Source: Frankiales bacterium (lineage in GTDB: Bacteria; Actinomycetota; Actinomycetes; JAFAQI01). Taken from it: DNA of 64,000 nucleotides. Positions within the stretch are counted from its first letter, which is position 1. Each line of letters begins with the position of its first letter. The notes beneath the pieces were generated by a model. It worked only from the letters and a program-made list of their open reading frames with translations. It ran no database searches and was not told the origin of the DNA. The DNA is taken from contig JAICXQ010000003.1 of NCBI GenBank assembly GCA_025980325.1, positions 18,798 through 82,797 of the forward strand, in the 5' to 3' direction. Below are positions 1 to 64,000 of this stretch, one piece after another. A program made the translations under genes and the position numbers.

Positions 1-84
1 GATCTGCGCCGCGATCCGCGGATCGGTACGCCGGGTCACGGTGTACGTCGTACCGATCGTGTCGTACAACTGCTCGCCCGGCAC
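1..84 (-). CDS. Class I SAM-dependent methyltransferase, N-terminus only (runs off window)
   Basis: GTG at 84; translates VPGEQLYDTIGTTYTVTRRTDPRIAAQI, resembling the N-terminus of an actinobacterial methyltransferase family. Confidence 0.6.
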   Translation of the reverse strand, partial: MPGEQLYDTIGTTYTVTRRTDPRIAAQI

Positions 85-131
85 TGACCCTGCCCTTCGT
101 CGCACGAGCGAGCCTACGTCGGGCCGAAAAG

Positions 132-692
132 TCAGTGCGGCCGTCGACGGCGTGCGCTGCGATCGGGCTCGTCGTCGGCGTGGCGCGCGATCGAGGACTG
201 CACTTTGGCGAGCAGGGTGCGCAGTTGCCGTTGCTCCGTCTTGGTCAGCGCGGCACCGATGATCGTGCGCTCGCGTTGATGCAGCGACGGCAACATCTCG
301 TCGATGATCGCGGTCCCCTTCTTGGTGATCGCGATCAGGAGCTTGCGGCGGTCGCCCGGATGTGGCTGCCGCCGGACGAGACCGCGGCGTTCGAGCGTAT
401 TGAGCATCGAGGTCATGCTGCCGGTCGTGATGATGAGCCGCTCGGCGATGACACTCGGCTCGAGCGGCTCGCCGGCGCCCTCGATGACGGCCAGTGCCTG
501 CTTCGCCGTGCCGGAGAGGCGATGGTCTTCCCAGGCCTGCCGGTCGTGCAGGCCGATCAGTCGATCGCCGGTACGGACGAGGTTCGCGTAGCACTCCGTC
601 GCAAGCCGGTCGGCGCCGGGATATTCGTTCTCGAAGTTCTCGTCGACGGTGATCCAGGGCGCAGGCGCGCGCGACGAGGAGGGGCGGCGCGT
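132..692 (-). CDS. MarR family transcriptional regulator (non-canonical start likely)
   Basis: wHTH motif PSVIAERLIITTGSMTSMLNTLERRGLVRRQPHPGDRRKLLIAITKKG; no nearby in-frame ATG/GTG/TTG; ACG at 692 lies 6 nt after GAGGAGG. Confidence 0.85.
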   Translation of the reverse strand, partial: TRRPSSSRAPAPWITVDENFENEYPGADRLATECYANLVRTGDRLIGLHDRQAWEDHRLSGTAKQALAVIEGAGEPLEPSVIAERLIITTGSMTSMLNTLERRGLVRRQPHPGDRRKLLIAITKKGTAIIDEMLPSLHQRERTIIGAALTKTEQRQLRTLLAKVQSSIARHADDEPDRSARRRRPH

Positions 693-727
693 ACCGTCCC
701 TCCTCGTCGGGGATTGACCGGCCCGGG

Positions 728-1003
728 TCAGGAGTCGGCTTCCTCGTAGATCTCGATCCGCGGCTCGTTGACGACGCCGGCCTTCTGCATGACCTCGGAC
801 AGCCGGGGGTCCGTGGCGAACGCTTGCGCGTCCGCGGGCGTCGGCCAGAAGGTGAGCACGAGGACCGAGTTCGGGTCGCTCGCGTCGCGCAGCAGCAGGT
901 CGCCGGTGCAGCCGAACTCCTTCCGAACAGCGCCGTGGTCGTCGTAGCCGAGCTTCCACGTGTCGAAATCGGCGACGCGGTGTCGGACTGCCACTGTGGT
1001 CAT
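728..1003 (-). CDS. Small dimeric alpha/beta-barrel (ABM/cyclase-like) protein
   Basis: MTTVAVRHRVADFDTWKLGYD...DPNSVLV...P.IEIYE; GGAGG RBS. Confidence 0.75.
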   Translation of the reverse strand: MTTVAVRHRVADFDTWKLGYDDHGAVRKEFGCTGDLLLRDASDPNSVLVLTFWPTPADAQAFATDPRLSEVMQKAGVVNEPRIEIYEEADS

Positions 1004-1042
1004 GGCCCCTCCCTGGGCAGGCAAGCCGCTGCGCTCGCAGAC

Positions 1043-1081
1043 GACTTGAATTCAAGTTACTTGAATTCAAGTCTTTGTCAA
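1043..1081 (-). promoter_or_regulatory. Tandem palindromic operator (ACTTGAATTCAAGT x2) overlapping a TTGACA-N16-TAACTT promoter
   Basis: Perfect 14-bp palindromes at 1044-1057 and 1059-1072; minus-strand TTGACA at 1081-1076. Confidence 0.8.
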
Positions 1082-1117
1082 GGCCTCGTCCCGTCTTCGC
1101 ACCGCGCGAACCGCGGG

Positions 1118-1771
1118 CTAGATCCCGTGCGCCTGGCCTCGAACGTACGGCCCGATCTCGACCGTGTTCCCGGGGTCGCCGGACGCGGACCCGCGATACG
1201 ACTTGCAGTACGCCAACGTCGGACCGGCGTCGCCGGTCGGGAGCCCGACGGAGAGCGAGTCCGGCCGGATGCTCACGGCAATCGCCGTCACCGTCGCCAT
1301 GTCACCGACGTCGCATCGATACTTGGCGACAAGGAAGTTCGCCGCAGCGCCCGGCAGCAACACGATGCGTGCACCCGGCCGGTCATGGACGTACATGCCG
1401 TTGTCTTGGAACCCGAACGGCAACGGGTGCCGTCCGTTCAACAGCGCGATCGTCGGGTAGACGGGCAGCCGGCAGTTGTCGTGCGACACGTTCCAGACGG
1501 TGACGAGAGCGGAATGCTCGCCGGTCATCGGACTGGCGCTGCCGCTGAATCGCATCGTGAGCTGATGGCTGCTGCACGACGCATCGGCGAGCGGCTTCGC
1601 GTCCGAGGTGAGCGCCGGCGCCGTACCCGCGGACTTCCCGGGACTGGTGGTCGGCGGACGGTACGTCGACGCGGCGCCGGGATGCGCGCGCGTCGGCGTA
1701 CAACCGGTCAGCGCCAGCAACGCTCCGAACACGACGGGTACGACGGGTACGACGGGTACGACGGGACGCAC
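1118..1771 (-). CDS. DUF4232-like lipoprotein
   Basis: Lipobox LTGC; CSSHQL...TVWNVSHDNCRLPVYPTIALL pattern. Confidence 0.7.
   Translation of the reverse strand: MRPVVPVVPVVPVVFGALLALTGCTPTRAHPGAASTYRPPTTSPGKSAGTAPALTSDAKPLADASCSSHQLTMRFSGSASPMTGEHSALVTVWNVSHDNCRLPVYPTIALLNGRHPLPFGFQDNGMYVHDRPGARIVLLPGAAANFLVAKYRCDVGDMATVTAIAVSIRPDSLSVGLPTGDAGPTLAYCKSYRGSASGDPGNTVEIGPYVRGQAHGI
1731..1765. repeat. 9-bp tandem repeat (ACGACGGGT x ~3.9) encoding PVV repeats in the signal peptide
   Basis: Directly visible. Confidence 0.85.
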
Positions 1772-1808
1772 ATTCAGGTAACGCCCGAGCGGTCCTTCCG
1801 GTTGCCGG

Positions 1809-2003
1809 CTAATCGCGTCGCCGGGCGTAGGTGAGCCAGACGATCGCGCCGATCGGCGACGTCGCCCAGATCGCTACGAACCACAGCCAGCGGCCGCGGC
1901 GCGCCGCATCGATAAGAGCCCACAGTTGCAGCCCGACGACGACGAGGATCGCGACCAGGAGAACGACGAAGACGCCGCCGGACACCTCCGTCGACCCGGC
2001 CAC
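1809..2003 (-). CDS. Small membrane protein, PLD-nuclease N-terminal-like
   Basis: LWALIDAARR...W...PIGAIVWL, two TM segments. Confidence 0.6.
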   Translation of the reverse strand: MAGSTEVSGGVFVVLLVAILVVVGLQLWALIDAARRGRWLWFVAIWATSPIGAIVWLTYARRRD

Positions 2004-2020
2004 CCCAAAATGATGCCCGA

Positions 2021-2275
2021 TCATTGGCGGCCTCGACTCACGGCGGTGATAGCCACCCGAACGCATGGCCTAGCCCGCGCAGCCGGCGGCGCAAGCCACG
2101 AATGGCCGGCGCGCCACTCGGCCTCCCTTGCCATCAGAATGGTCACCCCGGCCACACTGACCCCGAGGATGCCGGCCGCTTCCTTCTTGCTGCACCATTC
2201 TTCCGGCGCGATCGGCTTCTTGGGCGGACCGACCACGCGGTCATCGAGGTGTCGTAACCGCTCCGAGATGCTCAC
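2021..2275 (-). CDS. Hypothetical protein (HTH-like segment, possibly degenerate)
   Basis: ATGA overlap with upstream gene; SKKEAAGILGVSVAGV. Confidence 0.4.
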   Translation of the reverse strand: MSISERLRHLDDRVVGPPKKPIAPEEWCSKKEAAGILGVSVAGVTILMAREAEWRAGHSWLAPPAARARPCVRVAITAVSRGRQ

Positions 2276-2592
2276 GACGACAGTCTGCCGTCTTCACCTC
2301 GTCGTAGGTCGTCTTCGCGCGCGCGGCGCCGTCCGTCGGCGGCTACGAGGAATTCGACGACACACAAGCAAAGGACGCAGATGACTTCGACGACCGGTTG
2401 GTCGAGCCACCGTGAGAGCGCGATGACCGCGACCATCGCGACTGCGACACCGACGCACCGCCGTCGCGTTCGGGGCGACCAGACCTCCCAGTCACCGACC
2501 AGCATCCGCCGGATGAGCGGGCGGTCGTCCCGGACGGGATGACCCAGAACGACGTCGTCGAGGTGCCGCGCCCAATCACCGAACCGGCTCAC
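2272..2592 (-). CDS. Hypothetical membrane protein
   Basis: Two hydrophobic segments; AACAAT-N6-GTG leaderless-type start. Confidence 0.5.
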   Translation of the reverse strand: MSRFGDWARHLDDVVLGHPVRDDRPLIRRMLVGDWEVWSPRTRRRCVGVAVAMVAVIALSRWLDQPVVEVICVLCLCVVEFLVAADGRRRAREDDLRRGEDGRLSS

Positions 2593-2693
2593 GAACCGAT
2601 TGTTCCCCGCTCGGCAGCGGGCTCCCCACTTGTCAGCGTCTGGTGTCGCTCTACGGCCCGCGTCGTGCTGACACCGTCGTGCTGACACAAGTG

Positions 2694-3152
2694 TCAGTCC
2701 TCGATCACGTCCAGTCCCTGCTCCCGCAGCAGCGCCAGGCGATCGAGCATGTCCTTCACCACGTCCGGGGGATGCCCTTGCCAGTCGGCGACCTCACCGA
2801 CGACCCGCAGCGGATGACGGGTGCGGTAGGACTGCGTGGGATTACCGCGGAATCTCTTGTCGGTGACGTTCGGGTCGTCCTCGAACGGACCCAGCGGTTC
2901 GACGACGTAGATGCGTCCCCGCTCGTCACTGCCGGCGAGCGCACTCGCCAGCTCGGCTCCCCAGGCCGCAGTGTCGACGAGTGCGGTGAAGTAGATGTTG
3001 TTCGACACCCGGCCGTCCTGGAAGTTGGACGCGTAGCCGGGCACGAGCTCGTCGCCGGCGACGAGCGCGGACTTCGTCCCGTGGAAGAAGGGTCCGGGCA
3101 CGTGCGCGCAGTGGTCGTACGTCACCGGGACGTGGCCGTCGTCGTCGATCAC
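2694..3152 (-). CDS. arr: NAD(+)--rifampin ADP-ribosyltransferase
   Basis: FFHGTK, IYFTA, AAWGAELA, IYVVEPLGPFEDDPNVTDKRFRGNPTQSYRT; GTGA overlap with upstream stop. Confidence 0.93.
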   Translation of the reverse strand: MIDDDGHVPVTYDHCAHVPGPFFHGTKSALVAGDELVPGYASNFQDGRVSNNIYFTALVDTAAWGAELASALAGSDERGRIYVVEPLGPFEDDPNVTDKRFRGNPTQSYRTRHPLRVVGEVADWQGHPPDVVKDMLDRLALLREQGLDVIED

Positions 3153-3394
3153 GCGTGCAGCGAGTGCCGACCGACTGCGGCCGGTGAAGACTCGACGAGC
3201 GTCGCGGCGAGCATTTTGATCAATTCCGGCAATTCCTCGGCGGCGACGTAGTGCGTGGCGACGCATTCGTCGGTGCGCCAGATGCTGAGCACCACCGAGC
3301 CCGACTCGGGATGCGCCGACACCCGCAGCGCGCGGCCGTCGTTGCGGGCGTCGAAATGCACGCCGCCACGTCGAGGCAACGGCGACACACTCAT
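3149..3394 (-). CDS. Conserved actinobacterial hypothetical protein
   Basis: F.D.R..GRALRVS.HPE.G.VVLSIWR...CVAT pattern. Confidence 0.7.
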   Translation of the reverse strand: MSVSPLPRRGGVHFDARNDGRALRVSAHPESGSVVLSIWRTDECVATHYVAAEELPELIKMLAATLVESSPAAVGRHSLHA

Positions 3395-3434
3395 AGTCCG
3401 GAGTGTGCGCTCACCGCGATGCTCTGTCCATGGC

Positions 3435-3845
3435 TCAATGAAGCGAGGGCGCGTACGACAGCCCGACCACGGCGCCTTCGGGTGACAGCAGGCGGGCGAC
3501 GGTCTGCCCCCACGGCTCGACCTTCGCGTCGTGCAGCATCTGGTAGCCGTGCGAACGTAGCTCCGCTACGCCGTCCGCCACCGCGGCCGCATCCGCGAGC
3601 TCGAACTCCAGACTCAGCTGCGGCCTGGCAACGTCCTGGGGCCACGTACTCGTGCCGAAGCAGGCCTCGGCGGCCTGCTCCAGCGGCCAGACGCCGAAGT
3701 GCTTGCATCCGCCGATCTCCTCGCTGGCGTAGTAGTCGCCGTCGAGCTGCTTGAGCGGCAGGCCCAGCGCGTCGAGATACAGCGCCCGGCTGGCCGCCGC
3801 GTTGTCGGTGATGACCGCGACGCTGGCCACGAATTCGATCTGCAC
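3435..3845 (-). CDS. VOC/glyoxalase family protein
   Basis: SRALYLDALGLPL, EPWGQTVARLLSPEG; GGAGG RBS. Confidence 0.85.
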   Translation of the reverse strand: MQIEFVASVAVITDNAAASRALYLDALGLPLKQLDGDYYASEEIGGCKHFGVWPLEQAAEACFGTSTWPQDVARPQLSLEFELADAAAVADGVAELRSHGYQMLHDAKVEPWGQTVARLLSPEGAVVGLSYAPSLH

Positions 3846-3939
3846 GCTCCACCTCCGATGTGGGTGCTGTTCGGAACATAGCCGCGACCGCGGCAGCCCG
3901 GGAGAAGGAGTCGCGGGCCTCGGCGTCGAACCGCCGCTC

Positions 3940-5562
3940 ATGTCCAACCCCCGCCGGCGCCTTGTCGCCGCTGCCGCCGCCGCCGTCCTCGCCGCCGGCG
4001 TGACCCTCTCGGGTGCGGCGACCGCCGTCACCGACCCGGTCAACGGCCCGTACCCGCAGGTGCACGGCGAGATGGTCACCGGCATTCCGTCGACGCCGTC
4101 CTGCACCGACACCATCGTCAGCGGCTACCGGTTCCACAACACGGCGTACGGATCGGACGCACCGTTCACCGGCGACTACGTCCCCACCTGCGCCGGGCCG
4201 TGGTCGAAGGTCGTGTTGACGATGTCGGCCAACGTGCACACCGGCACCCAGTTCGACCGCATCGGCGACGTGCTGATCGGCGGCGTCGAAATGCTGCACA
4301 TGACCACGCCGGAAGGCGAGGCCGGCGAGACGGACTGGACGATCCAGCGCGACGTGACGGCGTACTCGACGGTGCTGGCGACGCGCCAGCCGACGTACTT
4401 CATCATCGGCAACCAGACGGACAGCACGTACACGGGTGACTTCTACGGCACGCTCTCGCTCACGTTCTATGCCGCCGATGCGAACAACCGCGCCCCGGCC
4501 GGGCCGGACGAGGTGCTCGGGTTGAACTCCGCCGTCGACCGCGGGCTGCCGACGCGCAGCGGCGACCAGCCGGTGGCCTCCGCGGTCACGATCCCGGTCA
4601 ATACGACGACGCTCACGGCCGAGGTCTTCGCGTCCGGGCACGGCGCCGAGGAAGAGGACTGGTGGAACGCGCCGTTCGCCTGCCTCACCGGCGGCATCCC
4701 GTATCGCGAGGTCGGCATCAGCATCGACGGGCAACTCGCGGGCATCGCGCCGGTCTACCCGACGATCTACACCGGCGGCTACGGGCCGGACTTCTGGCGC
4801 CCGATCCCGTCACCGCGCGCGCTCGACCTGCGGCCGTACGTCTTCGACCTCTCGCCGTGGATCGGCGAGCTGACCGACGGCGACCCGCACACGTTCGCGA
4901 TCGCGGCGATCGGGCAGGGCGGCTGCGCGGGCTACTGGTTCCTCGGCGGCAACCTGCTGGTGACCACGAACAAGGCGAACCGCGGACGCACCACCGGCGC
5001 GATCACCTCGTACGCCGCGCCCGCGCAGCCGACGAGCACCTCGCTGGGCCAGCAGTCGAACACCGCGAGCGACCGGACGACGAGCGCGCATCACCTCGAC
5101 GTCGTCGGCTCGCTGCGGCCGGCCGGCGCGAAGGTGCCGACAACCGTGCACGTCGTGGAGGACATGTCCAACACCGCGACCGACGCGGCGCTCGACGTCG
5201 ACTCCGACTGGACGTGGGACTCGTCGACCACGCGCACGACCGGCGCGACGACGTCGACCAGCAGCCAGCACAGCACGTACGAGCTGATTCGCACCGGCCC
5301 GACGTGGAGCCTGACCGACAACCAGGACACGACGTCGACCGACGGCGGCGTGACGCGGACGACGTCGCTGCGCGACTCGATGAACACGGCCGGACCGGTG
5401 ATCGGCATCACCGGGCTCGTCGGCGCGAGCCAGGAGTCGTGGCGCTACTCCACGTCGGACGGCCTGTGCGTCGACCACGAGCTCGCCTCGGCCGTGCAGA
5501 ACACGATCGTCGACACGGTCGGCAATTCCTGCGGGCCGCTGCCCGCACTCGCAGGCAGCTGA
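3940..5562 (+). CDS. Secreted peptide-N4-asparagine amidase (PNGase A family)
   Basis: Signal peptide; QFDR, TTPE, ASGHG.EE.WW, PYREV.I.IDG.LAG..PVYP.IYTGG..P..WRPI. Confidence 0.88.
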   Translation: MSNPRRRLVAAAAAAVLAAGVTLSGAATAVTDPVNGPYPQVHGEMVTGIPSTPSCTDTIVSGYRFHNTAYGSDAPFTGDYVPTCAGPWSKVVLTMSANVHTGTQFDRIGDVLIGGVEMLHMTTPEGEAGETDWTIQRDVTAYSTVLATRQPTYFIIGNQTDSTYTGDFYGTLSLTFYAADANNRAPAGPDEVLGLNSAVDRGLPTRSGDQPVASAVTIPVNTTTLTAEVFASGHGAEEEDWWNAPFACLTGGIPYREVGISIDGQLAGIAPVYPTIYTGGYGPDFWRPIPSPRALDLRPYVFDLSPWIGELTDGDPHTFAIAAIGQGGCAGYWFLGGNLLVTTNKANRGRTTGAITSYAAPAQPTSTSLGQQSNTASDRTTSAHHLDVVGSLRPAGAKVPTTVHVVEDMSNTATDAALDVDSDWTWDSSTTRTTGATTSTSSQHSTYELIRTGPTWSLTDNQDTTSTDGGVTRTTSLRDSMNTAGPVIGITGLVGASQESWRYSTSDGLCVDHELASAVQNTIVDTVGNSCGPLPALAGS

Positions 5563-5574
5563 CCCACTCTGCCG

Positions 5575-6018
5575 TTACGGCTTTCCCTCCAGCGCGACCA
5601 GGACGTCGTACGGACTTGACGTCGCCGGCGTGACCACGAGCCGGAACCGCTCGCGTCTCGATCGCGGCTGCAGGACTGCCGCGACGAGCCCCGAGCCACG
5701 CGCGCGGACCGTTGTGACCACACGCGCCGAGCTTGGTGGATCCCACGAGAGCGCGACGCCCAGCGAGCACGACGGCGACAGTCGCAGATACAGCAGACCG
5801 GTTCCGGCGAGGTTCACGATCGGCGACCTCGGCCGGGAGACGTCTTCGACCACGACGCCCGACGCCGAACGGCTCACGACCGTTCCGCAGATGGACGTTG
5901 CCGGTGCGGCGCTGCTCTTGGCCGCCGGACCGTCGGTGCATCCGGCCGCAGCGAATGCGACAACCGCCACCGTCGCACCGATGAGACCGAGCTGCGGGCT
6001 CACGCTAGGCGCACGCAT
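5575..6018 (-). CDS. Hypothetical lipoprotein
   Basis: Lipobox AAGC; overlaps the stop of the upstream peptidase gene. Confidence 0.6.
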   Translation of the reverse strand: MRAPSVSPQLGLIGATVAVVAFAAAGCTDGPAAKSSAAPATSICGTVVSRSASGVVVEDVSRPRSPIVNLAGTGLLYLRLSPSCSLGVALSWDPPSSARVVTTVRARGSGLVAAVLQPRSRRERFRLVVTPATSSPYDVLVALEGKP

Positions 6019-7162
6019 CCCAGTGATCGTAGAACCCGCCATGGGTGTTCACCGGATCGCCGCCGTTCTCGAGAACGTTGCTGAACGGTGCCGGCCGCAC
6101 CATGTCGATACTGAACTGATGCGGGTCCGTGATGCTCAACACGGTGCCCGAGTTGACGGAAGCCGAACTCCACGTCGTCGTCGCCGGCGACGGCTGGCGC
6201 AGGTAGTAGTACTGGCCGTCGACAGGATAGGTGAGACTCTTGTTGGTCGGTCGTTCGTCGATCCACTCGGCAGTTCCGCCACGCACGAATGCCGAGATGT
6301 TGTAGGCGCCGTTGTCAACACTGTCAACGCTCACGATCGCGCTCGTCCCCACCGTGATGTCAGTGACGGTGAAGGTCGCTTCACCCGTGGGTATCGAGGC
6401 GGACGGAGCGCTGTAGTTCACCGACGCGCGAACGTCGTGTCCGGAGGGAATGCTCAGCCCCGTCTTGACCTCTTTCGTGTCGTAGTTGGGACTCGACGAC
6501 AGCACCTCGTACCACGCATAGATCGACGACAGATCCGAGCCGGTGTCCGTCCCGGTCTGTATCAGCCCGGCGTCGGCGCCGTCGCCGCCAATTCCCGACC
6601 AGATCGCGTGCGAGGACGCGTGGGCACAACCCGCGACGAAGGTCGGTTCGGTGAAACGGCCGCTGATGGCGAGATAGCTGTTGCGCACCGAAGACAGTTC
6701 GTTGCCCGACCAGTTCTCCGACGGCGTTCCGTTGCTCTTGTCGGTGACGCATAACCCGGGTCGAGCCGATCCTTTCCAGCTGGCAAAGGTGTGGTCCCAT
6801 TCGGCCCGGGCCGCGGTCTGCACCGCCGACGGTCTGGGCGGGAATCCGTAGAGCTGCAACTGCGCGTCCGTGCTCTCGAGCGGTGTCCAACCGGCCGGCG
6901 GGATGACCTGCCGGGTACCGCTGAACTCGCCGCCGTACAGGTACTCGGTCGCGGCGCCCGGTTGCGGTGTCGCCGACCGGCTTCCGTCGGAACGCACATA
7001 GTCGACGGTTCGGACCGGCACCGCTGCGCAGTAGTCACCGCCTTCGGAATCTCCGGCCGCGACGACCGCTCCCTGAGCCGGCGATGCGGAAAATGCCGTG
7101 ATCGGCATGGCCGACACGCCCGCTACGGAAACTGCCACGAACAGCACGCACTTCTTCAACAT
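6005..7162 (-). CDS. Secreted G1-family glutamic endopeptidase with propeptide
   Basis: SENWSG, IWSGIGG, LIQTG (catalytic Q), AWYE, TAEWIDE (catalytic E); propeptide YGFPPRP. Confidence 0.88.
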   Translation of the reverse strand: MLKKCVLFVAVSVAGVSAMPITAFSASPAQGAVVAAGDSEGGDYCAAVPVRTVDYVRSDGSRSATPQPGAATEYLYGGEFSGTRQVIPPAGWTPLESTDAQLQLYGFPPRPSAVQTAARAEWDHTFASWKGSARPGLCVTDKSNGTPSENWSGNELSSVRNSYLAISGRFTEPTFVAGCAHASSHAIWSGIGGDGADAGLIQTGTDTGSDLSSIYAWYEVLSSSPNYDTKEVKTGLSIPSGHDVRASVNYSAPSASIPTGEATFTVTDITVGTSAIVSVDSVDNGAYNISAFVRGGTAEWIDERPTNKSLTYPVDGQYYYLRQPSPATTTWSSASVNSGTVLSITDPHQFSIDMVRPAPFSNVLENGGDPVNTHGGFYDHWDACA

Positions 7163-7285
7163 CGAGTCCCCCCCGGATGCGATCTGAAGGCAGGCATGAT
7201 TCACCCACGGTGATGAGCCGGCGGTCTGCCCGTCCGCGGGAAATGGTCAGTACTGACTAAGACGAGGTCGGCAACAGGCCGGCGA

Positions 7286-8161
7286 TCAGCTGGTCGCCAC
7301 GAGCTCCGGCGCAACCATTTTCTTTCCGGCTTCGTAGCCGCAGTCGATCAATTCGGCGGTCCGGGAGAAGTCGCGGAGCTCGTGATGCCCGAGTTCGACC
7401 CGCGGCATCGGAATGATCGGCCGCGGACTCGTCTCGGGAAACTCCAGCTTCGCCAGCCGGTACCGGCTGATCGCGAAGCTCATCAACAGGACGTCCAGCG
7501 CATTCATCCGTGCGTCCCGGCGACCGAGCGATCCGCCGGTCACGTCGACGACCCAGATCCGTTGCGCGTCGAGCTCGATCGCGCGTTGCACCGGCACCGG
7601 GCAGGTGACGCCGCCGTCGACGTGCAGACTGTCGCCCAGCGCCACCGGTGGAAGCAGCGCGGGCAGGCTGGCACTCGCGACGAGGATGCGGTGCGGATCG
7701 CCGGCCGTCCACCAGACCGGATGACCGGTCACCAGATCGGTCGTGACGACGTGGACCGGAATCGGGAGGTCGGCGAGGTCGCCGACGCCGACCAACCGGG
7801 ACACGAGGCGATGCAGCCCGTCGGGCTCGTACAAGTGCATGTCGCGGCGGACGACGTGCCCGACGACCGAGCGGCGGCTCGACGGGAAGACGTCGTCGCG
7901 GTCGAGGCTGAGCCACAGCTCGCGTAGTTTCTGCAGGCGTTCGAGGGACGGATCGACCGCCATGAAGGCCGCGTTGAGCGCACCGACCGAGCAGCCGACG
8001 AAGACGTCCGGGCGTACGCCGGCCTCGAGCAGCGCCTGCAACGCGCCGACCTGGATCGCGCCGAGGCTCCCGCCGCCGGAGAGCACCACGGCGTTCGCAT
8101 ACGACTCGCGCGCGAGCTCGTCCGGGCGCCAATACCGACGCAAGCTCGCGAGCACCGTCAC
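7286..8161 (-). CDS. Patatin-like phospholipase
   Basis: GGGSLG, GCSVG, DGG motifs. Confidence 0.92.
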   Translation of the reverse strand: MTVLASLRRYWRPDELARESYANAVVLSGGGSLGAIQVGALQALLEAGVRPDVFVGCSVGALNAAFMAVDPSLERLQKLRELWLSLDRDDVFPSSRRSVVGHVVRRDMHLYEPDGLHRLVSRLVGVGDLADLPIPVHVVTTDLVTGHPVWWTAGDPHRILVASASLPALLPPVALGDSLHVDGGVTCPVPVQRAIELDAQRIWVVDVTGGSLGRRDARMNALDVLLMSFAISRYRLAKLEFPETSPRPIIPMPRVELGHHELRDFSRTAELIDCGYEAGKKMVAPELVATS

Positions 8162-8235
8162 CGTCGCCTCCGCGGGCGGAGAAGAATTGATCAACGATAG
8201 GGCGAAATCGGGTCACCGCAACAGATCTGGAATGA

Positions 8236-9246
8236 CTAGTCGGCGGGCGAATCTTCCGCTTTGGCCCTCGATCGAAAGGCGGCGACGAGCTCGACGAGTT
8301 CGAGCAACCAGGCGATGGCCGCGGCGCCGGCGATGCCGAACCAGATGCCCGAGGTGAACAAGTGGTTCGCGTCGTTGTTCTCAGCCGTGGTGCTGCGGAG
8401 CAGGACATGCGGTTCCTGGTCGTCCCACTGCCACTCGGAACCGTTGCGCGCGGTCGGCTGCACGCCGGTCACGGTCGAATAGTCGTCGGCGTCGATCCCG
8501 GTCGGAAAGTCGAGGAAGTCCCGCACACTCGACGGCGCGACCGGGTACGCCGGACCCCTTGCCGGGACGTTGCTGTAGGCCAGCGTCGGGTTGAACAGGA
8601 CGTTCAACCCATGGGTGCCGACGCCGATGAGGACGCCGTGCCCCTCGACCGGCGGGATGGAGATGTCGGCGTACTCACCCTCCTTCCGAAAGGCCAGGAA
8701 CGGTGCGCCGAAGGTGAACGACGCGGACGAGCGGTTCGACGTCTGCGACAGGAGGTAGGAGTGCGTGCCGTAGTTCGGCTTGAGCTCGTCGCTGAACGGC
8801 GTGGTCTGCGGCCGGCGTTGCACTTCGCGCACTTCGGTCGGGATCGCGCCCGGCCCCGTGTCGACCGGGAAGACGAGGCGGGGAAAGTTCTCGAGCAGCA
8901 ACTGCCAGTGATACATGCCCGTGCGATTCGTCGGATGCGTTGTGCTGACCGGATTCTGCACTTCCACCGAGATGTAGTTCGTCGCCTTCGCGGCCTCTCT
9001 CGGAACACCGGGGCCATAGAGCGGGGTCGGCCCTTCGGCCACATTGACCTCGGCGCTGACGTTCTGCTGATCCAGCAGGACGACGATGTGGCCGCTCGGT
9101 GCCAGCGCGATGTGTTCGTTCGCCGGCTTCCGGACCAGCCCGACGAGGCCGGCTACCACCGTCGCCGCGAGCGTGACGATCACGCGCGCCAGCAGCTTGC
9201 GGGACACCTGCCGCGGACCGTCCGATCGATCGCCGCCGGCCCGCAT
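8236..9246 (-). CDS. Hypothetical membrane protein (N- and C-terminal TM)
   Basis: Hydrophobic segments at both ends; coding-like codon usage. Confidence 0.6.
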   Translation of the reverse strand: MRAGGDRSDGPRQVSRKLLARVIVTLAATVVAGLVGLVRKPANEHIALAPSGHIVVLLDQQNVSAEVNVAEGPTPLYGPGVPREAAKATNYISVEVQNPVSTTHPTNRTGMYHWQLLLENFPRLVFPVDTGPGAIPTEVREVQRRPQTTPFSDELKPNYGTHSYLLSQTSNRSSASFTFGAPFLAFRKEGEYADISIPPVEGHGVLIGVGTHGLNVLFNPTLAYSNVPARGPAYPVAPSSVRDFLDFPTGIDADDYSTVTGVQPTARNGSEWQWDDQEPHVLLRSTTAENNDANHLFTSGIWFGIAGAAAIAWLLELVELVAAFRSRAKAEDSPAD

Positions 9247-9383
9247 GCCGACAAGCGTCTCAGAGCGCGGAGCCCGCTTGGAGGATCTTCGGGTCGCGGA
9301 CAGGTACCGGTCGGGAGCAGGACTTCCGGGAGGCGCGGCGAAAGCGTGCCGCGCCAATGATCTCTTACCGGAAGGTAACCCCG

Positions 9384-9788
9384 ATGCGCACCCGTCTCGC
9401 CCTTGCCGTCGCCGCCGCGCTGTTCGGCGCAACCGCGGCCGCGGTCCCGTCGTTCGCCTCCACCGCGATCTCCAGCCCCGACTGCGCGACGACGCTGCAC
9501 GACGCGGCCACCGGCGTTTCGTCGTCCTGCTCCACCCAGGGCCCGCCGCCGGTCGAGTGCGTCAACTGTGGCATCCGCCGTACCGTCGACATCGTCGTCA
9601 CCAAGGGCAGCGTGGATGCGACCCTCCGCTGCGACGGCGTGACGTACGCGACGCACGTCGACGGGCCCAACACCGGTTCGATCGCCATCTGGGGCGGCCA
9701 GAACTGCACGGCCACTCTCACCGCGACCGCGGACGGCACGGTCGCGGCGGCGACCAGCACCGCGAGCTACGTCATCACCATCGACTAG
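9384..9788 (+). CDS. Small secreted Cys-rich protein
   Basis: Signal peptide ending PSFA; 6 Cys; GGAAGG RBS. Confidence 0.75.
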   Translation: MRTRLALAVAAALFGATAAAVPSFASTAISSPDCATTLHDAATGVSSSCSTQGPPPVECVNCGIRRTVDIVVTKGSVDATLRCDGVTYATHVDGPNTGSIAIWGGQNCTATLTATADGTVAAATSTASYVITID

Positions 9789-9842
9789 TCCGGCTCGAAC
9801 ACGACGACCGCCGCAGCGTCTCGTTCGGCGCTAGCTTCTGCG

Positions 9843-10667
9843 TCAGGTGGACGTCGCCGCCGGGGTCGGAGTCGGCGTGGGTGTCGGCGTGGGTGTCGGC
9901 GTGGGCGAGGGTGTGCCCGACGGGCTCGGCGCCGGCGAGGCGGGCTTCGCCACGGTGACGTAGTTCATCATCCCGGCGGACAGGCCGGAGTCGTTCAGCT
10001 CCATGACCCACACCCCGTAGTCGCCGGGCGGGACGGCGGTCATGGTCAGCGACCGGTAGCCCAAGCCGACCTCGTACTGCCGCAGCTGCGTCGTCCCGCG
10101 GTAGAGGCGGACGACGAACTCGTGCACCGGCCCGGAGTTCCGGTCGCCGGTCAGGTCCTCCGACTCGGACCGCCACGACACGAGCACGTCACTCGACTGC
10201 GCGCGGACGGACATGTCGATCGGCCCGGCGGGAGTCGCGCCCCAGGAGTCCGGCCAGGCGCAGCCGTGGAACACCTCGCAGTCGGTCGGCATCCCGGTGT
10301 GCTTGCCGACGTCGCACGCCGCATCCGAATGCATGCCGGGCGGGAGCCCGCCGGAACCGCAGTACGGGTCGGCGACGCGCGTCGGCGCGCCCGTCGAGGT
10401 TGCCGGCGTTTCGCCCGACGTAGCAGTCGTGGGCGAGGGCGACGCCGACGTCGGCAGGTCGCCGGCGGGCAGTGACGGTGCGACCGTGACCGACGGCAAC
10501 GGCGCCGGCAGCGATCCGGACGCGCGGAGCACGTCGACGTCACGGCCATGGCCGCCGCCCGACCGTAGGCCGGCGACGAGCGCGATCGTCGCGGCGATCA
10601 GCACGACGCAGCCCGCCGCCGCGACGCGTGCCGGCGTCGCGGCCGTCGGCAACCGCAGCTTGCGCAT
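9843..10667 (-). CDS. Membrane-anchored protein with FN3-like domain and PT-repeat tail
   Basis: N-terminal TM; VSW...PGDYGVWVMELNDSGLS; C-terminal (PT)n. Confidence 0.6.
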   Translation of the reverse strand: MRKLRLPTAATPARVAAAGCVVLIAATIALVAGLRSGGGHGRDVDVLRASGSLPAPLPSVTVAPSLPAGDLPTSASPSPTTATSGETPATSTGAPTRVADPYCGSGGLPPGMHSDAACDVGKHTGMPTDCEVFHGCAWPDSWGATPAGPIDMSVRAQSSDVLVSWRSESEDLTGDRNSGPVHEFVVRLYRGTTQLRQYEVGLGYRSLTMTAVPPGDYGVWVMELNDSGLSAGMMNYVTVAKPASPAPSPSGTPSPTPTPTPTPTPTPTPAATST

Positions 10668-10853
10668 CTCGGGTCCCCCGCGTCCTGTGCCCTCTCTGGA
10701 TGATGACACGTAGTCGGACCGTGCGGTTGCGTCCCGCGACGTTGCCATGGTTCGCTCGTCCGGGCAGGCGTCGAGACGCGAGGAGAAGATCGAGTTGGCA
10801 CCGCCGCGCGCGATCATGCCGGTCGTCGACCTGGTCCGGCAGCAGCAGGTCTC

Positions 10854-11303
10854 ATGACCGTCGACGACCTCGCGGCCTTCGTCGGCGAATGGGATCTCGA
10901 GGTCGACCTTCCGGGCGCCGAAGACGTCCGCGGCCATGTCGTCTTCGAGCTGATGGGCGACGTCCTCGTGCAGCGGACGACCGTGCCGGTTCCGCAGGCG
11001 CCGGACAGCTGCTGCATCGTGGTCGCTCATGACGGCCGCTTTATGCAGCACTACTTCGACTCCCGTGGCGTCGCCCGGCTCTACGAGATGACCTTCGACG
11101 GCCGCACCTGGACGTTGGAGCGCACGAAGCCGGACTTCACCCCGCTGGAGTTCCACCAGCGCTACGCCGGCGTCCTCGCCCCCGACCACTCCACGATCGA
11201 GGGCGAGTGGCAGTCGTCCGCAGACGGCAGCGACTGGACCCGCGACTTCGGGTTGACCTACCGCCGCCGGCCGCGTACCGACCTGCCCGGGCCGTCGACG
11301 TAA
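10854..11303 (+). CDS. Conserved hypothetical protein (DUF1579-like)
   Basis: FVGEW, YFDSRGVARLY, IEGEW.SS.DG..W..DF.LTYRR. Confidence 0.75.
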   Translation: MTVDDLAAFVGEWDLEVDLPGAEDVRGHVVFELMGDVLVQRTTVPVPQAPDSCCIVVAHDGRFMQHYFDSRGVARLYEMTFDGRTWTLERTKPDFTPLEFHQRYAGVLAPDHSTIEGEWQSSADGSDWTRDFGLTYRRRPRTDLPGPST

Positions 11304-11350
11304 CCGAAGCCCGGGAGGAATCCGCGCCGTACGGTCGAATGCCTCGCGCC

Positions 11351-11818
11351 GTGAGATGGTGGCCGGCGGTCGGCGTGCTCGCGCTGACGGCAGCCTGTGG
11401 CGGTCAGGGCGGCGTTCCGGACGCCTTCGCGTCCGGCGTGGCGCAGGCGCGGGTGGTGCTGGATCGGGTCGATTGCGACCCGTCCCCGGACACGTGCACC
11501 CGCTACGTGATTTTGGTGCCGCAGGGAAGCTCCACCGAGTCGCTGATGGCCGCCGTGACGCGGCGGGCCGCGCATTCATTGCGTTGGGTGCCGACCCGCG
11601 CGCCGCAAGTCGTCGAGCCGGACGAAGGCCGCGGGTACGACGGCCCCGGCAAGACCGGCGGCTACATCAACACCGCGGACGAAGAGCTGCGCTACTGGGA
11701 GAGGGTCGGCTACGGGTCGGAGTCACCGCCGAACGCGACCCTGCAGCAGGCCGAGCGCTTGATGCGTGCTCATCCGGACGCGATCGTCGTTCGCGTCGAC
11801 GGCGATGGCCAGACCTAG
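11351..11818 (+). CDS. Hypothetical lipoprotein
   Basis: Lipobox LTAAC. Confidence 0.6.
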   Translation: MRWWPAVGVLALTAACGGQGGVPDAFASGVAQARVVLDRVDCDPSPDTCTRYVILVPQGSSTESLMAAVTRRAAHSLRWVPTRAPQVVEPDEGRGYDGPGKTGGYINTADEELRYWERVGYGSESPPNATLQQAERLMRAHPDAIVVRVDGDGQT

Positions 11819-12303
11819 ACGAGCGACCGGAACATGACGTGAAGGCCGACGTACCCGTCGTCGGCATGCCGGAAGGCGCCGGGGACGGTTCCGATGATCC
11901 GAAATCCGAGTGACTGCCATAGCCGTACGGCGGCGTGGTTCACCTCGACGACGGCGTTGAACTGAACGCCGCGATATCCCTGCTCACTCGCCCAGCCGAG
12001 CATGTGCTCGCCGAGTGCGCGGCCCACGCCGCGATTGCGTTGATCCGGGTGCACCATGAAGCTCGCCGTCGCGATGTGCGCGCCGCGCCCGGGCCGGTTC
12101 GGGCCCATCGTCGCAGTCCCGGTGATCGCGTCGTCTTCGACGGCGACGACGGTACGGCCAGGGGGCTCGGCCATCCAAAGGGCACGAGCGGCGTCGGACG
12201 GCAGATTCTCCGGGTAGGCGTAGGTCTTGCCTTCGTCGACGACCGCGGTGAATATCGGGAAGATCTCCGGCCAGTCGCCGTCGGTCGCGTCGCGGATGAC
12301 CAT
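11815..12303 (-). CDS. GNAT N-acetyltransferase
   Basis: QRNRGVGRALG, QFNAVVE.N..AV.LWQSLGF. Confidence 0.92.
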   Translation of the reverse strand: MVIRDATDGDWPEIFPIFTAVVDEGKTYAYPENLPSDAARALWMAEPPGRTVVAVEDDAITGTATMGPNRPGRGAHIATASFMVHPDQRNRGVGRALGEHMLGWASEQGYRGVQFNAVVEVNHAAVRLWQSLGFRIIGTVPGAFRHADDGYVGLHVMFRSLV

Positions 12304-12339
12304 CCGGTCACGGTAGTTGCCCGCCGCCGGTCGACGCGA

Positions 12340-12900
12340 TCAGCTTTCGGACGGTTCGGCGGTACGGCGGATGGCGACGAATCGTTGGTGTGCTTCGGAC
12401 TCCGACTCGTGTAGCACGTCACGGGCGGCGCTCAGCCTCGCGGCGAGGTCCCGGTGCTGGTCGACCGCGGGCCACAACACCGAGAACACCTCGTCGAGCG
12501 TCCATCCCGGCCACGGGCTGCGTACCAACCACAGTTGCCCGTCGAGTGGCTCCTCCAGCCACCACTCGCGAGTCTCGGCGACGGCGCGGCGGTGCTCCTC
12601 GGGCCAGACGAGAGCGAGTTGTGCGAAGCCGGTCAGTTCCTCGATCGGGGTGAAGCCCTCGGCTCGCAGCTCCTCGACACCGGGCACGGTCGACGGGCCG
12701 GGCAGTTGTTCGATGGTCGTCGTATGTCCGGGATGGACCACGCGGCCTAACGGAGCCAGCGCACGCCGTACCGGCGAGGGCAACGCGCCCCATCCGCGCA
12801 GAGCAACCTTCACGACCGACGCGGGAAGCAGCTCCCAGGGGCGCGGATGTGCGTGTTGGTCGCGGCCTGCGTACCGGCCGCAGGGCTGCGATGAGCGCAC
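12340..12900 (-). CDS. Hypothetical protein
   Basis: ORF with CAGAAT-N6-GTG leaderless-type start. Confidence 0.5.
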   Translation of the reverse strand: MRSSQPCGRYAGRDQHAHPRPWELLPASVVKVALRGWGALPSPVRRALAPLGRVVHPGHTTTIEQLPGPSTVPGVEELRAEGFTPIEELTGFAQLALVWPEEHRRAVAETREWWLEEPLDGQLWLVRSPWPGWTLDEVFSVLWPAVDQHRDLAARLSAARDVLHESESEAHQRFVAIRRTAEPSES

Positions 12901-12970
12901 CGCCTCATTCTGCCGACACAACGCGTCCACTACCGGAGTTCTCGCACTGAATTAATGCATTCGGGCCCGG

Positions 12971-13345
12971 CTAGTACGGCAAGTCCTCCGGCCGGCAATT
13001 CGAGAAATCGGGCTCCGGCAGCCGTGGAAGCCTCTTCGCCGCAATGCTCGTCCGGCCTTCCAGCAGCGCGCGGGCGACGCGGTGCATGCCGTCCATGACC
13101 CGGCCCTCCGGATCCACGACTATCGGGAAACGCAGGTCGACCTCGTGAATCAGCCGGCAATGCTCGACGACGTTGCGGACGGTCGGCGCGTACCCGTGGT
13201 CGAACCAATACGCAGAGTCGAGCTCCGCGATGTGTGTCAGCGAGAGTTCCTCGACCGGCTCGCTCTCGACCAGCGCGACAAGCCGATCGACGTCCCACGC
13301 ATCGAGTCCTGACGCGCCGCGGCGGAAGTGGTATTGCTTGCGCAC
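12971..13345 (-). CDS. Stand-alone ParB/Srx-like domain protein
   Basis: PIVVDPEGRVMDGMHRVARA. Confidence 0.7.
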   Translation of the reverse strand: MRKQYHFRRGASGLDAWDVDRLVALVESEPVEELSLTHIAELDSAYWFDHGYAPTVRNVVEHCRLIHEVDLRFPIVVDPEGRVMDGMHRVARALLEGRTSIAAKRLPRLPEPDFSNCRPEDLPY

Positions 13346-13484
13346 CCGACGAGTGTCCCGCAGCGCGCCCGCGCGCCAGGCTTTGAACCATGTCCGTCAG
13401 CTCGTGATCGTCGTCGTGGCCTCTTGCTGCTACCGGTCAGCGTTCGGCAGAAGGTGATGAGATCGCGGGCGGCGCCGGGATGGG

Positions 13485-15008
13485 TCAGTTCGGTGCGTGC
13501 ACCGCAGTGCCGTCGGAGGGTTGGTAGACGAGGATCGGGTTGTCGTACCCGCGGAGCTGGAGTTCGCCGGCGACGGTCCACGAGTTGGCCTCGGCACCGG
13601 CGCGCTGGAGGGCCTCCTCGCTGGCGAGTACCCGTCCGAGCCGCTGCTTGGCTTCGTCCGTCAGCCGCGCGGCTTCGTTCACCGGGACCCCGATGACGCT
13701 GTATTCGTAACGTTCTTCCGCACCGACGTTGCCGGCGACGACGGTGCCGGCCGAGACTCCCATCGCCGCGTCCAGCTCGGGAGTGACCGCGGCAAGGGTG
13801 AGCAGTTCACGCCGTAGCGTCCGCGCCGCGCGCAGGGCGCGTGCTGCGCTGTCGGGCGTCGGTGCGGGCGCGCCGAACACGCACAGCGCACCGTCGCCTT
13901 CGAACTTGTTGACCCAGCCGCCCTCTTCGCCGACGACCCGGACGATGATGGCGAAGAACTGGTTGAGCAGCCGGAGCACGTCCTCCGGCGGTGCGCCTTG
14001 GGTCAGCCGGGTCGAGCCGATCAGATCGACGAAGACCGCTGCCACTTCGCGCCGCTCGCCGCCGAGCTTGATCTCGCCGGCCGCGACCGCGTTGCGAGCC
14101 ACCTGCTCCCCGACGTGGCGACCGAACAGGTCCGCCAGCATCGCGCGTTCGCGCAGCCCGGCCACCATCTGGTTGAACCCGGCCTGCAGCAGGCCCAGCT
14201 CGCCGCCGTCGTTGACCGTCAGCGCCACGTCGAGATCACCGTGCTGCACCTGACCGACGCAGCGGCGCAGTTCGACCAACGGCGTCGCCAGCGAACGTGT
14301 GGCCACATAGACCACCGCCGATCCGGCGAGCAGGCCCGCGCCGATGATGAACCAGATGGCGCCCGCGGTCGGCGGCTGGCTGCGCGGCCTGCCGATGAAG
14401 CTCAAACCGATCATGAGCAAGAAGACGTCGGCGCCGATCAGCCACGACGCGATCAACTTGACCCGCACTCCTGGCGCGAGCATCCGCTCGGGCACGTTGC
14501 CGGCGAACGCGCGCGCGACGATGGGGCGGATCGTCCACTCGACGATCAGATACACCAGGCCGGACGTGGCAAGACCGCCGAGCAGGATCGACATCGCCAC
14601 CCGCGCGACGTACGTGCCGCTGTGATGTCCGATCGCGGTCAGCAGCGACCATGCGAGCGCGGCGCCGAACCAGCCGAGCATGCCTTGCAGCGCCAGCCAC
14701 AACGGCACCAGCAACAGTCGCCGCTGCTCCTCACTCGTCGCCGGTCGGTCCGCGACGAGCCACTGCGTGCTCCTGGCGCAGGTGCGCCCCGCGACCGTGA
14801 ATCCCACCGGCCCCGCCACCGACATGTAGACGACGAACAGCACGATGTCGGCCCAGCCGACGCCGGGTTGACCCTTGATCCCGGCACTGGTCAATGCGCC
14901 CGACGCCAGCGCCAACGCGCCGCCGACGAGATTCGCGGCGGGCATGCGCATGGTCAGCCGCCGGCCTGCATCGGCGAACAGCTCCGCGCCGGGACGCTCG
15001 TCAAGCAC
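13485..15008 (-). CDS. Membrane class III adenylate/guanylate cyclase with HAMP domain
   Basis: ~6 TM, HAMP (ELGLLQAGFNQM), VFVDLIGST, KFEGDG, YSVIG.PVNEAARL. Confidence 0.93.
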   Translation of the reverse strand: MLDERPGAELFADAGRRLTMRMPAANLVGGALALASGALTSAGIKGQPGVGWADIVLFVVYMSVAGPVGFTVAGRTCARSTQWLVADRPATSEEQRRLLLVPLWLALQGMLGWFGAALAWSLLTAIGHHSGTYVARVAMSILLGGLATSGLVYLIVEWTIRPIVARAFAGNVPERMLAPGVRVKLIASWLIGADVFLLMIGLSFIGRPRSQPPTAGAIWFIIGAGLLAGSAVVYVATRSLATPLVELRRCVGQVQHGDLDVALTVNDGGELGLLQAGFNQMVAGLRERAMLADLFGRHVGEQVARNAVAAGEIKLGGERREVAAVFVDLIGSTRLTQGAPPEDVLRLLNQFFAIIVRVVGEEGGWVNKFEGDGALCVFGAPAPTPDSAARALRAARTLRRELLTLAAVTPELDAAMGVSAGTVVAGNVGAEERYEYSVIGVPVNEAARLTDEAKQRLGRVLASEEALQRAGAEANSWTVAGELQLRGYDNPILVYQPSDGTAVHAPN

Positions 15009-15126
15009 GCCGGCAACGTACTGCGGATTCCTGGCCGCGTCTGTGAGCGCGGTCACGCGTCCGTCCACGCAAAGCTGCCGCACTCGGCACTCACATGTGA
15101 ACGGGCGCGCTCATGCGAGCGGAAAC

Positions 15127-15525
15127 CTATTGCCGGGCGTCGCGCTCGATCGCGGTCGCCTGCGACCACACGACCTGCCAGCCGGCCTGATCGTCTCGGC
15201 GATAGCAATCGGTGTGCCAGCAGTCGGACGAGAACGCTTCCCCGGCCGGGCCGACCGCGATGGCGGACTTGTATCGAAGGACCGCCAGGTCGTGACCGTC
15301 GCTGAGAACGTCGACCTCCGACACGGCCTCGAATCGTTCGTACGCCAGATCCCCGGAGGCGACCGCGGCGAGATAGTCGGTCTTCGACAACCGAGCCCCG
15401 CGAGGTGTGATCAGCACATAGTCGTCCGCGTGCAGCCGCTGCGCGGTGACCATGTCCCGATCGACGAGCGAGCGCAGCCGGCTCGCTTCGATCCGGCGCA
15501 GGTCCGCATGCTCAGACGGTGTCAT
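15127..15525 (-). CDS. NTF2-like (DUF4440) protein
   Basis: LHADDYVLITPRG..LSK..YL; W.VVWSQAT. Confidence 0.8.
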   Translation of the reverse strand: MTPSEHADLRRIEASRLRSLVDRDMVTAQRLHADDYVLITPRGARLSKTDYLAAVASGDLAYERFEAVSEVDVLSDGHDLAVLRYKSAIAVGPAGEAFSSDCWHTDCYRRDDQAGWQVVWSQATAIERDARQ

Positions 15526-15574
15526 TCGTCCAGGATGCACGCGAGCGGGACATGTGTGCGTGCTGCCGGCAGCC

Positions 15575-16012
15575 TTACGCGCCGACGGGCAGGTTGCCCT
15601 CTTGGGCGACGTACTGGGCCCGGCGGATCCAGATGGGGCTGTGGTAGACGATCTTTCCGTCGTTGAACGTGAGCTGGCCCCGGCGGATGATGCGCGATAG
15701 CCAGTGCTGGCGATCGCTTCCCATCCGTACGACGCCGGGACCGCGGTCGTATTCGGCCAGGCGCTTACCGGGGATGTGGAAGGGCCAGTCTCGATACACG
15801 TAGATGCGTCCGTTGGTGACGATGATGATGCGGTGGAAGTAGAAGCTGACCAGTGAGATCCCCAGCTCGAGCAACTGGCCGATGGTCGGGATGAACTTCA
15901 CGACATCCTCGATCACCCCGAAGATCAACATGGTGAGCAGGTTGTTGAAGGTGAAGGCCACGCAGACGGCATGTTCGTCCAGGTGCGCTCGTCGCGCCAC
16001 CCGGTTTGCCAT
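15575..16012 (-). CDS. Hypothetical membrane protein
   Basis: Hydrophobic segment; coding-like codon usage. Confidence 0.6.
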   Translation of the reverse strand: MANRVARRAHLDEHAVCVAFTFNNLLTMLIFGVIEDVVKFIPTIGQLLELGISLVSFYFHRIIIVTNGRIYVYRDWPFHIPGKRLAEYDRGPGVVRMGSDRQHWLSRIIRRGQLTFNDGKIVYHSPIWIRRAQYVAQEGNLPVGA

Positions 16013-16213
16013 CCGCTGGTTGTAGCCGGTGACTTCGAAGCGCCGCGGTTGACCAGCGGTCTCGTAGGCCGTGTCCATGACCGCAAATTACCGCAAAACA
16101 CCGAGGAACGTGGCCGCTCTTGGCGAGCGAGGTGCCCACCATCCGAAGCCCGGAATAGGCGTCGAGAAGATCGCCGTTCTATCGCCAATGGATGCTGATT
16201 TTAGGAGGCCATC

Positions 16214-16540
16214 ATGGCAGAGGTGAAGGCGCTCAAGACCAACTGCCGCAGGTGCGGCGACGTGGTGGTCCCGACGTCCGATGTGCGCGTGACCGCGGCG
16301 GCGTCCGGTACCGGATTGTTCGTCTTCCAATGCCCGACGTGCAGGCGCGAGGTGTGGCAAGCATCCGACGCCGGCACGCTGCTCAGGTTGAGAGCGGCCG
16401 GCGCAATGCCGGTCCAGGGGCCCGCGCCGCTGGAACTCACCGAGCTTCACGACGGCTCGCCGATCAGCTGGGACGACCTGCTCGAGGCCCACGAGGTCAT
16501 GCGCCATGACTGTTGTCCGCAGGACGAGCTCACCGCCTGA
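16214..16540 (+). CDS. Zinc-ribbon protein (CxxC...CxxC)
   Basis: CRRCG, FQCPTC; AGGAGG RBS. Confidence 0.75.
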   Translation: MAEVKALKTNCRRCGDVVVPTSDVRVTAAASGTGLFVFQCPTCRREVWQASDAGTLLRLRAAGAMPVQGPAPLELTELHDGSPISWDDLLEAHEVMRHDCCPQDELTA

Positions 16541-16551
16541 CCGAGGCGACG

Positions 16552-17040
16552 TCAGAGTTCCCTGATCATCCGGATCTCGTCCTTGCACGGGTCCGAGGGA
16601 AGCGGCTGCACGTCACCGGTGACCGCGAATCCGGCCCGCTCGTAGAAGCGCATGGCCCGTTCGTTGTCCTTCGTCACCCACAGCGCGATCGTTCTTGCTC
16701 CTACACCGTGCGCCCACGAAAGGACCGCATCAACCAGGCCGGCGGCGACTCCGGTACCGCGATGCGACGGAGCGACCCACATGCTCACCAGCTGCCGATC
16801 AGCGCCCAAGTCGTCGTCGACGCATCCCGCCAACCCGACACAGGCTTCTTCCTCGAAGGCGAGAAATACGGCCCACGAGGTGCCCGTCGCGGCGCGCGAG
16901 ACGCGCTCGGCCCACTGCTCCCGCGGTCGAGCCAACTCGTTCGAGTACGTCGAGCCGAACGCAGACGGCGAATCCTGAAGTGCGCGGAGCCGAACCTCGC
17001 GGTACAGGTCGAGGTCGTCGACAGTGACGCGGCGAATCAT
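16552..17040 (-). CDS. GNAT N-acetyltransferase
   Basis: SMWVAPSHRGTGVA, N.RA.RFYERAGF. Confidence 0.9.
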   Translation of the reverse strand: MIRRVTVDDLDLYREVRLRALQDSPSAFGSTYSNELARPREQWAERVSRAATGTSWAVFLAFEEEACVGLAGCVDDDLGADRQLVSMWVAPSHRGTGVAAGLVDAVLSWAHGVGARTIALWVTKDNERAMRFYERAGFAVTGDVQPLPSDPCKDEIRMIREL

Positions 17041-17089
17041 GCCGCCATCCAACCGCTGCAAACCGCCGCCAGCCCTGCCGGTCGAGGGA

Positions 17090-17680
17090 TTACTGAAGGC
17101 AGACGTCCGCGAACTCGAATGCGAAGGCGAGCGGCGCGAACGCAACAATCTCCGCAGCGTCAATCACGATGCCTACGACTCCGAAGGGATTGCCGCTCTC
17201 AACCGAGCCCAACTGCTCACCCATGTTGCGGAGGTCCCCTTGCTCAAAGTCCTCCACCGCAGCGACGCCCGCGAAAGTGCCTGAGGGGGCGCATTGCACC
17301 AAGTGGTCGTGCAGCGTGGGCGATCCGAGCGGGACGGTGACGGCAGGCGTTGTCTCCTGCGGCAGCGGCACGGTGACTGTCGGGACGGTGATCGACGGGA
17401 CGGAGACCAACGTGTCGCCCTTGTTGATGCACGTCACGAGTACGCAGACCGTCGTCGGCGCGGGGACCGACTCGCTCGGCGTGCTCACACCGGAAATCGT
17501 GGTTGGGCCGCCGACCGTCTGACTTGGGATGGTCGAGCCCGTACCGAAGCATGCGCCGGTGTCGTCGACGGTGAGGCAGGAGTCCGCGTATGCGGTGCCT
17601 GTCGTGAGCGCGCCGGCGAACACGGCACCTACGACGGCGATGGTGGACACCTGGCGAAGCGCGCGAAGACCGCTGGGCAT
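17090..17680 (-). CDS. Secreted hypothetical protein (Thr/Pro-rich, Cys pairs)
   Basis: Signal peptide ending AYA. Confidence 0.6.
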   Translation of the reverse strand: MPSGLRALRQVSTIAVVGAVFAGALTTGTAYADSCLTVDDTGACFGTGSTIPSQTVGGPTTISGVSTPSESVPAPTTVCVLVTCINKGDTLVSVPSITVPTVTVPLPQETTPAVTVPLGSPTLHDHLVQCAPSGTFAGVAAVEDFEQGDLRNMGEQLGSVESGNPFGVVGIVIDAAEIVAFAPLAFAFEFADVCLQ

Positions 17681-17795
17681 GCGTCAAACCCCCCAAAGAG
17701 AAACGACTGTTTTTGCAACGACGAATGTGGTCAAAAGCGTACAAGCGCGGGCGACCGGCCGCAATGGAGGTTGGGGCAGCGAACCTTCGGCAGCC

Positions 17796-19076
17796 TCAGT
17801 CGTCCAAGAAGAGCGGTGAGCTGATTGCCTCCATGGCGAGGACGTCGCGGCAGTACGTCGTCTGGGTGCCGACGACGGGGTCGCAGCCCTGCTGCCGTAC
17901 CGACTGCCCGTCCGGCCCGAGCAGCTGCGCGCGGACGAACTTCGATCCCGCCGGGATGCCTGCATTACCGAGCCGGAAGTCATACGTCGACGCGGCGCCG
18001 AGCGGGACGTCGACGCTGCCCTGGTCGGTGACGATGCGCAGCGTGCTGCCGGGGACCGCGTTGAGGGTACGGATCCGGAAGGCCGAGCGCGGGCTGGTGT
18101 CCGATCCGGCGATCGCCTCGTAGACGCCGTCGCCGTTGTGGTCGGCCTCGAGGAACAGCTGCGGGCCGCGCTCCAGCGGCGGCAGCGCGGACACGAACGT
18201 GTGATGTGCACGCAAGCCGTCGAGGATGCCCTGCACCGTCAGCGACCGGACGAAGACCCAGGTGGTCGGGTCGCCGATGCCCTGCACGGAGTCGGTGGTC
18301 ACCCAGTGCGAGTCGCTGCCGCCGGTGATGCCGACGTGATAGCCGCGCTGCAGGAAGCCGTCGTACCACTGCATCGCGAAGTCGTCGTCGTTGCTCGCGG
18401 GCGCGGGTGGTTGGTAGAACCACGGCTCGTTCCAGACCTCGACGTTGTCGGGGACGACCGAGTATCCGTACGTGCGCAGCCAGTTCATGTCGCTCGGGTG
18501 GTTGATCTGGAAGCTGCCGCCGGCGGCGCGCAAACCATCGGCCATCGCGGTCTCGCCGGCCGCCGACTTGTCCGCGACCTGCTGGTCGCACTCGATGATC
18601 GAGCCGGGGATCGCGCCGTCGTTTCCGTAGCAGGATCGCGCGCCGAGCATCTGCACGTGACCGGGCTGGGAGTTCTCGTATCCCGGCAGCCAGACGAAGT
18701 TCGGGTTGGCCGCTTGGAAGGCGAGCGCGTCCGGGTCGGTCTGGTTGACGACGTTGTTGTGGTCGGTGAGCGCGACGAAGTTGAGCCCGCGCTGCTGCGC
18801 TTCCTGCAGCCGCTGCACCGGGGCGAAGCCGACGGTGTACGGCGCGTCGCAGGGCCGGCGGGCGGCGCGGTCGGTGGACGACGGGTCCCACGCCGTCGTC
18901 GGATCGATGCACGTGTCGTGGCCGTAGATCGTGTGCACGTGGAGGTCGCCGGCGACCCAGAACCCGACCGGTGGGCGCGGCCCCTGCTGCGCGACGTTGG
19001 GGCCGGTCGAGTCGGCGAGGACCGGACCGGCCGCGGTGAGGGTGAGGCAGGCGGCGAAGGCAGCGAGGCGGCGCAC
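17796..19076 (-). CDS. Secreted PHP-domain (CehA/McbA-like) metallohydrolase
   Basis: GDLHVHT, ALTDHN, INHP, GGSDSH. Confidence 0.88.
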   Translation of the reverse strand: MRRLAAFAACLTLTAAGPVLADSTGPNVAQQGPRPPVGFWVAGDLHVHTIYGHDTCIDPTTAWDPSSTDRAARRPCDAPYTVGFAPVQRLQEAQQRGLNFVALTDHNNVVNQTDPDALAFQAANPNFVWLPGYENSQPGHVQMLGARSCYGNDGAIPGSIIECDQQVADKSAAGETAMADGLRAAGGSFQINHPSDMNWLRTYGYSVVPDNVEVWNEPWFYQPPAPASNDDDFAMQWYDGFLQRGYHVGITGGSDSHWVTTDSVQGIGDPTTWVFVRSLTVQGILDGLRAHHTFVSALPPLERGPQLFLEADHNGDGVYEAIAGSDTSPRSAFRIRTLNAVPGSTLRIVTDQGSVDVPLGAASTYDFRLGNAGIPAGSKFVRAQLLGPDGQSVRQQGCDPVVGTQTTYCRDVLAMEAISSPLFLDD

Positions 19077-19077
19077 G

Positions 19078-19113
19078 GACAGGACTTCGGTGCCTTGCCG
19101 CCGAACTCCTGTC
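19078..19113. promoter_or_regulatory. Bidirectional palindromic AGGA-N17-CGAA promoter pair
   Basis: GACAGGACTTCGG...CCGAACTCCTGTC (12/13 inverted repeat); motif reads on both strands, 9 and 11 nt before the divergent GTG starts. Confidence 0.65.
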
Positions 19114-19116
19114 GCC

Positions 19117-21285
19117 GTGAGCCCTGTGGCCAGAAGCCGGCGCGCCGTCGCGCTGACCGCTGCCCTGGCCGTCGTCCTGCCGGTTGGCGCGGCCGCCGGT
19201 GCGGACACACCTCGCCCGGCCGACGGAATCGTGGTCGAGGCGGACGCGACCACGGCGGTGCTCGGCAACGCTGCCGTGTCCCGCACCTGGTCCCTCGTCG
19301 GCGGAGCCGTACGTACGACGGCGCTCGACGGCGCCGGCCGGCAGTGGGTGACCGCGCCCGGTGACGACTTCGCGTTGAATCTCGACGGCGTCCCGACGAC
19401 GTCGACGACCGGCTGGACGCTGCTGTCGGTGACGCCGGGCAGCGACTCGCTGCTGTTCCGCTACGCGCTCGCCTCGACCGCTACGGCGCCGGCCGGGATC
19501 GAGCTCGACCGGCGAGTGGTGCTGCGGCCCGGCTCGTCGGTGTTCGAGACGACGTCGACGCTGGTCGACAACGGGCCGGCGCCGGCGCGGGTGTCGTCGT
19601 ACACCCTCGACCAGGTCACGACGGCGGCGACGCTGCCGGCCGAGGTGCAGGCCTACAACGGCGGCTCGGACTGGCGCGACGACTACCGCCACGTCACCGA
19701 CGAGACCGCGGCCTTCGACGACGAAGGAGAGGTGCTGCGCGTCGGCGGCGACACCGGACTGTTCCTCGTGTCGCAGCGGCGCGGCGGCTCGATGAGCCGG
19801 GTCGGCCGCGACGCGACCGGGCGTACCTACGCCGGCGTCGACTGGGCGCGCGACCTGTTCGACTTCGGACCGCTGGAGTCGTCGCCGCCGTCGTACAACC
19901 GCCTGGACAACCCGGCGTACCCGGTGCCGGTCCGTGCGCGGGTGCTGCGGCCGCTGTCGTCGCTGGACCTCGGCACCGCCTACCTCGGTGTGTACTCCGG
20001 CGGCGCGGCCGAGGCGGCGGCGGCGTTCACGCGCGACTTCGCCGGTGCGGTCGAGCCGGCGTACGCGCACTCGGTCGACCTCAACACGTTCCACCCGTGG
20101 GGGCACGGTGACGGCATGAGCGACGCGAACCTGCGCCCGCAGGTCCTCGCGGCGAAGGCGCTCGGCGTCGAGACGTTCATGCTCGACGACCAGTGGCAGG
20201 GCGGCACCGGCGGCGAGAGCGGCGACTGGCGGTGGGACCCGGCCCGGTTCCCGGGCGCGGAGACCGACGATCGGCCGGACTTCGTCGACTACCTGCACCA
20301 GCAGGGCATGCAGCTCGGGCTCTGGATGTCGCCGCTGGAGTTCAACATGGCGTCGCAGACCTACGCCGCGCATCCGGACTGGGCCTGCGCTCCCGTCGGT
20401 GACGTGACCGCGCAGGATCCCGACGACGCCGGGCTCGGTGTGTGGGATGCGACCAACCCTGCGTTCCAGGACTACATGGTGGGAGTCGTCGACCGGCTCG
20501 TGGCGGACGACGGTGTCGTCGAGTTCAAGTTCGACTTCATGGCGTGGGTCGACTGCGGCGACCACGACTACGCCGACTACGAAGACGCTTTCGTCTCGCT
20601 CGTGCACCGGATGCAGCGGCGGCACCCCGGTGTGACGTTCGAGCTCGACGAGACGAACGACCAGCGCGCGTGGCCGTTCGAGTCGGCGGCGATCGGACCG
20701 TCATGGTTCGACAACGGGCACCTGCACGGCAGCACCGCGGTCGCGAAGCTGCTGCACGACGTGTGGAGCGCCGCACCGTGGGTGCCCACCGCGACCCTCG
20801 GGCTCGGTGTCTACGACGGGACGCTCACCGGCCCGTACGCGGGTGTCGCCGGAGTCGACGCGCTGTATCCGCTCGCGATGCTGACGCACGCGACGTTCTG
20901 GACCGACCTCACATCGCTGTCGGCCGATCAGCGGGCAGAGACTTCCTGGTGGATCGCGTGGTATCGCGCGCACTGCGATGAACTCGGCCCCGCCGTCTAC
21001 GAGTTGACCAATGCCGATCCGCTCGACGGGCAGTCGTGGGCGGCGTGGCAGCCGTGGAACGGCGACTCGGGTTACGTGTTCGCGTTCCGGCAGGCAGGCG
21101 GCCCCGCGACGGAATCGCTGCCGCTGCACGGCGTGAACTTGCGCGAGACGTACGCCGTCGCGGACGCGCGCACCGGCGCGCGACTCGGTGTGTACCGCGG
21201 CGCGGATCTCGCCGCCGGCCTTTCCATCAGTCTCGCGCCGTACAGCGCACGGGTCGTGTCAGTGAAGCCGCTAGGAGCGCACTAG
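19117..21285 (+). CDS. Secreted alpha-galactosidase-like glycoside hydrolase (GH36-like)
   Basis: FMLDDQW, GDW..DPARFP, GMQLGLWMSPLE, FKFDF; signal peptide. Confidence 0.8.
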   Translation: MSPVARSRRAVALTAALAVVLPVGAAAGADTPRPADGIVVEADATTAVLGNAAVSRTWSLVGGAVRTTALDGAGRQWVTAPGDDFALNLDGVPTTSTTGWTLLSVTPGSDSLLFRYALASTATAPAGIELDRRVVLRPGSSVFETTSTLVDNGPAPARVSSYTLDQVTTAATLPAEVQAYNGGSDWRDDYRHVTDETAAFDDEGEVLRVGGDTGLFLVSQRRGGSMSRVGRDATGRTYAGVDWARDLFDFGPLESSPPSYNRLDNPAYPVPVRARVLRPLSSLDLGTAYLGVYSGGAAEAAAAFTRDFAGAVEPAYAHSVDLNTFHPWGHGDGMSDANLRPQVLAAKALGVETFMLDDQWQGGTGGESGDWRWDPARFPGAETDDRPDFVDYLHQQGMQLGLWMSPLEFNMASQTYAAHPDWACAPVGDVTAQDPDDAGLGVWDATNPAFQDYMVGVVDRLVADDGVVEFKFDFMAWVDCGDHDYADYEDAFVSLVHRMQRRHPGVTFELDETNDQRAWPFESAAIGPSWFDNGHLHGSTAVAKLLHDVWSAAPWVPTATLGLGVYDGTLTGPYAGVAGVDALYPLAMLTHATFWTDLTSLSADQRAETSWWIAWYRAHCDELGPAVYELTNADPLDGQSWAAWQPWNGDSGYVFAFRQAGGPATESLPLHGVNLRETYAVADARTGARLGVYRGADLAAGLSISLAPYSARVVSVKPLGAH

Positions 21286-21353
21286 CCCTCGTCGTCGTAG
21301 CGCCGAAGCACGCCACTCCGCCCACAAGTGGACCGACGATGATGCTCGCTCAC

Positions 21354-21617
21354 CTACTCCGTGATCTTGTGCACGTTGCTTGCTGGTTCGTGAGGGTGTA
21401 ACTCCTGTTCGTCTGCCAGCAACTCGGGCTGGTTCCAGCTCCAGGCGGGTGGATTCCGGCGCGCCAGCCGGCGCCACCATGGAAAGAACAGCAGGCCCAA
21501 CGCGAGCGCGGCACCCAGGGTGAGCAACATCTCGACCGGACCGGACTCCCGCCACACATTTGCGAAACCGAAGAGCCCAAACGCAACTGCCCACCAGAAA
21601 CCTGGCCGGTGCCGCAT
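21354..21617 (-). CDS. Small membrane protein
   Basis: Two TM segments. Confidence 0.5.
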   Translation of the reverse strand: MRHRPGFWWAVAFGLFGFANVWRESGPVEMLLTLGAALALGLLFFPWWRRLARRNPPAWSWNQPELLADEQELHPHEPASNVHKITE

Positions 21618-21727
21618 GACGCGCAAGTACGCACGGAAAGTCGGCCCGCTCACGACTACATAATGAGGTGCCTCGCCACGACCGTCGTGTCCCGCCACCT
21701 ATCCGAGCCCAACGCCACGGAGGGCCT

Positions 21728-22380
21728 GTGTCACTCGTACGCGTTCACAATTTTGCGGTGTCGCTCGACGGATTCGGTACGGGGGAAGGGCAGAGCCTCG
21801 AGATGCCGTTCGGGCACGCGGAACATCCGGACGGAACTCGCGGCATCGACGACACAGGCTGCACGACTGGTTCTTTCCGACCCGTGCCTTCCGCGAGCAG
21901 CAGGGCCACGCGTTCGCCAGCCAATGGGGCCGAGGTATCGGCGTGGAGATCATGGGGCGCAACAAGTTCGGCTACCAGCGCGGCCCGTGGGAAGACGACG
22001 GGTGGACGGGATGGTGGGGGGACGACCCACCGTTCCATACGCCGGTCGTGGTGCTCACCCACCACGTGCGGCCCGCGATCGAGATGCAGGGCGGCACGAC
22101 GTTCCACTTCCTCGACGCGGCACCCGCGCAAGCACTCGACTTCGCCCGGAGCCTCGCCGGTGACCTCGACGTACGGATCGGCGGCGGCGTGTCGACGGTG
22201 CGCCAGTTCCTCGCCGCCGACCTGATCGACCACATGCACATCGCCGTCGTACCGATCGTGCTCGGGCGCGGAGAACGGCTATGGGACGGACTCGAAGACC
22301 TCGATCAGCGATTCGACATCGAGAGCGTAAGCGCACCGAGCGGCGTTACCCACGTCACTTTTACGCGCACATCAACCTGA
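21728..22380 (+). pseudogene. RibD C-terminal/dihydrofolate-reductase family gene, frameshifted by an internal segment swap
   Basis: VRVHNFAVSLDGF in one frame and EIMGRNKFG...DVRIGGG...GRGERLW in another; frame break near 21854. Confidence 0.8.
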
Positions 22381-22440
22381 GTCGCGAGCCCCCACCCCCG
22401 TGCGTACCGTTGCCCCCCACCGAGAGAGCGGCGCTGCCGA

Positions 22441-23058
22441 TCAGTGGCCCGGCTTGTACGGACTAGCGACCGGCGCAGGTGCGTCCATCGCGTGCGCGTC
22501 CGGCAGATCGCTGTCGACCTCGAGGACCTGCCCCGAGCGGGCGTCGACGAGCGCGATGATGTCGTGCAGGACGGTGGCGGCGCCGTCCTGCGACGACCCG
22601 CCGGGTGAGTCGGGGATGTTCACATACCGCACGACCCACACCGGTCGATTCGAAGTGCTGAGAACGAGATGACCATGCGCGTCATCCGTCCCGGCCCCGT
22701 GGTTGGTGTAGGCGGCCAAGAAGACTTGCGGTTTCGCACCCGAGATCGGGCCGCTGTACAGCCCGGTGGCCATGAACGCCGCGACAGCGTCGTCCCGCGA
22801 GACCGTCGGCCGCATCCCTCCTGCGGGTGGCTGGAAGTCCAGCATTCCGTGGTCGTAGGTGAATCGGTGGGTCAGCAATCCACCGCTGAGCGCGGGTTGC
22901 GCCTCAGCCGCCGGTGTCGCCGCCGTCACCGCGACTGCTGCGTGCGGCGCATGACTCGTCACGAGCGACGAATCATGTGTGGACGACTGGCCGCAGGCCG
23001 TCAGCCCGACCGCGACGCCAACGGCTCCGACAAGCAAGGGCATCCTGTTCGCATTCAT
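22441..23058 (-). CDS. Lipoprotein with PepSY-like motif
   Basis: Lipobox LTAC; VSRDDAVAA...PVWVVRY...LVDARSGQVL. Confidence 0.6.
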   Translation of the reverse strand: MNANRMPLLVGAVGVAVGLTACGQSSTHDSSLVTSHAPHAAVAVTAATPAAEAQPALSGGLLTHRFTYDHGMLDFQPPAGGMRPTVSRDDAVAAFMATGLYSGPISGAKPQVFLAAYTNHGAGTDDAHGHLVLSTSNRPVWVVRYVNIPDSPGGSSQDGAATVLHDIIALVDARSGQVLEVDSDLPDAHAMDAPAPVASPYKPGH

Positions 23059-23065
23059 GGCAACC

Positions 23066-23845
23066 TCAGCACCTCAAGGTCGTCGACGTCGACGTCGTCG
23101 AATAGAAGGAGAAACCGTCGGACCAAGACGATCGCGCATAGCGGACGGGGCTGTCTGCGCATGGGGCGTCCACCTGCCCGAGCGAGTTCGTCCAGTTGTT
23201 GGCGTAATTCTCGCCCTGCGCGCTCGTCAACGAGTCCGGCGAGGAGGACGTTCCCGGAACGTCATCGCCGATGTACTTCGTCTCCGCCGAGTACTGCAAG
23301 GTGTAGGGGTCGAGCGTGCTCCACGGCCACACCGTAAAAATGTCGAACGGCGTGGACGCTTTCACCACACCGTCGACCAGCATCTCCTCGTCACCGGTCG
23401 TCGAGTTCCAGCGAACTTGGTAGTGGTTGGTCCCGAACGTCTTGCAGCCATCGGCAGTATCGATGTGCCGGTGAAAGGTGTCGCTGTTGTCTCGCCGATA
23501 TTCGGTCGTCCAATATCGGCAGCTACCCCAGTACCGGAAGTAGCCGGCCTGCGCATACCCTTGGGAAGGTCCCATCTGGCCGGCGTGGATCATGACCCAG
23601 ACGAACCAGAAGTTCTCGGCCGTCTGGTCGCCGGTGTCACAGATCACTCCGTTGTTGATCGCGATCGTGGCGCCGACGCCCTCGTAGGTATTCGCGCTTG
23701 AATCAGGGTGCTGCATGATGTAGCCGTCGAAGTAGTTGTGCTCGCTCGACAGACAACTGACGGCGGCTTGTGCCGCCGGCGTCGACACCATGAGGGTGCC
23801 ACCGAGAAGGACGATCAAACACGCGACCACACGCATGAGGCGCAT
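23066..23845 (-). CDS. Secreted protein, possible glutamic-peptidase-like (G1/neprosin-type) fold
   Basis: Signal peptide; GV.ATI, WVM, YAQAGY, YSAET...PG; family call is inference. Confidence 0.5.
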   Translation of the reverse strand: MRLMRVVACLIVLLGGTLMVSTPAAQAAVSCLSSEHNYFDGYIMQHPDSSANTYEGVGATIAINNGVICDTGDQTAENFWFVWVMIHAGQMGPSQGYAQAGYFRYWGSCRYWTTEYRRDNSDTFHRHIDTADGCKTFGTNHYQVRWNSTTGDEEMLVDGVVKASTPFDIFTVWPWSTLDPYTLQYSAETKYIGDDVPGTSSSPDSLTSAQGENYANNWTNSLGQVDAPCADSPVRYARSSWSDGFSFYSTTSTSTTLRC

Positions 23846-23979
23846 CGCTGCCTCCCCCGTCGACTGCGCAAAGAGTATTGCGCACGCGATGAGGTGTGTA
23901 CCGTCCCAAAGGACTAAATCGCGTGGCTCCGCACATCGTCATGTTGTACGCGTGCGCGCGATCTCGGTGGAGGTGTTTT

Positions 23980-24723
23980 GTGGGATACGACAAGGGTCCG
24001 TCGCTGGCCGGTGCCCGGATCGAAGACGCCGACTTCTCCGGCGCTCGTCTGCATGCGCCGAACTTCGAGGGAGCGAGGATTACCGACGCTTGGCTCTACC
24101 GCGCCGACATCTCGGGAAACCTCGAAGGGCTGCGGCTGAACGGCGTCGAGGTGGCTCCGTTGGTGATGGCCGAGTTGGACCGTCGGTTTCCGCAGCGGGC
24201 GAAACTGCGCGCGACGGATCCGGCCGGCCTCGCCGAGGCCTGGGACATGATCGAGGATCTGTGGCGGGCAACGGTCGCTCGTGCCCGCGCGCTACCACTG
24301 CCGTTGCTGTTCGAGCGAGTCGACGACGAGTGGAGCTTCGTCGAAACGCTTCGTCACCTCGTCATGGCCACCGACTGCTGGCTGCGGCGCATGGTCAACG
24401 GGATCGAGCAGCCGTACCACCCATGGGCGCTGGCCGGATCGTGGCTCAGCGACCCCGCCGCCTGGGGGATCGACCCGGCCGCGACTCCGTCCCTGGACGA
24501 GGTTCTCGCGATTCGACGGGAGCGGATGGACGAGGTGCGGCAGACCATTGCCTCCGTCACACCCGACGAGCTGGAGCGAGTCTGCGTCCCGCCGCAAGCG
24601 CCCGGTCACCCGGACCGGCCGCACACGGTCGTCCGGTGCCTGCATGTGATCCTCGACGAAGAGTGGGAGCACAACCGCTACGCCGTGCGCGACCTCGAGG
24701 CCCTCGAGGCTCGCTCGGGCTGA
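23980..24723 (+). CDS. DinB family protein with N-terminal pentapeptide repeats
   Basis: LAGARIEDADFSGARL; EWSFVETLRHL; EEWEH. Confidence 0.88.
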   Translation: MGYDKGPSLAGARIEDADFSGARLHAPNFEGARITDAWLYRADISGNLEGLRLNGVEVAPLVMAELDRRFPQRAKLRATDPAGLAEAWDMIEDLWRATVARARALPLPLLFERVDDEWSFVETLRHLVMATDCWLRRMVNGIEQPYHPWALAGSWLSDPAAWGIDPAATPSLDEVLAIRRERMDEVRQTIASVTPDELERVCVPPQAPGHPDRPHTVVRCLHVILDEEWEHNRYAVRDLEALEARSG

Positions 24724-24792
24724 CTCCGCCGCCGAACCGGAAACGGCGCCCGTCCATGCGGAGATCCGAGCGCTGCGCTCTACCGTTGATCC

Positions 24793-25299
24793 ATGCGTGG
24801 CGAACCGCTTGTCGGCAACCCCGACCGGCAGCGGGCGACCTTGGCACGGGTCGCTGGCGCTGTCACCCGAGCACCCTGGTTGGACGCCCTGCTCCTGGTC
24901 GGATCGCTGGCGAGTGACACCGCTGACGCGCTCTCCGACGTCGACCTGTTGGTGGTCGTCCGCGAGGACCACTTCGAGCAGGCATGGGCCGACCGCGAAG
25001 CACTACAGGTTGCCGATCCGCTCTGCGCCTGGGACCAACCGCCGGTCGGAGACACGGAGGTCGCGGCGCACCGTTGACTGACGAGTGAGCTCGTCCTCGT
25101 GGAGGCGCTCATCGCGACTCCCAGCAGCGGCGTACGTCTCGCCGAGCCGTGGGTGGTCGTCACAGGCCATCACGACGCGCCGGCCCGCCTGACCCGTCGT
25201 CCTCCGATCGAACCGCGCGAGATGGGCGCGACGCCGCCGCATCCCGTCGAGGCCGCGTACGACGAGTTCAAGAGCCGCATCCGTCGCGCCTGCTCTTAG
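24793..25299 (+). pseudogene. Nucleotidyltransferase-domain gene with in-frame TGA at 25075-25077
   Basis: GSLA...DALSDVDL; frame continues past the TGA to TAG at 25299. Confidence 0.75.
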
Positions 25300-25310
25300 C
25301 GATGTGACGG

Positions 25311-26048
25311 GTGGCCGCCTTTACGCTCTCTCTTGTGTCAGCCGGACAGAACCCGAGCGGACTGCCGGACATCGGGCGAACGCTGGTCAGCGCCCGCTCT
25401 TTCGACGAGTACGTCGCGATGTTCGCGCTGACCGACGAAGACATGTCGCGCTCGATCCTCGACTGTCCGGGCGGAGCCGCCAGTTTCGCCGCCGAGGCGC
25501 ACGCGCGGGGCATGTCGGTCGTCGCCGTCGATCCCGTCTACGCCGCGCCGGCGCAATGGCTTGCCGAACACGCAGTCGCCGAGGCCGTGCGCGGCAACCG
25601 GCACACCGGCTCGTCCGTCGACTCGTTCGTCTGGACGTTCTTCACCGACATCACCGACCACCTCAACCGACGAACAGCCGCCGCGGCCACGTTCGGGCGT
25701 GACCTCGCCGCACGTCCCTCGACGTACGTCGCGGGGAGCCTGCCGCGCCTGCCGTTCCGCAACGCCTCGTTCGACATCGTGTTGAGTTCGCACCTGCTGT
25801 TCATGTACGCGGATCGGCTCGATCAGGAGTTCCACGTGGCAGCAGCGTGCGAGATGGCGCGCGTGGCGCGGCGCGAAGTCCGGGTGTTCCCGCTGATCAG
25901 CGACGCCGGGACCGACACGGGCGAACTGGTCGATGCGGTTCGAGACGGTGTCACCGCCCGCGGCTGCACGACCGCGATCAGGCCATCGCCGTACGAGTTC
26001 CAAAAGGGCGGCGACGAGATGTTGGTCATCGTCGTTCCCGAAACGTAG
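25311..26048 (+). CDS. Class I SAM-dependent methyltransferase
   Basis: RSFDEYVAMF, ILDCPGGAASF, LPF...SFDIVLSSHLLF. Confidence 0.88.
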   Translation: MAAFTLSLVSAGQNPSGLPDIGRTLVSARSFDEYVAMFALTDEDMSRSILDCPGGAASFAAEAHARGMSVVAVDPVYAAPAQWLAEHAVAEAVRGNRHTGSSVDSFVWTFFTDITDHLNRRTAAAATFGRDLAARPSTYVAGSLPRLPFRNASFDIVLSSHLLFMYADRLDQEFHVAAACEMARVARREVRVFPLISDAGTDTGELVDAVRDGVTARGCTTAIRPSPYEFQKGGDEMLVIVVPET

Positions 26049-26059
26049 CGCGCGGCCGG

Positions 26060-26836
26060 CTACTCGTTCCTGATCCCATCGGCCGCCGGATCACATGTCC
26101 GCACGAGCTCGACGAGTGTCTGACGTATCCGTACGGCGTTGTCGGGGTCGACGTACGCAGCCTCCGCGGCGAGCAGTTCGGCGGCTGCGGCGAACGCGCG
26201 CGTCAACTCGGCGCGATCGACGCCGTGCGGCAGTGTGGGTACGAGCCCGGCGGTGATTGCCGCCGGCAGCCGGTCGACACCGCGTCCTTCGTGGACGGGC
26301 ACATCGTGGCGAAGACAGACGAGCTGCACCGCGTGGTCGCGTACGCCGTCGATCATGTACACCGCCTGCCATCCGCGGCCGCGCGCGATGCTGGACCGTG
26401 CATGCAAGGCGTGCAGCCATCCCAACGCAAGCACCGAGTTCGGCTCGGAGCGCGGCGGCCACGCGACGTCGTTAGCCTCGCCGAACACCAGGCGAAAGCT
26501 CGGTCCGTACGCGCCGAACTTGTCGTCGGGCCAGAACGACAAGTCCAGCTGCAACGTGTCCGGCAGCAGGAAGACCCGGTACAGGCCGCCGTGCCTCCAG
26601 AGGTCCGTGCGTGCAACCGGATCGAGGCGCGCGCCGATCAGATCCGTCCACGAGTCGGCCACCTGCGCCACGTCGGCTCCCGGGACCAGCCGCAGCGCGA
26701 GGTCGATGTCGGACCATCGATCCGTGGCACTATCGGCGCCGGATCCCAACAGCGCCGCCGCCGTCACTCGCTCATCCTCGCGGGCAAGATCGGTGAGCCA
26801 GTCCCTCACCTGTTCGCGCGAGGTCGCCGTGAACAC
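26060..26836 (-). CDS. Nucleotidyltransferase domain protein
   Basis: LLGSGA...DRWSDIDL; LQLDLSF. Confidence 0.85.
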   Translation of the reverse strand: MFTATSREQVRDWLTDLAREDERVTAAALLGSGADSATDRWSDIDLALRLVPGADVAQVADSWTDLIGARLDPVARTDLWRHGGLYRVFLLPDTLQLDLSFWPDDKFGAYGPSFRLVFGEANDVAWPPRSEPNSVLALGWLHALHARSSIARGRGWQAVYMIDGVRDHAVQLVCLRHDVPVHEGRGVDRLPAAITAGLVPTLPHGVDRAELTRAFAAAAELLAAEAAYVDPDNAVRIRQTLVELVRTCDPAADGIRNE

Positions 26837-26858
26837 GGCTGCGAGCGTAGCCAGCCGT

Positions 26859-27497
26859 CTACTCGGTGGGTACGACGTCGATGAGGTCGTGCCGCTGCGC
26901 CCAGAGCGCGGCCGAGGTGCGGTCGCGAACGCCGATCCGGGTGAAGATGCGGCCGAGGTGTGCCTTGACGGTTTTTTCGCTGATGCCGAGCTGCGTGGCG
27001 ATGCTCTTGTTCGGCAGCCCGGCACCGACGAGCGCGAGCACGTGGCGTTCGCGAGGGCTCAGCTCGGCCACCGGCGATCCTGGCCGGGGACTTGGCAGCA
27101 ACGCGGTTGCCGCGCGCGGATCCAGCGGCGCATGGCCCGCTGCCGCAGCCTTGATCGCGCGGACGACGTCATCGGGCTCGCTGTCCTTGAGCAGGTAGCC
27201 GACGGCGCCGGCATGGATCGCATCGAGGATGCGTTCGGGCTGGCTCAGTGAAGTGAGCACGACCACGCGAATGCTCGGATCGCCGGTGAGGATCGCGCGC
27301 GTGGCCGCGACACCGTCGAGCCGGGGCATGCCGAGATCCATCAGCACCACCTCGGGCCGCTCCTGCGACGCCAACCGCACCGCGGTGTCGCCGTCGTCCG
27401 CGACCGCGACCACGTCGATGTCCGGTTCGGTGCGGAGCAGGTCGCTGAGCCCCTGCCGCATCAACGCGTGGTCGTCGGCGATCAGTACGCGGATCAT
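26859..27497 (-). CDS. NarL/LuxR family response regulator
   Basis: IADDH, VLMDL.MP..DG, LSPRE..VL...G.PNK.IA..LGISEKTVKAH. Confidence 0.95.
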   Translation of the reverse strand: MIRVLIADDHALMRQGLSDLLRTEPDIDVVAVADDGDTAVRLASQERPEVVLMDLGMPRLDGVAATRAILTGDPSIRVVVLTSLSQPERILDAIHAGAVGYLLKDSEPDDVVRAIKAAAAGHAPLDPRAATALLPSPRPGSPVAELSPRERHVLALVGAGLPNKSIATQLGISEKTVKAHLGRIFTRIGVRDRTSAALWAQRHDLIDVVPTE

Positions 27498-28825
27498 GCC
27501 GGCACCGCCGATCGGGCCGGGACGAGTAGCTCGACCGCCGCGCCGCCGTCGGGATTGTTGGCGATGCGCAGCCGGGCGCCGGCGTGGTCGGCGATGTCGG
27601 CGAGAAGGCGTAGCCCGGCGCCGCCGATGCCGCGATCCTGCGGGCCGGAGCGCTGCTCGGGTAGCCCGTGCCCGTTGTCGATGACGGCGAGGGCGAGCCA
27701 CTCGTCCTCTGCGGTGAGGCGGTAGGTGACGCGGGTGGCGTGCGCGTGTTTGACGACGTTGCGGGTGGCCTCCTGCGCGACCCGGAACATCAACTGCTCG
27801 GTGTCGGCGTCGACCGCCAGTTCGTCGTCGACCGCGAGGACGACCTCGATCCCGCGCGCACGCAGGGTTTCGGCGAGGTCGTGCAGTGCCGGTACGAGGC
27901 CGCGGGCGTGCAGCCGAGGCGGTGCGATCACCAGCACGTACGTGCGCAACTCGCGTACCCAGTGCCGAAGCTGCACGCCCATCTCGCGCATCGCGGTCGC
28001 GACACCGCTCACCCCGTCCTGGTCTGCTTCGTGAGCGGTGGCGGCCAGCCGGTAACTGATGGCGGCGATGCCCTGTACGACGCCGTCGTGCAGGTCGGCC
28101 GCCACCCGCCGTCGTTCCCGGTCCGCGGTGGCGAGCGTTTCGACGAAAGCCTGCTCGCGTTGCTCCTGCGCCTGACGCAGCCGGCGCGCCAGCAGGTACG
28201 CCAGCGGCGCTTGGATCAGATACAGCAGCAGGAGCCCGCCGAGCAACGCCGGCAACGAACGGACGAGCAATCGGTTGGAAGACTCCGTGATCGACTGGTA
28301 GCGCTGGTAGGTCTCGAACAACAGCCGTCGCCCCGACGGCGTGCGGACGCCGAGATACACCTCGAGCAGTTTCCCGAAGTGGCGTTCGGCCACGTTCTCC
28401 GGTGCGGTCAGGTTGCTGATCGCCGCGGCCGCGGGGCCGGTCAGCGCGACCTGCTCGTCCGGGCCGAGCGGGTAGCGCATCCCGATCAGCTGTGCGTCGT
28501 CGCTGTAGAGGATGGTGCCATCACTGGCCCAGATCTTGACCCGGACGACGTCCGCATTGAGGACGTGAGCACGGACCTGCCGGTCCAGCGCGTCACGCGC
28601 CGGGCCCGGCGCCAGCGAGGCATCGAGCAGGTACGGCGCCACGACGTCGCGAGCCTCCACCTCGGTGAGCGCCTTGGCCTGGGTCACGGCCTCGCGGTCG
28701 GTCTGATGACGCAACACCAAGACGACGGCCGACCCGATGACGGCAACAGCGATGAAGCCGGCAAGCAGGAACGCGGTCACCGCAAGTGTCGGGGTGAACG
28801 CCCACCGCCCGCGCGCGACCGTCAC
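27494..28825 (-). CDS. HisKA_3 sensor histidine kinase
   Basis: ERRRVAADLHDGVVQ, QEATRNVVKHA, DNGHG; ATGA overlap with the response regulator. Confidence 0.93.
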   Translation of the reverse strand: MTVARGRWAFTPTLAVTAFLLAGFIAVAVIGSAVVLVLRHQTDREAVTQAKALTEVEARDVVAPYLLDASLAPGPARDALDRQVRAHVLNADVVRVKIWASDGTILYSDDAQLIGMRYPLGPDEQVALTGPAAAAISNLTAPENVAERHFGKLLEVYLGVRTPSGRRLLFETYQRYQSITESSNRLLVRSLPALLGGLLLLYLIQAPLAYLLARRLRQAQEQREQAFVETLATADRERRRVAADLHDGVVQGIAAISYRLAATAHEADQDGVSGVATAMREMGVQLRHWVRELRTYVLVIAPPRLHARGLVPALHDLAETLRARGIEVVLAVDDELAVDADTEQLMFRVAQEATRNVVKHAHATRVTYRLTAEDEWLALAVIDNGHGLPEQRSGPQDRGIGGAGLRLLADIADHAGARLRIANNPDGGAAVELLVPARSAVPA

Positions 28826-29061
28826 ATCGCCTCCCCACCGCAGTGCCGATGCCCGACTCATCATGGACCGCCGCCGCGGCAGTCCGGGGCGCTTTTCGCC
28901 CAACAGGTGCGACCGGGTTGCCATGAGGAGGTGGGAACGGATGACTAGTCATCGCGTTCTTCAGGTCTTACGACCATCGTCTCATCGACAGAACTTCCCT
29001 GGCCCGCCAACGTGGCCTCAACGTCGCGGTCGGCGCCAGTCGCTGACAAGGGTGGTGCTCA

Positions 29062-30051
29062 ATGGCGAAGTCACTACACCGTCGTGTCGTCGGACGTGCA
29101 GGTCGTTCCCGACTGGCCATCGTGGCCGCAGGCCTGACCGTCCTCGCGCCGGTGCAGATCGCCGCGCACGCGTCAGGCGGAACGACGACCGGCGCAGACC
29201 TGCAGATATCGGGCTCGGCCAGCAACGGCGGGCCGGCTCCGGGTGCCGCGTTCACGTACACGTTCCAGGTCAAGAACGCCGGGCCGCAGACCGCAACCGC
29301 CGCAACGTTCACCGACCCGCTCAACGGCGGCGTCGCGATCAGCTCGGCAGCAGTGAACGGCAACGCCGCTGCCTGCTCGACGACGACCGACGTCAACGGG
29401 CTGGTCACCATCGGCTGCAGCCTCGGCGACATGGCCAGTGGCAGCCAACTCAACGTCGTCGAGAACGCCACCGCGCCGACCGTCAACGGCACCTACGTGA
29501 ACGCCCCGTCCGTGCAGTCGAGTCTGACCGACCCGAACGCCGGCAACAACAACGTCGCGGTCGATATCAAAGTCAGCGGCGCGGCACCACTGGTCAACGG
29601 CCCGTGCGTCAGCATGACCACGCAGAATCCGCTGCCGCTTCTGCAGAACTTCACGCTGGTGACGCTGAAGGCGACGATCACGAGCTGCTCCGCGCTCACC
29701 CAATCCAATCTCGCCGTCGCCTTCAACGGCGGCAGCGGGCTCGACGGTTACGTGTTCACCTGCAACGCGCCACAGGATCTCGTCACCGGACTAGCAGGGA
29801 GCTACACGCTCACACCCGGTGCGTCCACCACCGCGACCTGCAAGAACCTCGGCAGCGTCAACGCGACCCAAGGCGCTCTGGGCCCGACGGCCAGCGGCAC
29901 CGGAACAGCAACCCTCTACGCGGACTGCGAGAGCAATCTTCTGTCCGTCAGCAGCAACTTGCAGTCCCCCTGCACCGATGTGTTGGCAACCGGCACCTAT
30001 GCCTGGTCGGTGAACGTGCCCGTCGTACTGCCACCCAATGGCAATCACTGA
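29062..30051 (+). CDS. Secreted DUF11-domain protein
   Basis: ADLQI, FTYTFQVKNAGP, DPNAGNN. Confidence 0.8.
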   Translation: MAKSLHRRVVGRAGRSRLAIVAAGLTVLAPVQIAAHASGGTTTGADLQISGSASNGGPAPGAAFTYTFQVKNAGPQTATAATFTDPLNGGVAISSAAVNGNAAACSTTTDVNGLVTIGCSLGDMASGSQLNVVENATAPTVNGTYVNAPSVQSSLTDPNAGNNNVAVDIKVSGAAPLVNGPCVSMTTQNPLPLLQNFTLVTLKATITSCSALTQSNLAVAFNGGSGLDGYVFTCNAPQDLVTGLAGSYTLTPGASTTATCKNLGSVNATQGALGPTASGTGTATLYADCESNLLSVSSNLQSPCTDVLATGTYAWSVNVPVVLPPNGNH

Positions 30052-30107
30052 CGACGCGTTACGAGGACGCTGCGGCACATGCGCGGATGAAAGAACGGCG
30101 CGCGGGC

Positions 30108-30314
30108 CTACAGCGCGGAGCGATCCGGATTGCGCCGACCATCAGCGGTGTAGGGCGGCGTCCACCCTTTGCTGGCGTAATAGCGATTCAGGCGTGGCCG
30201 CATCGACCGCGGGACCCATCGCACACCTGGTCCCGGCCCGCCCCGGCGCAGGCTTGTCACCGTCAACACAGCCAGCACGAGCAGGATCGACATCACTATC
30301 CAGGTCATGGTCAT
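30108..30314 (-). CDS. Small membrane protein
   Basis: N-terminal TM; ATGA coupling. Confidence 0.45.
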   Translation of the reverse strand: MTMTWIVMSILLVLAVLTVTSLRRGGPGPGVRWVPRSMRPRLNRYYASKGWTPPYTADGRRNPDRSAL

Positions 30315-30451
30315 CGCGACCCACGTCGTTTGAGTAACGACAGGATCGTGCCGGCCACGATCACCGCGGCGATGACGAAGAACATCACCATGAACGCCGT
30401 TCCACCGTGGCCGGTCGTACTGTTCGGCGACATCGCGACAATTGACCACAT
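30311..30451 (-). CDS. Small membrane protein
   Basis: Single TM. Confidence 0.4.
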   Translation of the reverse strand: MWSIVAMSPNSTTGHGGTAFMVMFFVIAAVIVAGTILSLLKRRGSR

Positions 30452-30500
30452 GCCTCCGGTCTTCCCGGCTATCAACGACCGGTAACGCCGTCGCGAGGGC

Positions 30501-31031
30501 TTGACCTCGCTCCGGGCTAGGAGGACCGTCGCCGCCATAACGGAGACGCCCACCTTCGACGGCACCGGTGCGGTCGCGGTCGCCGCCGACGCGGAAGTCT
30601 TCGAGCTCGGCGACGCAATGCTGCAACTGCTGTTGGACGCGAGCCACACGGGCGGCGCCCTCTCGGCTCACCGATGCCGACTGCCCGATGGAATGGTCGG
30701 AGCCGGCCCGCACCAGCACTCGAGGGCGTCGGAGTTGTTCTACGTGCTGTCCGGCACAGCTGATGTGCTGGTCGGGCCGCGACTCATCCGTGCCGGCGAA
30801 GGCGACCTCGTCGTCGTGCCCCCCAACTCGGCGCACGCCTTCGCCGCCGCCCCCGACTGCAACGCCGAACTGTTCATCGTCATCACTCCAGGCGTCGAAC
30901 GGTTCGAGTTCTTCCGCAGTCTCGTGCGAGTGCGTACCGGCGAGCTGGACATGGCGACGTTCATTGCGTCCCAGGCCGCCTACGACATCTACCCCGCCGA
31001 CGCCGGGCCCTGGAGCGCCCGAACAACGTAG
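30501..31031 (+). CDS. Cupin domain protein (start uncertain)
   Basis: PHQH..ASELFYVLSG, GDLVVVPP..AHAF. Confidence 0.85.
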   Translation: MTSLRARRTVAAITETPTFDGTGAVAVAADAEVFELGDAMLQLLLDASHTGGALSAHRCRLPDGMVGAGPHQHSRASELFYVLSGTADVLVGPRLIRAGEGDLVVVPPNSAHAFAAAPDCNAELFIVITPGVERFEFFRSLVRVRTGELDMATFIASQAAYDIYPADAGPWSARTT

Positions 31032-31079
31032 GTCTGCACGAGACGACCGCAGCGCCGATTCAGATCGCTGCGACTCCGG

Positions 31080-33461
31080 TCAACCGGCCGGGTCGGAGAG
31101 GCTTGGCGGCGCGGCTGACGAATCCGTGGCCCAATCGGTGGCGGTCGCGGCGAGAGTGAAGGCCAGTGTCCGGCGGCTGTGCAGGTCGCCGTTGGCCAGC
31201 CACGTCTTGCCGAGCGGCGCCGCCGCACTCCGGCCGGGTTGGGTGAGCGTCGCGGCTGCGACGTACTGGTCGATGCTGCTCGAGCCGGGCGCGTCGATCG
31301 TGAACCGCGGACCGGAACTGCCGGGGCCGTTGATGACGACGTTGCTGAAGATCGGCGTCGAAAGCTCCCACGCGTCGACCCCGGGCTGGGCCTGGTACAG
31401 CCCGATCGCGGACAGCACATAGGCGGCGCTCATCGTGCCCGCGTCGTCGTTGCCGGGCAGCCCGTACGGCGTCGCGTTGAACACGGCCGTCGCCGCGCGC
31501 ACGACCTGCTCGGTCTTCGACGGCTCGCCGAGCCAGTCATAGAGCCACGGCGCCTGCAGGTCGGTTTCGTTCGCCGGCGTGTACTGGTTGCCGGCGTAAT
31601 AGATGCCGAACGCGCTCGCGTGCTGCTGCGCGAGCGGTACGGCCGGCGCGGCCTGCTGGTCGACCAGCGTCGAGAAGAACTCGTCGAGCCGCTGCTTCAT
31701 CGTCGTGTCACCGAGCGTTTCGTCGAGACCGCGGACGTCCTGCGGGACCAGCCATTCGTATTGCCAGCCGGTCCCTTCCTGGTAGCCGTCCTGAAAGTCC
31801 GGGTCGTACGTCGACACCGGACCCTCTGTCGTCGGGTTGGCCCACGAACCGTCGGACATCCGCGGCCGGAGGAACTTCGAGCCGTCCTTGTCGTACAGGC
31901 TCTTCCAGTAGCCGGCCCGAACGGTCATCTCGTCGACCTGCGCAGTCGTGCCGTAGGTGCTCGCGAGTGCCGCGACCGCTGCGTCGTCGATCGCGTACTC
32001 GAGCGTGACCGCGGCGCCACGGTCACTGTGGTCGAACGGGATGTAGTGCAGCGACAAGTAGTCGGGCAGGTCGCTGCGCGGTGAGCCGCCCGGCGGCGGG
32101 TCGGTGGTGGCCTGCCGGTAGATGGCGTCGTACGCGCGTTGCGCGTCGGCACCGGTGAGCGCACCGTCGGTCACGAGCGTGGCGAGAGTGGGAGTGCCGG
32201 AGTCGCCGCCCATGATCGAGTAGTCGCGATTGCCGCGAACCCACTTCGGGATGACGCCGCCGTTCTGATCGGCGTCGTCGAGCAGCGAGATGCCGACGTC
32301 GTGCGCCACGTCCGGCGCGACGAGGGTGAGCAGCGGCGTCTGCGTGCGGTACGTGTCCCACAGCGACAGGTCCGTGTAGTGGTGCTCGCCGGCCGCGACG
32401 GCATGGACGGCGCCGTCGAACCCGAGGTAGCTGCCGTCGGCGTCGTCGTACGTCGTCGGCATCAGCAGCGCGTGGTAGAGGCACGTGTAGAACGTCTGCT
32501 GCTCGTCGGCGGTGCCACCGGTGACGTCGATGCTGTGCAGCCGCGCGTCCCATTGCTGTTGCGCGTCGTCTTTGACGGTGTCGAAGCCGGTGCCGTCGGG
32601 CGCCTCGGCGTCAAGGTTGGCGGCGGCCTCCGCCGGGCTGGTGTAGCTGACGCCGATCCGTACGCCGACGCTCTGGTCCTGAGTGGTGTCGAAGCCGACC
32701 CAGCCACCGGCACCCCGCCCGGCGGCTGCACCGGCACCGGGCTCGAGACCGCCCGCGTCGGACCACGTGCCGTGCGCGGTGAACGGCCGGTCGAACCGGG
32801 CGGTGAAGTAAATGGTGACGCCGCCGGAGCCCGGCACGTCGACGTCGCCGGTGACGGTCCGATCGTCCGGGATGGTGATGTCGCCGGTCTGCGTCGTGCC
32901 GTTCGGTGCTTGGTTGCTGTCGTTGTCGCGGGTGACGTCGAGCAGCAGGTTCGCCTGCGTCGTGGCCGGGAACGTGTAGCGCTCGACCGCCGTGCGAGTG
33001 GTGGCGGTGAGCTCGGCGCGCGTCTGGTAGCGGTCGAGGGTGACGGCGTAGTAGCCGGGCGCCGTGGTCTCCTCGGCGTGGGAGAACGGGCTGGCCCAGT
33101 CGGCCGGATTCGCACTGGTGACGGCGCCCGTCGTCGGCATGAACGGCAGCTCGCCGCCGATATGGATCCCGGCGCCGGAGAAGTGCGTCAGCGCGAAGCC
33201 GCGGATCTCGGGGTCCTGGTAGGCGTAGCCGACGTAGTTGACCGGCTCGTCGCCGAGCGGTGTCGTGGTGGCCGGGCCGGGCGTCACCATGCCGAAGGGC
33301 ACGCCGGCGGCCACGGTCGGGAAGCCGGCGCCGAGGGAGCCGGCGAGCGGGTTGACCAACGCCAGGTGGCTGCTGGCTGCACCCTCGGAGACAGCGGGTA
33401 GGACGCACGCCATCGCGACGGTCGCGGTCGCGGTGATGATCGGCAGGAGCCTCGGGTGCAT
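31080..33461 (-). CDS. Secreted GH92 alpha-mannosidase
   Basis: PFGMV, FALTHFSGAG, SLWDTYRT, VTLEYA.DD, YQEG..WQY.W, GNDDAGTMSA. Confidence 0.93.
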   Translation of the reverse strand: MHPRLLPIITATATVAMACVLPAVSEGAASSHLALVNPLAGSLGAGFPTVAAGVPFGMVTPGPATTTPLGDEPVNYVGYAYQDPEIRGFALTHFSGAGIHIGGELPFMPTTGAVTSANPADWASPFSHAEETTAPGYYAVTLDRYQTRAELTATTRTAVERYTFPATTQANLLLDVTRDNDSNQAPNGTTQTGDITIPDDRTVTGDVDVPGSGGVTIYFTARFDRPFTAHGTWSDAGGLEPGAGAAAGRGAGGWVGFDTTQDQSVGVRIGVSYTSPAEAAANLDAEAPDGTGFDTVKDDAQQQWDARLHSIDVTGGTADEQQTFYTCLYHALLMPTTYDDADGSYLGFDGAVHAVAAGEHHYTDLSLWDTYRTQTPLLTLVAPDVAHDVGISLLDDADQNGGVIPKWVRGNRDYSIMGGDSGTPTLATLVTDGALTGADAQRAYDAIYRQATTDPPPGGSPRSDLPDYLSLHYIPFDHSDRGAAVTLEYAIDDAAVAALASTYGTTAQVDEMTVRAGYWKSLYDKDGSKFLRPRMSDGSWANPTTEGPVSTYDPDFQDGYQEGTGWQYEWLVPQDVRGLDETLGDTTMKQRLDEFFSTLVDQQAAPAVPLAQQHASAFGIYYAGNQYTPANETDLQAPWLYDWLGEPSKTEQVVRAATAVFNATPYGLPGNDDAGTMSAAYVLSAIGLYQAQPGVDAWELSTPIFSNVVINGPGSSGPRFTIDAPGSSSIDQYVAAATLTQPGRSAAAPLGKTWLANGDLHSRRTLAFTLAATATDWATDSSAAPPSLSDPAG

Positions 33462-33518
33462 GCCGCTGGGTTCGCCGCCGGCCGCCAACCTCCTGTCCCG
33501 GCCAAGTTGCCCGGTCGT

Positions 33519-34763
33519 TCAGCCGTTGGGCACCGGCATGTCGGTGCCCGCACCCGCGCACCAGCCGGCGCCGAGCACGGCCTGATTGCTCCAGAGCGAC
33601 TGCACCGGGAAGTTGGTGCCACGGTTGCCGCGGATGTTCGCGGCCGAGCCCGGCTCACCCGGAGTGTCCATACCGACGTAGGCGCACTTGTCGCCGTTCT
33701 CGTTCGCGTCAAACGGGTCGTACCAACCGCCGACCGCCGTGCCGTTGGGCAGGATGTCTTCCGCGCCGGGATCGGTGACCGTCTCTTCGATCTCGTGGCC
33801 CAGAGCAATCGTGACCGGGTCGAGCTTGCCGCGCGGGCCGGAGTTGACCAGGTTGGCGCCGCAACTGCTCGCCATGTTCAGGATGTAGGGCATGTTGGTG
33901 TAGGAGATGCCGCTGCGGATGTTGTTGTAGACGCCGCCCTGCAGCACCGGCTCGGTGTAGTCGTGGAACGCGCAGTAGCCCGAGGACTGCGCGATCGGGT
34001 CGCTGTAGTTCTGCGGTTGAGCGATGACGAAGTCGGCGTCCGCGAGGTCCCCGACACGGAAGTGCCCGACCGCGCGGGCCGCTTCCTGCGCGAGTTGCCG
34101 GTAGATGCCGCTGCCGTCGCCGTTCGTCTTCGCCTTGTCGAGGTTGCCGGAGTCGTCCACCCAGATGCCGCCGAGCTGGTTGCGCGGGTTCGTGATGTGC
34201 CGGCCGGCGGAGTCGTAGTACTGCGTCTGCAGGCCGGCCCATGCGGTGCCACCGAGCTGGGAGATGAAGTCGGCCATCAGCTTGCCGGTGCCGTCGGGGT
34301 CGCACTTCAGCGTCGCGGCGCGCAGGCCCGGCTCCGCGACGCGCTCACGCGCGCAGTCCGCGTTGAACGCGCCTTCGCGTCCCCAGCCCCACAAGACCAG
34401 ATAGATCTTGGGCTTGAGCTGCACGTGCCCGCCCCAGTAGGCCATGTTTCCCGGATAGGGCTGACCAACGGCCGGGAACTCCGGCAGCCCGCAGTTCGAG
34501 AACGGGCCCGGCAACTTCCCGCTCTCCGGGCACGGCGGCGCCGGCGGGTTGTACGACTGCGCCGTACGAAACGCCCGGCTCCACTGGTTGCCGACTGTCG
34601 GCAGCAGGATCGGTCCGGCCTTCGCCGGCGACGCGACGTGCACGTGTTGTTTCGACACCGGCGCGGATGTCGACGTTGCCCACGCCGCCGGTGCACCAAC
34701 TAACAGAACTACCAGCAGCGCCAGCCGCGTCGTGACGCGCCTCGGCAGTGCATTCATCGTCAT
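33519..34763 (-). CDS. Secreted conserved protein (Phi-1/EXORDIUM-like motifs)
   Basis: YCAFH, HEIEETVTDP, GWYD..ENGDKC, VQSLWSN. Confidence 0.65.
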   Translation of the reverse strand: MTMNALPRRVTTRLALLVVLLVGAPAAWATSTSAPVSKQHVHVASPAKAGPILLPTVGNQWSRAFRTAQSYNPPAPPCPESGKLPGPFSNCGLPEFPAVGQPYPGNMAYWGGHVQLKPKIYLVLWGWGREGAFNADCARERVAEPGLRAATLKCDPDGTGKLMADFISQLGGTAWAGLQTQYYDSAGRHITNPRNQLGGIWVDDSGNLDKAKTNGDGSGIYRQLAQEAARAVGHFRVGDLADADFVIAQPQNYSDPIAQSSGYCAFHDYTEPVLQGGVYNNIRSGISYTNMPYILNMASSCGANLVNSGPRGKLDPVTIALGHEIEETVTDPGAEDILPNGTAVGGWYDPFDANENGDKCAYVGMDTPGEPGSAANIRGNRGTNFPVQSLWSNQAVLGAGWCAGAGTDMPVPNG

Positions 34764-34907
34764 CTCCGCGCCCTTCGCGATTTCGCCACGCCTCTTGGTC
34801 ACTCACTCCTACGCGGCCACGCGCATTTCGCAACGTGAGCAGATGCATCGCGCAAATCACAGCGGGAGTCGAAGAGACAGGCCGCACCGAGCGTCGTACA
34901 AGCCGAC

Positions 34908-34951
34908 CGCGCCAGGATGTCGCCAACCTCAGGACAACCCGTTGCTGGCGC
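34908..34951 (+). promoter_or_regulatory. 11-bp phased heptamer array (site F)
   Basis: CGCGCCA/GTCGCCA/CAGGACA at 34908/34919/34930; 34919-34951 matches 35480-35512 at 26/33 positions. Confidence 0.6.
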
Positions 34952-35020
34952 AGGCACTTCCGTGGTTTCTGATAGATGGTCGAGCGATGCCTGCCGGGCG
35001 ATGGCTGGAGAGGACCCAGC

Positions 35021-35113
35021 ATGGACGCCGATCGGTTCTTCGCCAGCAAGTGGTCACGCGCGGTGCGACTGCGTCGACCACAGCCAGGTCTCCCGTTGCG
35101 AACAACACAGTAG
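35021..35113 (+). CDS. Putative 30-aa small protein MDADRFFASKWSRAVRLRRPQPGLPLRTTQ
   Basis: GGAGAGG 7 nt before ATG. Confidence 0.35.
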   Translation: MDADRFFASKWSRAVRLRRPQPGLPLRTTQ

Positions 35114-35156
35114 AGAGGCACTGGCGCGTGCGTCATCGTTCACTAGGGGAGAGCCG

Positions 35157-35453
35157 GTGAATCTGCGCGACCACCTCATCGACGCGTTGAATGAGGCCAA
35201 ACGAGCTCGCGACGCTGCCGTCGAGAAACTCGCGGTTGTCCTACCGCACCCGCGCACCGGACGTGCACGGCTCGTGGACGCCTCGGTTCTTGACACAACT
35301 CAACGGATCGCACTGTGGCGCTGCGAACACGCGCAGTTGGTGATCGACAGCCTGCAACACTGCATCTGGCTGCACGACTCATCGATGGCGGCCCCCTTTG
35401 ACGCCGTCGTCGCGGCCGACGCCGGCGGCCGCGCCCGCCATCCCTCGACGTGA
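35157..35453 (+). CDS. Hypothetical protein
   Basis: GGGGAG RBS then GTG. Confidence 0.5.
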   Translation: MNLRDHLIDALNEAKRARDAAVEKLAVVLPHPRTGRARLVDASVLDTTQRIALWRCEHAQLVIDSLQHCIWLHDSSMAAPFDAVVAADAGGRARHPST

Positions 35454-35468
35454 AGTCGTGGCACGCAA

Positions 35469-35512
35469 CCGGCCGCCGGGTGGCCAACTTCAGGCCAACT
35501 GGTTGCTGAAGC
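35469..35512 (+). promoter_or_regulatory. 11-bp phased heptamer array (site D) upstream of the IPT gene
   Basis: CCGGCCG/GTGGCCA/CAGGCCA at 35469/35480/35491, then in-phase GTTGCTG. Confidence 0.6.
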
Positions 35513-35591
35513 GGAGTTCGGACGTAGTTACTGGTGAATGTCTGGTGCAGGAGACATCTAGTCGGGGGTGACGCACGATCGAGGAGTAGCT

Positions 35592-37832
35592 ATGGCTCGA
35601 CGTCGGTTGTTCGTTCTGCTCGGCGGAATCGTCCCTCTCGCAGCATCGGGGCTGGCTCTCTCCGCGACCGCCGGTACCAATAGCGTCACAGCGGCGTCCG
35701 GGACGGCACTGCCGGAATTGGTCTCCGCGTCACTGTTCGGTGCGGCGCCGCCAGCGTCGGGCGCGTCGTCGTCATCGGGCGAGATTGTGCGATTCGTCTT
35801 CGACGAGGCCCTGGCGCAGCAGTCGCTCGTGGCCGCGGACTTCCACCTGGTCGGCTTCGACGCCGATTTGCGATTCGACGGGCAGAGCGTGTTGCTCGAA
35901 GACGGCGGCAAGTCGGCGCGGGTCACGTTCGGCACCGCGAGCGCGCCGGTGACGGCCGCGCAGCTGGCGGACATATCGCTCGCGAGCGTGTCGACCGGCG
36001 CCGTCTCCGATGCGGGCGGCAAGGTGAACCCACCGGGGAGCGTGCCGCTCGGCACGGCGCGGACGGTGCCCAACAAGCCCGGCGTCACCGTAGGCCCGGC
36101 GCTCGTGGACGTGAGCAGCTTCTCCAGCGCGCTCACCGATCCGACGCCCGACCCGACGGACACGCACGTGACGTTCCGGTTCGACCGACCGGCGTACGTG
36201 ACCTCGGGCAGCGGCGGCGGGTGGCATCTGGCGATGCAGGACGGCTCGACGATCACCTGCACGTACAGCTCGGGGTCGGGCACCACGACCGTGACGACGA
36301 CGTGTCCCAACCCTGGCACGCTGCCGATCACCGCGATCACTCCATCCCAGGTGACCCGGGCCTACGCCGACGCCGGCGTGGTCAGCACCGATCCGCAGAA
36401 CACCTCGCTCGCGGTGCCGCAGGGTGGCGTGAACGTCTTGCGCACCGTTGCGGTGACCGCGCCGCCGGCAGGCGCGCCGCCCCACCTGAGCACGGTGACC
36501 TATAAGCCGCGAGTAACCGTTTCCTCGGGATCAGGCCGTTCCCGGATCGCGGACGAGGTCGTGTACGGGTTCGACCAGCCGGTGACGCTCGGCACCGCTG
36601 CGCCGTGCGGGACGACGGTCGGCACGACCGCGGTGAGCACCGGCGCCTGCTTCGTCGTGTCCACGGGTGACTCCCGGCAGATCACGGGTGCCAACACTGC
36701 CAATTCCGGCCCCGTCGTGCCCAGCAATCCCCCACGCGTCGTCAACGACAGCACCGGCCAGCCGCGGCAGGTCGTCGTCACCGTGCCCGCCGGGACGGTG
36801 AACTCAGCCGTCGGGGTCGCCGTACAGCCTGGTGCGGTGTCCGCGGCCGGTGGCAGCAAGTCGGCCGGACAAGCTGATTCGCTCGACCAGGCGTTCCCGG
36901 ACGGTGGCGTGACGTTCGTTCCAGGAAACCTCGGGCTGGGCACGCACCTCGTCGCGATTCATGTCGACGACCAGTCTTCGCCGCTGCAGACGACGTACTA
37001 CTTCGACCGGGACCTGCGCGCCGGGGGAACCAAGCCGGTCGCGACCGACCTGTACCTTCTCGATGCCGACGGTACCCGGCTGCGCTGCGCGGCCGCGACC
37101 GAAGCCTCCGGTGGACCGACCGGCTCCAACAACTCGATCACGTGCACCAGTTACCAGGTCATCGGCACGGTCACCGGCGGCGCACTCGCCCCCACCGCGC
37201 CGGCCGGCGACGACGAGATCCTCGATGCGGTGACCGGCGCGATCGAGGCCGGCGCGGTCACCGCCAGCGACGGCGCACAGAACCCGGAAGACGCCGCGTA
37301 CGTCGACCAGCAGCCGGTGGTCAACGCCGTCCAACCGTCGCGCGGCCCGGCCACCGGCGGCACTCATGTGACGATCACCGGCACCGGGTTCGGCATCGTT
37401 CGGTCTGTGCACTTCGGCAGCACCAGCGCGACCAGTTACACGGTCGTCAGTCCGACCCAGATCAACGCCGTCGCGCCCCGACACGACCCCGGCGTCGTGG
37501 AAGTCACGGTTACGACGGTCACCGGCACCAGCGCTGCCACCGCGGGCGACGGCTACACCTACGTCACTCCGCCGCCGACCGTTACCGGCGTGAGTCCCCG
37601 GAGCGGCACCATCCGCGGTGGAACCCGGATCACCATCACCGGCACGAACTTCTATCAGGTCAAAGCGATCCACGTCGGCCGCACACCCATCACCCACTTC
37701 ACCGTCGTCAGTCCGGCACGCATTAACGCGGTAACGCCGGCGCACGGGTCCGGCGCGAATCACCTCACCGTCACGACGTCGTACGGGACCAGCCGCGCGA
37801 CGAGCCACGACGTGTACACGTACGAGCGGTAG
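35592..37832 (+). CDS. Secreted surface protein: four Ig-like repeats plus two IPT/TIG domains
   Basis: Signal peptide; repeated V.F.FD...GAV units; two P.V..V.P..G...GGT.VTITGT.F domains. Confidence 0.85.
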   Translation: MARRRLFVLLGGIVPLAASGLALSATAGTNSVTAASGTALPELVSASLFGAAPPASGASSSSGEIVRFVFDEALAQQSLVAADFHLVGFDADLRFDGQSVLLEDGGKSARVTFGTASAPVTAAQLADISLASVSTGAVSDAGGKVNPPGSVPLGTARTVPNKPGVTVGPALVDVSSFSSALTDPTPDPTDTHVTFRFDRPAYVTSGSGGGWHLAMQDGSTITCTYSSGSGTTTVTTTCPNPGTLPITAITPSQVTRAYADAGVVSTDPQNTSLAVPQGGVNVLRTVAVTAPPAGAPPHLSTVTYKPRVTVSSGSGRSRIADEVVYGFDQPVTLGTAAPCGTTVGTTAVSTGACFVVSTGDSRQITGANTANSGPVVPSNPPRVVNDSTGQPRQVVVTVPAGTVNSAVGVAVQPGAVSAAGGSKSAGQADSLDQAFPDGGVTFVPGNLGLGTHLVAIHVDDQSSPLQTTYYFDRDLRAGGTKPVATDLYLLDADGTRLRCAAATEASGGPTGSNNSITCTSYQVIGTVTGGALAPTAPAGDDEILDAVTGAIEAGAVTASDGAQNPEDAAYVDQQPVVNAVQPSRGPATGGTHVTITGTGFGIVRSVHFGSTSATSYTVVSPTQINAVAPRHDPGVVEVTVTTVTGTSAATAGDGYTYVTPPPTVTGVSPRSGTIRGGTRITITGTNFYQVKAIHVGRTPITHFTVVSPARINAVTPAHGSGANHLTVTTSYGTSRATSHDVYTYER

Positions 37833-37868
37833 CGCGCGGGGCCGCCCGCTGTGGAGCGGCGCCGGTGC

Positions 37869-39407
37869 TCAGCTCTTCGTGTGATCGGTGTAGGACATCA
37901 ACACCGGCGGCGACGGCGGATAGGGCCCGCAATCGACCACTGCGTAATAGGTAGTGATGGCGAGCCCGCGGTGATCGCTGACCGGCGACGACAGGGTAAG
38001 TCCATGCGGGCTGGCGACGGCTTCTTTGGGCGTCGGAACCGGCAACCATCTCCCGCTCTTGATGTTGTAGCGCACGGCCTCGGCATGATGACAAGACCCG
38101 CCCGGTTGCCCGTAGTCACCTGTGACCCGCATGATTGCGAGGAGGTCGTTGCTGCCCGCCGCGAAAGTGACATCCTCGATCGGCGGGCTCGCCCATGCCT
38201 GGCGAGCTCCATTGACCGTGGGCACTGCCGTGGTTGGAATCGCCGGCAACGTCGTCCAGGTCCGCCCGCCGTTGACCGATAGGTACACGGACGGGTTGGG
38301 AGTGCCGAACGGCGGCTGGGCCCAGGTGACTACACGTTCTGATCCCTGGGCTGTGTACTCGGCGTCGACTCCGGCAAGCATGACGTTCGGCGGCGCAGCG
38401 AACACCTTCGTCCAGGAGGCACCCGCGTTAGCCGATCGCCACAAGCCGGCAGTCGGTGCGCTGCCGCCCGCCAGCGACGCGGTCCATAAGGTGGCCGGGT
38501 GGCGGGGGTCGACGATGAAGTACGGCTGGGATGATGTCCAGGGACTCAGACTCGTCTGATTGTACGAGGGCGGTGCTGGTTCCGGTGTCGCGGTAACGGT
38601 CAGCGGCGACGAGATCTGGGTCCATGACGTGCCGGAGTCATGGGTGACGAAAAACTGAATCGGGTTCGTGACGAGCGATAGCGCGGACAGCACGACCAAC
38701 TGCAGAAGTCGCACCTGTTCGCATTCGAAATATGCGGTGCGCGGATCGCTAGGCGAAACGACCAAGGCGGTGTTCCCACAAGCTGGCGTGCCCTCCGGCG
38801 CACTCGGCGCGTTCGCGCTCGGTACCGGCTGGGGGTCGTCGAATGTCGCGCCGCCGTTCGTGCTGACGAGGAACAACGTCGGAAGCTCGTCCAACGTGAG
38901 CTTATTGGTATCCGTGTCGGTCGCAACGACGTAGACCGTCTCGTGGTTGGGCGAGCGACTCGTCGATTCTGCCGCCACCGAGCTGATGCTGTAGTTCGGA
39001 TCAAGCGGTGCCGCTGCCTGCCCAGCTGTTGAGGAGGGTCCTGGCAAGGTGTCCAGAGACAGGATCATCTGCCACGTGCATCCGGCGTCTTGGGTGCGGA
39101 AAAGCTGCCTGTTGTTCGCATAGAACATGGTCTTGGGACTTGCAGGATCGACTGTGGGACCGACCCCCGGCGACGCATTATTGATGTACGTCTCTTCAGT
39201 CGTGGTCACGAGACTGTCATCAGGTGGTGGCGTGTCGATCGTGGTCCATGGTCCGGCGGATGGTTTACATCGCGCGACCGATCCAGCGCTTGCACCGGTG
39301 ACGACGCCGGAGCCCCCACACAGCGCCGCGATCGTCAACACGGTCAGCGTCCGTCGGTGGCGAAGCTCGGGACGGGGCCACGTGGCCGTCGAATGCGGTC
39401 GCGTCAC
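37869..39407 (-). CDS. Secreted BNR/Asp-box beta-propeller protein (paralog A)
   Basis: Signal peptide; TQDAGCTW, STNGGATF, THDSGTSW, SANAGASW, SVNGGRTW. Confidence 0.85.
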   Translation of the reverse strand: MTRPHSTATWPRPELRHRRTLTVLTIAALCGGSGVVTGASAGSVARCKPSAGPWTTIDTPPPDDSLVTTTEETYINNASPGVGPTVDPASPKTMFYANNRQLFRTQDAGCTWQMILSLDTLPGPSSTAGQAAAPLDPNYSISSVAAESTSRSPNHETVYVVATDTDTNKLTLDELPTLFLVSTNGGATFDDPQPVPSANAPSAPEGTPACGNTALVVSPSDPRTAYFECEQVRLLQLVVLSALSLVTNPIQFFVTHDSGTSWTQISSPLTVTATPEPAPPSYNQTSLSPWTSSQPYFIVDPRHPATLWTASLAGGSAPTAGLWRSANAGASWTKVFAAPPNVMLAGVDAEYTAQGSERVVTWAQPPFGTPNPSVYLSVNGGRTWTTLPAIPTTAVPTVNGARQAWASPPIEDVTFAAGSNDLLAIMRVTGDYGQPGGSCHHAEAVRYNIKSGRWLPVPTPKEAVASPHGLTLSSPVSDHRGLAITTYYAVVDCGPYPPSPPVLMSYTDHTKS

Positions 39408-39422
39408 GGGACCTCCCGTTCG

Positions 39423-41003
39423 CTAGCTTCGGGTGTGGTCGGTGTACGACAGGAGCACCGGCTGGTTGTTCGAGCCGCAACTACCGTTCCCGCCGTTCGC
39501 GTAGTACGTCGTGGTGGCGAGACCACGATGGTCGCTGGCCGGCCAGGCAAGGCTGATTCCGTGCGGATCGGCGATGGCCTCTTTCGGCGTGGGGACAGGC
39601 GACCATCTCTTGCTCTTGACGGTGTAGTGCACCGCCTCGGCGTGCGTACACGGAGCCCCAGGATTGCCGTAGTCGCCGCCGGCTTGCAGGATGGCCAGAA
39701 TGTCGTTCGTCGCCGCGGCGAACGTGACCGCCTCGAACGCCGTCCAACTCTGCAGTGCGCCGTTCACCTTGGGTATCGCGGTCAACGGGATCGCCGGCAA
39801 GGCAGCCCAGCTCCGGCCGTTGAGGGAGAGGTACACCTGCGGCTTGCTGTTGCCCTTGACCGATGGACCCCAGGTGACGATTCGTTCCACGCCGGAAGGG
39901 GTGTACTCCGCGTCCACTCCGGCAAGGTGGGTGTCGGCCGGTGCGAACACCTTCGTCCAGGTCGCGCCGCTGTCGGTCGAGCGCCACAGAACGCCGGTCG
40001 CATACTGGCCCAGCTGACCGCTGGCCGCCCCGGTCGTCGATGCGCCGACGGCGAGATTCGTGGTCCACAACGTGTTGGGATGGCGCGGATCGACGATGAA
40101 ATCGGGTTGGGACGGCGGCTGGTTGCCGGCGAGCAGGAAGCCGTCACCGCTCTGCACAGGTTGGGTTGCCAGGACTCCCAGCGCTGCCGAGACCTGGGTC
40201 CACGATTGACCCGCATCATGCGTGACGAACAGTGGAGACGCGTTGGGGAACAGCGCAAAGGCGATGGCCGTGTAGAAGCCCAGGCTCAGCCACCACAGAC
40301 GGGTCTGCTCGCACTGCATGTACACGGTCTTCGGATCGCTCGGCGCAACCTCGAGGGTGGTGTTCTCGCAGGCCGGCACGCCTTCGGGAGCTTCCGGTGC
40401 GTTCGCGCTCGGCAGTGGTTGCGGGGCATGAAATGTCGCACCGCCGTCCGTGCTCACGAGGAACAGCGTCGGTAGCTCGTCGAGCGTTTCCTGATTCGCC
40501 TGGGTCTCGGTCGCGGTGACGTACACCGTCGCGTGGTTGGCCGTCCGGCTCGTCGAAGCGATCGCCAACGACGTGATGCTGTAGAGCTGATCCGAGGACG
40601 CAACGACCTCGGTCGGGGACGACGACGTCCCCGGCTGGCTGTCGAGCGAGAACGCGAGTTGCCACGTGCAACCCCCGTCGAGCGTACGGAACAGCTGCCG
40701 CGGCGTGGCGTAGAACATGTCCTTCGGGCTTGCCGGATCGACGGCCAGCCCGACACCGGGGACAGGGCTCGGCTGCAGCTCGCCCTGCGAGTCGTTCTGC
40801 TCGGTCGTGTTGATCAGGTTGGTACCCGGCGGAGTGCTCGTTGTCGTCCACGGCCCCGGCGAGACATGACAACGGGCCGGCGCAGCCTGCGCACCGCCGA
40901 CCACGCCGGCACCTGCGCAGAGGACGGCGACGGTGGCGAGCATGGAGACGCGAGGCCGGCGAAGGCTGGCCGTCCAGCCCGTGCTCGATGGCTGTGGTGT
41001 CAC
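39423..41003 (-). CDS. Secreted BNR/Asp-box beta-propeller protein (paralog B, tandem duplicate of A)
   Basis: TLDGGCTW, STDGGATF, THDAGQSW, STDSGATW; colinear with 37869-39407. Confidence 0.85.
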   Translation of the reverse strand: MTPQPSSTGWTASLRRPRVSMLATVAVLCAGAGVVGGAQAAPARCHVSPGPWTTTSTPPGTNLINTTEQNDSQGELQPSPVPGVGLAVDPASPKDMFYATPRQLFRTLDGGCTWQLAFSLDSQPGTSSSPTEVVASSDQLYSITSLAIASTSRTANHATVYVTATETQANQETLDELPTLFLVSTDGGATFHAPQPLPSANAPEAPEGVPACENTTLEVAPSDPKTVYMQCEQTRLWWLSLGFYTAIAFALFPNASPLFVTHDAGQSWTQVSAALGVLATQPVQSGDGFLLAGNQPPSQPDFIVDPRHPNTLWTTNLAVGASTTGAASGQLGQYATGVLWRSTDSGATWTKVFAPADTHLAGVDAEYTPSGVERIVTWGPSVKGNSKPQVYLSLNGRSWAALPAIPLTAIPKVNGALQSWTAFEAVTFAAATNDILAILQAGGDYGNPGAPCTHAEAVHYTVKSKRWSPVPTPKEAIADPHGISLAWPASDHRGLATTTYYANGGNGSCGSNNQPVLLSYTDHTRS

Positions 41004-41029
41004 GGGAACCTCCTCACGAACCGACGCTC

Positions 41030-41097
41030 ACGCTAGGTCTGGATCAACGACGGCGACAGCGATTGGCGGGCGGCTGTCCAGCGACTGTCCAGCCGCC
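41030..41097 (-). promoter_or_regulatory. 11-bp phased heptamer array (site C) with TAGCGT -10; also folds as a hairpin
   Basis: Minus strand CTGGACA/CTGGACA/CCCGCCA/CTGTCGC starting at 41092/41081/41070/41059; TAGCGT at 41035-41030. Confidence 0.6.
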
Positions 41098-41107
41098 GCC
41101 GCGCCCG

Positions 41108-41701
41108 TCACCCACTCCATTGGTTGATGCACGATTGCAGCGACTCGCGATAGGCGTCGCTGGTGTACGTCGCCCCCGAAACCGTTTGAATATCAGCGTT
41201 TTCGAGCCGCAGCGCCTCCTTGCGCAGTTGCGGGCCGGCGTAGCCGTTGATCTGGTCGTTGGTCGAGTTTCCGTTCGGCAGCTGGAGGTTCACGACGTCG
41301 GCCCAGTGAGTGCCCTGGATCTTGATGGCGACCTGTACCGGGCCGAAGCTGCCGGCCTGGAACGTTTGGCACGTGTAGGTCTGTGCCGGCCCCGCCGCCG
41401 CCTTCGTCTGGTGCGGATCGGCTTTCGCGGCCGGCCCTCCCCCACCAGTGGTAATCGTGACCGTGCGCGTCACGGTGACGGATCGCGGCGGTGGCGCACC
41501 GGCCGGCCGGGCAGGGCGAGCGGACGCGAGAACGCGAGCGGACGCAGGTCCGTCGGGAGTCGTGACGGATCGCATCGCGACCGTGGTCGAGGGCGACGCG
41601 TGCGTCGGGGCCGCGGGCGGGGTGCGGTAGCGCAGGGTCAACGTGAGTCCGACCGCAGTCAGACCGAGTACGACGCCGGTCTTGATGGCGGGCTTCATCA
41701 T
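41108..41701 (-). CDS. Extracytoplasmic FMN-binding (flavinylated) protein
   Basis: FGPVQV, VSGATYTS flavinylation motif (SGAT at 41168-41179); ATGA overlap. Confidence 0.9.
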   Translation of the reverse strand: MMKPAIKTGVVLGLTAVGLTLTLRYRTPPAAPTHASPSTTVAMRSVTTPDGPASARVLASARPARPAGAPPPRSVTVTRTVTITTGGGGPAAKADPHQTKAAAGPAQTYTCQTFQAGSFGPVQVAIKIQGTHWADVVNLQLPNGNSTNDQINGYAGPQLRKEALRLENADIQTVSGATYTSDAYRESLQSCINQWSG

Positions 41702-43113
41702 GCGAGCGCGAACCCTTCCGTGTGGATCCGGCCGATAGGCAATCCGGCGGCACGCAGTCCGCGGTTGACGCGCTCCGTCATCCCGGGCGGGCCGCAGACA
41801 TACGCGTCGCAGCAGCCCGGTTCGGTGATGAGATCGCGAAGCATCGCCGGGCTGAGCGGGTCGTCGTCGTCACCGGTGCCGCGGTGCCCGGTGACCACCA
41901 GCAGCCGGAACCGGTCGGTGCGTTGCAGGCGCACGAGTTCGTCGCCGAAGTTGACCTGACCGGCGTCACTGACGCGGTAGACCAACGTGACCGCGTCGGT
42001 TCCGCTCGCGATGACGTGCTCCGCGATGGCGAGCAGCGGCGCGACCCCGGAACCGCCGCCGATGAGCAGCACTTCCCGGCCGCGACGCAGCCGCCCGCTC
42101 AGTGCGCCGTACGGCCCTTCCAGCAGAACCCGCGTGCCCGGTTGGCAGTGCGCGAGCCAGTTGGTGTGGTCGCCGACCGGCTTGGCGGTCATCCGCAACC
42201 AGGATCCGTTAGGTGCCGCCGACAGGGAGAACGGATGGGCCTGGGACCAGCCGCCGCGAACGAGGAAGCGCCAGCGGAAGTACTGGCCGCCGACGACGGG
42301 CAGCCGATCCAGTCTGCGGCCGGAGACATAGACGCTTGTCGAACCGTCGGGTTCGCTGGTCACGTCGACGACGCGGAAGCGGTGGCGCGCATATCGCCAG
42401 ATCGGATCGCCGATGCGATAGCGCAGCACAAGGAACGCGACGCTGCCGTGCGCGCTCGCCCACACCACCCGAGCCGGAAGGCTGTGCATGAACAGCGCAC
42501 CGGTCGCGAACTGGTGGGCGAACGCCAGTCCGATGCCGACGTACACGTACAGGTGGACCCACTGCCACGTCTCGTAGCGCAACCGGCGGCGGATCGGGCG
42601 AAGCGACGTCATGACCACGAGCGCGAGCAGCCCGAGCCCGACCGTGCCGGCGAGGACATCCGGATAGGTCAGCACCAGGACGGCGGCCTCGTGCACCACG
42701 GAGGTGTGCACCGCCAGCGCATCGCCGATGGTGATGGTCACGGTATGGATGAGAACCAGCCACAAGATGTAGCCGCCGAGCCACCGATGCGCGGCCGCCA
42801 GCCAATCGGTGCCGATGCGATGCTCCAGCGCCGGGACGCGCGCCATCAGCGTGACCTCGACGAGGATCAGGATCGCCGAGAGCATCCCGGCCGACCGGCC
42901 GAGCTCGACCAGCACGCTTCCGGTGCCGCCGGTCTCCCGCGTCACCGGACTCGACCACCAGTACAACAGCACGGCGAAGCACACGAGACCCGCCGACGCG
43001 ACGACGAGCCATGCCGTGGCGCGCCTGGTGAGCACCAGCCGTCGCATCGGCTCGACCGACGGCAGCGCCCGGTCGAGGACCGGCGCTTCGGTCGGGAGCA
43101 CCGCCGACGACAT
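41698..43113 (-). CDS. Ferric reductase-like TM domain fused to FAD/NAD(P)-binding oxidoreductase
   Basis: Four heme-type His (AAHRW, LIHT, WVHLY, FAHQ), HPFSLS, GPYG, GGSGVAP, YVCGP. Confidence 0.92.
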   Translation of the reverse strand: MSSAVLPTEAPVLDRALPSVEPMRRLVLTRRATAWLVVASAGLVCFAVLLYWWSSPVTRETGGTGSVLVELGRSAGMLSAILILVEVTLMARVPALEHRIGTDWLAAAHRWLGGYILWLVLIHTVTITIGDALAVHTSVVHEAAVLVLTYPDVLAGTVGLGLLALVVMTSLRPIRRRLRYETWQWVHLYVYVGIGLAFAHQFATGALFMHSLPARVVWASAHGSVAFLVLRYRIGDPIWRYARHRFRVVDVTSEPDGSTSVYVSGRRLDRLPVVGGQYFRWRFLVRGGWSQAHPFSLSAAPNGSWLRMTAKPVGDHTNWLAHCQPGTRVLLEGPYGALSGRLRRGREVLLIGGGSGVAPLLAIAEHVIASGTDAVTLVYRVSDAGQVNFGDELVRLQRTDRFRLLVVTGHRGTGDDDDPLSPAMLRDLITEPGCCDAYVCGPPGMTERVNRGLRAAGLPIGRIHTEGFALA

Positions 43114-43132
43114 CTTCGCCTCCTCGCTGCCG

Positions 43133-45076
43133 TTACTCGTGGTTCGCGATCAGGTAGACCGGGCCCGCGTACGAAACCATCTGCTCCGTCTCGCCGGATG
43201 CGTCGTCGATGGTCGCGACCACTGCGTTCTCGACCACGCTGCGGCACTGGACGACGGTGTAGACGAGCCCGGCCGCCTGATCCAGTGCGGGCGCGACCGG
43301 ATTGAAGTTCCAGTCGCGTACGTCGTACTTCGCGCCGGCCACGCCGACCGGGCTCGATCCGACCCGTTGCCACGAAGGCGCGCCGGGCGGCAGCCGGTAG
43401 GACCTGATCGACGCGGTCGTGATGCCCGGCGCCGGATCGACGCCGAGGCTCAAGCTCACCCCGTCCGGCAGGAACGACAACCACAGCGGTTGGATCTGGT
43501 TGTAGACGCCGTCCGTCGTCACTTCCTGTGCCTGCGACGACTCCTCGCCGACGGGCAGGTAGACCTCGCGCAAGGTGGTCGGCGACGGCAACGTCGTCCA
43601 GTGCGTTCCGTTGTCGGTCGAGCGCAGCACCACGTAGACGAAGCCGTTCGTCTGCGGGTCGAGGTAGTGCTCGACGACCGCGGCCGCGAAGCCCGAGCCG
43701 TGATCGGCGACCGCGTAGTCGTCGATGTAGGTCATCATCGGATAGCCGACGCCGGTGTCCTCCGTCGGTGCGGCCAGCCCGGTCCAGCTCTTCCCGTAGT
43801 CACCGGACACGTAGAGCGTGCCGTCGGACTCGAACCGCCCGTTCTGGGTGTCGGCGCCGTCCACGCCGTTCGCCCGCGGCGGCGTCGTACCCGGCGGCGT
43901 CTCCACACCGAGCCCGTAGATCCGCCCTGGCCGGCTCGGGTCGACTCGCAACTGGAACAGGTAGTCCTCGGCAGTGCCGACCGCGTACAGCGCCGGCATC
44001 GCCCAGTGCGGACCGGGGCGGATCGGCACGGCGGCGAGTTGCCAGGTCGAGCCGCCGTCACGGCTCACGAACAACCGCATCCGGCCCGAGCTCGCGCTGG
44101 TTCCCGGCGCTGCGTCGGCGGCCGTCTCGAGATACACGACGTGGGGATCGGTCGGTGCGACGGCGAGCAGTTGCGGGTACCCGCTCCCCGCCGGCAGGGC
44201 CTGCATGGCGCTCGTCACTTGCATGCCACCCGCCGACACGGGTTGGCCGGCCAGCGGAACTGAGGCCGACCACGTCGTGCCGCCGTCGGCGCTCGCCGCC
44301 AGCACCACATGCCCGCCGTACGTTCCGTACGCCGTCGACCACCACGGCGGCGCGATGGTCGCGTAGACCTGGTCGCCGGCTGCGGCAATCGCGGTGACGG
44401 CATATCCGGGTGGCACCGGGATCGCACCGTCGGTGACCGACGCGCCCGCGGGATGCGCGGTCGGATCGAGCGACAGCACCGGAGCCCACGAACACCCGCC
44501 GTCCGACGTGCGCAGCACCTTCGTGCCGTCCGACGCGAGCAGCCGTCCGGGCCGCCCACCGGGAACGACGAACGACGTGGACGCAACAGCGGCGCCGCCA
44601 CCCACACCTGCCGGCGGCACGCCCACCACCTGCTGACCGCTGTTGACCGCCGCGCTTGCGGTGTCCCACACCGAAGACGACGCATCCGGCATCCCGACGA
44701 CGGCAAGCCGGCCGGTGACCCGCACGCCGGGGCATGGGCTGCGGGTGAGCACGTTTCCGGTCGCGACCGGCAGCTGCGCCGGTCCCTGTGCGCCGTACGG
44801 CGTCGTTGGCGGCGCCTCGGTCCGGCGCACCAGCGTCACCACCCGGACCTGCGCACCGGGCGGGGCCGGCGCGCCGTCCGCGGCGCCGGAAGGCTGCCGC
44901 CTCGGCAGGGCCGCGCCGGCGTGACCGGCGGCCAGCGACACCGGTCGTTGGGGCAGCAACAGCGTCAGAGCGATCAGCGCCGCGGTCGTCGCACTCGCGA
45001 CGACGCTCGGCCGCTTGGCGATCACCCCGGCGTGCAGCCGCCAACCGCTCGCCCGTCCGGTCGACAAGGCGAGCAT
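43133..45076 (-). CDS. Secreted BNR/Asp-box beta-propeller protein (paralog C)
   Basis: TSDGGCSW, SADGGTTW, SRDGGSTW, SGDYGKSW, STDNGTHW; TGATG overlap. Confidence 0.8.
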   Translation of the reverse strand: MLALSTGRASGWRLHAGVIAKRPSVVASATTAALIALTLLLPQRPVSLAAGHAGAALPRRQPSGAADGAPAPPGAQVRVVTLVRRTEAPPTTPYGAQGPAQLPVATGNVLTRSPCPGVRVTGRLAVVGMPDASSSVWDTASAAVNSGQQVVGVPPAGVGGGAAVASTSFVVPGGRPGRLLASDGTKVLRTSDGGCSWAPVLSLDPTAHPAGASVTDGAIPVPPGYAVTAIAAAGDQVYATIAPPWWSTAYGTYGGHVVLAASADGGTTWSASVPLAGQPVSAGGMQVTSAMQALPAGSGYPQLLAVAPTDPHVVYLETAADAAPGTSASSGRMRLFVSRDGGSTWQLAAVPIRPGPHWAMPALYAVGTAEDYLFQLRVDPSRPGRIYGLGVETPPGTTPPRANGVDGADTQNGRFESDGTLYVSGDYGKSWTGLAAPTEDTGVGYPMMTYIDDYAVADHGSGFAAAVVEHYLDPQTNGFVYVVLRSTDNGTHWTTLPSPTTLREVYLPVGEESSQAQEVTTDGVYNQIQPLWLSFLPDGVSLSLGVDPAPGITTASIRSYRLPPGAPSWQRVGSSPVGVAGAKYDVRDWNFNPVAPALDQAAGLVYTVVQCRSVVENAVVATIDDASGETEQMVSYAGPVYLIANHE

Positions 45077-46566
45077 CAACAGCCGCCGGTATAGAGAAGG
45101 CCGTACGAAGTCACCGTCGTCGCCGTCTGGAACGTCGGGGTCGTCTGCTGGCGCGACACGTACGCCGTCACGAACAGCCGGCCCGAGCTATCGGTCAACC
45201 GGAAGTCGGAATAGGACACGCTGGCATTCGTCTGGACCGGGAAGCCGGGCGTCGCGACCGCCGACCACCTGCCGTGGTGCAACCGCAGGAACCGATAGGC
45301 CGTCGCAGCGGCCGGCGTCGTGGTCGAGGAGTTGGCGGCGCCGAAGTAGGCGCCGTTCTGCAACTCGGCCAGAGCCAGCACGTCCTGGCTGCCGGCGCAG
45401 ACCCAACGCGGGCGCGCGGCGCTGACGTAACCCCACGCGTTCAGCGTCGGCGGGACCGGCAGCACCTTCCACGTGCGGCCGCCGTTCGTCGAGGCGTAGA
45501 TCTTGGGTGGCGGCAACGTGCCGTTCACGCCGCCGTCCGGCCAGTTCATCAGCAGCCGCGCGGCCGCGCCGTGAGGGTGGACGGCGTCCAGCCATTGCAC
45601 GCCCATGCCCTGCGCACGCCGGGTGCCGAGCGTGTGCGGGGCGCGCGGCACCGCGTACCACGTGCGGCCGCCGTTGGTCGACTGGGAGACGACGCCGTCC
45701 TGGCTCCCCCAGTCCGACGATCCGTACGCCCACAGGGTGCGCGGGTTCGACGGATCCACGACGAGCCGCCCGTTGGCAACGGTGTTCAACGACTCGCCGA
45801 GGACGTACCAGCTCGCGCCGCCGTTCGTCGTCCCGAGCGCCTCGAACGTCTGGTACGCCGCCGACAGTGCCGGGGTCCCGGCCTCGTCGTCGACGATCGA
45901 GGCAACCTCGCCCACCGCAGGGGCCGGCGTGGTCGCGGTGGCGTTCAGCGACAGGTAGACGGTGCGCGGATCACTCGGCGCGACGTAGAGCGAGGGCGTG
46001 GCCGACGGTGTGAACACCGGGACCGGCTGCCCGCCGGCCGCCGACGGCGCTTCGACGACGGACAGCTTCCAGCTCGTCCCGCCGTTGGTGCTGACCGCCC
46101 AGAACAGCGGCGCGCCGGCTTCGGTCGCCAACTGGTCCATGGCGGTCCCCTCGCCGCGGATGAGGGCGTACGCGACGGTCGGGCCGGCCGCCACGACCGA
46201 GGTGATGGCGGCGTCCGGCCACGCCCGCAGCAACGTGTCCGGAACGCCGACCGCGGACGGGTCGCGGGTCGGGTCGAGACTGAAGACGGTCGACCAGCTG
46301 CACCCGAGGTTGGTCGAGCGCATGATCGTGTCACCGTTGGTGGCGAACAGCCGCGAACCCGATCCGCCGGGAACCATGTCGGCCACCCCGGCCTGGGTGT
46401 GCGACGCGGCCGACGCCGGGAACGCCGGCGGGTCGACGACCGTCCAGGGTCCGTGTCGATGCCCGCAACTGCTGGCGGCGCCGACCGGTGTGGTTCCGGC
46501 ACCGGTACCGAGCCCGCCGAGTGTTGCGGCCAGCAGGACGGACAAGGCGCGGGTACGGCGCATCAT
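45076..46566 (-). CDS. Secreted BNR/Asp-box beta-propeller protein (paralog D)
   Basis: STNLGCSW, STNGGTSW, TTNGGASW, STNGGRTW x2; ATGA overlap. Confidence 0.85.
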   Translation of the reverse strand: MMRRTRALSVLLAATLGGLGTGAGTTPVGAASSCGHRHGPWTVVDPPAFPASAASHTQAGVADMVPGGSGSRLFATNGDTIMRSTNLGCSWSTVFSLDPTRDPSAVGVPDTLLRAWPDAAITSVVAAGPTVAYALIRGEGTAMDQLATEAGAPLFWAVSTNGGTSWKLSVVEAPSAAGGQPVPVFTPSATPSLYVAPSDPRTVYLSLNATATTPAPAVGEVASIVDDEAGTPALSAAYQTFEALGTTNGGASWYVLGESLNTVANGRLVVDPSNPRTLWAYGSSDWGSQDGVVSQSTNGGRTWYAVPRAPHTLGTRRAQGMGVQWLDAVHPHGAAARLLMNWPDGGVNGTLPPPKIYASTNGGRTWKVLPVPPTLNAWGYVSAARPRWVCAGSQDVLALAELQNGAYFGAANSSTTTPAAATAYRFLRLHHGRWSAVATPGFPVQTNASVSYSDFRLTDSSGRLFVTAYVSRQQTTPTFQTATTVTSYGLLYTGGC

Positions 46567-49274
46567 GGCCTCCCTCTCGTTCGCGGCGGTGGCGATCGGC
46601 GGGCAAGCACCGGCGCAACCCTGCGCGCGAGACCGAGGCTCGCCGCGCAGCTGAGCATCGCGAGGGTGCCGAGCACCGGCGCGTTCACCGGCACCGCCGG
46701 ACGCCGGCGGACGCGGACCATGGCATTGCCGTCGGCCGCGTCGAGTTGGTTCTGGGCCCGGGCCAGCGCGAGCTGGAGCTGTTGCTGGCGCTGGGGCACG
46801 ACGACGCCCTGCGCGATGGCCTGCGACTGCGGCTGTGCCTGGCCTTGCACGGCCGGGTTGGGGGCGGGCGCCGGACCCGGCGCACCAGCCGTGAGCGGGT
46901 TCGCGATCGGGTTCGCCGGCACCGCCGGTGGTGGCGGCGGCGGGGCGAGCAGCGCGGCGGGGCGTGGCGGGTGAATGACCGCGGCATGGGTCCCGACGAC
47001 GGTGAGCGCCGCGCGGGTGGTCGCCGGGTAGAGCGCGGAGTCACCCGGGAAGCTGGCCTGTACCGGAACGACGGTCTTGCCGTTCGCGGTCAGCGGCGCG
47101 AGGTAGGGCAGGCAGAGCCGGCCGAGCAGATCGGTCTGGCCGTTGCCCACGACGAGCCCGGCGGCGGTGACGGTGATCGGCCGGTTGGCGGCGGGCGCTC
47201 CGGTCGTCGCGTTGACGAGTCGGGCGCACAGCGCGCTGGTGGTGCCTTGATGAACGGTCCCGGCCGTGCTCAGGAGGAGCCGGGCCGGCATCGGGCAGTA
47301 CCCCACCGGTACGCCGTAACCGGTGACCGTTCCGGGCAACGAGTCCCGGATCCACACGGCTGTCTGCGGGAAGAAGGTCTGGGTGTCGCAGGCCATCGCG
47401 TCGTTCTCGGCGGTGCTTTCCGAGTACCGGCGATGGCTGTAGGTCCCGACGAGGTTGCAGTGCCGGTCGATGCGGAACAGCGTGGTGTCGCTCTCGCCCT
47501 GGATGTAGCCGCCACCGTCGCCGGCGGCGACGTACGTCGACACCCGGTCGCCGTCGGGCACGATCACCGTGCAGACCCGCTGACTTGCGGCCGGACCGCC
47601 GGTCATGGTGTCGCGGTAGAGGAGGCTTCCGTCCTCCGGCACCCACGAGAGTCCGTCGATGAACGAGTCGTAACTCGGCACGCCCGTCGGCGCCGCGCCG
47701 AGCGACACGAGCCGTTTGCGGCCGAGGCCGTAGGCGACCAACTCCCCCGGCCGAGTGGTGATGATGAGCCTGTTTCGCTTGAGGTCGAAGCTCAACGACA
47801 AGATGTTCAAGTCGGTATGGATGACGCCGAGGTACCGGCCCGTGTCCGCTTGGATCACACCGACGTCGCCTGGGATCTGCTGGTCGTAGTAGAGCGCGGT
47901 CCCGCTGAACGCCACCGCGCCGCTGGCGGTGTTCGCATCCGGCAACAGCCAGGTCGCGAGCTCGGACAGCGGCCGGCCGGGCGGCCCGACCGGATTGGCG
48001 GGCAGTCCGGGCAGCGAGGGCAGCAACGACGTGGAGGCCGAGCCGTTGTTCGCGGTGGCCTGGTAGCCGTCGAGGACCAGCCGGTAGATTCCGGCGCTGC
48101 CGCCGCAGTCGACGAGGAACGTCGCCGGCACCAGCGCGTCGCGACGCAAACCCCGGGGCGCGCATCCGGACGGCAGACCCGGCAGTCCGGCGAACTGAGT
48201 CGTCGCCGCAGTGGACAGGGCGGTCCCGGTCGGCGTCTGCACGACGATCGCGCTCGCGGCGTCCGGGGCGGTGCGGATCGCGCTCGCCGAGGTGGAGCTG
48301 ATCGTCGTCCAGCTCGAACCGTCGTCGACACTGCTCATCACGCCCTGATTCGTGGCGAGCAGGATCACCACGCCGCCCCCGGGCGCAGGGGTGATGGTGA
48401 TGTCGGACACGGTCGCGTTCGCGCAGCACGCCTGGCTGAACGACTGGCCTCCGTCGACCGACACCCACGCACCGCCGCCGGCGGCGCCAGGGGTGATGTC
48501 GTTGACCCAGATCTCGTCGGCGCTCGTCGGGTTGACCGCGACGACGGTGGGAGTGAGGTCGGCCGCCCCGGGCAACGGATGGAACGTCGCGCCGCCGTCG
48601 TCGCTCTTGACGAGCATCCCCGGCGCGCCCGCCGCCTGGGCGGCCGGCAACGCGTGTTCCGGATGCGCGACGACGTAGAGATAAGGAGTGGGAGCCCCCT
48701 TGACGTAGTGGGTGGCGGTGGCGGCGGCGAGCGCGCCGGTCTCGACGCTGACCGGAAGCGGCTCGGCAACGGTCTCGTCGACCGGCGACTGGTCGACCGA
48801 TGCTTCGAGGCTGAGCATCGCGGGCGCGAACGTCATCCCGCCGTTGTGGCTGACCAGCAGCCGCGGCAAGGGCGACCCGGGCACCGAGGTGTCCGGCCCG
48901 ACGGCGAGCACGGGTGCGGGGCCGCCGCCGCGGTTCGACTGCACCGTCAGGCCTTCGGTGAAGATCCCCGAAACCGGCGGCTGGCCGTCGAGGTGACGCC
49001 ACACCCGGCCCCCGTCGTCACTGCGCCACAGCCCGTGGTCGGCGTCGGCGCCGACGAGGGTGCACGGGTCGTCGTCCAGCTGACCGGCCGAGACCAGGCG
49101 TACGCCGGGCGGCTGCGGCAGCGGGCTCCATCGATTCATCGGGACACCGGACGGGTAGCGGCACGTACCCGCCGCGGTCGCGGTCCTGCCGACGATCGTG
49201 GCCGCCGCGCACACGAGCAACAGCACGAGGACGCGGCTCAGCAGTCGCGTGGTGAGAGGTGCGCGCTGGGTCAT
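46563..49274 (-). CDS. Large surface protein: Asp-box propeller, second propeller, Ig-like domain, Pro/Gln-rich linker, TM, Arg tail
   Basis: SDDGGRVW, SHNGGMTF, SDDGGATF, SVDGGQSF, SVDDGSSW; ASFPGD Ig-like strand; QAQPQSQ..QRQQQLQLAL; TM then RR. Confidence 0.85.
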   Translation of the reverse strand: MTQRAPLTTRLLSRVLVLLLVCAAATIVGRTATAAGTCRYPSGVPMNRWSPLPQPPGVRLVSAGQLDDDPCTLVGADADHGLWRSDDGGRVWRHLDGQPPVSGIFTEGLTVQSNRGGGPAPVLAVGPDTSVPGSPLPRLLVSHNGGMTFAPAMLSLEASVDQSPVDETVAEPLPVSVETGALAAATATHYVKGAPTPYLYVVAHPEHALPAAQAAGAPGMLVKSDDGGATFHPLPGAADLTPTVVAVNPTSADEIWVNDITPGAAGGGAWVSVDGGQSFSQACCANATVSDITITPAPGGGVVILLATNQGVMSSVDDGSSWTTISSTSASAIRTAPDAASAIVVQTPTGTALSTAATTQFAGLPGLPSGCAPRGLRRDALVPATFLVDCGGSAGIYRLVLDGYQATANNGSASTSLLPSLPGLPANPVGPPGRPLSELATWLLPDANTASGAVAFSGTALYYDQQIPGDVGVIQADTGRYLGVIHTDLNILSLSFDLKRNRLIITTRPGELVAYGLGRKRLVSLGAAPTGVPSYDSFIDGLSWVPEDGSLLYRDTMTGGPAASQRVCTVIVPDGDRVSTYVAAGDGGGYIQGESDTTLFRIDRHCNLVGTYSHRRYSESTAENDAMACDTQTFFPQTAVWIRDSLPGTVTGYGVPVGYCPMPARLLLSTAGTVHQGTTSALCARLVNATTGAPAANRPITVTAAGLVVGNGQTDLLGRLCLPYLAPLTANGKTVVPVQASFPGDSALYPATTRAALTVVGTHAAVIHPPRPAALLAPPPPPPAVPANPIANPLTAGAPGPAPAPNPAVQGQAQPQSQAIAQGVVVPQRQQQLQLALARAQNQLDAADGNAMVRVRRRPAVPVNAPVLGTLAMLSCAASLGLARRVAPVLARRSPPPRTRGRP

Positions 49275-49280
49275 CAGGCA

Positions 49281-50828
49281 CTAGCCCGCGTAGGCCCGGA
49301 CGAGATCGAACTCCCCGGTGCCGCCGCACTGCGCCACGAGCCCCGCGCTCCGTTCGACCGGGCACGGGTCCGTGCTGACCTGCGTCGGCTGGTCGGCGAT
49401 CGAGAGGTACACATGGCGGCCGGCGGGATCGACGGCGGTCGCGACCGGCCACACCGAACCGAGCGAGCCGACACTGGTCGGGTCCCGGACGTCGTAGCGC
49501 GCCACCCACGCTTGCTTGCCGGCCGAGGTGAAGGCGACGACCACCGGATAACCGGCGTCGGCCGCGATCGGGCCGATGAGCCCGGCGACATAGAGCATGG
49601 TGCCGCGGGCGTTCACCGCGCCGGTTGTCGCCAATGCGGAATAGCTCCCGGTGGCGGAATAGCCGGCGGGGGCGTAGGTGGACAGCCACGTGCTGTGGCC
49701 GGTGCGAGTGTCGAGCGCCGTGGCGGCGAGCCCGCCGCTGCCCGACCCGACCAGGAACAACCGGTCGCCGTGCGGGCTGACCGTCCAGGCCACCGGCGTG
49801 ACCGCGCCGTTGCGAGCCACCCAGCGGGTCTGTCCCCGGCTCGTCGAATAGGCGACGACGAGCGGCTGCGTCACCGGGCTGGTCGAGGTGCCGAACGTCG
49901 CGGTGCCGGCCACGAACACCTGGTCGTTGCGCGGGCTGATGGCGATGCCGGCGGGCTGATGATCCGAGCCCAGATGTGTGATCGCCCGCCAGTTCTGCCG
50001 GCCCGTACGAGCGTCGTAGCGAATCACGGCCTGGTCGTAGACGTGCACACCGGTCGTCTCGGCATGCTCGCTCGTTCCGGCGACGTATACGGCGCGGCCG
50101 TCGGGCGACAGCGACAGGCCGACGGGCGAGTTCTGGCCGCCCGCGAGGCCGCCGTACCGGGAGAGCCACAGCTGGCGTCCGTTGCGCAACGAGTACGCGA
50201 TCGTGATCCATTCGATGTACGGCCGCTGGAAGCCGGCGCTGTACTGGCTGTTGCCGGTGACGATGACCTCCTGGCGCTGCGCGTCGATGGTCATGGCCAC
50301 CGGCACGTTGGTCTCGCCACCCAGCCGGTAGATGGCGGACCAGACCGCCCGGCCGTTCGACGTCGAGTACGCCGTCGTCAACCAATAGACCAGCACCTTG
50401 GCGTTGAGGTTCGGCTGGTAGTTGACCGTGCCGGTCACGAGGACGAGCGACTGGTCCGGCGTCAGTGCGAGCGACGTCGCTGCGGTCGTCAGCGAGGTCG
50501 GTGCGTGAGCCAACCAGATGGTGCCGCCGTTCGAGGTGCTCAGTGCCGCGACGGTCACATGCGGCTGGCTCTGGCCGACATAGCTCGTGGTCGCGACATA
50601 GATCCGGTCGCCACGGCGATCGACGACCGTGCCGGCCGGAACGTCGCTGACCGGCGAGCCGTCCGGACTGCGGTCGTTGAACGAGCGCGACCACTGTTCG
50701 CACCGGTCGTTGAACCCCGACACTTGGTTCACGCAGACGGCCAGCGGCGCGCCGTAGCCCGTCGGCGCGAACGGCAGCAGGATCCCGGCGACAACCAACG
50801 CCGCCGGTAACCGGGAATGCGTGAACAT
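49281..50828 (-). CDS. Secreted PQQ-like beta-propeller protein
   Basis: Repeats AYST.NG..VW, AYSL.NG.QLW, YDARTG.QNW, SPDG.AVYVAG; Cys pairs at both termini. Confidence 0.85.
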   Translation of the reverse strand: MFTHSRLPAALVVAGILLPFAPTGYGAPLAVCVNQVSGFNDRCEQWSRSFNDRSPDGSPVSDVPAGTVVDRRGDRIYVATTSYVGQSQPHVTVAALSTSNGGTIWLAHAPTSLTTAATSLALTPDQSLVLVTGTVNYQPNLNAKVLVYWLTTAYSTSNGRAVWSAIYRLGGETNVPVAMTIDAQRQEVIVTGNSQYSAGFQRPYIEWITIAYSLRNGRQLWLSRYGGLAGGQNSPVGLSLSPDGRAVYVAGTSEHAETTGVHVYDQAVIRYDARTGRQNWRAITHLGSDHQPAGIAISPRNDQVFVAGTATFGTSTSPVTQPLVVAYSTSRGQTRWVARNGAVTPVAWTVSPHGDRLFLVGSGSGGLAATALDTRTGHSTWLSTYAPAGYSATGSYSALATTGAVNARGTMLYVAGLIGPIAADAGYPVVVAFTSAGKQAWVARYDVRDPTSVGSLGSVWPVATAVDPAGRHVYLSIADQPTQVSTDPCPVERSAGLVAQCGGTGEFDLVRAYAG

Positions 50829-50847
50829 CCGATGACTCCGTCCTGCG

Positions 50848-53121
50848 CTACACGGCAGCCAGGCTGGCGTGGTTGCGCTGAGCGTTCAGCGCGACCTCGA
50901 AGTCGTTCATGGTGATGGTGATCCCGCTCTTCGGCGTACGACCGTTGCGGGTGACTCGGTTGAGCGCCTTCCGCCCGGCACTGTCGCGCAGCCGCTTGAG
51001 ATCGGCGCCCGACATCCCTTCGGTGCCGGGGATGAGTGAACGCAGGTTGACCGTCTTCGCGAGGTTCACCTCCCGGCACAGCAGTTGCAGCAACTGCAAC
51101 CGCGCCGGCGCGTCCGGCAGACCTACCTCGACGGGCTCGAGCCGACGGCCGACGACGGCTTCGTCGATGGTGTCGATCCGGTTGGTGGCGCCGACGAGCA
51201 GCACACCGTCACCGCCCTTGAGCCCGTCCAGTTCGCGAAGGAACTGGGAGAGCACGCGCTCCTCCCATTTCGCGTTCGAGTCGCCCGACCGCCGGCGCAG
51301 GAGTGCGTCGATCTCGTCGATGAAGATGATCGAGGGCCGGTTGGCTCGTGCTTGGGTGAACAATTTGGCGACCCGCTGCTCGGACTCTCCGGCCCACTTG
51401 CTGAGCAGGTCGGCCGCACTCATCTCGTAGAAGCTGGCCTGGATCTGACTGGCCATGGCTTTCGCGATCGTCGTCTTGCCCGTACCCGGAGGGCCGAAGA
51501 GCAAGACGCCGGCCGGCGGCTGGATCCCGACCTGGCGGGCGAGTTCGGGACGGGTGAAGATCGTGAGCACTTCCATGACCCGTTCCCGGGTCTCCTCGGC
51601 GAGTACGACGTCGGGCCAGCCGACGGTGTGCTCGAGGCTGAGCCGGTGCTGGCCGCCCCGATCCGCGATGGCCTGCGCGAGCACCTCCTGCGTGATCGGT
51701 GCTCCGTCCCGCAGCGCCGCCTGGGCAGCGAGCGAGACGACCGTCTCCAGCGCCGCGGCGTTGTAGCCGTGCGTGACGCGGGACAGCGCCGCGAGATCCA
51801 GGGTGGCCCAGTCGACGGCGTCGCCGCGGCGCCGCAGGTGCACGTCGAGGACGGTGACCCGGTCGTCCGGATCCGGCAGCGGGACGTGAATCTTGGCGTC
51901 GAACCGCCCTTCGCGCAGTGCCGGATCGAGCCGGTCCAGATCGTTGGTGCCGGCGGCGATGATCAGGCCCGGGACGTTGCGGTACTCCTCGAGGCAGACC
52001 ATCAACTGGGTGACGACCTCTCGGTGATCGGCCGACGGCTGGTCACCGCGATCGGAGGCGATGGTGTCGATCTCGTCGAGGTAGAGGACGCACGGAGCGT
52101 TTCGCTTGCCGAGCTCGAAGAGCTGGCGAAGGTTGGTCGCGGCTTCGTGGATGTACGCGCTCGCGATGCTCGCCGGCGAGAACCGCAGGTAGCGCAACCC
52201 GTACTCGCCGGCGAGGGCCCGGCTCAGCAGGTTCTTGCCGGTGCCGGGTGGGCCGTAGAACAGGATGCCGTTGTGCACGACCTGGTAGCGCGCGGCTTCG
52301 TCCGGACGTTCGAGGATGGCGCCGACCGATTCGCGCAACGCGCGCTTGACCTTCTCCAGCCCGCCGACATCGGCGAAGGTCTCGCACTCGGCGGGCGGCA
52401 GTACGCGTAGTCGGTTGTCCCGTCCCACGGTTGAGTTGTTGTCCAGTCCGGGCGCGACGCGGATCTGGCTGCCCAACAGGTCGGCCGCGAGCCGGTATCC
52501 GGCGGTCTGCCGTTGACGCAGCCGGGCGGCCGCCTCTGCCGCGGCGAGCGGCCCGTCGTCGGGCTTGACGTGGTCGAGCTGGACCTTGGCCTGACGGCAC
52601 TCGGCGACGTTCTCCTCGAGCCGGGCCAACCCCTCGGTTCCGACCGCACACGTGGCCATCGCACGGTTCAACGCGACGATGAAGCGGCGGCCGGAGATGG
52701 TCAGCTCGTGCTCGGCCGCCTCGACCGCCGTACCCGCCGCGCCGAAGTCGAGCCGGTCGACCGCGTCCCGAGCCTCGGCGAGCCGGGCCAACGCGACCTG
52801 TGCGTGCTTGAGTTCGCCCTCGGCTTTGCCCAGCAGATCCGGGATTCTGGCCGCGACGAGCCGCTCGAAACCCTCGGCCATGTCCTCGACCGACTGGCGG
52901 AGCACGGCGAGCACTTGGACCGCCTCGTCGCGCGCCGCGTGTTCCTCGGCCGACCAGGTTGCCTCCAGCGCGGCTTTCGCCTGGCGTCGGCGTAACCGCG
53001 GAATCGACGCGAGCTCCGCGTCCTTCTCCACGCGGTGCAGGACGTCCCGCTGAGTCAGTCGGGCGGCGTGCCGACGGTAGTGCAGGACGTCGGGATTGCG
53101 CGCAGCGGACGAGCGTGGCAC
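50848..53121 (-). CDS. Double-AAA (CDC48/p97-like) ATPase with N-terminal helical/coiled-coil region
   Basis: D1 GPPGTGKN, LYLDEID, LDPALREGRFD; D2 GPPGTGKT, SKWAGESE, IFIDEID, GATNR. Confidence 0.92.
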   Translation of the reverse strand: MPRSSAARNPDVLHYRRHAARLTQRDVLHRVEKDAELASIPRLRRRQAKAALEATWSAEEHAARDEAVQVLAVLRQSVEDMAEGFERLVAARIPDLLGKAEGELKHAQVALARLAEARDAVDRLDFGAAGTAVEAAEHELTISGRRFIVALNRAMATCAVGTEGLARLEENVAECRQAKVQLDHVKPDDGPLAAAEAAARLRQRQTAGYRLAADLLGSQIRVAPGLDNNSTVGRDNRLRVLPPAECETFADVGGLEKVKRALRESVGAILERPDEAARYQVVHNGILFYGPPGTGKNLLSRALAGEYGLRYLRFSPASIASAYIHEAATNLRQLFELGKRNAPCVLYLDEIDTIASDRGDQPSADHREVVTQLMVCLEEYRNVPGLIIAAGTNDLDRLDPALREGRFDAKIHVPLPDPDDRVTVLDVHLRRRGDAVDWATLDLAALSRVTHGYNAAALETVVSLAAQAALRDGAPITQEVLAQAIADRGGQHRLSLEHTVGWPDVVLAEETRERVMEVLTIFTRPELARQVGIQPPAGVLLFGPPGTGKTTIAKAMASQIQASFYEMSAADLLSKWAGESEQRVAKLFTQARANRPSIIFIDEIDALLRRRSGDSNAKWEERVLSQFLRELDGLKGGDGVLLVGATNRIDTIDEAVVGRRLEPVEVGLPDAPARLQLLQLLCREVNLAKTVNLRSLIPGTEGMSGADLKRLRDSAGRKALNRVTRNGRTPKSGITITMNDFEVALNAQRNHASLAAV

Positions 53122-55320
53122 TTAGACCTCCTTCACACCGACGAGGACCTTGCCCCCGCGGTGACCATTGCGCGAACGCGTGAGCACGCTGCCGAACATC
53201 TCCATCTCGGGCTGGACGTCGGTCAGCAGATCTTCGAGGGCTTGGCCCTCCAGCGTTTCCTGTTCCTCCAGCCGTTCGGCGAGCGTGTCCAACGTGGACC
53301 GGTGGGTGAGGAGCAGCTGCCCGGCCTCCCGCTGTGCGTCCTCGATGACCCGGCGGATCTCGGCGTCGACTTCCTGATGGGTCAGCCCGGACACGGAGCC
53401 GAGCTGTACGTCCGCCTCGAGGAACTCGTCGACATCGGCGGCGAGCAGGCGGACCTTGCCGAGCTTGTCGCTCATGCCGTAGCGGCCGACCATGTCGCGC
53501 GCGAGCATCGTCGCCTCGACCAGGTCCTGCTCCGCGCCGGTGGACGGCTCGCCGAAGACGATCTCCTCGGCTGCCACTCCGGCGAGGTGGATCGCGAGTC
53601 GATGTTGCAGCTGGGTGCGGGTGAGGACGGCGACCTCTTCGTCGGATGCGAACGTCGCTTTGCCGAGGTTGCGGCCGCCGGTCAGGATGGACACGCGGTG
53701 CACGTCTTCGAACCGGCCCGTGGCCGCGGCGACGACGACGTGACCGCTTTCGTGGTAGGCGATCCGCTTGCGCTCCTCGGTCGTCAGGCTCCGGGTGCGC
53801 CGTACCGTGCCGTTGAGCGCGCGCTGGACGCCCTCCTCCATGTCGACGGCCTCGATCTCGTCCTTTCCTTGCCGGATCGCGAGCAACGCGGATTCGTTGA
53901 TGACGTTCGCGAGATCGGCACCGGAGAATCCGGGAGTACGGCGCGCGAGACCGAGGAAGTCGACGTCCGGGGCCAGCGGCTTGCCGCGCGAGTGCAACTC
54001 GAGGATCTTGGCGCGCCCGGCGAGGTCCGGTCGCTCGACCGTGATGTGGCGGTCGAACCGACCGGGACGCAGCAACGCCGGGTCGAGGATGTCAGGCCGG
54101 TTCGTCGCGCCCATGACGACGATGCCGCTGGACACGTCGAAGCCGTCCATCTCGACGAGGATCTGGTTGAGCGTCTGCTCGCGCTCCTCGCTCCCCCCGC
54201 CCGCGCCGCCCTGGGCTCGCTTGCGGCCGGCGGCGTCGAGCTCGTCGATGAAGACCACCGCCGGTGCGACGGCGCGCACGCGACGGAACAGATCGCGAAC
54301 GCGAGCAGCGCCGACGCCGACCAGCGATTCGACGAACTCCGCGCCGGCGACCGAGAAGAACGGAACCCCGACCTCGCCGGCCACTGCCTTCGCGAGCAGC
54401 GTCTTGCCGCAGCCGGGCGGTCCGATGAGCAGGACGCCTCGCGGGGGCTGCGCGCCGAGCTGCTTGTAACGACCCGGATCGGCCAGGTAGTCGCGGACCT
54501 CCTTGAGCTCCTCGACTGCCTCGTCCGCACCCGCGACCTGGGCGAAGGTCACCGGAGTCTTCTTACGACGGCTGAACCGGCCCTTGCCGATCGAGCCGAA
54601 CAGTTCGACCTCGCCGATGCCGGACGCCGATCCGCGATTCGACGTGAACAGCAACACGAAGACGTTCGCGAGCATCAGCAGCGGCAGCACCAGTGTCGCG
54701 ATGATGCGCATCTCGCTCTTGCGCGTCTGTGTGTCGATGACGACGCGAGCGCCGCCGTCGGTGAGCAGCTGCATGAACAGCGGAGTCGCCGAGTCGCTCT
54801 TCGGATAGGCGACCCAGAACTTGGCAGTTCCCGTGACAACCGTTGCGGTCCTCGTCGGGTCGGGTGCCGGGTGCTGCTGTGGTTGGTTGGCCGACAACCG
54901 CATCGAATCGGCGCAGGTGGGCGAAGTCGCGCGCGGCGAGACGAACGGCGCCGTGGTGGTCGGCTGGTAGCCCTGGCTCGGTGTGGCGGTCGCGGGCGTC
55001 GTACAGGTGTATTCCCCGACGATCTGTGCGTCCTCGTCGCGGAATGTCGCCGACACGACCTGATGCTGGACGGCCAGGGCGCTCAACTGATCGACGGTGA
55101 TCTGGCGGCCCACCGGATGTGGTGCGAGATAGCCGAGGCTCAGGAAGAACAGCACGGCCAGGCCGGCGAGGGTGCCCATGAGCACGTACGTCTGCCGGCT
55201 TCGGGTCTTGCGCTTCGCGACCCGCGCGCGCCGCCATTGACGTACGGCGATCAACGTTTCGCGCTGGAGCCAGCGACCCGCGCGCACCCCGCTGCCACTC
55301 ACACGACTGAGCAGGTTCAC
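53122..55320 (-). CDS. ftsH: ATP-dependent zinc metalloprotease FtsH paralog
   Basis: Two TM, GPPGCGKT, FIDELD, EEREQTLNQILVEMDGF, ATNRPDILDPALLRPGRFDR, HESGH, TGAEQD. Confidence 0.93.
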   Translation of the reverse strand: MNLLSRVSGSGVRAGRWLQRETLIAVRQWRRARVAKRKTRSRQTYVLMGTLAGLAVLFFLSLGYLAPHPVGRQITVDQLSALAVQHQVVSATFRDEDAQIVGEYTCTTPATATPSQGYQPTTTAPFVSPRATSPTCADSMRLSANQPQQHPAPDPTRTATVVTGTAKFWVAYPKSDSATPLFMQLLTDGGARVVIDTQTRKSEMRIIATLVLPLLMLANVFVLLFTSNRGSASGIGEVELFGSIGKGRFSRRKKTPVTFAQVAGADEAVEELKEVRDYLADPGRYKQLGAQPPRGVLLIGPPGCGKTLLAKAVAGEVGVPFFSVAGAEFVESLVGVGAARVRDLFRRVRAVAPAVVFIDELDAAGRKRAQGGAGGGSEEREQTLNQILVEMDGFDVSSGIVVMGATNRPDILDPALLRPGRFDRHITVERPDLAGRAKILELHSRGKPLAPDVDFLGLARRTPGFSGADLANVINESALLAIRQGKDEIEAVDMEEGVQRALNGTVRRTRSLTTEERKRIAYHESGHVVVAAATGRFEDVHRVSILTGGRNLGKATFASDEEVAVLTRTQLQHRLAIHLAGVAAEEIVFGEPSTGAEQDLVEATMLARDMVGRYGMSDKLGKVRLLAADVDEFLEADVQLGSVSGLTHQEVDAEIRRVIEDAQREAGQLLLTHRSTLDTLAERLEEQETLEGQALEDLLTDVQPEMEMFGSVLTRSRNGHRGGKVLVGVKEV

Positions 55321-55385
55321 GCCCGACCTCCGGCTCTGTGGCGATGGATGAAGCCGCCGAAAACTGTGTGTCCGCTTCGATTTCG

Positions 55386-55452
55386 AGGTTAGGGAGAACG
55401 GGACACAAGGCCCAGGACTGCGGCTGGACAACACCTGGCCAGCCCGCTGCCA
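55386..55452 (-). promoter_or_regulatory. 11-bp phased heptamer array (site B) and TAACCT -10 upstream of the ftsH operon
   Basis: Plus strand CAGGACT/CTGGACA/CTGGCCA/GCTGCCA at 55413/55424/55435/55446. Confidence 0.7.
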
Positions 55453-55540
55453 AACTCTTCCGGCACGACGATCGGCGTCACTACCTTCCGCTCGGTCCCC
55501 ACCACGTACGAGCCAGGAGGCGCTGTGACGGTCGCGGCAC

Positions 55541-55858
55541 ATGCTCACGCCTGAGACGTGGGCGGAGATCCGCCGGCTACATCTTTCGGAGGGAGCGGGA
55601 ATACGGGAGATCGCGCGCCGCCTGGAGATATCGCGCGACACGGTGCGGCGAGCGCTGCGTTCGTCGGAGCCGCCGCGCTATCTGCGCCCTCGCCGACCGT
55701 CGCCATTGGACCTGCTCGAGCCGATGATCCGCGACGTGCTCGCCGCCCACCCCGAATATTCGTCGACACAAGTGTCCCGACGGGTCGGCTGGCAAGGATC
55801 GGGATCCGCGATGCGCGCGCGGATACGGCGAATCAAGTCAGCCGAACAGGACAGCTGA
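55541..55858 (+). mobile_element. IS21-family IstA N-terminal HTH only (105 aa), remnant or domesticated
   Basis: WAEIRRLH..EG..IREIARRL.ISRDTVRRAL.S..PP.Y.RP...S.LD; no DDE domain, no istB. Confidence 0.75.
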
Positions 55859-55869
55859 TGACGTTGCGC

Positions 55870-57429
55870 TCAGCCGGTCGCGACCCGCTCGCGCTGCGAC
55901 GACTTCCGCTGCCTGGCCGCAACCGAACTCGTGCCGTTCGGTGGCGCGGCGGGCTCCGGAACTGCCCGGCTCATTCGCTCGTGATAGTCGGCTTCCTCGG
56001 CATCGCCGTTGCGGTCGTACCACTGCCACGCGCGCTGGTGCAGTTGGATCTGGCGCGGCAGCGTCAGCCGTTGATAGACGTAGTCCCGCACGCTCGTATG
56101 GATGAACGCCACGTCGCCGCTTCGTCCGCGCACGGCGATGTGGCATCGCGCCAAGTGGCGGCAGACGTCGGTGACCTCGCCCATCGTGCGCTGCGCGACG
56201 TAGGCCAACTGGGCGTCGCTGAAGCGGTGGCGGAAGACGCTGGCCGCCTCGAGGATGTCCCGGTCGTAGGAGTCCATCAACTCGGTCAGGCAATCCAAGA
56301 GAAATGCCTGGACCTCGTCCTGCTCGGTGAAGACCGCCATGCCGCCGGCGATCTCGTCGGTGGTCGCGGTGGTCAGCCACGAGCCGGCCAGCTGGGTGAG
56401 CTGCGGGATGCCCCTGGTCCATGCGTGCACCGAGGTGGCGAGATCGGGCGTGATGCTCGGGACCAGTTGCCGCAGCAGCACCTGCGTCTCGCGAGCGGTG
56501 AAGCCGGGGACGAGCATCGGTACGGCGCAGGACGGTCGCGGGTCCTGATGACGGCCCACGGTGATGAGTTGCAACGTCGGCAGGCGCCGTACCGCGTCGT
56601 CGAGGAACGTGCCGATGGCCGGGTCCAGCTCGCTGAGGTGATAGTCGTCGAACACGAGCAAGGTGCGCACGTTCGACAGTTCCTGAACGGCCACCCGGCT
56701 GAGCAGCAGGACGTCGACGTTGGGCAGCGAAGCGGCGGTCAGCTCGGCCAAGCGCGGATGGCGCTGGGCGCGAAGGTGTTGAGCCAGCTCGAACAGAAGC
56801 GCACGCAACGAGTCGTTGACGCCGGTGCGCAGCCGGTACCAGAGCACCGGCGCGACCGAGGATGCCTCGACCGCGAGCTCGGCGATCAGGCTGGTCTTGC
56901 CGATGCCGGCCGGGCCGTGGACGTGGACTCCCCGGTGCTTGCCGAGCGCCGCCTTCAGCGCCTCCGCGACACTTGGCCGGGGCAGGAACCCACTGATCGC
57001 AGGGACGGGCTCGAAGTAGTAGTTGCTGCTCGCTCCGGTGAGGCCCTGCAACTCGGCGACGAGATCGGCGCGCAGCAACGCGATCGCGCGGGATCGCTCC
57101 CGGGTGAGCTGGCGCACCGACAGTCCGAGCTTGTCTGCTGCGCTCTCCAGCTTCGCCCCGTCGACGAAGCAGGTTCGCAGCACCAGGTAGGGAAGCTGTT
57201 CCTTCCAACCGGCGCCGTCAGCGGGCTCCAGTCGCTCGATCGCCTCGTGCACCAACTCGGACGCCACGCGACCGACGGCGAGCGGCGATGCAGACTCGGG
57301 CAACCGGTCGCAGACTTTGAGCAACTGCGTCATGGCCGGGTCGGCCAATCGATGCGGCTCGCGAAGGTCGCCGAGCCACGCACGAACAGCGGATTCCGAG
57401 ACGATGTCGCCCACTGCGATGTCGGTCAC
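55870..57429 (-). CDS. HTH + STAND (NB-ARC/MalT-like) ATPase transcriptional regulator
   Basis: Sigma-r4-like HTH (AADKLGLSVRQLTRERSRAI), GPAGIGKT, LLVFDDYH, RGIP, winged helix, short TPR-like end. Confidence 0.8.
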   Translation of the reverse strand: MTDIAVGDIVSESAVRAWLGDLREPHRLADPAMTQLLKVCDRLPESASPLAVGRVASELVHEAIERLEPADGAGWKEQLPYLVLRTCFVDGAKLESAADKLGLSVRQLTRERSRAIALLRADLVAELQGLTGASSNYYFEPVPAISGFLPRPSVAEALKAALGKHRGVHVHGPAGIGKTSLIAELAVEASSVAPVLWYRLRTGVNDSLRALLFELAQHLRAQRHPRLAELTAASLPNVDVLLLSRVAVQELSNVRTLLVFDDYHLSELDPAIGTFLDDAVRRLPTLQLITVGRHQDPRPSCAVPMLVPGFTARETQVLLRQLVPSITPDLATSVHAWTRGIPQLTQLAGSWLTTATTDEIAGGMAVFTEQDEVQAFLLDCLTELMDSYDRDILEAASVFRHRFSDAQLAYVAQRTMGEVTDVCRHLARCHIAVRGRSGDVAFIHTSVRDYVYQRLTLPRQIQLHQRAWQWYDRNGDAEEADYHERMSRAVPEPAAPPNGTSSVAARQRKSSQRERVATG

Positions 57430-57646
57430 GTCACTCCCATCTCACCGCCGAGGGTTTGGACAGGAGATTGGACACGACGGGCACGAGTTCCTGTGTCTGC
57501 AAGCCGCGCATCGAAAATCGTCGACACCTGAAAACTAGCCCGCTCGGTCTTGTGAAACCCCTACGGCCGCGTTCCGAATCCCTTGGTTCGTGCGCGTGGT
57601 CCTCCTCCGGCTGGACGTGCGGGCTGTGCGCCACATGGTTGCGGGG

Positions 57647-57723
57647 ACTCTATTGAAAGCAGTGGGCGCAAGGTGCGCAGGTCCTGGCCAACCGCTGGAC
57701 AACCACTGGCCAGCGCGCCGCCA
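57647..57723 (-). promoter_or_regulatory. 11-bp phased heptamer array (site A) and TAGAGT -10 upstream of the STAND regulator
   Basis: Plus strand CTGGCCA/CTGGACA/CTGGCCA/GCCGCCA at 57684/57695/57706/57717. Confidence 0.7.
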
Positions 57724-57776
57724 GCCGGATCGCGGACGTCGAGTCGTCGCAGTGAACCGGAACGACCGCTCGTCGC

Positions 57777-58517
57777 TCAGCCGGCTCGGCGAGGAAACCC
57801 TGGGCTGTACCAGACGTCGCCGTGACTGGCGACGACCATACTTTCCAGATCTCGTTGACGCGCCAGCCATTCCGTCGCCGACGGCCCCATCGCATAGGCC
57901 GCCGTCGCGATCGCGTCCGCGACGGTGAGGGTGTCCGCGACGATGGTGACGCTCGCCAACGTCATCGGCCGCTGACCCGTATGCGGGTCGACGATGTGCT
58001 CGCCGCGTTCGTAGGCACCGGAAGTCGCAACCCCCTGATCGCGGACGTCGGCGACCTCGATGAGGCGCATCCGGTCGGTCGGGTTGACGATTCCGACGCC
58101 CCACGGTTGGCCGGGCTGCGGCTCCCCCATCGTGAGCACATCGCCGCCGCCGTTGACCATCATGTTGCGAGCGCCGGCCGAACGCAGCAGCGACGCGGCA
58201 CGGTCGATCGCCCAACCCTTGACCACACCTGACGGATCGAGCCGGCCGGTGGCCTGCGGATCGAAGTAACCCTCGGTGCGGTGGCGCAACTTCTCGCAGA
58301 GGTCGAGGATCTGGCGCACCTCTCGATGGCAATGGTCGACCGTGATCTCGCAGCGATCCAGTCGATTGATCTCGCTGTCCGGCTGGTACGTGCTGAACGT
58401 CTCGTCGACCCAGTGCAGCCATTGCACCGCCTGTTCGAGCGCAGCGTCGGCGACGTAGGGCTCACGGATGTCGAAGGTGAACGCGGTGCCCATGACGAAC
58501 TCGACATGTCGCATCAC
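57777..58517 (-). CDS. apbE: FAD:protein FMN transferase
   Basis: VMGT, FSTY.PDSEI.RL, VKGWAID, NGGGD, ATSG.YERG.HI.DP.TG, ADA.ATA. Confidence 0.93.
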   Translation of the reverse strand: MMRHVEFVMGTAFTFDIREPYVADAALEQAVQWLHWVDETFSTYQPDSEINRLDRCEITVDHCHREVRQILDLCEKLRHRTEGYFDPQATGRLDPSGVVKGWAIDRAASLLRSAGARNMMVNGGGDVLTMGEPQPGQPWGVGIVNPTDRMRLIEVADVRDQGVATSGAYERGEHIVDPHTGQRPMTLASVTIVADTLTVADAIATAAYAMGPSATEWLARQRDLESMVVASHGDVWYSPGFPRRAG

Positions 58518-58535
58518 CGGCAGCGTAAGCGGTGC

Positions 58536-58880
58536 CTATCGGCTCTCGCTGGCTACCGCCTCGGCGACGGTCGGCGTGATCGTGAACACCTTGTCGAGCC
58601 CGGTGATTTGGAACACCTTGAGCACCCGCTCGTCCGAGCCGACGATTTTCACATCGCCGTTGTTGGCGCGGGATCGTTTGAGCGATCCGACGAGCAGCCC
58701 GAGACCGGTGGAATCGACGAACCCGACCTCGGTGAGATCGACGACGATCCGGTGCTTGTTGTTTTGGTGGACGTCGAGCAGGCAGTCGCGGAGAAAGGGA
58801 GCGGTGGACACGTCGATCGTGCCGACGAGAGTCAACACGACGTAGCCGTCGACTTCGGATGTCGTGCAGGACAAGTCCAC
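58536..58880 (-). CDS. STAS-domain anti-sigma factor antagonist
   Basis: G.IDVSTAP.LR, DL.EV.FVDSTGLG, VFQITGLD; TAGGGT-N6-GTG. Confidence 0.92.
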   Translation of the reverse strand: MDLSCTTSEVDGYVVLTLVGTIDVSTAPFLRDCLLDVHQNNKHRIVVDLTEVGFVDSTGLGLLVGSLKRSRANNGDVKIVGSDERVLKVFQITGLDKVFTITPTVAEAVASESR

Positions 58881-59009
58881 GTGACCACCCTAGGCCGCTG
58901 GTTCCGCGAGTGGCGTCGGTTTGGTTTATCAGACGGCGATCGGGCTCGGGGCAGAACAGCTGGCGGTGCGGGTGCGGCTTCGAAAGCGTGACGTTGAGTC
59001 TACCGGCGA

Positions 59010-59489
59010 TTACGCGGCGGTCATGGTGCGCCGGAGTGCGGCGGCGACAGAGTCCGCTTCATCCCCGCGCAGCCTCAGGGTCAGCAAGCGACCTTCCGAA
59101 AGCCTCAGCCTCAGTGTCCGCAGGTATCCGCCCACGGTGGGCCGGTCGACCGCAGTGACTGTCGCGGCTGGTATCTCGGCGACAAGCGCCGGTGGCCCGG
59201 CAATCCGGCGGCGAAAGATCAGGACCCGCCGCGACGTGACCACCACGCCGACATTGCGCGGCTGGGACCACCCAAGCTTCCTCGATAGCAACGACAACCG
59301 CCGCCGGCGTTGGACGGACGTGAGCGGCACCGCGAGAAACCACCACCCCATTCCCGAATCCGTGCGGACGCCTACCTCAGTCGTTCCGGCGCCGACGGCA
59401 AGGAGCGTCTCATCCGAGCTCCCGTGGCCGCGCGCTGCGGCAGCGAGCGAATCGAGCAGCGTCGTTCTGCTCCGGATCGAAAGGCTCAC
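59010..59489 (-). CDS. Hypothetical protein (PH-like)
   Basis: VVVTSRRVLIF...EIP...VTAV; GGAGG RBS. Confidence 0.55.
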   Translation of the reverse strand: MSLSIRSRTTLLDSLAAAARGHGSSDETLLAVGAGTTEVGVRTDSGMGWWFLAVPLTSVQRRRRLSLLSRKLGWSQPRNVGVVVTSRRVLIFRRRIAGPPALVAEIPAATVTAVDRPTVGGYLRTLRLRLSEGRLLTLRLRGDEADSVAAALRRTMTAA

Positions 59490-59565
59490 CGCGCACACCT
59501 CCGCTTCCGACGTTACTCAGATTGCCGGGTGGACGGCAGGGAGGTTCTGAAACTCGTACGTACGC

Positions 59566-60366
59566 TCAGGGAGGTTGGAACGACCCAACCGCTTCGATGC
59601 CGCGATCACTGACCCGAAGCACCTCCTCGGCGAGCGGATAACCGGACCGGCTGAACTCTCGATGCACGATTCCACCGAGCCTGGGCAGCAGAACGTCGGC
59701 CGACGCCTCGCCGAAAAGCAAGAGGAAATCGCGTGCCGGAGCAACGGCGAGTACGGGCCAGCCGAGGCGCTCGGGAAGCGACGATCGAAGAGACGCGGCG
59801 AGCAGTAGCGACGCCTTGCTCGGTGACGGCGTTTCGAACGATGCGACCGGGTGGCCGGTGACCGGCTCTTCGACATAAGCCGCGGCCGCCATCATGAGTC
59901 GATCCAGCCCCTGGTCTGCTGCGTCGGAGATGGCCTCATCGCTCGCGCCCCATGAGCGTGCCTCCGGCGACGTTATGTAGCGCAAGCGTGTTTCGTCCGG
60001 CTCCACTTCTACGAGAACGCGCTGCAAATTGCGCGAGATAGCGACTCCCACTCCGTCCGGAACCTGAAGCCCGATCGGTTCCAGGTTCCAGCGCAACCGA
60101 TGCCGAATGTCCGGCCAGGCAGGCAACGGCCGGTTGTCCGCGGTGGCAATCTCGAACCAACTTCGCAGTTCGTCGTCGTCGGCGGCGTTCTCGGCGATGC
60201 GGATCGGCTCCGCCAGCGACACCACCAGGTGCCGATCGGCGGGAAGCCGGAGCATGGCCGAGGAATCTTCGACGTAAGTCCACGATCCGTTCCGCGCGCG
60301 AACAGCGGCATCCAAGGCTGCGAGGACGCGTCCCCGCGCGTCTGGCGGACGTCGTCGCAGCCGCAT
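59566..60366 (-). CDS. DUF1444-like protein
   Basis: SKASLLL, VAPARDFL, YPL..EV. Confidence 0.55.
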   Translation of the reverse strand: MRLRRRPPDARGRVLAALDAAVRARNGSWTYVEDSSAMLRLPADRHLVVSLAEPIRIAENAADDDELRSWFEIATADNRPLPAWPDIRHRLRWNLEPIGLQVPDGVGVAISRNLQRVLVEVEPDETRLRYITSPEARSWGASDEAISDAADQGLDRLMMAAAAYVEEPVTGHPVASFETPSPSKASLLLAASLRSSLPERLGWPVLAVAPARDFLLLFGEASADVLLPRLGGIVHREFSRSGYPLAEEVLRVSDRGIEAVGSFQPP

Positions 60367-60418
60367 GGCCCGCACGATAGGCCAGTGGCGATCGGCTCAA
60401 CGGACACCTACCTCACTG

Positions 60419-60592
60419 TTACACCGCTACGACGTCGATGAGGTGCTCCACACCACGGAACTCATCGGGGTTGCGGGTGTAAAGCGGCAACCTGGCCGCG
60501 AATGCGGTTGCCGCGATCAGCAAGTCGACAGCCCTCGCTGCCCGAGCCTTGCGGCCGGGTGCCATGACCGGCGCGAGGACACGTCCGTAAGC
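60419..60592 (-). pseudogene. C-terminal remnant of a VapC/PIN toxin
   Basis: AYGRVLAPVMAPGRKARAARAVDLLIAATAFAARLPLYTRNPDEF; no start and no antitoxin. Confidence 0.75.
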
Positions 60593-60605
60593 GCTACACC
60601 CCCGG

Positions 60606-61295
60606 CTACGGCGAGGTCACGAGCATGTGGACGTTCGCGACGGTGACCGTCCCGGTTCCGCCGCCGGAGCATCCGGCTGGGGAGTACGCCAAGGTGATGG
60701 TGTGACTCCCCGGTCCGACCCACGGCGACTCGAGGAAGGGCTCGCCGCCGGCCTGATCTTGGTAGGTGCCGGTCGGGTTTCCTGCCGCGTCGTAGTTCGG
60801 CTGCTCGGTCTCCATGACGGTGGGGCCGGTCTGCGCTCCGTCGACATACAGGGTCACCCCGACCTGGAAGATGTCGGGAGTACCGCACGAGTGCCCGGCG
60901 TCGAAGGTGATGTCCGCCGCCAGCCGGGCGTTCACGAACCCGCCCTCAGGTTGGGTGACCGTCAGAGCCGCGAGCGGAATCGGCGCCGGCGCGGGTGCGT
61001 CAGAGTCGTAGAAGGCCGACTCGGTGAAGCCCGACGCGTTGTCATACTGCGCGATCGGTGCCGATGCAGATTGAGCCCACGACAGCGGCGTCTCATCCTT
61101 CTTGCACGTCGCTCCGGACGTGGTGTCGATGACTCGCAGCGAACCGGTGCTCTGGACGAAACACGCGTGAATGGTGCCGGCTCCGTCCGTCCCGTCGAAT
61201 GCCGTTGACGCCGCGTATGCGGCCACCGAAACGCCGAGAGCTGCGGTTACGATCGCTCCCGCTCCGAGCACAGCAAACGCGCGCCCAGCCTGCAT
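60606..61295 (-). CDS. Secreted hypothetical protein
   Basis: Signal peptide; GTIHACF....GSLRVID....C...E..LSW domain. Confidence 0.7.
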   Translation of the reverse strand: MQAGRAFAVLGAGAIVTAALGVSVAAYAASTAFDGTDGAGTIHACFVQSTGSLRVIDTTSGATCKKDETPLSWAQSASAPIAQYDNASGFTESAFYDSDAPAPAPIPLAALTVTQPEGGFVNARLAADITFDAGHSCGTPDIFQVGVTLYVDGAQTGPTVMETEQPNYDAAGNPTGTYQDQAGGEPFLESPWVGPGSHTITLAYSPAGCSGGGTGTVTVANVHMLVTSP

Positions 61296-61492
61296 TGGCC
61301 CTCCAGGACATGCGACGCGCGCGACGCGATGTGTTGGCGCGCGAACGTCTCAGGGATCGATGTCAGATCGCGATACGTTCGCGACGGTAGAGCAGCCGAC
61401 CGAAGCTTGTCGGGCAGATCACCCAATTTGGTCAGAAATGGCCAACCACGGCCGGGCCTCGCGCACTCACGGAGCGGCCGTAAGTTCGCCTC

Positions 61493-61882
61493 ATGGACGA
61501 CCGCTCGTTGATGACACTTTGCGCCGTGACGCTCGACTGCCCGAACGCGCTGGCGCTCGCCGCCTTCTACCAGCAAGCGACCGGGCTGGCGACAGCCGAG
61601 GGGTCCGGCGAGGAGTTCGCCGGTTTGCGTGCGCCGGGAGGCCTTTTCATCGGCTTCCAGCGTGTGAAGAACTATCGACCGCCGGAATGGCCGGACCAAG
61701 TCGTTCCGCAGCAACTGCACCTCGACTTCGAGGTGGACGACCTCGATGCCGCGGAGAAGATCCTGCTGCGGATGGGCGCGACGAAGCCACAAGTACCGAG
61801 CGGCGGCGAATCGTGGCGGGTGCTGCTCGACCCGGCCGGCCATCCCTTCTGCCTCACCACGTCGAAGACGGTGCGGAACTGA
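61493..61882 (+). CDS. VOC family protein
   Basis: LDC....LA.FY, QQLHLDF, DPAGHPFCL. Confidence 0.9.
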   Translation: MDDRSLMTLCAVTLDCPNALALAAFYQQATGLATAEGSGEEFAGLRAPGGLFIGFQRVKNYRPPEWPDQVVPQQLHLDFEVDDLDAAEKILLRMGATKPQVPSGGESWRVLLDPAGHPFCLTTSKTVRN

Positions 61883-61951
61883 GATCGCGCCGGTCGGCGC
61901 GGCCCGACGGCACACACGTGTCGCTTACCCGTCTCGGGCAGGATGCGTTTC

Positions 61952-63205
61952 GTGGATCGTGCGCCGACGACGACGGGCCTGAAGGGCAACCGCGACTTCG
62001 TCATCCTGTGGCTCGGCGACATGGGCTCCGAAATGGGATCCGCGATGTCCAACCTGGTGTTCCCGCTGCTCGGGTACGCGCTGACTCGGTCGACCACACA
62101 AGCCGCGTTGGCGACAACGGCGTTCTACGCCGCCGGCACCCTCGTGCGTCTACCCGTCGGCGCCCTCGTCGACCGATGGTCGCGGCGCCGGGTGCTGCTG
62201 ATCAGCAACCTCGCCTCAGCCACGATCATCGGGACGCTCGCCGCACTGGTTGCCCTGGGAAGCGCGTCGATCGCCACTCTCGTCGTGGCCGGGCTGCTCG
62301 CTGGTGTCGCTGAGACGTTCTTCTCGCCCGCGGCGTCGGCCGCATTGCGGGCGGTCGTCGCACCGCAAGATCTGGCCCAGGCGTACACCCGTATGCAGGC
62401 TCGGCATCACGTCGCATCACTTGTCGGCCCACCGCTCGGAGGCGCGCTGTTCGCCGTTGCCGCGGCGCTGCCGTTCGCCGTCGACGCGATCAGCTTCGCG
62501 GCGTTCGCGGTCGCCGTGTCGTTCTTGCGTGCACCGCTGCCTGCCCCCGCCACTACCGGCTCCCGGCGGCTGCGCGCGGACGTGGCCGAAGGCATGCGCT
62601 TCCTGTGGGGGCAGCGGGCCGCCCGCGCCATGATGATCTGGGGCGGCATCCTCAACTTCGCGGTCACGTACGTCCTCATCTCGATCACGCTGCGTCTCGT
62701 GCGCGCCGGCGTACACCCGGCCGCCATCGGGGCCGTCGACGCGATCGCGGCGGCCGCGGGGATCCTCGGTGCTGCCGTCGCCTCCCCTTACGTACGGCGG
62801 TTGCCCACCGGTACGACGACGATGGTCACCGGTCTCGTCCTGGCCGCCGTCATCGTGCCGATGGCATGGACGACGGACGTGCGTCTCGTGGGCGCGCTGC
62901 TCGCCGTCGGCACGTTCCTGCTCCCCGCGAACAATGCCGGCATCGGCGCGTACCTCTCGTTTATCACGCCGGACGCGATGCAGGGCCGGCTCAACAGCGC
63001 CGCCGGATTCGTCTCGGACGGCCTGACGCCTCTCGCCCCGGTCGTCGCCGGCGCGCTACTGGCAGCACTCGGTGGCCGCGCGGGCGTTCTTCTCGGTGCC
63101 GCGCTCGTTGCCTGCAGCGTGGTGCCGCTCCTGCTTGAACCGTCCGTCCGACGCCTCGGCCGTCCGGCTGAATGGGCCCCCGTCCCACCGGCCGCTTCGA
63201 CGTAA
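61952..63205 (+). CDS. MFS transporter
   Basis: ~12 TM; GALVDRWSRRRVL motif A. Confidence 0.9.
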   Translation: MDRAPTTTGLKGNRDFVILWLGDMGSEMGSAMSNLVFPLLGYALTRSTTQAALATTAFYAAGTLVRLPVGALVDRWSRRRVLLISNLASATIIGTLAALVALGSASIATLVVAGLLAGVAETFFSPAASAALRAVVAPQDLAQAYTRMQARHHVASLVGPPLGGALFAVAAALPFAVDAISFAAFAVAVSFLRAPLPAPATTGSRRLRADVAEGMRFLWGQRAARAMMIWGGILNFAVTYVLISITLRLVRAGVHPAAIGAVDAIAAAAGILGAAVASPYVRRLPTGTTTMVTGLVLAAVIVPMAWTTDVRLVGALLAVGTFLLPANNAGIGAYLSFITPDAMQGRLNSAAGFVSDGLTPLAPVVAGALLAALGGRAGVLLGAALVACSVVPLLLEPSVRRLGRPAEWAPVPPAAST

Positions 63206-63211
63206 GGGCAC

Positions 63212-63868
63212 CTACTGTCGCCGTCCTCCCAGACCGAACACCGGCAGGCACTCCGCGACGCCGGCCAGCGTGATATCCGTCCGCTGGTTCTGTTGCCACC
63301 GGGCCCGCGATAGTGCCCAGCGCCGCAGTTGGAACGGCCGCCCGCGCCTCGTCGCCCAGGTCAGTCCGTTCTCCTCGTAACCGAGCAACCGCGAGATCGC
63401 GTTGGACGCATCGTTGTCGAGGAACGCTTCGCTCGTTGCCTCCCGCGCACCAAAGCCGGCAAATGCCAGGTGAAGGACTACCGAGCGCATCTCCCGGCCA
63501 ATCCCGCGGCCGCGGGCTTGCGGGGCGAGCCACGAGAACGTCGTGACGCTGCCGAAGGTCGGGAAGTCTTCGGCGATGAGGTCCTGCATGCCGACCGCCT
63601 CGCCGTCGACCTCCACGACGAGCGGCAGTCGCCAAGAGGTGGGCTCGACGCGAGCCCGCGCTGCCCAGACACCGCGGAGGAATCGCCACTCCCGGGACGG
63701 TGGCTGCTCGTAGTGCGAAATGGGGTCGTCGAAGGGCATCTCGTCATCGCCGACGATTCCTCCGCGGACGATGGGGACCAGTTCTTCAAGCAGTTCATCG
63801 GTTGCTCCGCGCAGTCTTAGCCACGGGGTTGTGACCTCGACATGTAGCGGCGGGTAGGGCAGCGGCAC
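63212..63868 (-). CDS. GNAT acyltransferase (Rv0802c-like)
   Basis: SWL....GRGIG.EMR..VLHLAF, AF.DN.AS..IS..LGY..NG. Confidence 0.85.
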   Translation of the reverse strand: MPLPYPPLHVEVTTPWLRLRGATDELLEELVPIVRGGIVGDDEMPFDDPISHYEQPPSREWRFLRGVWAARARVEPTSWRLPLVVEVDGEAVGMQDLIAEDFPTFGSVTTFSWLAPQARGRGIGREMRSVVLHLAFAGFGAREATSEAFLDNDASNAISRLLGYEENGLTWATRRGRPFQLRRWALSRARWQQNQRTDITLAGVAECLPVFGLGGRRQ

Positions 63869-64000
63869 GACTCGCACGCTACGGCGGCAGAACGTCCCGC
63901 GCACGTCGTAAGACATGTATATGCCGCCCAGCCCGCCGTAAAGCGATTGAAACGTGGCTCAAGCCGTCGGCGGCGGCACAGACAGGCACCGCGAACCGGC

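Follow-up and report, generated by a model that had tools for sequence, protein, structure and literature searches.

Phased heptamer arrays in an uncultured actinobacterium as probable promoter elements of a STAND regulator with a sigma-region-4-like domain

Introduction

PimR, a SARP-LAL regulator, is described as having a main operator of three heptamers and a secondary pair with a different spacer (PMC5930380). SARP-LAL and large SARP regulators bind as adjacent protomers along a single face of the DNA, adjoining or covering the -35 region (PMC5930380, PMC10936776), and the 3′ repeat of a SARP site lies 8 bp from the -10 element (PMC10936776). The 5′ end of the MalT box is placed at -34.5 to -35.5, and the proximal box overlaps the -35 region (PMC7567727). 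Another relevant group, the FtsH ternary conflict systems, is expanded in actinobacteria and associates with STAND proteins and beta-propellers; the available part of that account describes neither promoter arrays nor an HTH-STAND regulator (PMC7159879).

Here a locus of an uncultured soil actinobacterium (a Frankiales bacterium; 2.7-Mb genome, completeness 68%) is described, in which phased heptamer arrays lie close to the gene of a hitherto undescribed regulator, REG. The whole stretch of DNA that was analysed, 64,000 nucleotides long, is referred to as the window. A first-pass annotation of it proposed that the arrays are the sites of an oligomerising activator of SARP or MalT type, and that this regulator controls ftsH, an internal propeller pair, an IPT gene and itself. 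In our judgement the arrays are probably upstream promoter elements to which the adjacent REG binds as an oligomer.

The arrays and the surrounding genes

The five arrays of the first-pass annotation (A to E, Table 1) were all present at the coordinates given there, and so was a pair of exact TTGGACA heptamers with a 12-bp period. Their intergenic placement was borne out for all five by GC3 and start-codon analysis. For example, the start codon of the ftsH-like gene is the GTG at 55320, preceded by a GGAGG ribosome-binding site, and the 5′ extension of its ORF has a GC3 of 0.66 versus 0.87 within the gene. The claimed 11-bp phasing was found in the arrays, but the fourth unit of array B fits better as CTGCCAA from 55447, which makes a 12-bp step. 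A claimed match of D and E at 26/33 nt is correct (hand count) for windows from 34919 and 35480, but from 34908 and 35469 it is 21/33; the D and E regions are duplicates of about 100 nt with 74% identity (MAFFT). The strand on which the units of A and B had been read needed to be changed. The genes at both lie on the minus strand and the functional reading is the reverse complement, TGGCCAG/TGTCCAG, with a conserved sense-strand family core of TG(G/T)C (TGKC) in three copies every 11 bp.

Table 1. Features of the locus, with positions in the window.
Feature	Position	Strand	Remarks
Array A	57684..57723	-	four units, exact 11-bp period, upstream of REG gene; plus strand CTGGCCA 57684, CTGGACA 57695, CTGGCCA 57706, GCCGCCA 57717; sense order TGGCGGC, TGGCCAG, TGTCCAG, TGGCCAG; two overlapping zero-mismatch matches to TGKC x3
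Possible degenerate fifth unit of array A, TGCGCAC	57673..57679	-	in register, 11 bp past fourth unit; putative, read by hand
Candidate -10 hexamer of REG gene, TAGAGT	57647..57652	-	putative, read by hand
TTGGACA pair	57456..57474	plus-strand sequence	heptamers at 57456 and 57468
REG, regulator, 519 aa	55870..57429	-	N-terminal HTH domain and STAND NOD
IS21-family transposase N-terminal fragment, 105 aa	55541..55858	+	between REG gene and array B
Array B	55413..55452	-	candidate promoter array of ftsH-like operon; plus strand CAGGACT 55413, CTGGACA 55424, CTGGCCA 55435, GCTGCCA 55446; sense order TGGCAGC, 12-bp step, then TGGCCAG, TGTCCAG, AGTCCTG at 11 bp
Candidate -10 hexamer of array B, TAACCT	55386..55391	-	21 nt past last unit
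Candidate operon, eight genes	41108..55320	-	3′ of array B; genes overlap or abut; operon predicted from spacing
FtsH-like protease gene	53122-55320	-	first gene of operon
Double-AAA Cdc48-like ATPase gene	50848-53121	-	operon member
NHL propeller gene	49281-50828	-	operon member
BNR protein genes, three	46563-49274, 45076-46566, 43133-45079	-	operon members
Ferric-reductase-like gene	41698-43113	-	operon member
FMN-binding gene	41108-41701	-	operon member
Array C	41064..41092		upstream of BNR pair; minus strand CTGGACA (5′ ends 41092 and 41081), CCCGCCA 41070; plus strand TGGCGGG, 12-bp step, TGTCCAG, TGTCCAG
BNR gene pair	39423-41003, 37869-39407		array C 61 nt upstream
Secreted IPT/TIG gene	35568-37832	+	array D upstream
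Array D	35469..35508		upstream of secreted IPT/TIG gene; units CCGGCCG 35469, GTGGCCA 35480, CAGGCCA 35491, GTTGCTG 35502
98-aa ORF	35157-35453	+	one flank of array E
Array E	34908..34947		between 427-aa gene and 98-aa ORF; units CGCGCCA 34908, GTCGCCA 34919, CAGGACA 34930, GTTGCTG 34941; minus strand TGTCCTG, TGGCGAC, TGGCGCG
427-aa secreted-protein gene	33519-34802	-	other flank of array E

This genome has three copies of the FtsH/Cdc48/propeller module; a related MAG carries 7 copies of the regulator and 11 of the FtsH-like gene. The module in the window also includes a ferric-reductase/FMN/ApbE set. The REG family was detected in 2 of the 301 sampled genomes of the class, and all its known carriers are uncultured soil bacteria. 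This rarity limits the reach of the findings, yet it accounts for the family having been missed. The arrays offer a handle on an unstudied module of an FtsH-like protease, a double-AAA ATPase and secreted BNR/NHL propellers.

The protein encoded at 55541-55858 had been proposed as a second binder. It was rejected as one because it corresponds to the N-terminal 103 residues of an IS21 transposase: it matches positions 1-103 of the 294-position profile NF033546 with E 4.1e-16, although the match falls short of the curated cut-off. Its GC3 is 0.75. No counterpart of the fragment was found in the related loci.

Frequency of the arrays in the genome

The arrays are real and far beyond chance. The strict pair CWGGMCA-N4-CWGGMCA has 6 matches on both strands of the whole 2.7-Mb genome, 4 of them within this 23-kb locus; the other two are both strands of one palindromic site on contig C57. 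With spacers of 0, 1, 2 and 3 the pair occurs 0, 0, 1 and 0 times, and with spacers of 5-15 it is absent apart from 1 match at spacer 15. Ten first-order Markov genomes contained no match in nine cases and 1 in one (mean about 0.1). The generic motif TG[GT]C-N7 x3 has 13 genome matches versus 1-6 (mean 3.3) in the simulated genomes, and the same triple at periods of 10, 13 and 14 has 0, 1 and 2. Among the 12 sites of these matches, 8 lie next to one of the three regulator paralogues, 1 is located ahead of a BNR gene on C57, 3 are inside long ORFs and 1 is elsewhere. The genome-wide scan, which the first-pass annotation had suggested, gave counts far above those of the simulated genomes.

The C57 site is a sixth array of the window paralogue's unit type. 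It lies before a secreted BNR gene, with GATGGT 20 nt downstream, and its position before such a gene fits a regulon. The motif is usable to predict regulon members outside the clusters, this BNR gene being one example.

Domain architecture of REG

REG consists of a sigma-region-4-like HTH domain (residues about 45-130) and a MalT-type NOD (STAND ATPase, residues 136-491) with intact Walker A and Walker B. Neither Walker A (GxxGxGKT) nor Walker B (DD) varies in 34 homologues. Homologues of REG are 437-569 aa long. In the REG model the NOD is the last folded part, up to about residue 491; the tail beyond it is disordered, and a sensor domain is absent.

The N-terminal model has a pLDDT of 90.5. 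A fold search gave 31 chains with Z of at least 5, about 25 of which were sigma factors or their region 4; the highest Z was a modest 7.1 (CnrH Z 7.1, SigL 7.1, BldN 7.0 with rmsd 1.4 over 59 aa), and SigE region 4 on -35 DNA was matched with Z 5.9. Foldseek returned no match to the HTH domain at E <=0.001. A PDB profile search found SigF region 4 (E 0.027 over 44 aa), and hhalign aligned the domain to region 4 of the genome's own ECF sigma with E 8.5e-4 and a probability of 24%. The Pfam sigma region 4 family, PF08281, reached E 0.001 on no REG locus of this genome.

The NOD matches MalT (8bob, chain 8bob_D) with Z 29.0 and rmsd 3.1 over 344 aa (Foldseek E 2.5e-11), and the NCBIfam MalT model hits REG with E 3.2e-9. 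A Pfam scan with E up to 1 returned 12 families, all of them P-loop/STAND; PF00486 and PF03704 were absent, and neither GerE (LuxR HTH) nor Sigma70_r2 was matched. REG has no OmpR-type winged HTH and no BTAD, and the earlier label of a SARP-type regulator does not hold. REG would work like the SARP-LAL and MalT activators but is a member of neither family.

Promoter geometry

Of 22 arrays, drawn from this genome and from 12 related loci, 18 show nAnnnT, a -10-like hexamer, 20-23 nt past the last unit; many of the arrays are mutually orthologous, which means that the counts overstate independence. The hexamer starts at offsets 20, 21, 22 and 23 in 4, 11, 3 and 1 cases, whereas all other windows of four offsets from 0 to 55 hold 0-3 cases in the same 22 arrays. 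In six loci (L020, L021, L022, L023, L050, L069) an ATG follows 6-7 nt past the hexamer, which suggests leaderless transcripts. The fixed -10 distance and the hexamer-to-ATG spacing would together put the units at about -62, -51 and -40, the last one spanning about -40 to -34 if transcription starts 7 nt past the predicted -10. Base counts over the 22 arrays revealed no -35 consensus in the 21-nt spacer.

Site B is the sole site in the window that fits this geometry fully, and its transcription start is predicted near 55379. Site A fits loosely: the 20-23-nt rule requires the poor fifth unit TGCGCAC, 20 nt downstream of which lies TAGAGT, a hexamer missed by a consensus promoter scan. Sites C, D and E do not fit the rule in either orientation, and at array C there is no nAnnnT at 17-24 nt in either orientation; TAGCGT lies 28 nt past its CCCGCCA (hand reading). 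These three may form a second, inverted site class, 27-28 nt from a -10. No orthologous promoters exist for comparison with them. Orientation and distance are not uniform, as one REG clade (L021-L023, L026) shows: its REG genes have an inverted upstream array, about 90 nt away from the likely -10. The closest REG homologues (L017, L018) lack an array upstream of REG.

Within the single regulon proposed by the first-pass annotation, B fits the geometry, A needs a degenerate fifth unit, and C, D and E are off the geometry. Use of sites A, C, D and E is presumed: A may serve REG autoregulation, and the arrays themselves suggest that the propeller pair, the IPT gene and the small ORF may be under similar control. 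The TTGGACA pair, 27-45 nt ahead of the REG start codon, is possibly a secondary operator, by analogy with the two-heptamer operator of PimR.

The same positions could suit a REG that acts mainly as a repressor or anti-activator, blocking sigma region 4 until a signal releases it. The last unit is predicted to span the stretch of about -40 to -34, the DNA-binding domain of REG probably has the fold of the domain with which it would compete, and arrays are also found upstream of REG itself, as is typical of negative autoregulation, with the TTGGACA pair just ahead of its start codon. However, the promoters look activator-dependent because the spacer has no -35 consensus, and the known STAND transcription factors MalT, AfsR and PimR are described as activators (PMC7567727, PMC10936776, PMC5930380). 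We consider repression unlikely.

Co-occurrence of arrays and REG

In five other genomes, a sense-strand array was present at every FtsH-like paralogue that shares its contig with a REG homologue at a distance of up to about 12 kb (9/9). Eight of them pass the strict test, and the ninth (L050) has 10+11-bp spacing. FtsH-like paralogues without a nearby REG have none (0/6), nor do canonical ftsH genes with identity of at most 49% (0/7). One locus (L051) has an array and no REG on its contig. Arrays are likewise present in this genome at all three clusters that contain a REG paralogue (C53, C34, C103) and absent from the other ftsH-family genes (C72, C10, C97; 0/3). REG adjoins the FtsH-like and Cdc48-like pair in the paralogue loci of this genome and also in L017-L025, L029, L030 and L033.

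The unit type follows the REG clade. Where Glu follows the invariant Ser that opens the recognition helix, the loci have TGGCG units (n=10: L019-L024, L026, L030, L033, L034; the L030 array failed the zero-mismatch scan and its unit type was read by hand). Where Val, Pro, Arg or Thr stands there (W, L013, L014/L015, L017, L025, L029), the units are TGKCC. This covariation is a single split in the REG tree, that is, one event. Two loci do not fit: L069 (Glu) has a poor array of another type, and L050, the partner of L018, has mixed units. The recognition helix is nearly invariant, though up to 7 paralogues per genome would need to avoid cross-talk.

Another DNA-binding protein, for example an OmpR/PhoB-type response regulator or a SARP, might read the arrays, with REG a mere neighbour. 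Direct repeats of 11 bp are a described hallmark of winged-helix activators (PMC10936776), and the link between REG and the DNA is drawn from sequence. Yet the arrays track REG (9/9 against 0/6 FtsH-like paralogues, and 3 against 0 in this genome), their unit type follows its clade, no other conserved DNA-binding gene was seen in the clusters, and the distance from the last repeat to the -10 is 20-21 nt, against 8 bp in SARPs. We regard such a reader as distinctly improbable.

It is very improbable that the units are promoter elements of an alternative sigma factor, either a sigma-54-like -24/-12 pair or an ECF -35 element. By hand reading, TGGC-N7-TTGC in the 11-bp register mimics GG-N10-GC, and at least 39 matches to ECF-type region 4 above cut-off were counted in the genome. 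However, none of 26 genomes contained Sigma54_DBD (rpoN), while control genomes were positive; the 26 include this one (68% complete) and 14 with a completeness of at least 90%. The nAnnnT at a fixed distance is of housekeeping type, the 21 nt from heptamer to -10 exceed the spacing of a -35/-10 pair, and a sigma factor would not require three to four units. A chance or non-regulatory origin, such as mobile-element remnants or recombination sites, is extremely improbable: the IS21 fragment lies 88 nt from array B and D and E are mutual duplicates, but the counts are far above controls, related loci carry arrays without any IS fragment, and the position relative to the -10 is kept across genomes whose proteins are only 45-75% identical.

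Proposed mechanism

Given this co-occurrence and the DNA-binding domain of REG, the best reading is that REG is an oligomerising activator that acts on arrays upstream of its own gene and at ftsH-type promoters. Of the original proposal of regulator-bound repeats, the cis-regulatory role, the single helix face and the association with a regulator stand, but SARP/MalT membership does not. One HTH domain of REG would read each heptamer through the core TG(G/T)C (TGGCCAG or TGTCCAG for the window paralogue). With the 11-bp spacing, three or four protomers would line up along the same side of the helix, and at ftsH-type promoters the units would abut the usual place of the -35 hexamer. The bound oligomer might then recruit or position RNA polymerase in a class-II-like manner, much as is seen with MalT and SARPs. 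REG as the binder, activation as the outcome of binding and a need for ATP-driven oligomerisation are each inferred steps.

A bolder form of the activator reading is possible but rather doubtful. REG could be a detached, oligomerising -35 reader that replaces sigma region 4 at promoters without a -35 element, with three copies kept in register on an ATP-loaded STAND ring or filament and a private -35 code for each cluster. If this is true, up to 7 paralogous clusters per genome would have private codes (for example TGGCCAG, TGTCCGC, TGGCCAC, TGGCGAC or TGGCGCG), and a new route to promoter specificity would exist between sigma factors and classical activators. Sigma adaptation has been described for PafBC and AfsR; a detached -35 reader would be distinct from it and from winged-helix SARPs.

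Comparison with known systems

The regulated genes, rather than the arrays, resemble the FtsH ternary conflict systems (MoxR-vWA-FtsH), one component of which is described with two FtsH-type AAA domains (Kaur et al. 2020, PMC7159879). Unlike those systems, the cluster described here showed no MoxR or vWA gene.

Sigma-70 region 4, including that of ECF factors, appears to have a fold similar to that of REG residues about 45-130, with modest scores (Z <=7.1). The REG motif LGxS-x-RQLxRER resembles the sigma motif LGxSxGTVKSRL, and the putative REG sites are on the -35 side of promoters, as for region 4. However, REG lacks region 2 and is therefore not a sigma factor, and its triple-repeat site is unlike that of a sigma factor.

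Among STAND regulators, MalT and related LALs (E. coli and Actinoplanes MalT) provide the best structural match, their NOD (NBD-HD-WHD). MalT is likewise an ATP-dependent oligomerising activator with repeated short boxes. Its LuxR-type HTH is C-terminal and it has a large SUPR/TPR sensor, whereas REG has an N-terminal HTH and ends after the NOD; MalT boxes also differ from the arrays in sequence and from their strict 11-bp triple.

The SARP-LAL and large SARP regulators of Streptomyces (PimR, AfsR) are described with the same order of parts as REG, an N-terminal DNA-binding domain followed by a STAND/NOD ATPase, and with similar operators: heptamers, 4-bp spacers and an 11-bp period (also 22-bp in SARPs). 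In REG, however, a sigma-region-4-like fold stands in place of the OmpR-type winged helix (Trans_reg_C) and BTAD, the TPR sensor of large SARPs is absent, and the last heptamer lies about 20-23 nt from the predicted -10 rather than 8 bp. The presumed REG targets are protease, AAA and secreted-propeller genes, while SARPs act on antibiotic clusters. REG would thus be set apart as a third design of STAND transcription factor, an N-terminal sigma-region-4-like HTH joined to a sensor-less NOD, and this design would bring a readable DNA code and a fixed promoter geometry.

Phased arrays and their unit

Every heptamer listed in the first-pass annotation was found at its position, and all five arrays (sites A to E) are non-coding; the ORF running through the array at site B is a 5' extension of ftsH (GC3 0.66 vs 0.87). 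Across the genome the pair CWGGMCA-N4-CWGGMCA occurs six times, four of them in the window locus and two representing both strands of a single site on contig C57. Other spacers from 0 to 15 gave 0 or 1 pair each. Ten Markov-simulated genomes contained no such pair in nine cases and one pair in the tenth. By the genome scan and these simulations, coding DNA and random intergenic DNA do not contain such arrays at the same frequency.

The unit had been read as CTGG(A/C)CA on the plus strand. The heptamers are real, but at sites A and B the sense reading is the reverse complement, an orientation easily overlooked because CTGGCCAG is a palindrome. Upstream of the FtsH-like genes of this genome and of related loci, the sense strand carries three units with a TG(G/T)C core: TGGCCAG / TGTCCAG / AGTCCTG in the window, TGTCCGG / TGTCCGC / TGTCCGC on contig C34, TGGCCAT / TGGCCAC / CGGCCAG on contig C103, TGGCGAC three times at comparison locus L019 and TGGCGGA / TGGCGCG / TGGCGCG at L033. 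Three TG[GT]C cores at an 11-bp period (TG[GT]C-N7) gave 13 matches in the genome vs a simulation mean of 3.3, and periods of 10, 13 and 14 gave 0-2. Of the 12 sites, eight flank three clusters containing REG (the 519-aa STAND protein proposed to bind the arrays) or its paralogues, another lies ahead of a BNR gene on C57, three fall within long ORFs and one has a different location; the last two groups are about what background would give. DNA contigs from four soil runs have 29 variant positions over 55200-57800. None of the intergenic variants touches an array, a candidate -10 hexamer or a TTGGACA pair before REG; they comprise 55465, 57553, 57619 and 57766, together with one deleted nucleotide at 55360, and their number is too small for a test.

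Gene content of the locus

The window (C53:18798-82797) belongs to a 2.70 Mb genome of 129 contigs, 68% complete, with 70% G+C. Relatives with the same genes are uncultured MAGs labelled "Frankiaceae", "Mycobacteriales" or "Actinomycetota bacterium", and the sequencing runs containing the locus are soil metagenomes; for 52000-58600, no RNA run is among those listed. ORF calls were guided by GC3, and families were assigned with Pfam and NCBIfam.

Features of the locus in window coordinates
Feature	Coordinates	Strand	Basis or remark
GH92 glycosidase gene	31080-33488		
427-aa secreted protein	33519-34802	-	signal peptide
Array, site E	34908		
98-aa ORF	35157-35453	+	
Array, site D	35469		
Secreted IPT/TIG protein, convergent to BNR pair	35568-37832	+	
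Two further BNR genes, beyond array C	39423-41003 and 37869-39407		domain search
Array, site C	41064-41092		
Run of eight abutting genes	ends 41108	-	ORF/domain calls
Ferric-reductase-like flavocytochrome (Ferric_reduct, FAD_binding_8, NAD_binding) and FMN_bind protein	41108-43113	-	domain search
Three BNR proteins	in eight-gene run	-	domain search
NHL propeller	in eight-gene run	-	domain search
Double-AAA Cdc48-like ATPase, 757 aa	50848-53121	-	domain search
FtsH-family protease	53122-55320	-	TIGR01241, 637.8 bits (above 600-bit cut-off); GTG start at 55320 after GGAGG
Array, site B (ftsH-like operon promoter)	55413	-	
IS21-family transposase N-terminal fragment, 105-aa ORF	55541-55858	+	NF033546, E 4.1e-16, first 103 of 294 profile positions
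REG (STAND protein)	55870-57429	-	
Array, site A	57684	-	
ApbE flavin transferase	57777-58517	-	upstream of ftsH
STAS gene	upstream of ftsH, with REG and ApbE		

FtsH-type and Cdc48-type models match the two AAA domains of the 757-aa ATPase equally well. PADLOC has no model for REG or the propellers and hits the two AAA proteins with generic AAA models only (IetA, TRIP13). The 427-aa secreted protein has no family match in Pfam, NCBIfam or PADLOC; the GH92 gene adjoins it. The ferric-reductase-like, FMN_bind and ApbE set, in or beside the cluster and here coupled to secreted propellers, is reminiscent of extracellular electron-transfer or NOX-like modules.

The product of the 105-aa ORF, which lies between the REG gene and the ftsH promoter array, had been proposed as a second binder. 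It is an insertion remnant and not a regulator, given its transposase match and the lack of a counterpart in the related loci compared. At the REG paralogue on C34, the array directly follows the regulator stop codon.

Promoter geometry

For the geometry, 22 arrays were anchored on their last unit: site B, the C57 site, the paralogue loci of this genome and 12 loci of other genomes. A -10-like hexamer nAnnnT begins 20, 21, 22 or 23 nt after the last unit (4, 11, 3 and 1 cases) in 18 of the 22 arrays, which are not independent and include orthologous promoters (e.g. L020-L023; C103 with L051). All other four-offset windows from 0 to 55 hold 0-3 hexamers each. The arrays without a hexamer at 20-23 nt are both C34 arrays, L025 and L033. 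The base table of the arrays shows no -35-like consensus in the 21-nt spacer. A scan of 55250-57800 for consensus sigma-70 promoters and terminators, insensitive to high-GC promoters that lack a -35, returned no site.

Leaderless mRNAs are common in actinobacteria. The FtsH-like genes at L020, L021, L022, L023, L050 and L069 have ATG 6-7 nt after the hexamer (which ends in ACT or GT) and, together with the REG genes of one clade, appear to be leaderless. If transcription starts ~7 nt after the hexamer, the heptamers would occupy approximately -62 to -56, -51 to -45 and -40 to -34. That REG binds arrays so placed but represses from them is unlikely.

Arrays accompany REG

The genome encodes two REG paralogues (C34 and C103; 46-47% identity), each with its own 11-bp arrays and each within its own copy of the FtsH-like/Cdc48-like cluster. 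The module of REG, FtsH-like protease, double-AAA ATPase and propellers is thereby present three times, the extra copies being at C34:86569-95455 and C103:10317-25055 (L013-L015). One related MAG has 7 REG and 11 FtsH-like genes. This multiplication suggests diversifying functions, possibly related to conflict or the cell surface.

In five other genomes, all nine FtsH-family paralogues with a REG homologue within ~12 kb on the same contig are preceded by an array on the sense strand, eight of them by the strict test (three TGKC cores with an exact 11-bp period and at most one mismatch). At L050 the units are spaced 10+11 bp, with CATCGT at 21 nt and an ATG beyond it. None of the six paralogues of at least 50% identity without a nearby REG has an array, and neither does any of the seven canonical ftsH genes (at most 49% identity). 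L051, an array on a contig without REG, was counted on neither side. In the source genome, arrays occur at the three REG clusters; the ftsH-family genes on C72, C10 and C97 have no match to the three-core pattern. With this distribution, and L051 set aside, it is quite improbable that another DNA-binding protein reads the arrays. A sigma-54 reading of TGGC-N7-TTGC was ruled out by the absence of rpoN from all 26 genomes searched, the source genome included.

Individual sites

Site B conforms fully to the common geometry: AGTCCTG (55413-55419, minus strand) is followed after 21 nt by TAACCT (55386-55391). Transcription is predicted to start at ~55379, so that the leader before the GTG (55320) would measure ~59 nt. 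A 12-bp step further upstream brings an extra unit, TGGCAGC. A single geometry for all five window sites was rejected.

At site A, four clean units are oriented in the sense of REG, and 20-23 nt after them there is no -10. TGCGCAC (57673-57679), in register, may be a degenerate fifth unit, followed after 20 nt by TAGAGT (57647-57652). With TAGAGT as the -10, the REG leader would be ~210 nt long and would contain the TTGGACA pair (57456/57468) just before the ribosome-binding site. Rfam gave 0 matches in the whole window, so a known RNA element does not explain such a leader. Arrays lie upstream of REG in many loci, and where the arrangement is divergent they are simply the array of the neighbouring gene. 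Autoregulation is plausible in the window. It is not a rule of the family, because in one clade the upstream array is inverted and ~90 nt from the likely -10, and L017 and L018 have no array upstream of REG.

At sites C, D and E, neither orientation offers an nAnnnT hexamer 17-24 nt away. In a reading by hand, with the units oriented as in the first-pass annotation, the hexamer comes 27-28 nt beyond the last unit: TAGCGT at C, GAATGT at D and GATGGT at E. The three sites may tentatively be regarded as a second class, in which inverted units would sit a further half turn upstream; this carries little weight and amounts to two independent cases at most, because D and E are ~100-nt duplicates. 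Site E also has a zero-mismatch three-core match on the minus strand, ~106 nt before the 427-aa gene. Both duplicated arrays, at 34930-34947 and 35491-35508, end in the inverted repeat CAAC-NN-GTTG (GCCAACTGGTTGC and GACAACCCGTTGC), possibly an independent operator for a dimer that overlaps the array.

A sixth site, C57:21353-21381 (L016, ~7354-7382), reads TGGCCAG / TGGCCAG / CGGCCAT and is followed after 20 nt by GATGGT, the ribosome-binding site GAAGGAGG and a secreted BNR-like gene. This array of the window paralogue's unit type outside the cluster supports the proposal that one regulator controls a regulon. Within the window only B fits the geometry. The IPT gene has no orthologue in 25 relatives, hence no orthologous D/E promoters for footprinting.

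The REG protein

More than 120 homologues of REG (~440-570 aa) were found, all from metagenomes or MAGs and annotated as hypothetical or "MalT"; Pfam detects AAA_16-type domains only. The family is rare: at E<=1e-40 it occurs in 2 of the 301 genomes sampled from the class, the source genome being one of them. A scan of metagenome contigs added only five weak loci, none useful, and no account of the REG family or of the arrays turned up in the open-access literature searched.

Structural superposition of the AlphaFold model (mean pLDDT 89.1) pairs residues 136-491 with the MalT NOD (8bob; Z 29.0, rmsd 3.1 over 344 aa; Foldseek E 2.5e-11). The 34 sequences compared share invariant Walker A and Walker B motifs. 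With the chain terminating after the NOD, a sensor domain and a C-terminal HTH are absent.

The N-terminal 140 residues modelled alone (pLDDT 90.5) match 31 PDB chains at Z>=5, ~25 of which are sigma factors or isolated region 4. Among these are CnrH (7.1), SigL (7.1), BldN (7.0; rmsd 1.4 over 59 aa), SigR region 4 (6.6) and SigE region 4 on -35 DNA (5.9); they cover residues ~45-130, and the absolute Z is modest. Foldseek found nothing at E<=0.001. Sequence comparisons agree weakly: a PDB profile match to SigF region 4 (E 0.027 over 44 aa), hhalign against region 4 of the genome's own ECF sigma (E 8.5e-4, 24% probability), and a faint Protein Atlas signal for residues 1-150 of one homologue (P0009; Sigma70_r4 on 13% of one cluster's members, score 0.87). 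Together these suggest that the N-terminus is sigma-region-4-like.

The motif LG(L/I/M)S-x-RQL(T/S)RER is nearly invariant, with Ser104, Arg106, Gln107 and Arg110 invariant in 34 sequences. The residue after Ser104 varies with the unit. It is Glu in ten loci with TGGCG units (L019-L024, L026, L030, L033 and L034; the L030 array failed the zero-mismatch scan and was read by hand), and Val, Pro, Arg or Thr in those with TGKCC units (the window, C34, C103, L017/L060, L025 and L029). L069, with Glu and a poor array of a different type, and L018/L050, with Val and mixed units, fit imperfectly. A Glu contacting the cytosine opposite G5 would be chemically ordinary. All Glu proteins fall in one clade of the REG tree, so the pairing represents one evolutionary event and weak support.

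Comparison with known systems

The window cluster shares a double FtsH-type AAA protein with the 'FtsH ternary systems' (Kaur et al. 2020), but contains no MoxR or vWA gene, which is part of those systems. SARPs recognise 11-bp direct repeats, and 8 bp separate the 3' repeat from the -10; the afs box runs from -19 to -40 (PMC10936776). PimR, a SARP joined to a STAND ATPase, recognises three heptamers with 4-bp spacers and a secondary pair (PMC5930380); the TTGGACA pair before REG may resemble that two-heptamer operator. The proximal box of MalT extends into the -35 region (PMC7567727). REG does not pass the defining domain tests of the SARP or the MalT family, and its distance from repeat to -10 is different. 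By analogy, REG would resemble SARP, PimR and MalT in three respects: its NOD is proposed to oligomerise, its short repeats are in phase, and they lie on the -35 side.

What the first reader, a model, noticed from the sequence alone, without database searches (positions are those of the whole stretch)
37869..55320. Candidate undescribed system: FtsH paralog + double-AAA ATPase co-encoded with six secreted beta-propellers and a transmembrane redox module
Seen: ten same-strand genes, mostly with overlapping or <=20-nt junctions (TAAGTG at 53124-53119, ATGA at 46566 and 41701, TGATG at 45076); one 104-nt gap. Order: ftsH, AAA-AAA, PQQ-propeller, anchored propeller/Ig protein, two Asp-box propellers, ferric reductase, FMN-binding protein, two more Asp-box propellers. 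Established: housekeeping actinobacterial ftsH normally lies near hpt/folE, which are absent here. I know of no described pathway with this combination. Inference: a dedicated machine to export, mature, shed or quality-control a disulfide-bonded surface layer or adhesin set, with two ATP-driven unfoldases and an electron conduit.
Basis: partly seen in the sequence, partly recalled or inferred. Interest (0 to 1): 0.9.

Follow-up and report, generated by a model that had tools for sequence, protein, structure and literature searches.

The report
FtsH-paralog cassette with anchored surface propellers
A soil actinomycete carries several copies of a gene cassette that pairs an extra membrane protease (FtsH) and a Cdc48-like motor with cell-surface propeller proteins that share one special membrane-anchor tail: a conserved partnership I found described nowhere, and whose purpose is still unknown.

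Summary
The ten same-strand genes and their tight junctions are real. The ftsH is a paralog. The canonical ftsH-folE pair lies on contig C97.

The linkage is conserved:
- FtsH and the tandem-AAA gene are adjacent in 17 of 17 loci examined. The loci include 3 copies in this 68%-complete MAG and 7 in another MAG.
- Every cassette with enough flank encodes a ~900-aa secreted tandem-propeller protein ending in a shared C-terminal module: Pro-rich, QAQ-rich, a conserved juxtamembrane helix, a TM helix and a basic tail.

That module tracks the FtsH paralog clade. In the order, 19 of 27 non-training module hits lie beside such an FtsH, and 0 of 19 genomes without that FtsH class have the module. The minimal unit is a two-gene FtsH + anchored-propeller operon, seen in 6 of 6 loci fetched.

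The ferric-reductase/FMN pair is not conserved in the cassette. With the nearby ApbE gene it matches the published 'MsrQ-like' flavinylation module.

Function is inferred only. I think the FtsH paralog, helped by the Cdc48-like ATPase, docks on and processes or turns over the anchored surface protein. Three literature searches found no description.

The parts
55870..57429 (-). g0: STAND NTPase (MalT/Apaf-like NOD) with an N-terminal helical, probably HTH, domain. Proposed cassette regulator.
   Evidence: AAA_16 31.6 bits (cut-off 32.6). AF2 model pLDDT 90. Foldseek: MalT 8bob_C TMt 0.71, STAND 6mfv, Apaf-1. Weak HTH_23/Sigma70_r4_2 hits at residues 84-117. Homologs lie in 11 of 17 cassette loci. 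About 120 database clusters at 38-64% identity, plus the window's own protein.
53122..55320 (-). g1: FtsH paralog ('class P'). Two TM helices, a divergent ectodomain, AAA and M41 domains. The longest ORF reaches 55641.
   Evidence: HEXXH, Walker A/B and SRH intact, pore loop FVESLVGVG. Falls in the paralog clade, apart from the folE-linked clade.
50848..53121 (-). g2: Cdc48-like tandem AAA ATPase (D1+D2) with a family-specific N-domain (residues 1-245). Its start codon abuts the ftsH stop codon.
   Evidence: 120 listed clusters, 119 at 55-100% identity over at least 97% of the query.
49281..50828 (-). g3: secreted beta-propeller (SBBP/NHL-like).
   Evidence: Homologs directly follow the AAA2 gene in 7 loci.
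46563..49274 (-). g4: anchored surface protein. Signal sequence, BNR propeller, second beta domain, Ig-like domain, Pro-rich/QAQ-rich linker, C-terminal module.
   Evidence: AF2 model pLDDT 74. Foldseek: BT4673/BT4663 sensor domains, GH74, SorCS2..
46566..46850 (-). C-terminal module of g4: QAQ-rich stretch, conserved motif (VVVPQRQxQPQLALA-like, modelled helix 831-847), Arg cluster, TM helix, basic tail.
45076..46566 (-). g5: secreted BNR/Asp-box propeller.
43133..45079 (-). g6: secreted BNR/Asp-box propeller.
41698..43113 (-). g7: MsrQ/NOX-like ferric-reductase membrane domain fused to FAD/NAD-binding domains. Accessory specific to this locus.
41108..41701 (-). g8: membrane-anchored FMN_bind protein containing an SGAT flavinylation-type motif.
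39423..41003 (-). g9: secreted BNR/Asp-box propeller, tandem duplicate of g10 (56% identity).
37869..39407 (-). g10: secreted BNR/Asp-box propeller.
57777..58517 (-). ApbE flavin transferase gene. Probable partner of g7/g8, not of the FtsH cassette.
   Evidence: PF02424 E 3e-47..

Best explanation
The window holds one copy of a recurrent, lineage-restricted actinomycete cassette.

The core is a paralogous, catalytically intact FtsH ('class P') and a ~900-aa type-I surface protein. That protein has tandem beta-propellers plus an Ig-like domain. It ends in a conserved module: a juxtamembrane helix, a TM helix and a basic cytoplasmic tail.

The proposed mechanism is inferred, not shown:
1. The module is the handle by which the FtsH paralog recognises this protein. 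The conserved extracytoplasmic helix would dock on the FtsH ectodomain or TM region.
2. FtsH engages the cytoplasmic tail and extracts and degrades the anchor. This removes or sheds the folded ectodomain, so the cell controls which surface propeller set it displays.
3. In the elaborated version seen here, a translationally coupled Cdc48-like tandem-AAA ATPase adds cytosolic pulling power.
4. A cassette-specific STAND/HTH protein switches the operon on.
5. Further secreted propellers (g3, g5, g6, g9, g10) are co-displayed partners of the anchored protein.
6. The MsrQ-like reductase, the FMN-binding protein and ApbE form a separate, known redox module that only this copy has recruited.
For: Shown by tool results:
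- Paralog status. The canonical ftsH sits next to folE on C97 and forms a separate clade with SH-aLRT support 100. All AAA2-linked FtsH fall in one 23-row clade with support 97.
- Recurrence. There are 3 copies in G000, 7 in G328, and 1 each in G002, G056 and G240. One more is in MAG locus L013, and 3 are on metagenome contigs.
- FtsH-AAA2 adjacency in 17 of 17 loci, often with zero or overlapping junctions.
- The module protein is present in 13 of 17 loci. Three of the other four are cut short by contig ends, and L013 was not resolved by my gene caller.
- Module HMM against the six-frame translation of G000 gave 7 hits at E<0.01. Five lie beside the five non-canonical FtsH genes (C53, C103, C34, C72, C10). 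None lies beside the canonical (C97) or the divergent (C9) FtsH.
- Across the order (38 genomes), 19 of 27 non-training module hits lie within 8 kb of a class-P FtsH on the same contig. All 13 of 13 hits outside the window's genus do. All 16 genomes with the module have a class-P FtsH, and 0 of 19 genomes without one have the module.
- Six of six AAA2-less loci fetched show FtsH and the module protein as direct neighbours, with gaps of 7-134 nt.
- In 1.84 billion representatives, 126 proteins match the module. In 126 of 126 the match ends within 25 residues of the C-terminus. 91 of 126 are 800-1000 aa long.
- HEXXH, Walker A and Walker B are intact in 17 of 17 cassette FtsH.
- 33 of 33 class-P FtsH carry pore loop FVE[SA]LVGVG, against FVEMFVGVG in 3 of 3 canonical FtsH.
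- Within the genome the cytoplasmic parts stay similar (FtsH 64-66%, AAA2 66-69% identity). STAND is at 45-49%, and the anchored ectodomains are at 29% or less, or not alignable.
Against: - There is no experimental or expression evidence.
- The module sits on essentially one homologous protein family: 93 of 94 full-length ectodomains form a single-linkage cluster. It could be that family's own anchor and not a recognition signal.
- Many module proteins are 'orphans' away from any ftsH: 8 of 27 in the order, and 25 of 35 in ten further f21 genomes.
- Some tails are only 7-9 residues. That is shorter than the ~20 residues E. coli FtsH is recalled to need for initiation.
- The most conserved part of the module is extracytoplasmic. 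This fits a stable partner or regulator as well as it fits a substrate.
- Nothing tested bears on the role of AAA2.
- Gene calls come from a home-made codon-usage caller, so start codons are approximate.
- 'Class P' outside six genomes was assigned by M41 bit score (122-176 bits), not by a tree.
Confidence: 0.45

Rival explanations
1. Sensor or regulator complex. The anchored tandem-propeller protein is not a substrate. It is a stable extracytoplasmic partner of the FtsH paralog, as HflK/C are for E. coli FtsH (recalled). Ligand binding outside would gate FtsH/AAA2 proteolysis of a cytoplasmic target. That target might be the STAND/HTH regulator or an inhibitor of it, giving outside-in signalling by regulated proteolysis.
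For: - The g4 ectodomain model resembles the two-propeller + Ig sensor domains of Bacteroides hybrid two-component glycan sensors (BT4673, BT4663; top Foldseek hits, E ~2e-15).
- The conserved part of the module is the extracytoplasmic helix, while the tail varies.
- Each cassette has its own diverged STAND/HTH gene.
- Ectodomains diverge fast, as ligand-specific receptors do.
Against: - Global TM-scores of those fold matches are low (0.18-0.27), so they show shared architecture and not proven homology.
- The minimal two-gene pairs lack a STAND gene in the spans fetched.
- Orphan module proteins outnumber FtsH-P genes in family f21. That fits one enzyme with many clients better than a 1:1 complex.
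Confidence: 0.25
2. Biological-conflict or defence system. This would be a multi-copy, patchily distributed STAND + AAA+ + protease cassette with rapidly diversifying extracellular receptors. It would recognise phages or competitors and trigger a proteolytic response, in the spirit of the NTP-dependent conflict systems of Kaur et al. 2020.
For: - Copy number and patchiness. G328 has 7 copies, while 5 of the 7 species of its genus have none. In the class sample 4 of 401 genomes hold the double-AAA gene, G000 included.
- A STAND NTPase is present.
- Ectodomains diverge fast.
- Kaur et al. describe an 'FtsH ternary system' enriched in actinobacteria (passages read).
Against: - PADLOC gave only generic AAA matches (IetA, TRIP13) and nothing for g0, g3 or g4.
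- The Kaur FtsH system is defined by MoxR + vWA + a protein with an inactive N-terminal FtsH-type AAA domain. Here no MoxR or vWA gene was found in the cassette, and both AAA modules keep Walker A/B.
- No toxin or effector domain was detected.
- The core FtsH + anchored-propeller pair is widespread within two families and looks vertically kept.
Confidence: 0.08
3. One reading: all ten genes form one dedicated machine. The NOX/MsrQ-like reductase and the FMN protein would supply electrons for maturing a disulfide-bonded surface layer.
For: - g7/g8 are embedded between cassette propeller genes with tight junctions (19, -4 and 104 nt).
- The g6|g7 junction is bridged by an independent contig.
- Conserved Cys in g4.
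- Other cassettes carry different oxidative accessories. A lysyl-oxidase-like gene sits next to 4 loci; Pfam was run on one of them.
Against: - No g7 or g8 homolog occurs in the other 16 loci.
- No g7 homolog at E<=1e-30 occurs in the two same-genus genomes.
- PF01794 + PF00175 + FMN_bind + apbE is a stand-alone module reported in 1,797 clusters, mostly actinobacterial, and proposed for iron reduction in a subset.
Confidence: 0.07
4. No functional link: a housekeeping ftsH that happens to lie next to secreted-protein genes.
For: FtsH family membership is certain.
Against: The canonical copy is elsewhere. The neighbourhood is conserved in 17 of 17 AAA2-containing loci and 6 of 6 minimal-pair loci, and it matches the phyletic profile.
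Confidence: 0.02

Closest known systems
Housekeeping FtsH (TIGR01241; E. coli/actinobacterial ftsH next to hpt/folE)
   Same: Two TM helices flanking an ectodomain, an AAA module, and an M41 zinc protease with HEXXH. Scores above the TIGR01241 cut-off.
   Different: - Separate clade, not folE-linked.
- Pore-loop Phe replaced by Leu in 33 of 33.
- The ectodomain gives no Pfam hit.
- Up to 10 such copies per genome.
- Always next to a module-bearing surface protein.
Cdc48/p97/VAT and the actinobacterial Cdc48-like protein Cpa (Ziemski et al. 2018, PMC6017811; passages read)
   Same: Tandem D1-D2 classical AAA modules. The best PDB sequence matches are Cdc48/p97/VAT at ~300 bits.
   Different: - The N-domain (residues 1-245) has no Pfam match, so no Cdc48_N-type domain was detected.
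- TIGR01243 scores 335 bits against a cut-off of 803.
- Much weaker match to Cpa/Msm0858 (5e7p, 174 bits).
- Cpa sits with psd/pssA, whereas this gene always follows an ftsH paralog.
- D1 Walker A reads GKN in 10 of 16.
FtsH ternary conflict system (MoxR + vWA + double FtsH-type AAA) of Kaur et al. 2020 (PMC7159879; passages read)
   Same: An extra FtsH-type tandem-AAA protein in actinobacteria. STAND and beta-propeller themes in neighbouring systems.
   Different: - No MoxR or vWA core here.
- The N-terminal AAA is not degenerate.
- A genuine membrane FtsH with protease is present.
- The propellers are secreted, not cytoplasmic.
- Supplementary tables of that paper could not be seen and might list related loci.
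C-terminal sorting-signal/processing-enzyme pairs (LPXTG-sortase, PEP-CTERM-exosortase, GlyGly-CTERM-rhombosortase; recalled)
   Same: A signature motif, a TM helix and a basic tail at the extreme C-terminus. The dedicated membrane enzyme is encoded nearby. Orphan carriers lie elsewhere in the genome. The phyletic profiles match.
   Different: - The partner is an ATP-dependent FtsH protease.
- The motif lies ~25-35 residues before the TM helix.
- The carriers belong to a single protein family.
- No known CTERM model in NCBIfam matched.
- Processing is not shown.
MsrQ-like flavinylation clusters (Meheust et al. 2021, PMC8238504; passages read)
   Same: g7 has PF01794 with a C-terminal PF00175 domain. 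g8 has FMN_bind with an SGAT motif. apbE is nearby. The module is typical of Actinobacteria.
   Different: Here the pair is embedded among cassette propeller genes, and apbE is separated from it by the cassette.
MalT-type STAND transcription activators (fold match 8bob)
   Same: Nucleotide-binding oligomerisation domain fold.
   Different: Only 519 aa. No C-terminal sensor or LuxR domain. The putative HTH is N-terminal and only weakly detected.
FtsH-HflK/C complex and the chloroplast Ycf2-FtsHi motor (both recalled, not tested)
   Same: FtsH-family rings working with dedicated membrane partners or extra AAA subunits.
   Different: No homology of the partners. FtsH here keeps its protease site.

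Membership tests
FtsH (TIGR01241 / M41 AAA protease) | AAA module plus M41 peptidase with HEXXH, scoring above the curated cut-off | tested here: met
   TIGR01241 637.2 bits against 600. PF01434 E 5e-47. HESGH present.
FtsH (TIGR01241 / M41 AAA protease) | Two N-terminal TM helices flanking an extracytoplasmic domain | tested here: met
   Hydropathy segments at 150-168 and 310-328 of the 839-aa ORF.
Housekeeping ftsH ortholog | Single conserved copy linked to folE, grouping with other genomes' canonical FtsH | tested here: not met
   The folE-linked copy is on C97. The window copy falls in a different clade.
Cdc48/p97/VAT | Tandem D1-D2 AAA modules with Walker A/B | tested here: met
Cdc48/p97/VAT | Cdc48-type N-domain and full-length family score | tested here: not met
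   No Pfam hit for residues 1-245. TIGR01243 334.6 bits against a cut-off of 802.65.
Cpa (actinobacterial Cdc48-like protein) | Closest to Msm0858/Rv0435c; operon with psd and pssA in two of three branches | tested here: not met
   5e7p scores 174 bits against ~300 for Cdc48/p97. None of the window genes scanned is psd or pssA. Operon description.
FtsH ternary conflict system (Kaur et al. 2020) | MoxR AAA + vWA protein + a protein with an inactive N-terminal and an active C-terminal FtsH-type AAA domain | tested here: not met
   No MoxR or vWA family in g0-g10 or the flanks scanned. Both Walker A/B sets are present in 15 of 16 AAA2 proteins, and my pattern missed the D2 Walker B in one. Definition.
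MsrQ-like flavinylation system (for g7, g8, ApbE only) | PF01794 membrane protein (often with PF00175), an FMN_bind protein with an [S/T]GA[S/T] motif, and apbE in the cluster | tested here: met
STAND NTPase | NBD-HD-WHD nucleotide-binding oligomerisation fold with a P-loop | tested here: met
   Model pLDDT 90. Foldseek: MalT, 6mfv, Apaf-1 at probability 1.00. Pfam AAA_16 is 1 bit under its cut-off.
Known C-terminal sorting domains (LPXTG, PEP-CTERM, GlyGly-CTERM and others in NCBIfam) | Match to a curated CTERM/sorting model | tested here: not met
   NCBIfam scan of g4 returned only a weak F510_1955 hit.
Known anti-phage defence systems (PADLOC 2.0) | Specific match of the components to a defence-system model | tested here: not met
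   Only generic AAA hits (IetA, TRIP13) for g1 and g2. A BrxF hit at E 0.0045 for g0. Nothing for g3 or g4.
Proposed FtsH-P/anchored-propeller pair (this report) | The FtsH paralog physically binds or processes the C-terminal module | not testable with these tools
No RNA or protein data.

The most novel reading that the evidence does not exclude
A new kind of bacterial surface-protein handling system. A dedicated FtsH paralog would act as the cognate processing or extraction enzyme for a C-terminal anchor signal, functionally parallel to sortase or exosortase but ATP-driven. In the elaborated cassettes it would team with a Cdc48-like segregase. The result would be an ERAD-like 'pull from the cytoplasmic side' mechanism that sheds or retrieves folded cell-surface propeller proteins in Gram-positive actinomycetes.
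Probability: 0.25. Interest if true: 0.9.

Novelty: new variant of a known kind. Interest (0 to 1): 0.75.

Why it matters
FtsH is usually a single, essential housekeeping protease. Here one lineage has expanded it: at least 7 M41 loci in a 68%-complete MAG, and 12 in a relative. Each extra copy is tied to a specific class of surface protein through a conserved anchor module, and sometimes to a Cdc48-like ATPase and a STAND regulator.

If the functional link is real, three things follow:
- A membrane AAA+ protease would have a genetically defined, dedicated client or partner family.
- A bacterial Cdc48-type ATPase would work with FtsH and not with the proteasome.
- Uncultured soil actinomycetes would have a possible new route for controlling what they display on their surface.

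The two-gene minimal pair is small enough to test by heterologous expression.

Tried and rejected
- PADLOC scan gave only generic AAA similarity, so I rejected membership of a known defence system.
- Rfam gathering scan of the whole window gave 0 matches. ARAGORN found 0 tRNAs. There is no riboswitch or tRNA-linked island signal.
- The genome-contig scan with the full AAA2 alignment was swamped by a generic Cdc48 motif. Of 80 loci kept, only L013 was a full-length relative (57% identity). Five more actinobacterial loci matched at 39-43% over the AAA part only. The rest were mostly archaeal Cdc48.
- The metagenome scan with the N-domain alignment gave 6 loci. I used three (L094, L097, L099). 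I dropped three (L095, L096, L098; 2.5-3.5 kb) as too short to show neighbours.
- Redox-pair history. I looked for g7 in five relatives to see whether the cassette had split an apbE-msrQ cluster. It turned up only in G004 at 45% identity, so the order of events cannot be resolved.
- Expression. No RNA holder was listed for the stretch. The runs laid were DNA contigs only. They cover junctions but say nothing about transcription.
- Vertical descent versus transfer. Cassette FtsH orthologs between G000 and G328 are 71-81% identical, against 73% for the canonical FtsH. Old paralogy with loss and transfer between related lineages both remain possible.
- Labels not taken up. The 'PQQ propeller' label for g3 and 'glycosyl hydrolase' for the BNR proteins (weak F510_1955 hits far under cut-off) were not adopted. 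I also read the 105-aa plus-strand ORF between g0 and g1 as an IS21-type transposase fragment by eye. Pfam supports only a generic HTH, so I do not claim that.
- I did not search for a shared promoter motif upstream of the cassettes.
Paper supplements were closed. The supplementary tables of Kaur et al. 2020 and Meheust et al. 2021 may list related loci, and I could not see them.

Full report
**1. Observation**

The window is G000:C53:18798-82797. G000 is a 2.70-Mb MAG in 129 contigs, 68% complete and 2.5% contaminated, with about 68% GC.

Their family assignments are:
- g1 is an FtsH (TIGR01241 637 bits against a cut-off of 600).
- g2 has two AAA modules.
- g3 is a propeller with only weak NHL/SGL/SBBP hits.
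- g4, g5, g6, g9 and g10 have BNR/Asp-box and Sortilin-Vps10-like hits.
- g7 has Ferric_reduct + FAD/NAD-binding domains.
- g8 has FMN_bind.

A hydropathy scan fits N-terminal export signals on the propeller proteins. It also shows a C-terminal TM helix and basic tail on g4. Short contigs from a soil run bridge five of the junctions, including g6|g7. Only the 'PQQ' label for g3 lacks support.

**2. Paralog, not housekeeping gene**

G000 has M41 peptidase matches at eight places. The best one (C97, 246 bits) lies directly upstream of folE. In a tree of 41 FtsH cores it groups with one copy from each of five relatives, with SH-aLRT support 100. The window FtsH and every other AAA2-linked FtsH fall in a separate 23-row clade with support 97.

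The paralogs keep Walker A/B, the second region of homology and HEXXH in 17 of 17 cases. They share a pore-loop change: FVE[SA]LVGVG in 33 of 33, against FVEMFVGVG in 3 of 3 canonical copies.

**3. The cassette recurs**

tblastn of the ten proteins against G000 found two more FtsH + tandem-AAA pairs, on C103 and C34. Identity is 64-66% for FtsH and 66-69% for AAA2. Each pair is followed by secreted propeller genes.

Other genomes hold it too:
- The same-genus genome G002 has one copy. G001 has none at the threshold used.
- In the class sample, 4 of 401 genomes hold the AAA2 gene.
- One of them, G328, has seven copies. Five of the seven species in its genus have none.

I called genes with a codon-usage model trained on G000 and clustered the proteins of 17 stretches by all-against-all BLASTP. 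The 17 loci are G000 x3, G002, G328 x7, G056, G240, MAG locus L013 and three metagenome contigs.

Results across the 17 loci:
- FtsH and AAA2 are adjacent on one strand in 17 of 17. The order is reversed in the distant locus L099. L013 was judged from tblastn because my caller failed there.
- A homolog of the gene upstream of the window's ftsH (g0) is present in 11 of 17.
- A g3-like propeller directly follows AAA2 in 7.
- A large secreted protein with a C-terminal TM anchor is present in 13. Three of the other four loci end at a contig edge, and L013 was not resolved.
- g7 and g8 have no homolog in any other locus.
- Variable accessories include more BNR propellers, Kelch propellers, a lysyl-oxidase-like protein, a sigma-70-region-2 membrane protein and ABC-2 transporters.

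**4. The shared C-terminal module and its tie to the FtsH paralog**

The anchored proteins of different cassettes are barely alignable in their ectodomains (29% identity or less). All of them nevertheless end alike, in this order:
- a Pro-rich stretch;
- a QAQ-rich stretch;
- a conserved motif resembling VVVPQRQxQPQLALA;
- an Arg cluster;
- a TM helix;
- a basic tail of 7-35 residues.

*Own genome.* An HMM of the last 95 residues was searched against 26,837 six-frame ORF fragments of G000. It gave seven hits at E<0.01. Three were training rows (C53, C103, C34). Four were new (C72, C33, C10, C21). The C72 and C10 hits lie right beside the two remaining non-canonical ftsH genes. So 5 of 5 such FtsH have a module protein next door. 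The canonical and the divergent C9-type FtsH have none.

*Order of G000.* A second alignment (A4, 11 rows) was searched over the 38 genomes of the order and compared with all M41 matches there.
- Of 27 hits outside the training rows, 19 lie within 8 kb of an FtsH scoring 122-176 bits, the class that holds the paralog clade. My rough chance expectation is about 1%.
- All 13 of 13 hits outside the window's genus do so.
- All 16 genomes with the module have such an FtsH.
- None of the 19 genomes lacking that class has the module.
- Three genomes have the class without a detected module.

*Family f21.* 13 of 17 genomes carry the module. In nine of the ten genomes I cross-checked beyond G328, G056 and G124, at least one module gene abuts an FtsH paralog, 10 of 35 hits in all. 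Orphans are common there.

*Five-genome check.* In the earlier five-genome search, 17 of 34 hits were adjacent, 8 of them outside the training rows.

*Minimal pairs.* I fetched six AAA2-less loci. All six show the FtsH paralog and an 850-950-aa module protein as direct neighbours, with gaps of 7-134 nt. The ancestral unit is therefore a two-gene pair. The window holds an elaborated form of it.

*Whole protein library.* Against 1.84 billion protein representatives the module profile finds 126 proteins at E<=0.001. In 126 of 126 the match ends within 25 residues of the C-terminus. 91 are 800-1000 aa long, and 28 are under 500 aa, probably fragments. Of 94 at 800 aa or more, 92 have an Asp-box, and 93 fall in one single-linkage ectodomain family.

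*Class sample.* The module is essentially confined to families f1, f21 and f34. It occurs in 25 of 401 genomes, and three of those are borderline hits in short ORFs.

**5. The parts**

*g0.* The model is confident (pLDDT 90) and matches STAND proteins: MalT 8bob_C at TMt 0.71, 6mfv and Apaf-1. Its first 130 residues are helical. They give weak HTH/Sigma70_r4_2 hits at residues 84-117. Homologs form about 120 clusters of 305-569 aa. Many share their 'longest contig' length with AAA2 clusters, which is a proxy for co-location.

*AAA2.* It is closest to Cdc48/p97/VAT (~300 bits), not to mycobacterial Cpa (174 bits). Its N-domain has no Pfam hit. D1 reads GKN in 10 of 16. Fourteen of 16 end in a similar [ST]-[LFM]-x-x-[VIA] tail.

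*g4.* The model (pLDDT 74) shows a propeller at residues 45-400, a second beta domain at 435-660 and an Ig-like domain at 664-760. A disordered linker follows, with a helix at 831-847 on the conserved motif. The top fold matches are two-propeller + Ig sensor domains of Bacteroides hybrid two-component systems, GH74 enzymes and SorCS2. Global TM-scores are low. Nine Cys columns are invariant in 17 homologs.

*g7, g8 and ApbE.* Together they fit the 'MsrQ-like' flavinylation clusters of Meheust et al. 2021 (passages read).

**6. How it most likely works**

Shown by the data:
- conserved adjacency;
- intact catalytic motifs;
- type-I topology of the anchored protein;
- the phyletic match between the module and the FtsH class.

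Inferred, not shown:
- The module is the element through which the FtsH paralog binds its neighbour. The module's best-conserved part is extracytoplasmic. In the two-gene form, the only other conserved extracytoplasmic element is the FtsH ectodomain.
- I favour a client model (0.45). FtsH, with AAA2 where present, engages the tail and extracts and degrades the anchor, so that the folded ectodomain is removed or shed. The Leu pore loop and the Pro/Gln-rich linker could favour partial processing, which is speculation.
- The main rival (0.25) is a stable sensor or regulator complex that gates proteolysis of a cytoplasmic target.

**7. Comparison with what is known**

- The cassette is not the FtsH ternary system of Kaur et al. 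2020. That system needs MoxR, vWA and a half-inactive double AAA protein.
- AAA2 is not Cpa.
- No PADLOC system matches.
- No curated CTERM sorting model matches.
- Three full-text searches returned no paper describing an FtsH paralog linked to Cdc48-like, STAND or BNR-propeller genes, or to a C-terminal anchor module. Subscription journals and paper supplements were not searchable.

**8. Limits**

- All genomes are MAGs, and several loci end at contig edges.
- Gene starts are approximate.
- 'Class P' beyond six genomes rests on bit scores.
- Related genomes are not independent observations.
- No RNA, protein or interaction data exist.

Noticed in passing
window 55541-55858 (+), in the 549-nt gap between g0 and g1: A 105-aa plus-strand ORF with a helix-turn-helix (HTH_29, HTH_7 and HTH_23 at or just above cut-off). 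By eye it resembles the N-terminus of a transposase, but Pfam supports only a generic HTH.
   Followed up: partly
window 54913-55005 (-), FtsH ectodomain: A Thr/Pro-rich stretch bracketed by two Cys residues in the paralog's ectodomain. The matching region is variable in the 13-sequence FtsH alignment. It might set partner specificity.
   Followed up: no
window 50848-50880 (-) and the AAA2 genes of other loci: 14 of 16 AAA2 proteins end in a similar short tail ([ST]-[LFM]-x-x-[VIA]). 10 of 16 have Asn in place of Thr/Ser in the D1 Walker A (GKN).
   Followed up: partly
G000:C72:3418-9689 (own genome, outside the window): An AAA2-less FtsH paralog is followed by a secreted BNR propeller fused to a vWA-like region (judged by eye from a DxSxS-like motif). 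Next comes a separate 223-aa protein carrying the C-terminal module, then two small Cys-containing secreted paralogs. The anchor module appears split off as its own gene.
   Followed up: partly
G000:C10:30402-37452: A long-branch FtsH paralog is directly followed by a 1,677-aa secreted protein with a weak module hit (E 1.9e-3 and 5e-5 in two searches). This is a much larger carrier than the ~900-aa family.
   Followed up: partly
L111:13273-14181; also the cluster members on C103, L093 and L013: Secreted lysyl-oxidase-like proteins (PF01186 E 2e-14 on the L111 member, the only one scanned) lie beside four cassettes. They hint at oxidative cross-linking of surface proteins.
   Followed up: partly
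G328:C87:21542-39797 (loci L112/L113): Two cassettes are arranged head-to-head with a STAND gene between the two ftsH genes. A third FtsH paralog with a module protein lies 40 kb further along the same contig.
   Followed up: partly
window 31080-33488 (-) and 35568-37832 (+): A GH92 alpha-mannosidase-type gene and a 754-aa IPT/TIG-domain protein flank the distal end of the cassette. A histidine kinase (27494-28924) and a DUF11 surface protein (29122-30051) lie further on.
   Followed up: no
relatives of G000: A further FtsH class scoring 180-212 bits on M41 occurs 14 times in 13 genomes of the order but was not seen in G000, G001 or G002. All genomes also carry a very divergent type at 84-116 bits (C9 in G000).
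   Followed up: no
G000:C118:13613-14131: A second GTP cyclohydrolase I (folE) copy lies away from any ftsH.
   Followed up: no

Follow-up and report, generated by a model that had tools for sequence, protein, structure and literature searches.

Gene organization of the locus

The window, i.e., the whole stretch of 64,000 nucleotides that was analyzed, carries an operon that encodes propeller proteins together with AAA and FtsH-type proteins. The following genes were annotated:

55870..57441, minus strand: AAA_16/STAND-like NTPase, operon head (Pfam AAA_16 3e-07, just under the cut-off)
53122..55677, minus strand: FtsH paralogue with TM1, ~140-aa outer domain, TM2, AAA and M41 peptidase (Pfam AAA 1.5e-42, Peptidase_M41 5.3e-47)
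50848..53121, minus strand: Cdc48-like protein with two AAA domains and no TM (Pfam AAA 2.4e-72, two stretches)
49281..50828, minus strand: secreted NHL-like propeller protein without C-terminal anchor (weak NHL/SGL matches; N-terminal hydrophobic segment only)
46563..49274, minus strand, stop codon included: tail-bearing protein (P0002), 903 aa (ORF, translation, GC3 0.89, 11 full-length orthologues)
45076..46566, minus strand: secreted BNR propeller protein without anchor (BNR 5.3e-06; no TM)
43133..45079, minus strand: secreted BNR/Sortilin-like propeller protein without C-terminal anchor (domain and TM scans)
41698..43113, minus strand: ferric-reductase/NOX-like membrane flavocytochrome in the same gene string (Pfam Ferric_reduct 2.6e-16, NAD_binding_1 4.3e-09; four TM)

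The first-pass annotation had placed a possible C-terminal sorting signal at 46563..46975, which covers the stop codon and residues ~767-903 of the protein encoded by the minus-strand ORF 46563-49274. Codon-position GC (GC3 0.89) favored this frame and disfavored a long antisense ORF (44788-46974) as the coding frame. The stop of the tail gene and the start of the gene at 45076..46566 overlap (ATGA). When the other five propeller proteins of the operon were scanned, only N-terminal hydrophobic segments were found, and a second weak hydrophobic segment in the NHL-like protein (residues 414-432, KD 1.55) was internal. A C-terminal TM was present solely in the tail protein, in agreement with its earlier description as the only anchored propeller of the six.

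The true start of the FtsH paralogue is probably near 55233. It contains Walker A (GPPGCGKT), Walker B (VVFIDELD) and HESGH motifs; Walker A, Walker B and HExxH were likewise intact in five further copies examined, and judging by these motifs the paralogues look active. TM1, the outer domain and TM2 were present in 20/20 aligned FtsH paralogues, and the N-module is clade-specific (alignment A5). The same AAA_16/STAND-like gene heads a paralogous operon (C34).

Domain architecture of the tail-bearing protein

According to its model, the 903-aa protein combines two beta-propellers, an Ig-like domain and a C-terminal anchor, and is secreted and sensor-like. Its parts were assigned as follows:

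49170..49274, minus strand: N-terminal signal-peptide region, residues 1-35 (hydrophobic 19-mer 11-29, KD 2.40; AF2 helix 8-27)
48060..49157, minus strand: first beta-propeller (BNR/Sortilin-like), residues ~40-405 (all-beta, high-pLDDT AF2 model)
47310..47987, minus strand: second beta-propeller-like domain, residues ~430-655 (AF2 model)
46995..47297, minus strand: Ig-like beta-sandwich, residues ~660-760 (AF2 strands 664-760, pLDDT ~90)
46830..46979, minus strand: Pro-rich disordered stalk, residues 766-815 (sequence; coil, pLDDT <50 in AF2)
46755..46829, minus strand: Q-rich signature motif QGVVVPQRQQQLQLALA, residues 816-840 (core Q834-L835-A836-x-A838)
46719..46754, minus strand: polar/acidic spacer and N850-A851-M852 (consensus E-L-A-M-S; conservation, motif listing)
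46683..46718, minus strand: basic pre-TM stretch VRVRRRPAVPVN, residues 853-864 (sequence; poorly conserved, 0.99 bits)
46626..46682, minus strand: C-terminal TM helix, residues 865-883 (best 19-mer Kyte-Doolittle 1.68; AF2 helix)
46566..46625, minus strand: Arg-rich stub, cytoplasmic by predicted topology, residues 884-903 (R884 in 91% of sequences)

The AF2 model had a mean pLDDT of 80.2, with residues 766-864 disordered and a TM helix at residues 865-883. Matches of the first propeller to BNR, Sortilin-Vps10 and F510_1955 were all sub-threshold, and its Foldseek matches were tandem-propeller sensors. In most paralogues and relatives, a vWA-like domain replaces the second propeller, and a DxTGS vWA-like motif is found in the majority-type consensus (alignment A4). 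C660 and C721 of the Ig-like domain are near-invariant. The stalk of the relatives is an Asn-Pro repeat, (NP)n, where the window protein is Pro-rich.

The Pro-rich, Q-rich, AM, TM and Arg elements described previously were all present at the C-terminus of the 46563-49274 product. The Q-rich motif was coil in the AF2 model, or a low-confidence helix (pLDDT ~60) in a further model, and lay 14-41 residues from the TM across the family, within the disordered stalk (family motif listing, AF2). The TM helix was marginally hydrophobic; across the family, the median KD was 1.61 and the helix contained a median of 5 S/T/C/G/N/Q residues. The Arg-rich stub was 9-44 aa long in the family (median 14 aa) and carried a median of 6 R/K. 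As noted in the first pass for LPXTG and PEP, no LPXTG, LAxTG or PEP motif was readable in the tail, and no Pfam or NCBIfam model covered it.

Conservation and distribution of the tail

The tail was confirmed as a conserved C-terminal module of ~85 aa. It was kept in 11/11 orthologues (40-49% identity) and is not unique to this protein, with 6 copies in this genome and a maximum of 13 in one genome. Against 1.84e9 representatives, a 26-sequence tail profile matched 232 clusters with E<=1e-3, of which 43 had E<=1e-10. QLA was invariant in 26/26 tails. Among 105 sequences, the Q motif was the best-conserved segment of the protein (mean 2.44 bits vs 1.44 for the whole protein), A836 (96%) and R884 (91%) belonged to 17 near-invariant columns, and the second element was kept at 77% (A), 80% (M) and 73% (S).

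That the motif is a functionless by-product of low-complexity, high-GC (Pro/Gln/Ala-rich) coding and shared ancestry is hardly credible. The compositional bias (HMMER bias 19.4 for the self match), a genome GC of ~68-72% and a motif without confident modeled structure would suit such an origin; however, Q834, A836, A851, M852 and R884 were kept in 77-96% of the 105 sequences, which are mostly ~15-22% identical to the query, and 150/150 of the matches listed ended no more than 20 residues before the C-terminus (median 1). Moreover, merely 232 clusters were matched, which is no low-complexity flood.

The tail was restricted to one divergent ~900-aa family, whose members consist of propeller(s) or a vWA domain, an Ig-like domain and the tail, in this order; 144/156 full-length members contained a hydrophobic N-terminal segment. 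It was present in 54/56 homologues of one paralogue type, the exceptions being a split gene and a probable frameshift. The idea that unrelated proteins share the tail was not borne out, as the profile search gave this one family only; on the sequence evidence, the tail is not a portable signal. Its carriers were some uncultured actinobacteria.

Association of the tail with an FtsH paralogue

Strong tail matches (E<1e-10) were found in 23/401 genomes of the class. The FtsH N-module, scored as present with a full-length match of at least 200 bits, was full-length in 22 of these 23 genomes, was present as two adjacent pieces in the 23rd, and was found in 0/378 genomes of the class without strong tail matches; this phyletic match is partly circular because the N-module profile was seeded with paralogues picked for adjoining tails, and related genomes are not independent. 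The split was identical within families, with tail and FtsH in the same 8/20 genomes of the window's family and the same 13/17 of a second family.

A tail gene lay within 10 kb on the same contig for 28/35 FtsH N-modules, in either order and with or without intervening genes. Tail genes near an FtsH amounted to 18/28 in the window's family and 11/30 in five genomes of the second family; the remaining 10/28 and 19/30, respectively, were away from any FtsH. In this genome, 4/6 tail genes were 1-3 genes downstream of an FtsH paralogue, and those on C33 and C21 were unlinked. The minimal conserved cassette consisted of FtsH and the tail protein as consecutive genes with a spacing of ~2.6-2.7 kb. 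These comparisons point to a strong link between the tail and the FtsH paralogue. The earlier proposal had tied the tail to an FtsH/AAA pair; the tie held for the FtsH clade but not for the second AAA, as the Cdc48-like protein was found in 3/4 FtsH-linked operons of this genome and beside FtsH in 1/5 other genomes checked. The Cdc48-like AAA is an accessory component only.

We considered whether the tail is a plain conserved stalk and anchor that lacks a dedicated partner, in which case the motif would be conserved for cell-envelope contact or self-association, and FtsH adjacency would have another cause, such as quality control of the large secreted propeller proteins or shared regulation in a larger surface or defense system. 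Many tail genes are indeed distant from any FtsH, and the same operons hold anchor-less propeller genes and encode the STAND-like NTPase, Cdc48-like AAA and ferric-reductase-like protein. In addition, a divergent gene pair in another family (G056) is retained with its architecture, although QLAxA and AMS are absent. Nevertheless, we regard this explanation as rather unlikely: the tail and N-module matched exactly in the 401-genome sample (one module split), the minimal cassette is a consecutive FtsH and tail gene pair, and the disordered juxtamembrane motif is more conserved than the folded domains. Conservation of this kind typically marks a site of specific binding or processing.

Since the tail occurs on one protein family only, the ectodomain or co-regulation, rather than the tail itself, may underlie the association with FtsH. 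The motif was near-identical among the paralogues of one genome, whether FtsH-linked or unlinked, which is more readily explained by one shared partner than by docking specific to each paralogue. The proteolytic site of FtsH is cytoplasmic, and the predicted location of the conserved motif is outside the membrane, which counts against the proposed coupling to FtsH.

Comparison with C-terminal sorting signals

The tail had been likened to LPXTG and PEP-CTERM signals. The likeness held for the presence of a motif, a TM and an Arg cluster; however, the motif is part of a disordered stalk, and 14-41 residues separate it from the TM that follows, whereas in known sorting signals it directly precedes the TM.

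The tripartite C-terminal signals outlined by Haft comprise LPXTG/sortase, PEP-CTERM/exosortase, GlyGly-CTERM/rhombosortase and MYXO-CTERM/myxosortase (10.1101/2023.06.07.544157). As in that outline, the tail is at the extreme C-terminus, combines signature residues with a TM helix and an Arg cluster, accompanies an N-terminal signal peptide and occurs in several copies per genome, and, as in the 'dedicated systems', a membrane protease gene adjoins the tail-protein gene. Unlike the signals described there, its signature is bipartite, set apart from the TM and confined to a single protein family. The enzyme whose distribution it shares is FtsH, which is ATP-dependent and has its active site in the cytoplasm; any cleavage here is conjectural.

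A cleaved LPXTG/PEP-CTERM-type signal would imply that a non-FtsH membrane enzyme cuts near QLAxA or the AM-S junction and transfers or releases the ectodomain, with FtsH merely clearing the leftover TM stub. Attributes 1-6 of the Haft outline apply to the tail (10.1101/2023.06.07.544157), including the extreme C-terminal position, multiple copies per genome, at least three near-invariant residues, TM helix, Arg cluster and N-terminal hydrophobic segment, and the near-alike motif in FtsH-linked and unlinked paralogues is what one shared processing enzyme predicts. Attributes 7 and 8 do not apply, as the tail is on one family and the tail-less homologues are two broken genes. Furthermore, no candidate enzyme adjoins the genes: no sortase-like, exosortase-like, rhomboid or CPBP enzyme was linked to the tail genes, and the small genes located downstream in the C72 cassette code for secreted proteins rich in Cys and not for membrane enzymes. 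The sole sortase match of the genome is on a different contig, unlinked to the tail genes, which agrees with the first-pass report of a window without sortase; the tail contains no LAxTG for this enzyme and matched no NCBIfam sorting-signal model. Together with the distance of the motif from the TM, these results make a cleaved sorting signal improbable.

Proposed coupling to FtsH

We give about an even chance to the reading that the tail is a family-specific type-I anchor with a disordered juxtamembrane motif coupling a sensor-like ectodomain to the dedicated FtsH paralogue. Its anatomy, conservation, restriction to one family, and co-occurrence and adjacency with the FtsH paralogue were observed. 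The N-terminal signal peptide would direct Sec export and yield a type-I membrane protein, whose ectodomain would be carried on a long disordered Pro/Asn-rich stalk. Just outside the membrane would lie the linear motif (a Q-rich part, QLAxA and, after ~10-20 mostly acidic residues, [L]AM[S]), followed by the marginally hydrophobic TM helix and a ~14-residue Arg-rich cytoplasmic stub. The juxtamembrane motif would most likely be the recognition site for the clade-specific outer domain of the FtsH paralogue, and the stub could serve as a cytosolic handle for its AAA ring. We infer this topology, as well as physical contact with FtsH and any pulling or cleavage, by which the propeller protein would be the cognate client or adaptor of the FtsH paralogue, which would retain it, turn it over or release it. 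A scaffolding role for the other propellers, as suggested in the first pass, would be conjectural.

FtsH is reported to need an unstructured cytosolic tail of ~10-20 aa as a pulling handle (PMC13039401); the median stub of 14 aa is within this range, which supports the handle reading. In the 'dedicated' sorting systems outlined by Haft, enzyme and target are expected as consecutive genes (10.1101/2023.06.07.544157), a precedent for FtsH/tail adjacency that supports coupling.

Comparison with FtsH systems and propeller sensors

Known FtsH client or adaptor cases include E. coli FtsH with HflKC and B. subtilis FtsH with the rhomboid YqgP (PMC13039401, PMC7231995). As in the cases described there, FtsH is a membrane protein whose ATPase and zinc-protease motifs are intact, and the tail protein resembles FtsH clients in being single-pass, with a short unstructured cytosolic end (10-20 aa range) and a marginal, polar-rich TM. 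Unlike FtsH of E. coli and B. subtilis as presented in these sources, the enzyme here is an additional paralogue whose outer domain is specific to its clade and whose genes pair one-to-one with those of a single client family; a dedicated FtsH-paralogue/client-family pair of such kind was not found in the literature searched.

The FtsH-type 'ternary' conflict systems (Kaur, Burroughs, Iyer, Aravind, eLife 2020) combine MoxR, vWA and a double FtsH-type AAA, and in the available description are without signal peptides or membrane anchors (PMC7159879). The present locus likewise encodes a propeller protein (with vWA in most paralogues) together with FtsH-type AAA+ ATPases, has STAND-type NTPases nearby and is actinobacterial. 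Unlike the systems so described, FtsH here has two TMs in addition to its M41 peptidase, and the propeller proteins are secreted; no MoxR match at the cut-off was found in the window operon (Pfam).

Tandem beta-propellers, an Ig-like domain and a TM segment are shared with BT4663 (PDB 4a2l), PorZ (5m11) and SorCS2 (6fg9). Foldseek matches to tandem-propeller ectodomains had E values of 2.8e-17 to 1e-13, but TM-scores were low (0.17-0.25) and identity was ~10%. BT4663 is a periplasmic sensor domain of Bacteroides hybrid two-component systems. Unlike the Bacteroides sensors, which have cytoplasmic kinase and regulator domains, the tail protein ends after ~20 cytoplasmic residues; therefore, any signal would need a partner to pass through.

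The tail protein and its gene string

The peptide that the first-pass annotation took for a possible new C-terminal sorting signal is the C-terminus of P0002, a 903-aa protein encoded at 46563–49274 (−). A plus-strand reading of 46563–46975 was discarded, its translation being Arg-rich nonsense. The ORF at 44788–46974 (+), a 728-aa Arg-rich frame antisense to the tail gene and its neighbour, was likewise rejected as a gene on codon-position GC (the minus-strand P0002 gene has a GC3 of 0.89); this frame is an artefact of high GC and might be annotated as a gene in error. The GC content of the window is ~65–73%. P0002 is encoded in the following gene string:

55870–57441 (−), AAA_16/STAND-like NTPase, first in the minus-strand string
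53122–55677 (−), FtsH paralogue with AAA and Peptidase_M41 domains
50848–53121 (−), Cdc48-like protein with two AAA domains
49281–50828 (−), secreted NHL-like propeller
46563–49274 (−), tail protein P0002
45076–46566 and 43133–45079 (−), two secreted BNR/Sortilin-like propellers
41698–43113 (−), ferric-reductase-like membrane flavocytochrome in which Ferric_reduct, FAD_binding_8 and NAD_binding domains and four TM segments were detected
39423–41027 (−), further BNR protein of the same string

Within P0002, the segments are as follows:

Helix 8–27, N-terminal hydrophobic signal segment (hydrophobicity scan and AF2)
766–815, Pro-rich stretch
816–840, Q-rich stretch containing Q834-L835-A836-L-A838
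N850-A851-M852, second element, followed by a basic stretch
865–883, weak TM helix (AF2 and hydrophobicity)
884–903, Arg-rich end

The annotated arrangement of motif, TM and basic tail, with neither LPXTG nor PEP, was thus confirmed from the sequence of P0002, its hydrophobicity and AF2. The statement that P0002 is the sole propeller with such an anchor also held, a C-terminal TM being present in P0002 alone within the gene string.

An AF2 model of P0002 built from 105 sequences had a mean pLDDT of 80.2. Behind the signal helix it contains two beta-propellers (~40–405 and ~430–655) and an Ig-like sandwich (~660–760), followed by coil with pLDDT <50 (766–864), the TM helix and a disordered end. 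Modelled alone, the tail gave a low-confidence helix (pLDDT ~60) over 828–848 in addition to the TM. The best Foldseek matches of the model were tandem-propeller ectodomains: first 4a2l, a Bacteroides hybrid two-component periplasmic sensor (E 2.8e-17, TMq 0.24), and next PorZ, SorCS2 and GH74 enzymes. We infer a type I topology, in which the ectodomain faces outwards and the stub lies in the cytoplasm.

The tail is a conserved, family-specific C-terminal module

The tail was kept in all 11 orthologues found in "Frankiaceae bacterium" MAGs (40–49% identity). An HMM of the orthologue tails, run with default filters, retrieved four ORFs from the window's own genome (68% complete; 23,212 six-frame ORFs), and a profile of these four paralogous tails (A2) added two, giving six in total. 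The A2 profile also detected tails in 15 of the 36 genomes of the window's family. Genomes of a second family had 3–13 copies each, whereas most of the other genera in the window's family had a single one. The profile of a 26-tail alignment (A3), run against 1.84 billion cluster representatives, gave 232 matching proteins at E≤1e-3, of which 43 reached E≤1e-10, and in 150 of the 150 matches listed the match ended ≤20 aa from the protein C-terminus (median 1).

The consensus begins with a stalk of (Asn-Pro)n and the Q motif, N-x-N-A-G-[FM]-A-x-Q-[EQ]3-Q-x-Q-[LV]-A-x-[AV]. It continues with ~10–20 mainly acidic residues, [E]-[LY]-A-M-S and 8–15 further residues, and it ends with an Ala/Gly/Leu-rich TM and R-R-R…R. 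In A3, Q-L-A is invariant and the next-but-one A is present in at least 90% of the rows. The tail as a compositional artefact is highly improbable in our judgement; across 105 full-length sequences, mostly 15–22% identical to P0002, the Q motif is more strongly conserved than any other segment of the protein, at 2.44 bits/column vs 1.44 overall. In the same sequences, the AMS element reaches 2.24 bits/column, the columns of the Q-L-A-x-A core are conserved at 90% (Q), 74% (L), 96% (A) and 71% (A), and A836 and R884 belong to just 17 near-invariant columns. Over 155 members, the best 19-mer of the C-terminal TM has a median KD of 1.61, which is marginal, and contains a median of 5 small/polar residues; the cytoplasmic stub is 9–44 residues long (median 14), of which a median of 6 are Arg/Lys.

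No Pfam or NCBIfam model matched the P0002 tail at E≤1 or the tail motif of 10 further members at E≤0.01. Within those 10, the tail region was touched solely by weak matches to a TonB model in 2 members, most likely to the Pro-rich stalk. An ESM Atlas look-up of residues 800–903 peaked at a score of 0.78, too low to be of use, and an amphipathic-helix scan of six tails stayed almost wholly under its threshold, with brief marks in three and none over QLAxA or AMS. The tail is a conserved C-terminal module confined to one family, and its conserved core is a linear motif within a disordered juxtamembrane stalk.

Carriers of the tail form one family

The annotation had suggested a search for unrelated proteins with the same tail; it yielded members of a single family. 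With the tails removed, all 104 N-terminal parts joined one BLAST single-linkage component, even though several paralogue pairs had no direct BLAST match and the HMM of the window type reached just 28 of 105 N-terminal parts. Among homologues of P0019, a paralogue type, the tail was present in 54 of 56 (proteins of 506–1610 aa searched); the two tail-less ones both look broken, one being the split gene of the window's genome and the other a protein whose C-terminus resembles junk sequence. All 17 mid-length matches aligned to the C-terminal portion of the ~900-aa family; 16 were colinear fragments, and the remaining one, P0104, is a natural shorter form without the first propeller. By these searches, the tail is not a portable signal. 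The Ig-like domain, the stalk and the tail are the constant parts of the family.

The middle domain differs within the family, being a second propeller in the window type (AF2) and a vWA-like domain with a DxTGS motif in most members. In the full-length alignment (A4), the latter, MIDAS-like, lies between the propeller and the Ig-like domain; its bearers include relatives on contigs C72, C33, C21 and C103 of the window's genome G000 (loci L006, L031, L034 and L007), and some of these domains carry precomputed integrin-beta VWA matches. With a propeller, a beta-I-like vWA domain, a single TM and a short cytoplasmic tail, these relatives have an integrin-like layout.

The split gene lies beside an FtsH gene at G000:C72:4825-7590 (L006:1825-4590), as ORFs of 696 and 223 aa abutting at 5496/5500. 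Its same-genus orthologues are intact, with open frames of 933 and 1031 aa, and the split is likely a frameshift or an assembly error.

Comparison with known sorting signals

We compared the tail with the eight Haft attributes of tripartite C-terminal sorting signals, as set out in the preprint 10.1101/2023.06.07.544157. The tail has attributes 1–6 and lacks 7 and 8. Its matches end at the C-terminus (1), it occurs in several copies per genome (2; six in the window's genome), it has a motif in Q-L-A and the A at +2 (3), at an atypical distance for sorting signals of 14–41 residues before the TM, and a hydrophobic TM segment is followed by an Arg cluster (4, 5). An N-terminal signal peptide is indicated in most carriers (6) by a crude hydrophobicity proxy, a 12-mer of KD≥1.8 in the first 56 aa, which is present in 144 of the 156 full-length members. 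Instead of many carrier pairs alike in the signal alone (7), we found one family, and instead of homologues elsewhere without the signal or with a different one (8), we found the tail in nearly all P0019 homologues. For "dedicated" systems, the same preprint lets enzyme–target adjacency replace the demand for many unrelated carriers; here, an FtsH paralogue, as a putative processing enzyme, lies near a tail gene for 28 of 35 modules.

Known enzymes were considered as well. Class E sortases use LAxTG. None of LPXTG, LAxTG or a PEP motif was readable in the P0002 tail, and the one sortase match of the genome, on contig C109, is unlinked to the tail genes; a sortase substrate was rejected on both counts. 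PEP-CTERM, GlyGly-CTERM, MYXO-CTERM and other curated sorting domains were rejected in the absence of a match to any NCBIfam/TIGRFAM sorting-signal model. By these comparisons, the tail belongs with none of the sortase, exosortase or other curated signals. A signal that is cleaved, but by an enzyme other than FtsH, would share the first six attributes, and the motif lies at an unusual distance from the TM; we consider such a signal distinctly improbable.

A clade of FtsH paralogues accompanies the tail

The FtsH paralogue of the window has a canonical TM1, a ~140-aa outer domain and TM2, with Walker A, Walker B and HESGH intact. Of the six tail genes in the window's genome, four follow an FtsH paralogue 1–3 genes downstream, and two (C33 and C21) stand alone. 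The gene orders are:

C53 (the window): STAND, FtsH, Cdc48-like, propeller, tail gene
C34: STAND, FtsH, Cdc48-like, tail gene
C103: FtsH, Cdc48-like, propeller, tail gene
C72: FtsH, then tail gene (split, 696 + 223 aa)

An M41 domain was present ≤8 kb away on the same contig for 18 of 28 tail matches in the window's family and for 11 of 30 in five genomes of the second family, each of which has at least one pair. At the usual spacing of ~2.6–2.7 kb, the FtsH and tail genes are consecutive.

We aligned the N-terminal module (TM1, outer domain, TM2 and linker) of 20 tail-neighbouring FtsH paralogues (A5), all 20 of which have the FtsH topology, and ran both A5 and the tail profile against one set of 401 genomes from the class. 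Strong tail matches (E<1e-10) occurred in 23 genomes. Full-length A5 matches of at least 200 bits occurred in 22 of these, and the 23rd has the module as two adjacent pieces. The other 378, among which are six genomes flagged unpublished (G049, G076, G390, G041, G287 and G064), gave no full-length A5 match of at least 200 bits; ordinary FtsH matched the TM2–linker part alone, at 60–95 bits. Within families, tail and A5 picked out identical sets of genomes (8 of 20 for the window's family, 13 of 17 for the second), and 28 of 35 N-modules had a tail gene ≤10 kb away, in either gene order; these counts come from A5 sequences chosen for their tail-gene neighbours, from related genomes that are not independent and from many fragmented assemblies. 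Tail carriers co-occur with a distinct clade of membrane FtsH paralogues that look active, and their genes usually adjoin those of this clade. The annotation had tied the tail to the FtsH/AAA pair; the FtsH half of this expectation stood, whereas a Cdc48-like orthologue adjoined FtsH in just 1 of the 5 other genomes examined. This second AAA is an accessory component.

A weak, divergent pair was found in a third family (G056, C13; L056:2243-6790), where FtsH precedes an 858-aa protein whose tail has the usual order of Pro-rich, Q-rich and acidic stretches, TM and RRR, without QLAxA and AMS. On C10 of the window's genome, an FtsH paralogue is followed by a 1677-aa NHL/teneurin-like protein (G000:C10:30402-37452; L055:10403-17453), the C-terminus of which has a diverged Q-rich, TM, RRRRR plan, also without QLAxA or AMS. 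M41 matches are unusually many per genome, with 8 in the window's genome (2.7 Mb) and 12 in G328, and fall into score classes of ~245 bits (housekeeping), ~195–212, ~130–176 (tail-linked) and ~90–110.

A multi-copy family of ~212-aa secreted Cys-rich proteins without a Pfam match is represented at G000:C72:3418-4755, with further matches on C108, C114, C109 and C129. Two copies stand in tandem directly downstream of the C72 FtsH + tail-gene cassette; as secreted Cys-rich paralogues and not membrane enzymes, they were rejected as a processing enzyme of this minimal cassette.

Readings of the coupling

The reading that we put first, with about an even chance of being correct, is that the tail is an anchor that is also functionally coupled to the FtsH paralogue. 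In PMC13039401, an unstructured cytosolic terminal tail of ~10–20 aa is reported as the pulling handle of FtsH clients, and the stub, disordered in the model and of median length 14 aa, fits this length. A plain anchor whose link to FtsH is merely regulatory is possible, though we doubt it; consecutive genes and solitary tail genes both occur, and the tail would then be an ordinary family-specific membrane anchor of uncultured soil actinobacteria.

Coupling between tail and FtsH could also go further. It is conceivable, if unlikely, that the tail is the signal of a new dedicated device for surface-protein processing or signalling, with an AAA+ protease in place of a sortase-like enzyme. In such a device, the outer domain of the specialised FtsH paralogue would recognise the juxtamembrane QLAxA…AMS motif, and FtsH, helped in some operons by the Cdc48-like unfoldase, would grip the Arg-rich stub and extract the marginal TM helix, thereby shedding or activating the propeller ectodomain. 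Bacteria would thus have an equivalent of ERAD-type retrotranslocation or of the regulated shedding of ectodomains. Alternatively, the binding of an extracellular ligand might be relayed to cytoplasmic partners, e.g., the STAND-like NTPase. Against direct action of FtsH on the motif, the protease site of FtsH is cytoplasmic whereas the motif is predicted to lie outside, and many tail genes are unlinked to FtsH. Moreover, the motif is nearly the same among the paralogues of one genome, which fits a shared partner.

C-terminal signals of motif, TM and Arg cluster have repeatedly led to anchoring enzymes, i.e., sortases, exosortases, rhombosortase and myxosortases. The similar-looking module described here instead follows the distribution of a dedicated paralogue of FtsH, an ATP-dependent protease. 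Should the coupling be physical, this would be a first example of an FtsH paralogue that has its own tagged client or adaptor, genetically paired with it, and a clue to why some actinobacteria retain 5–12 FtsH copies. A narrow full-text literature search, which covered journals outside subscription, returned no account of the tail or of a paired FtsH paralogue and propeller client. The ~85-aa domain is now defined and searchable (232 clusters), being unmatched by Pfam/NCBIfam in the proteins scanned, and the two-gene FtsH + tail cassette is clean and testable; its hosts are uncultured and its mechanism is a proposal.

Related systems and neighbouring genes

In the FtsH passages of Kaur et al. 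2020 (PMC7159879), FtsH-type ternary systems combine a MoxR AAA+, a vWA protein and a double FtsH-type AAA with an inactive first domain; they centre on MoxR and are not described there as exported or anchored. A propeller/vWA protein and an FtsH-type AAA are shared with the present system, and the window's tail protein has a second propeller (AF2) in the place of vWA. Identity of the two systems was rejected, as the present one lacks MoxR and has exported proteins and a true M41 FtsH. Among the 10 operon proteins scanned, none reached the MoxR cut-off; bpMoxR matched the Cdc48-like protein only, at 23 bits vs a cut-off of 27.

The ferric-reductase/NOX-like flavocytochrome (41698–43113, −) sits amid secreted propeller genes, which hints at an extracellular redox function for the operon. 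Directly upstream of the STAND-like gene are ApbE-family and STAS-domain genes at 57777–58889 (−).
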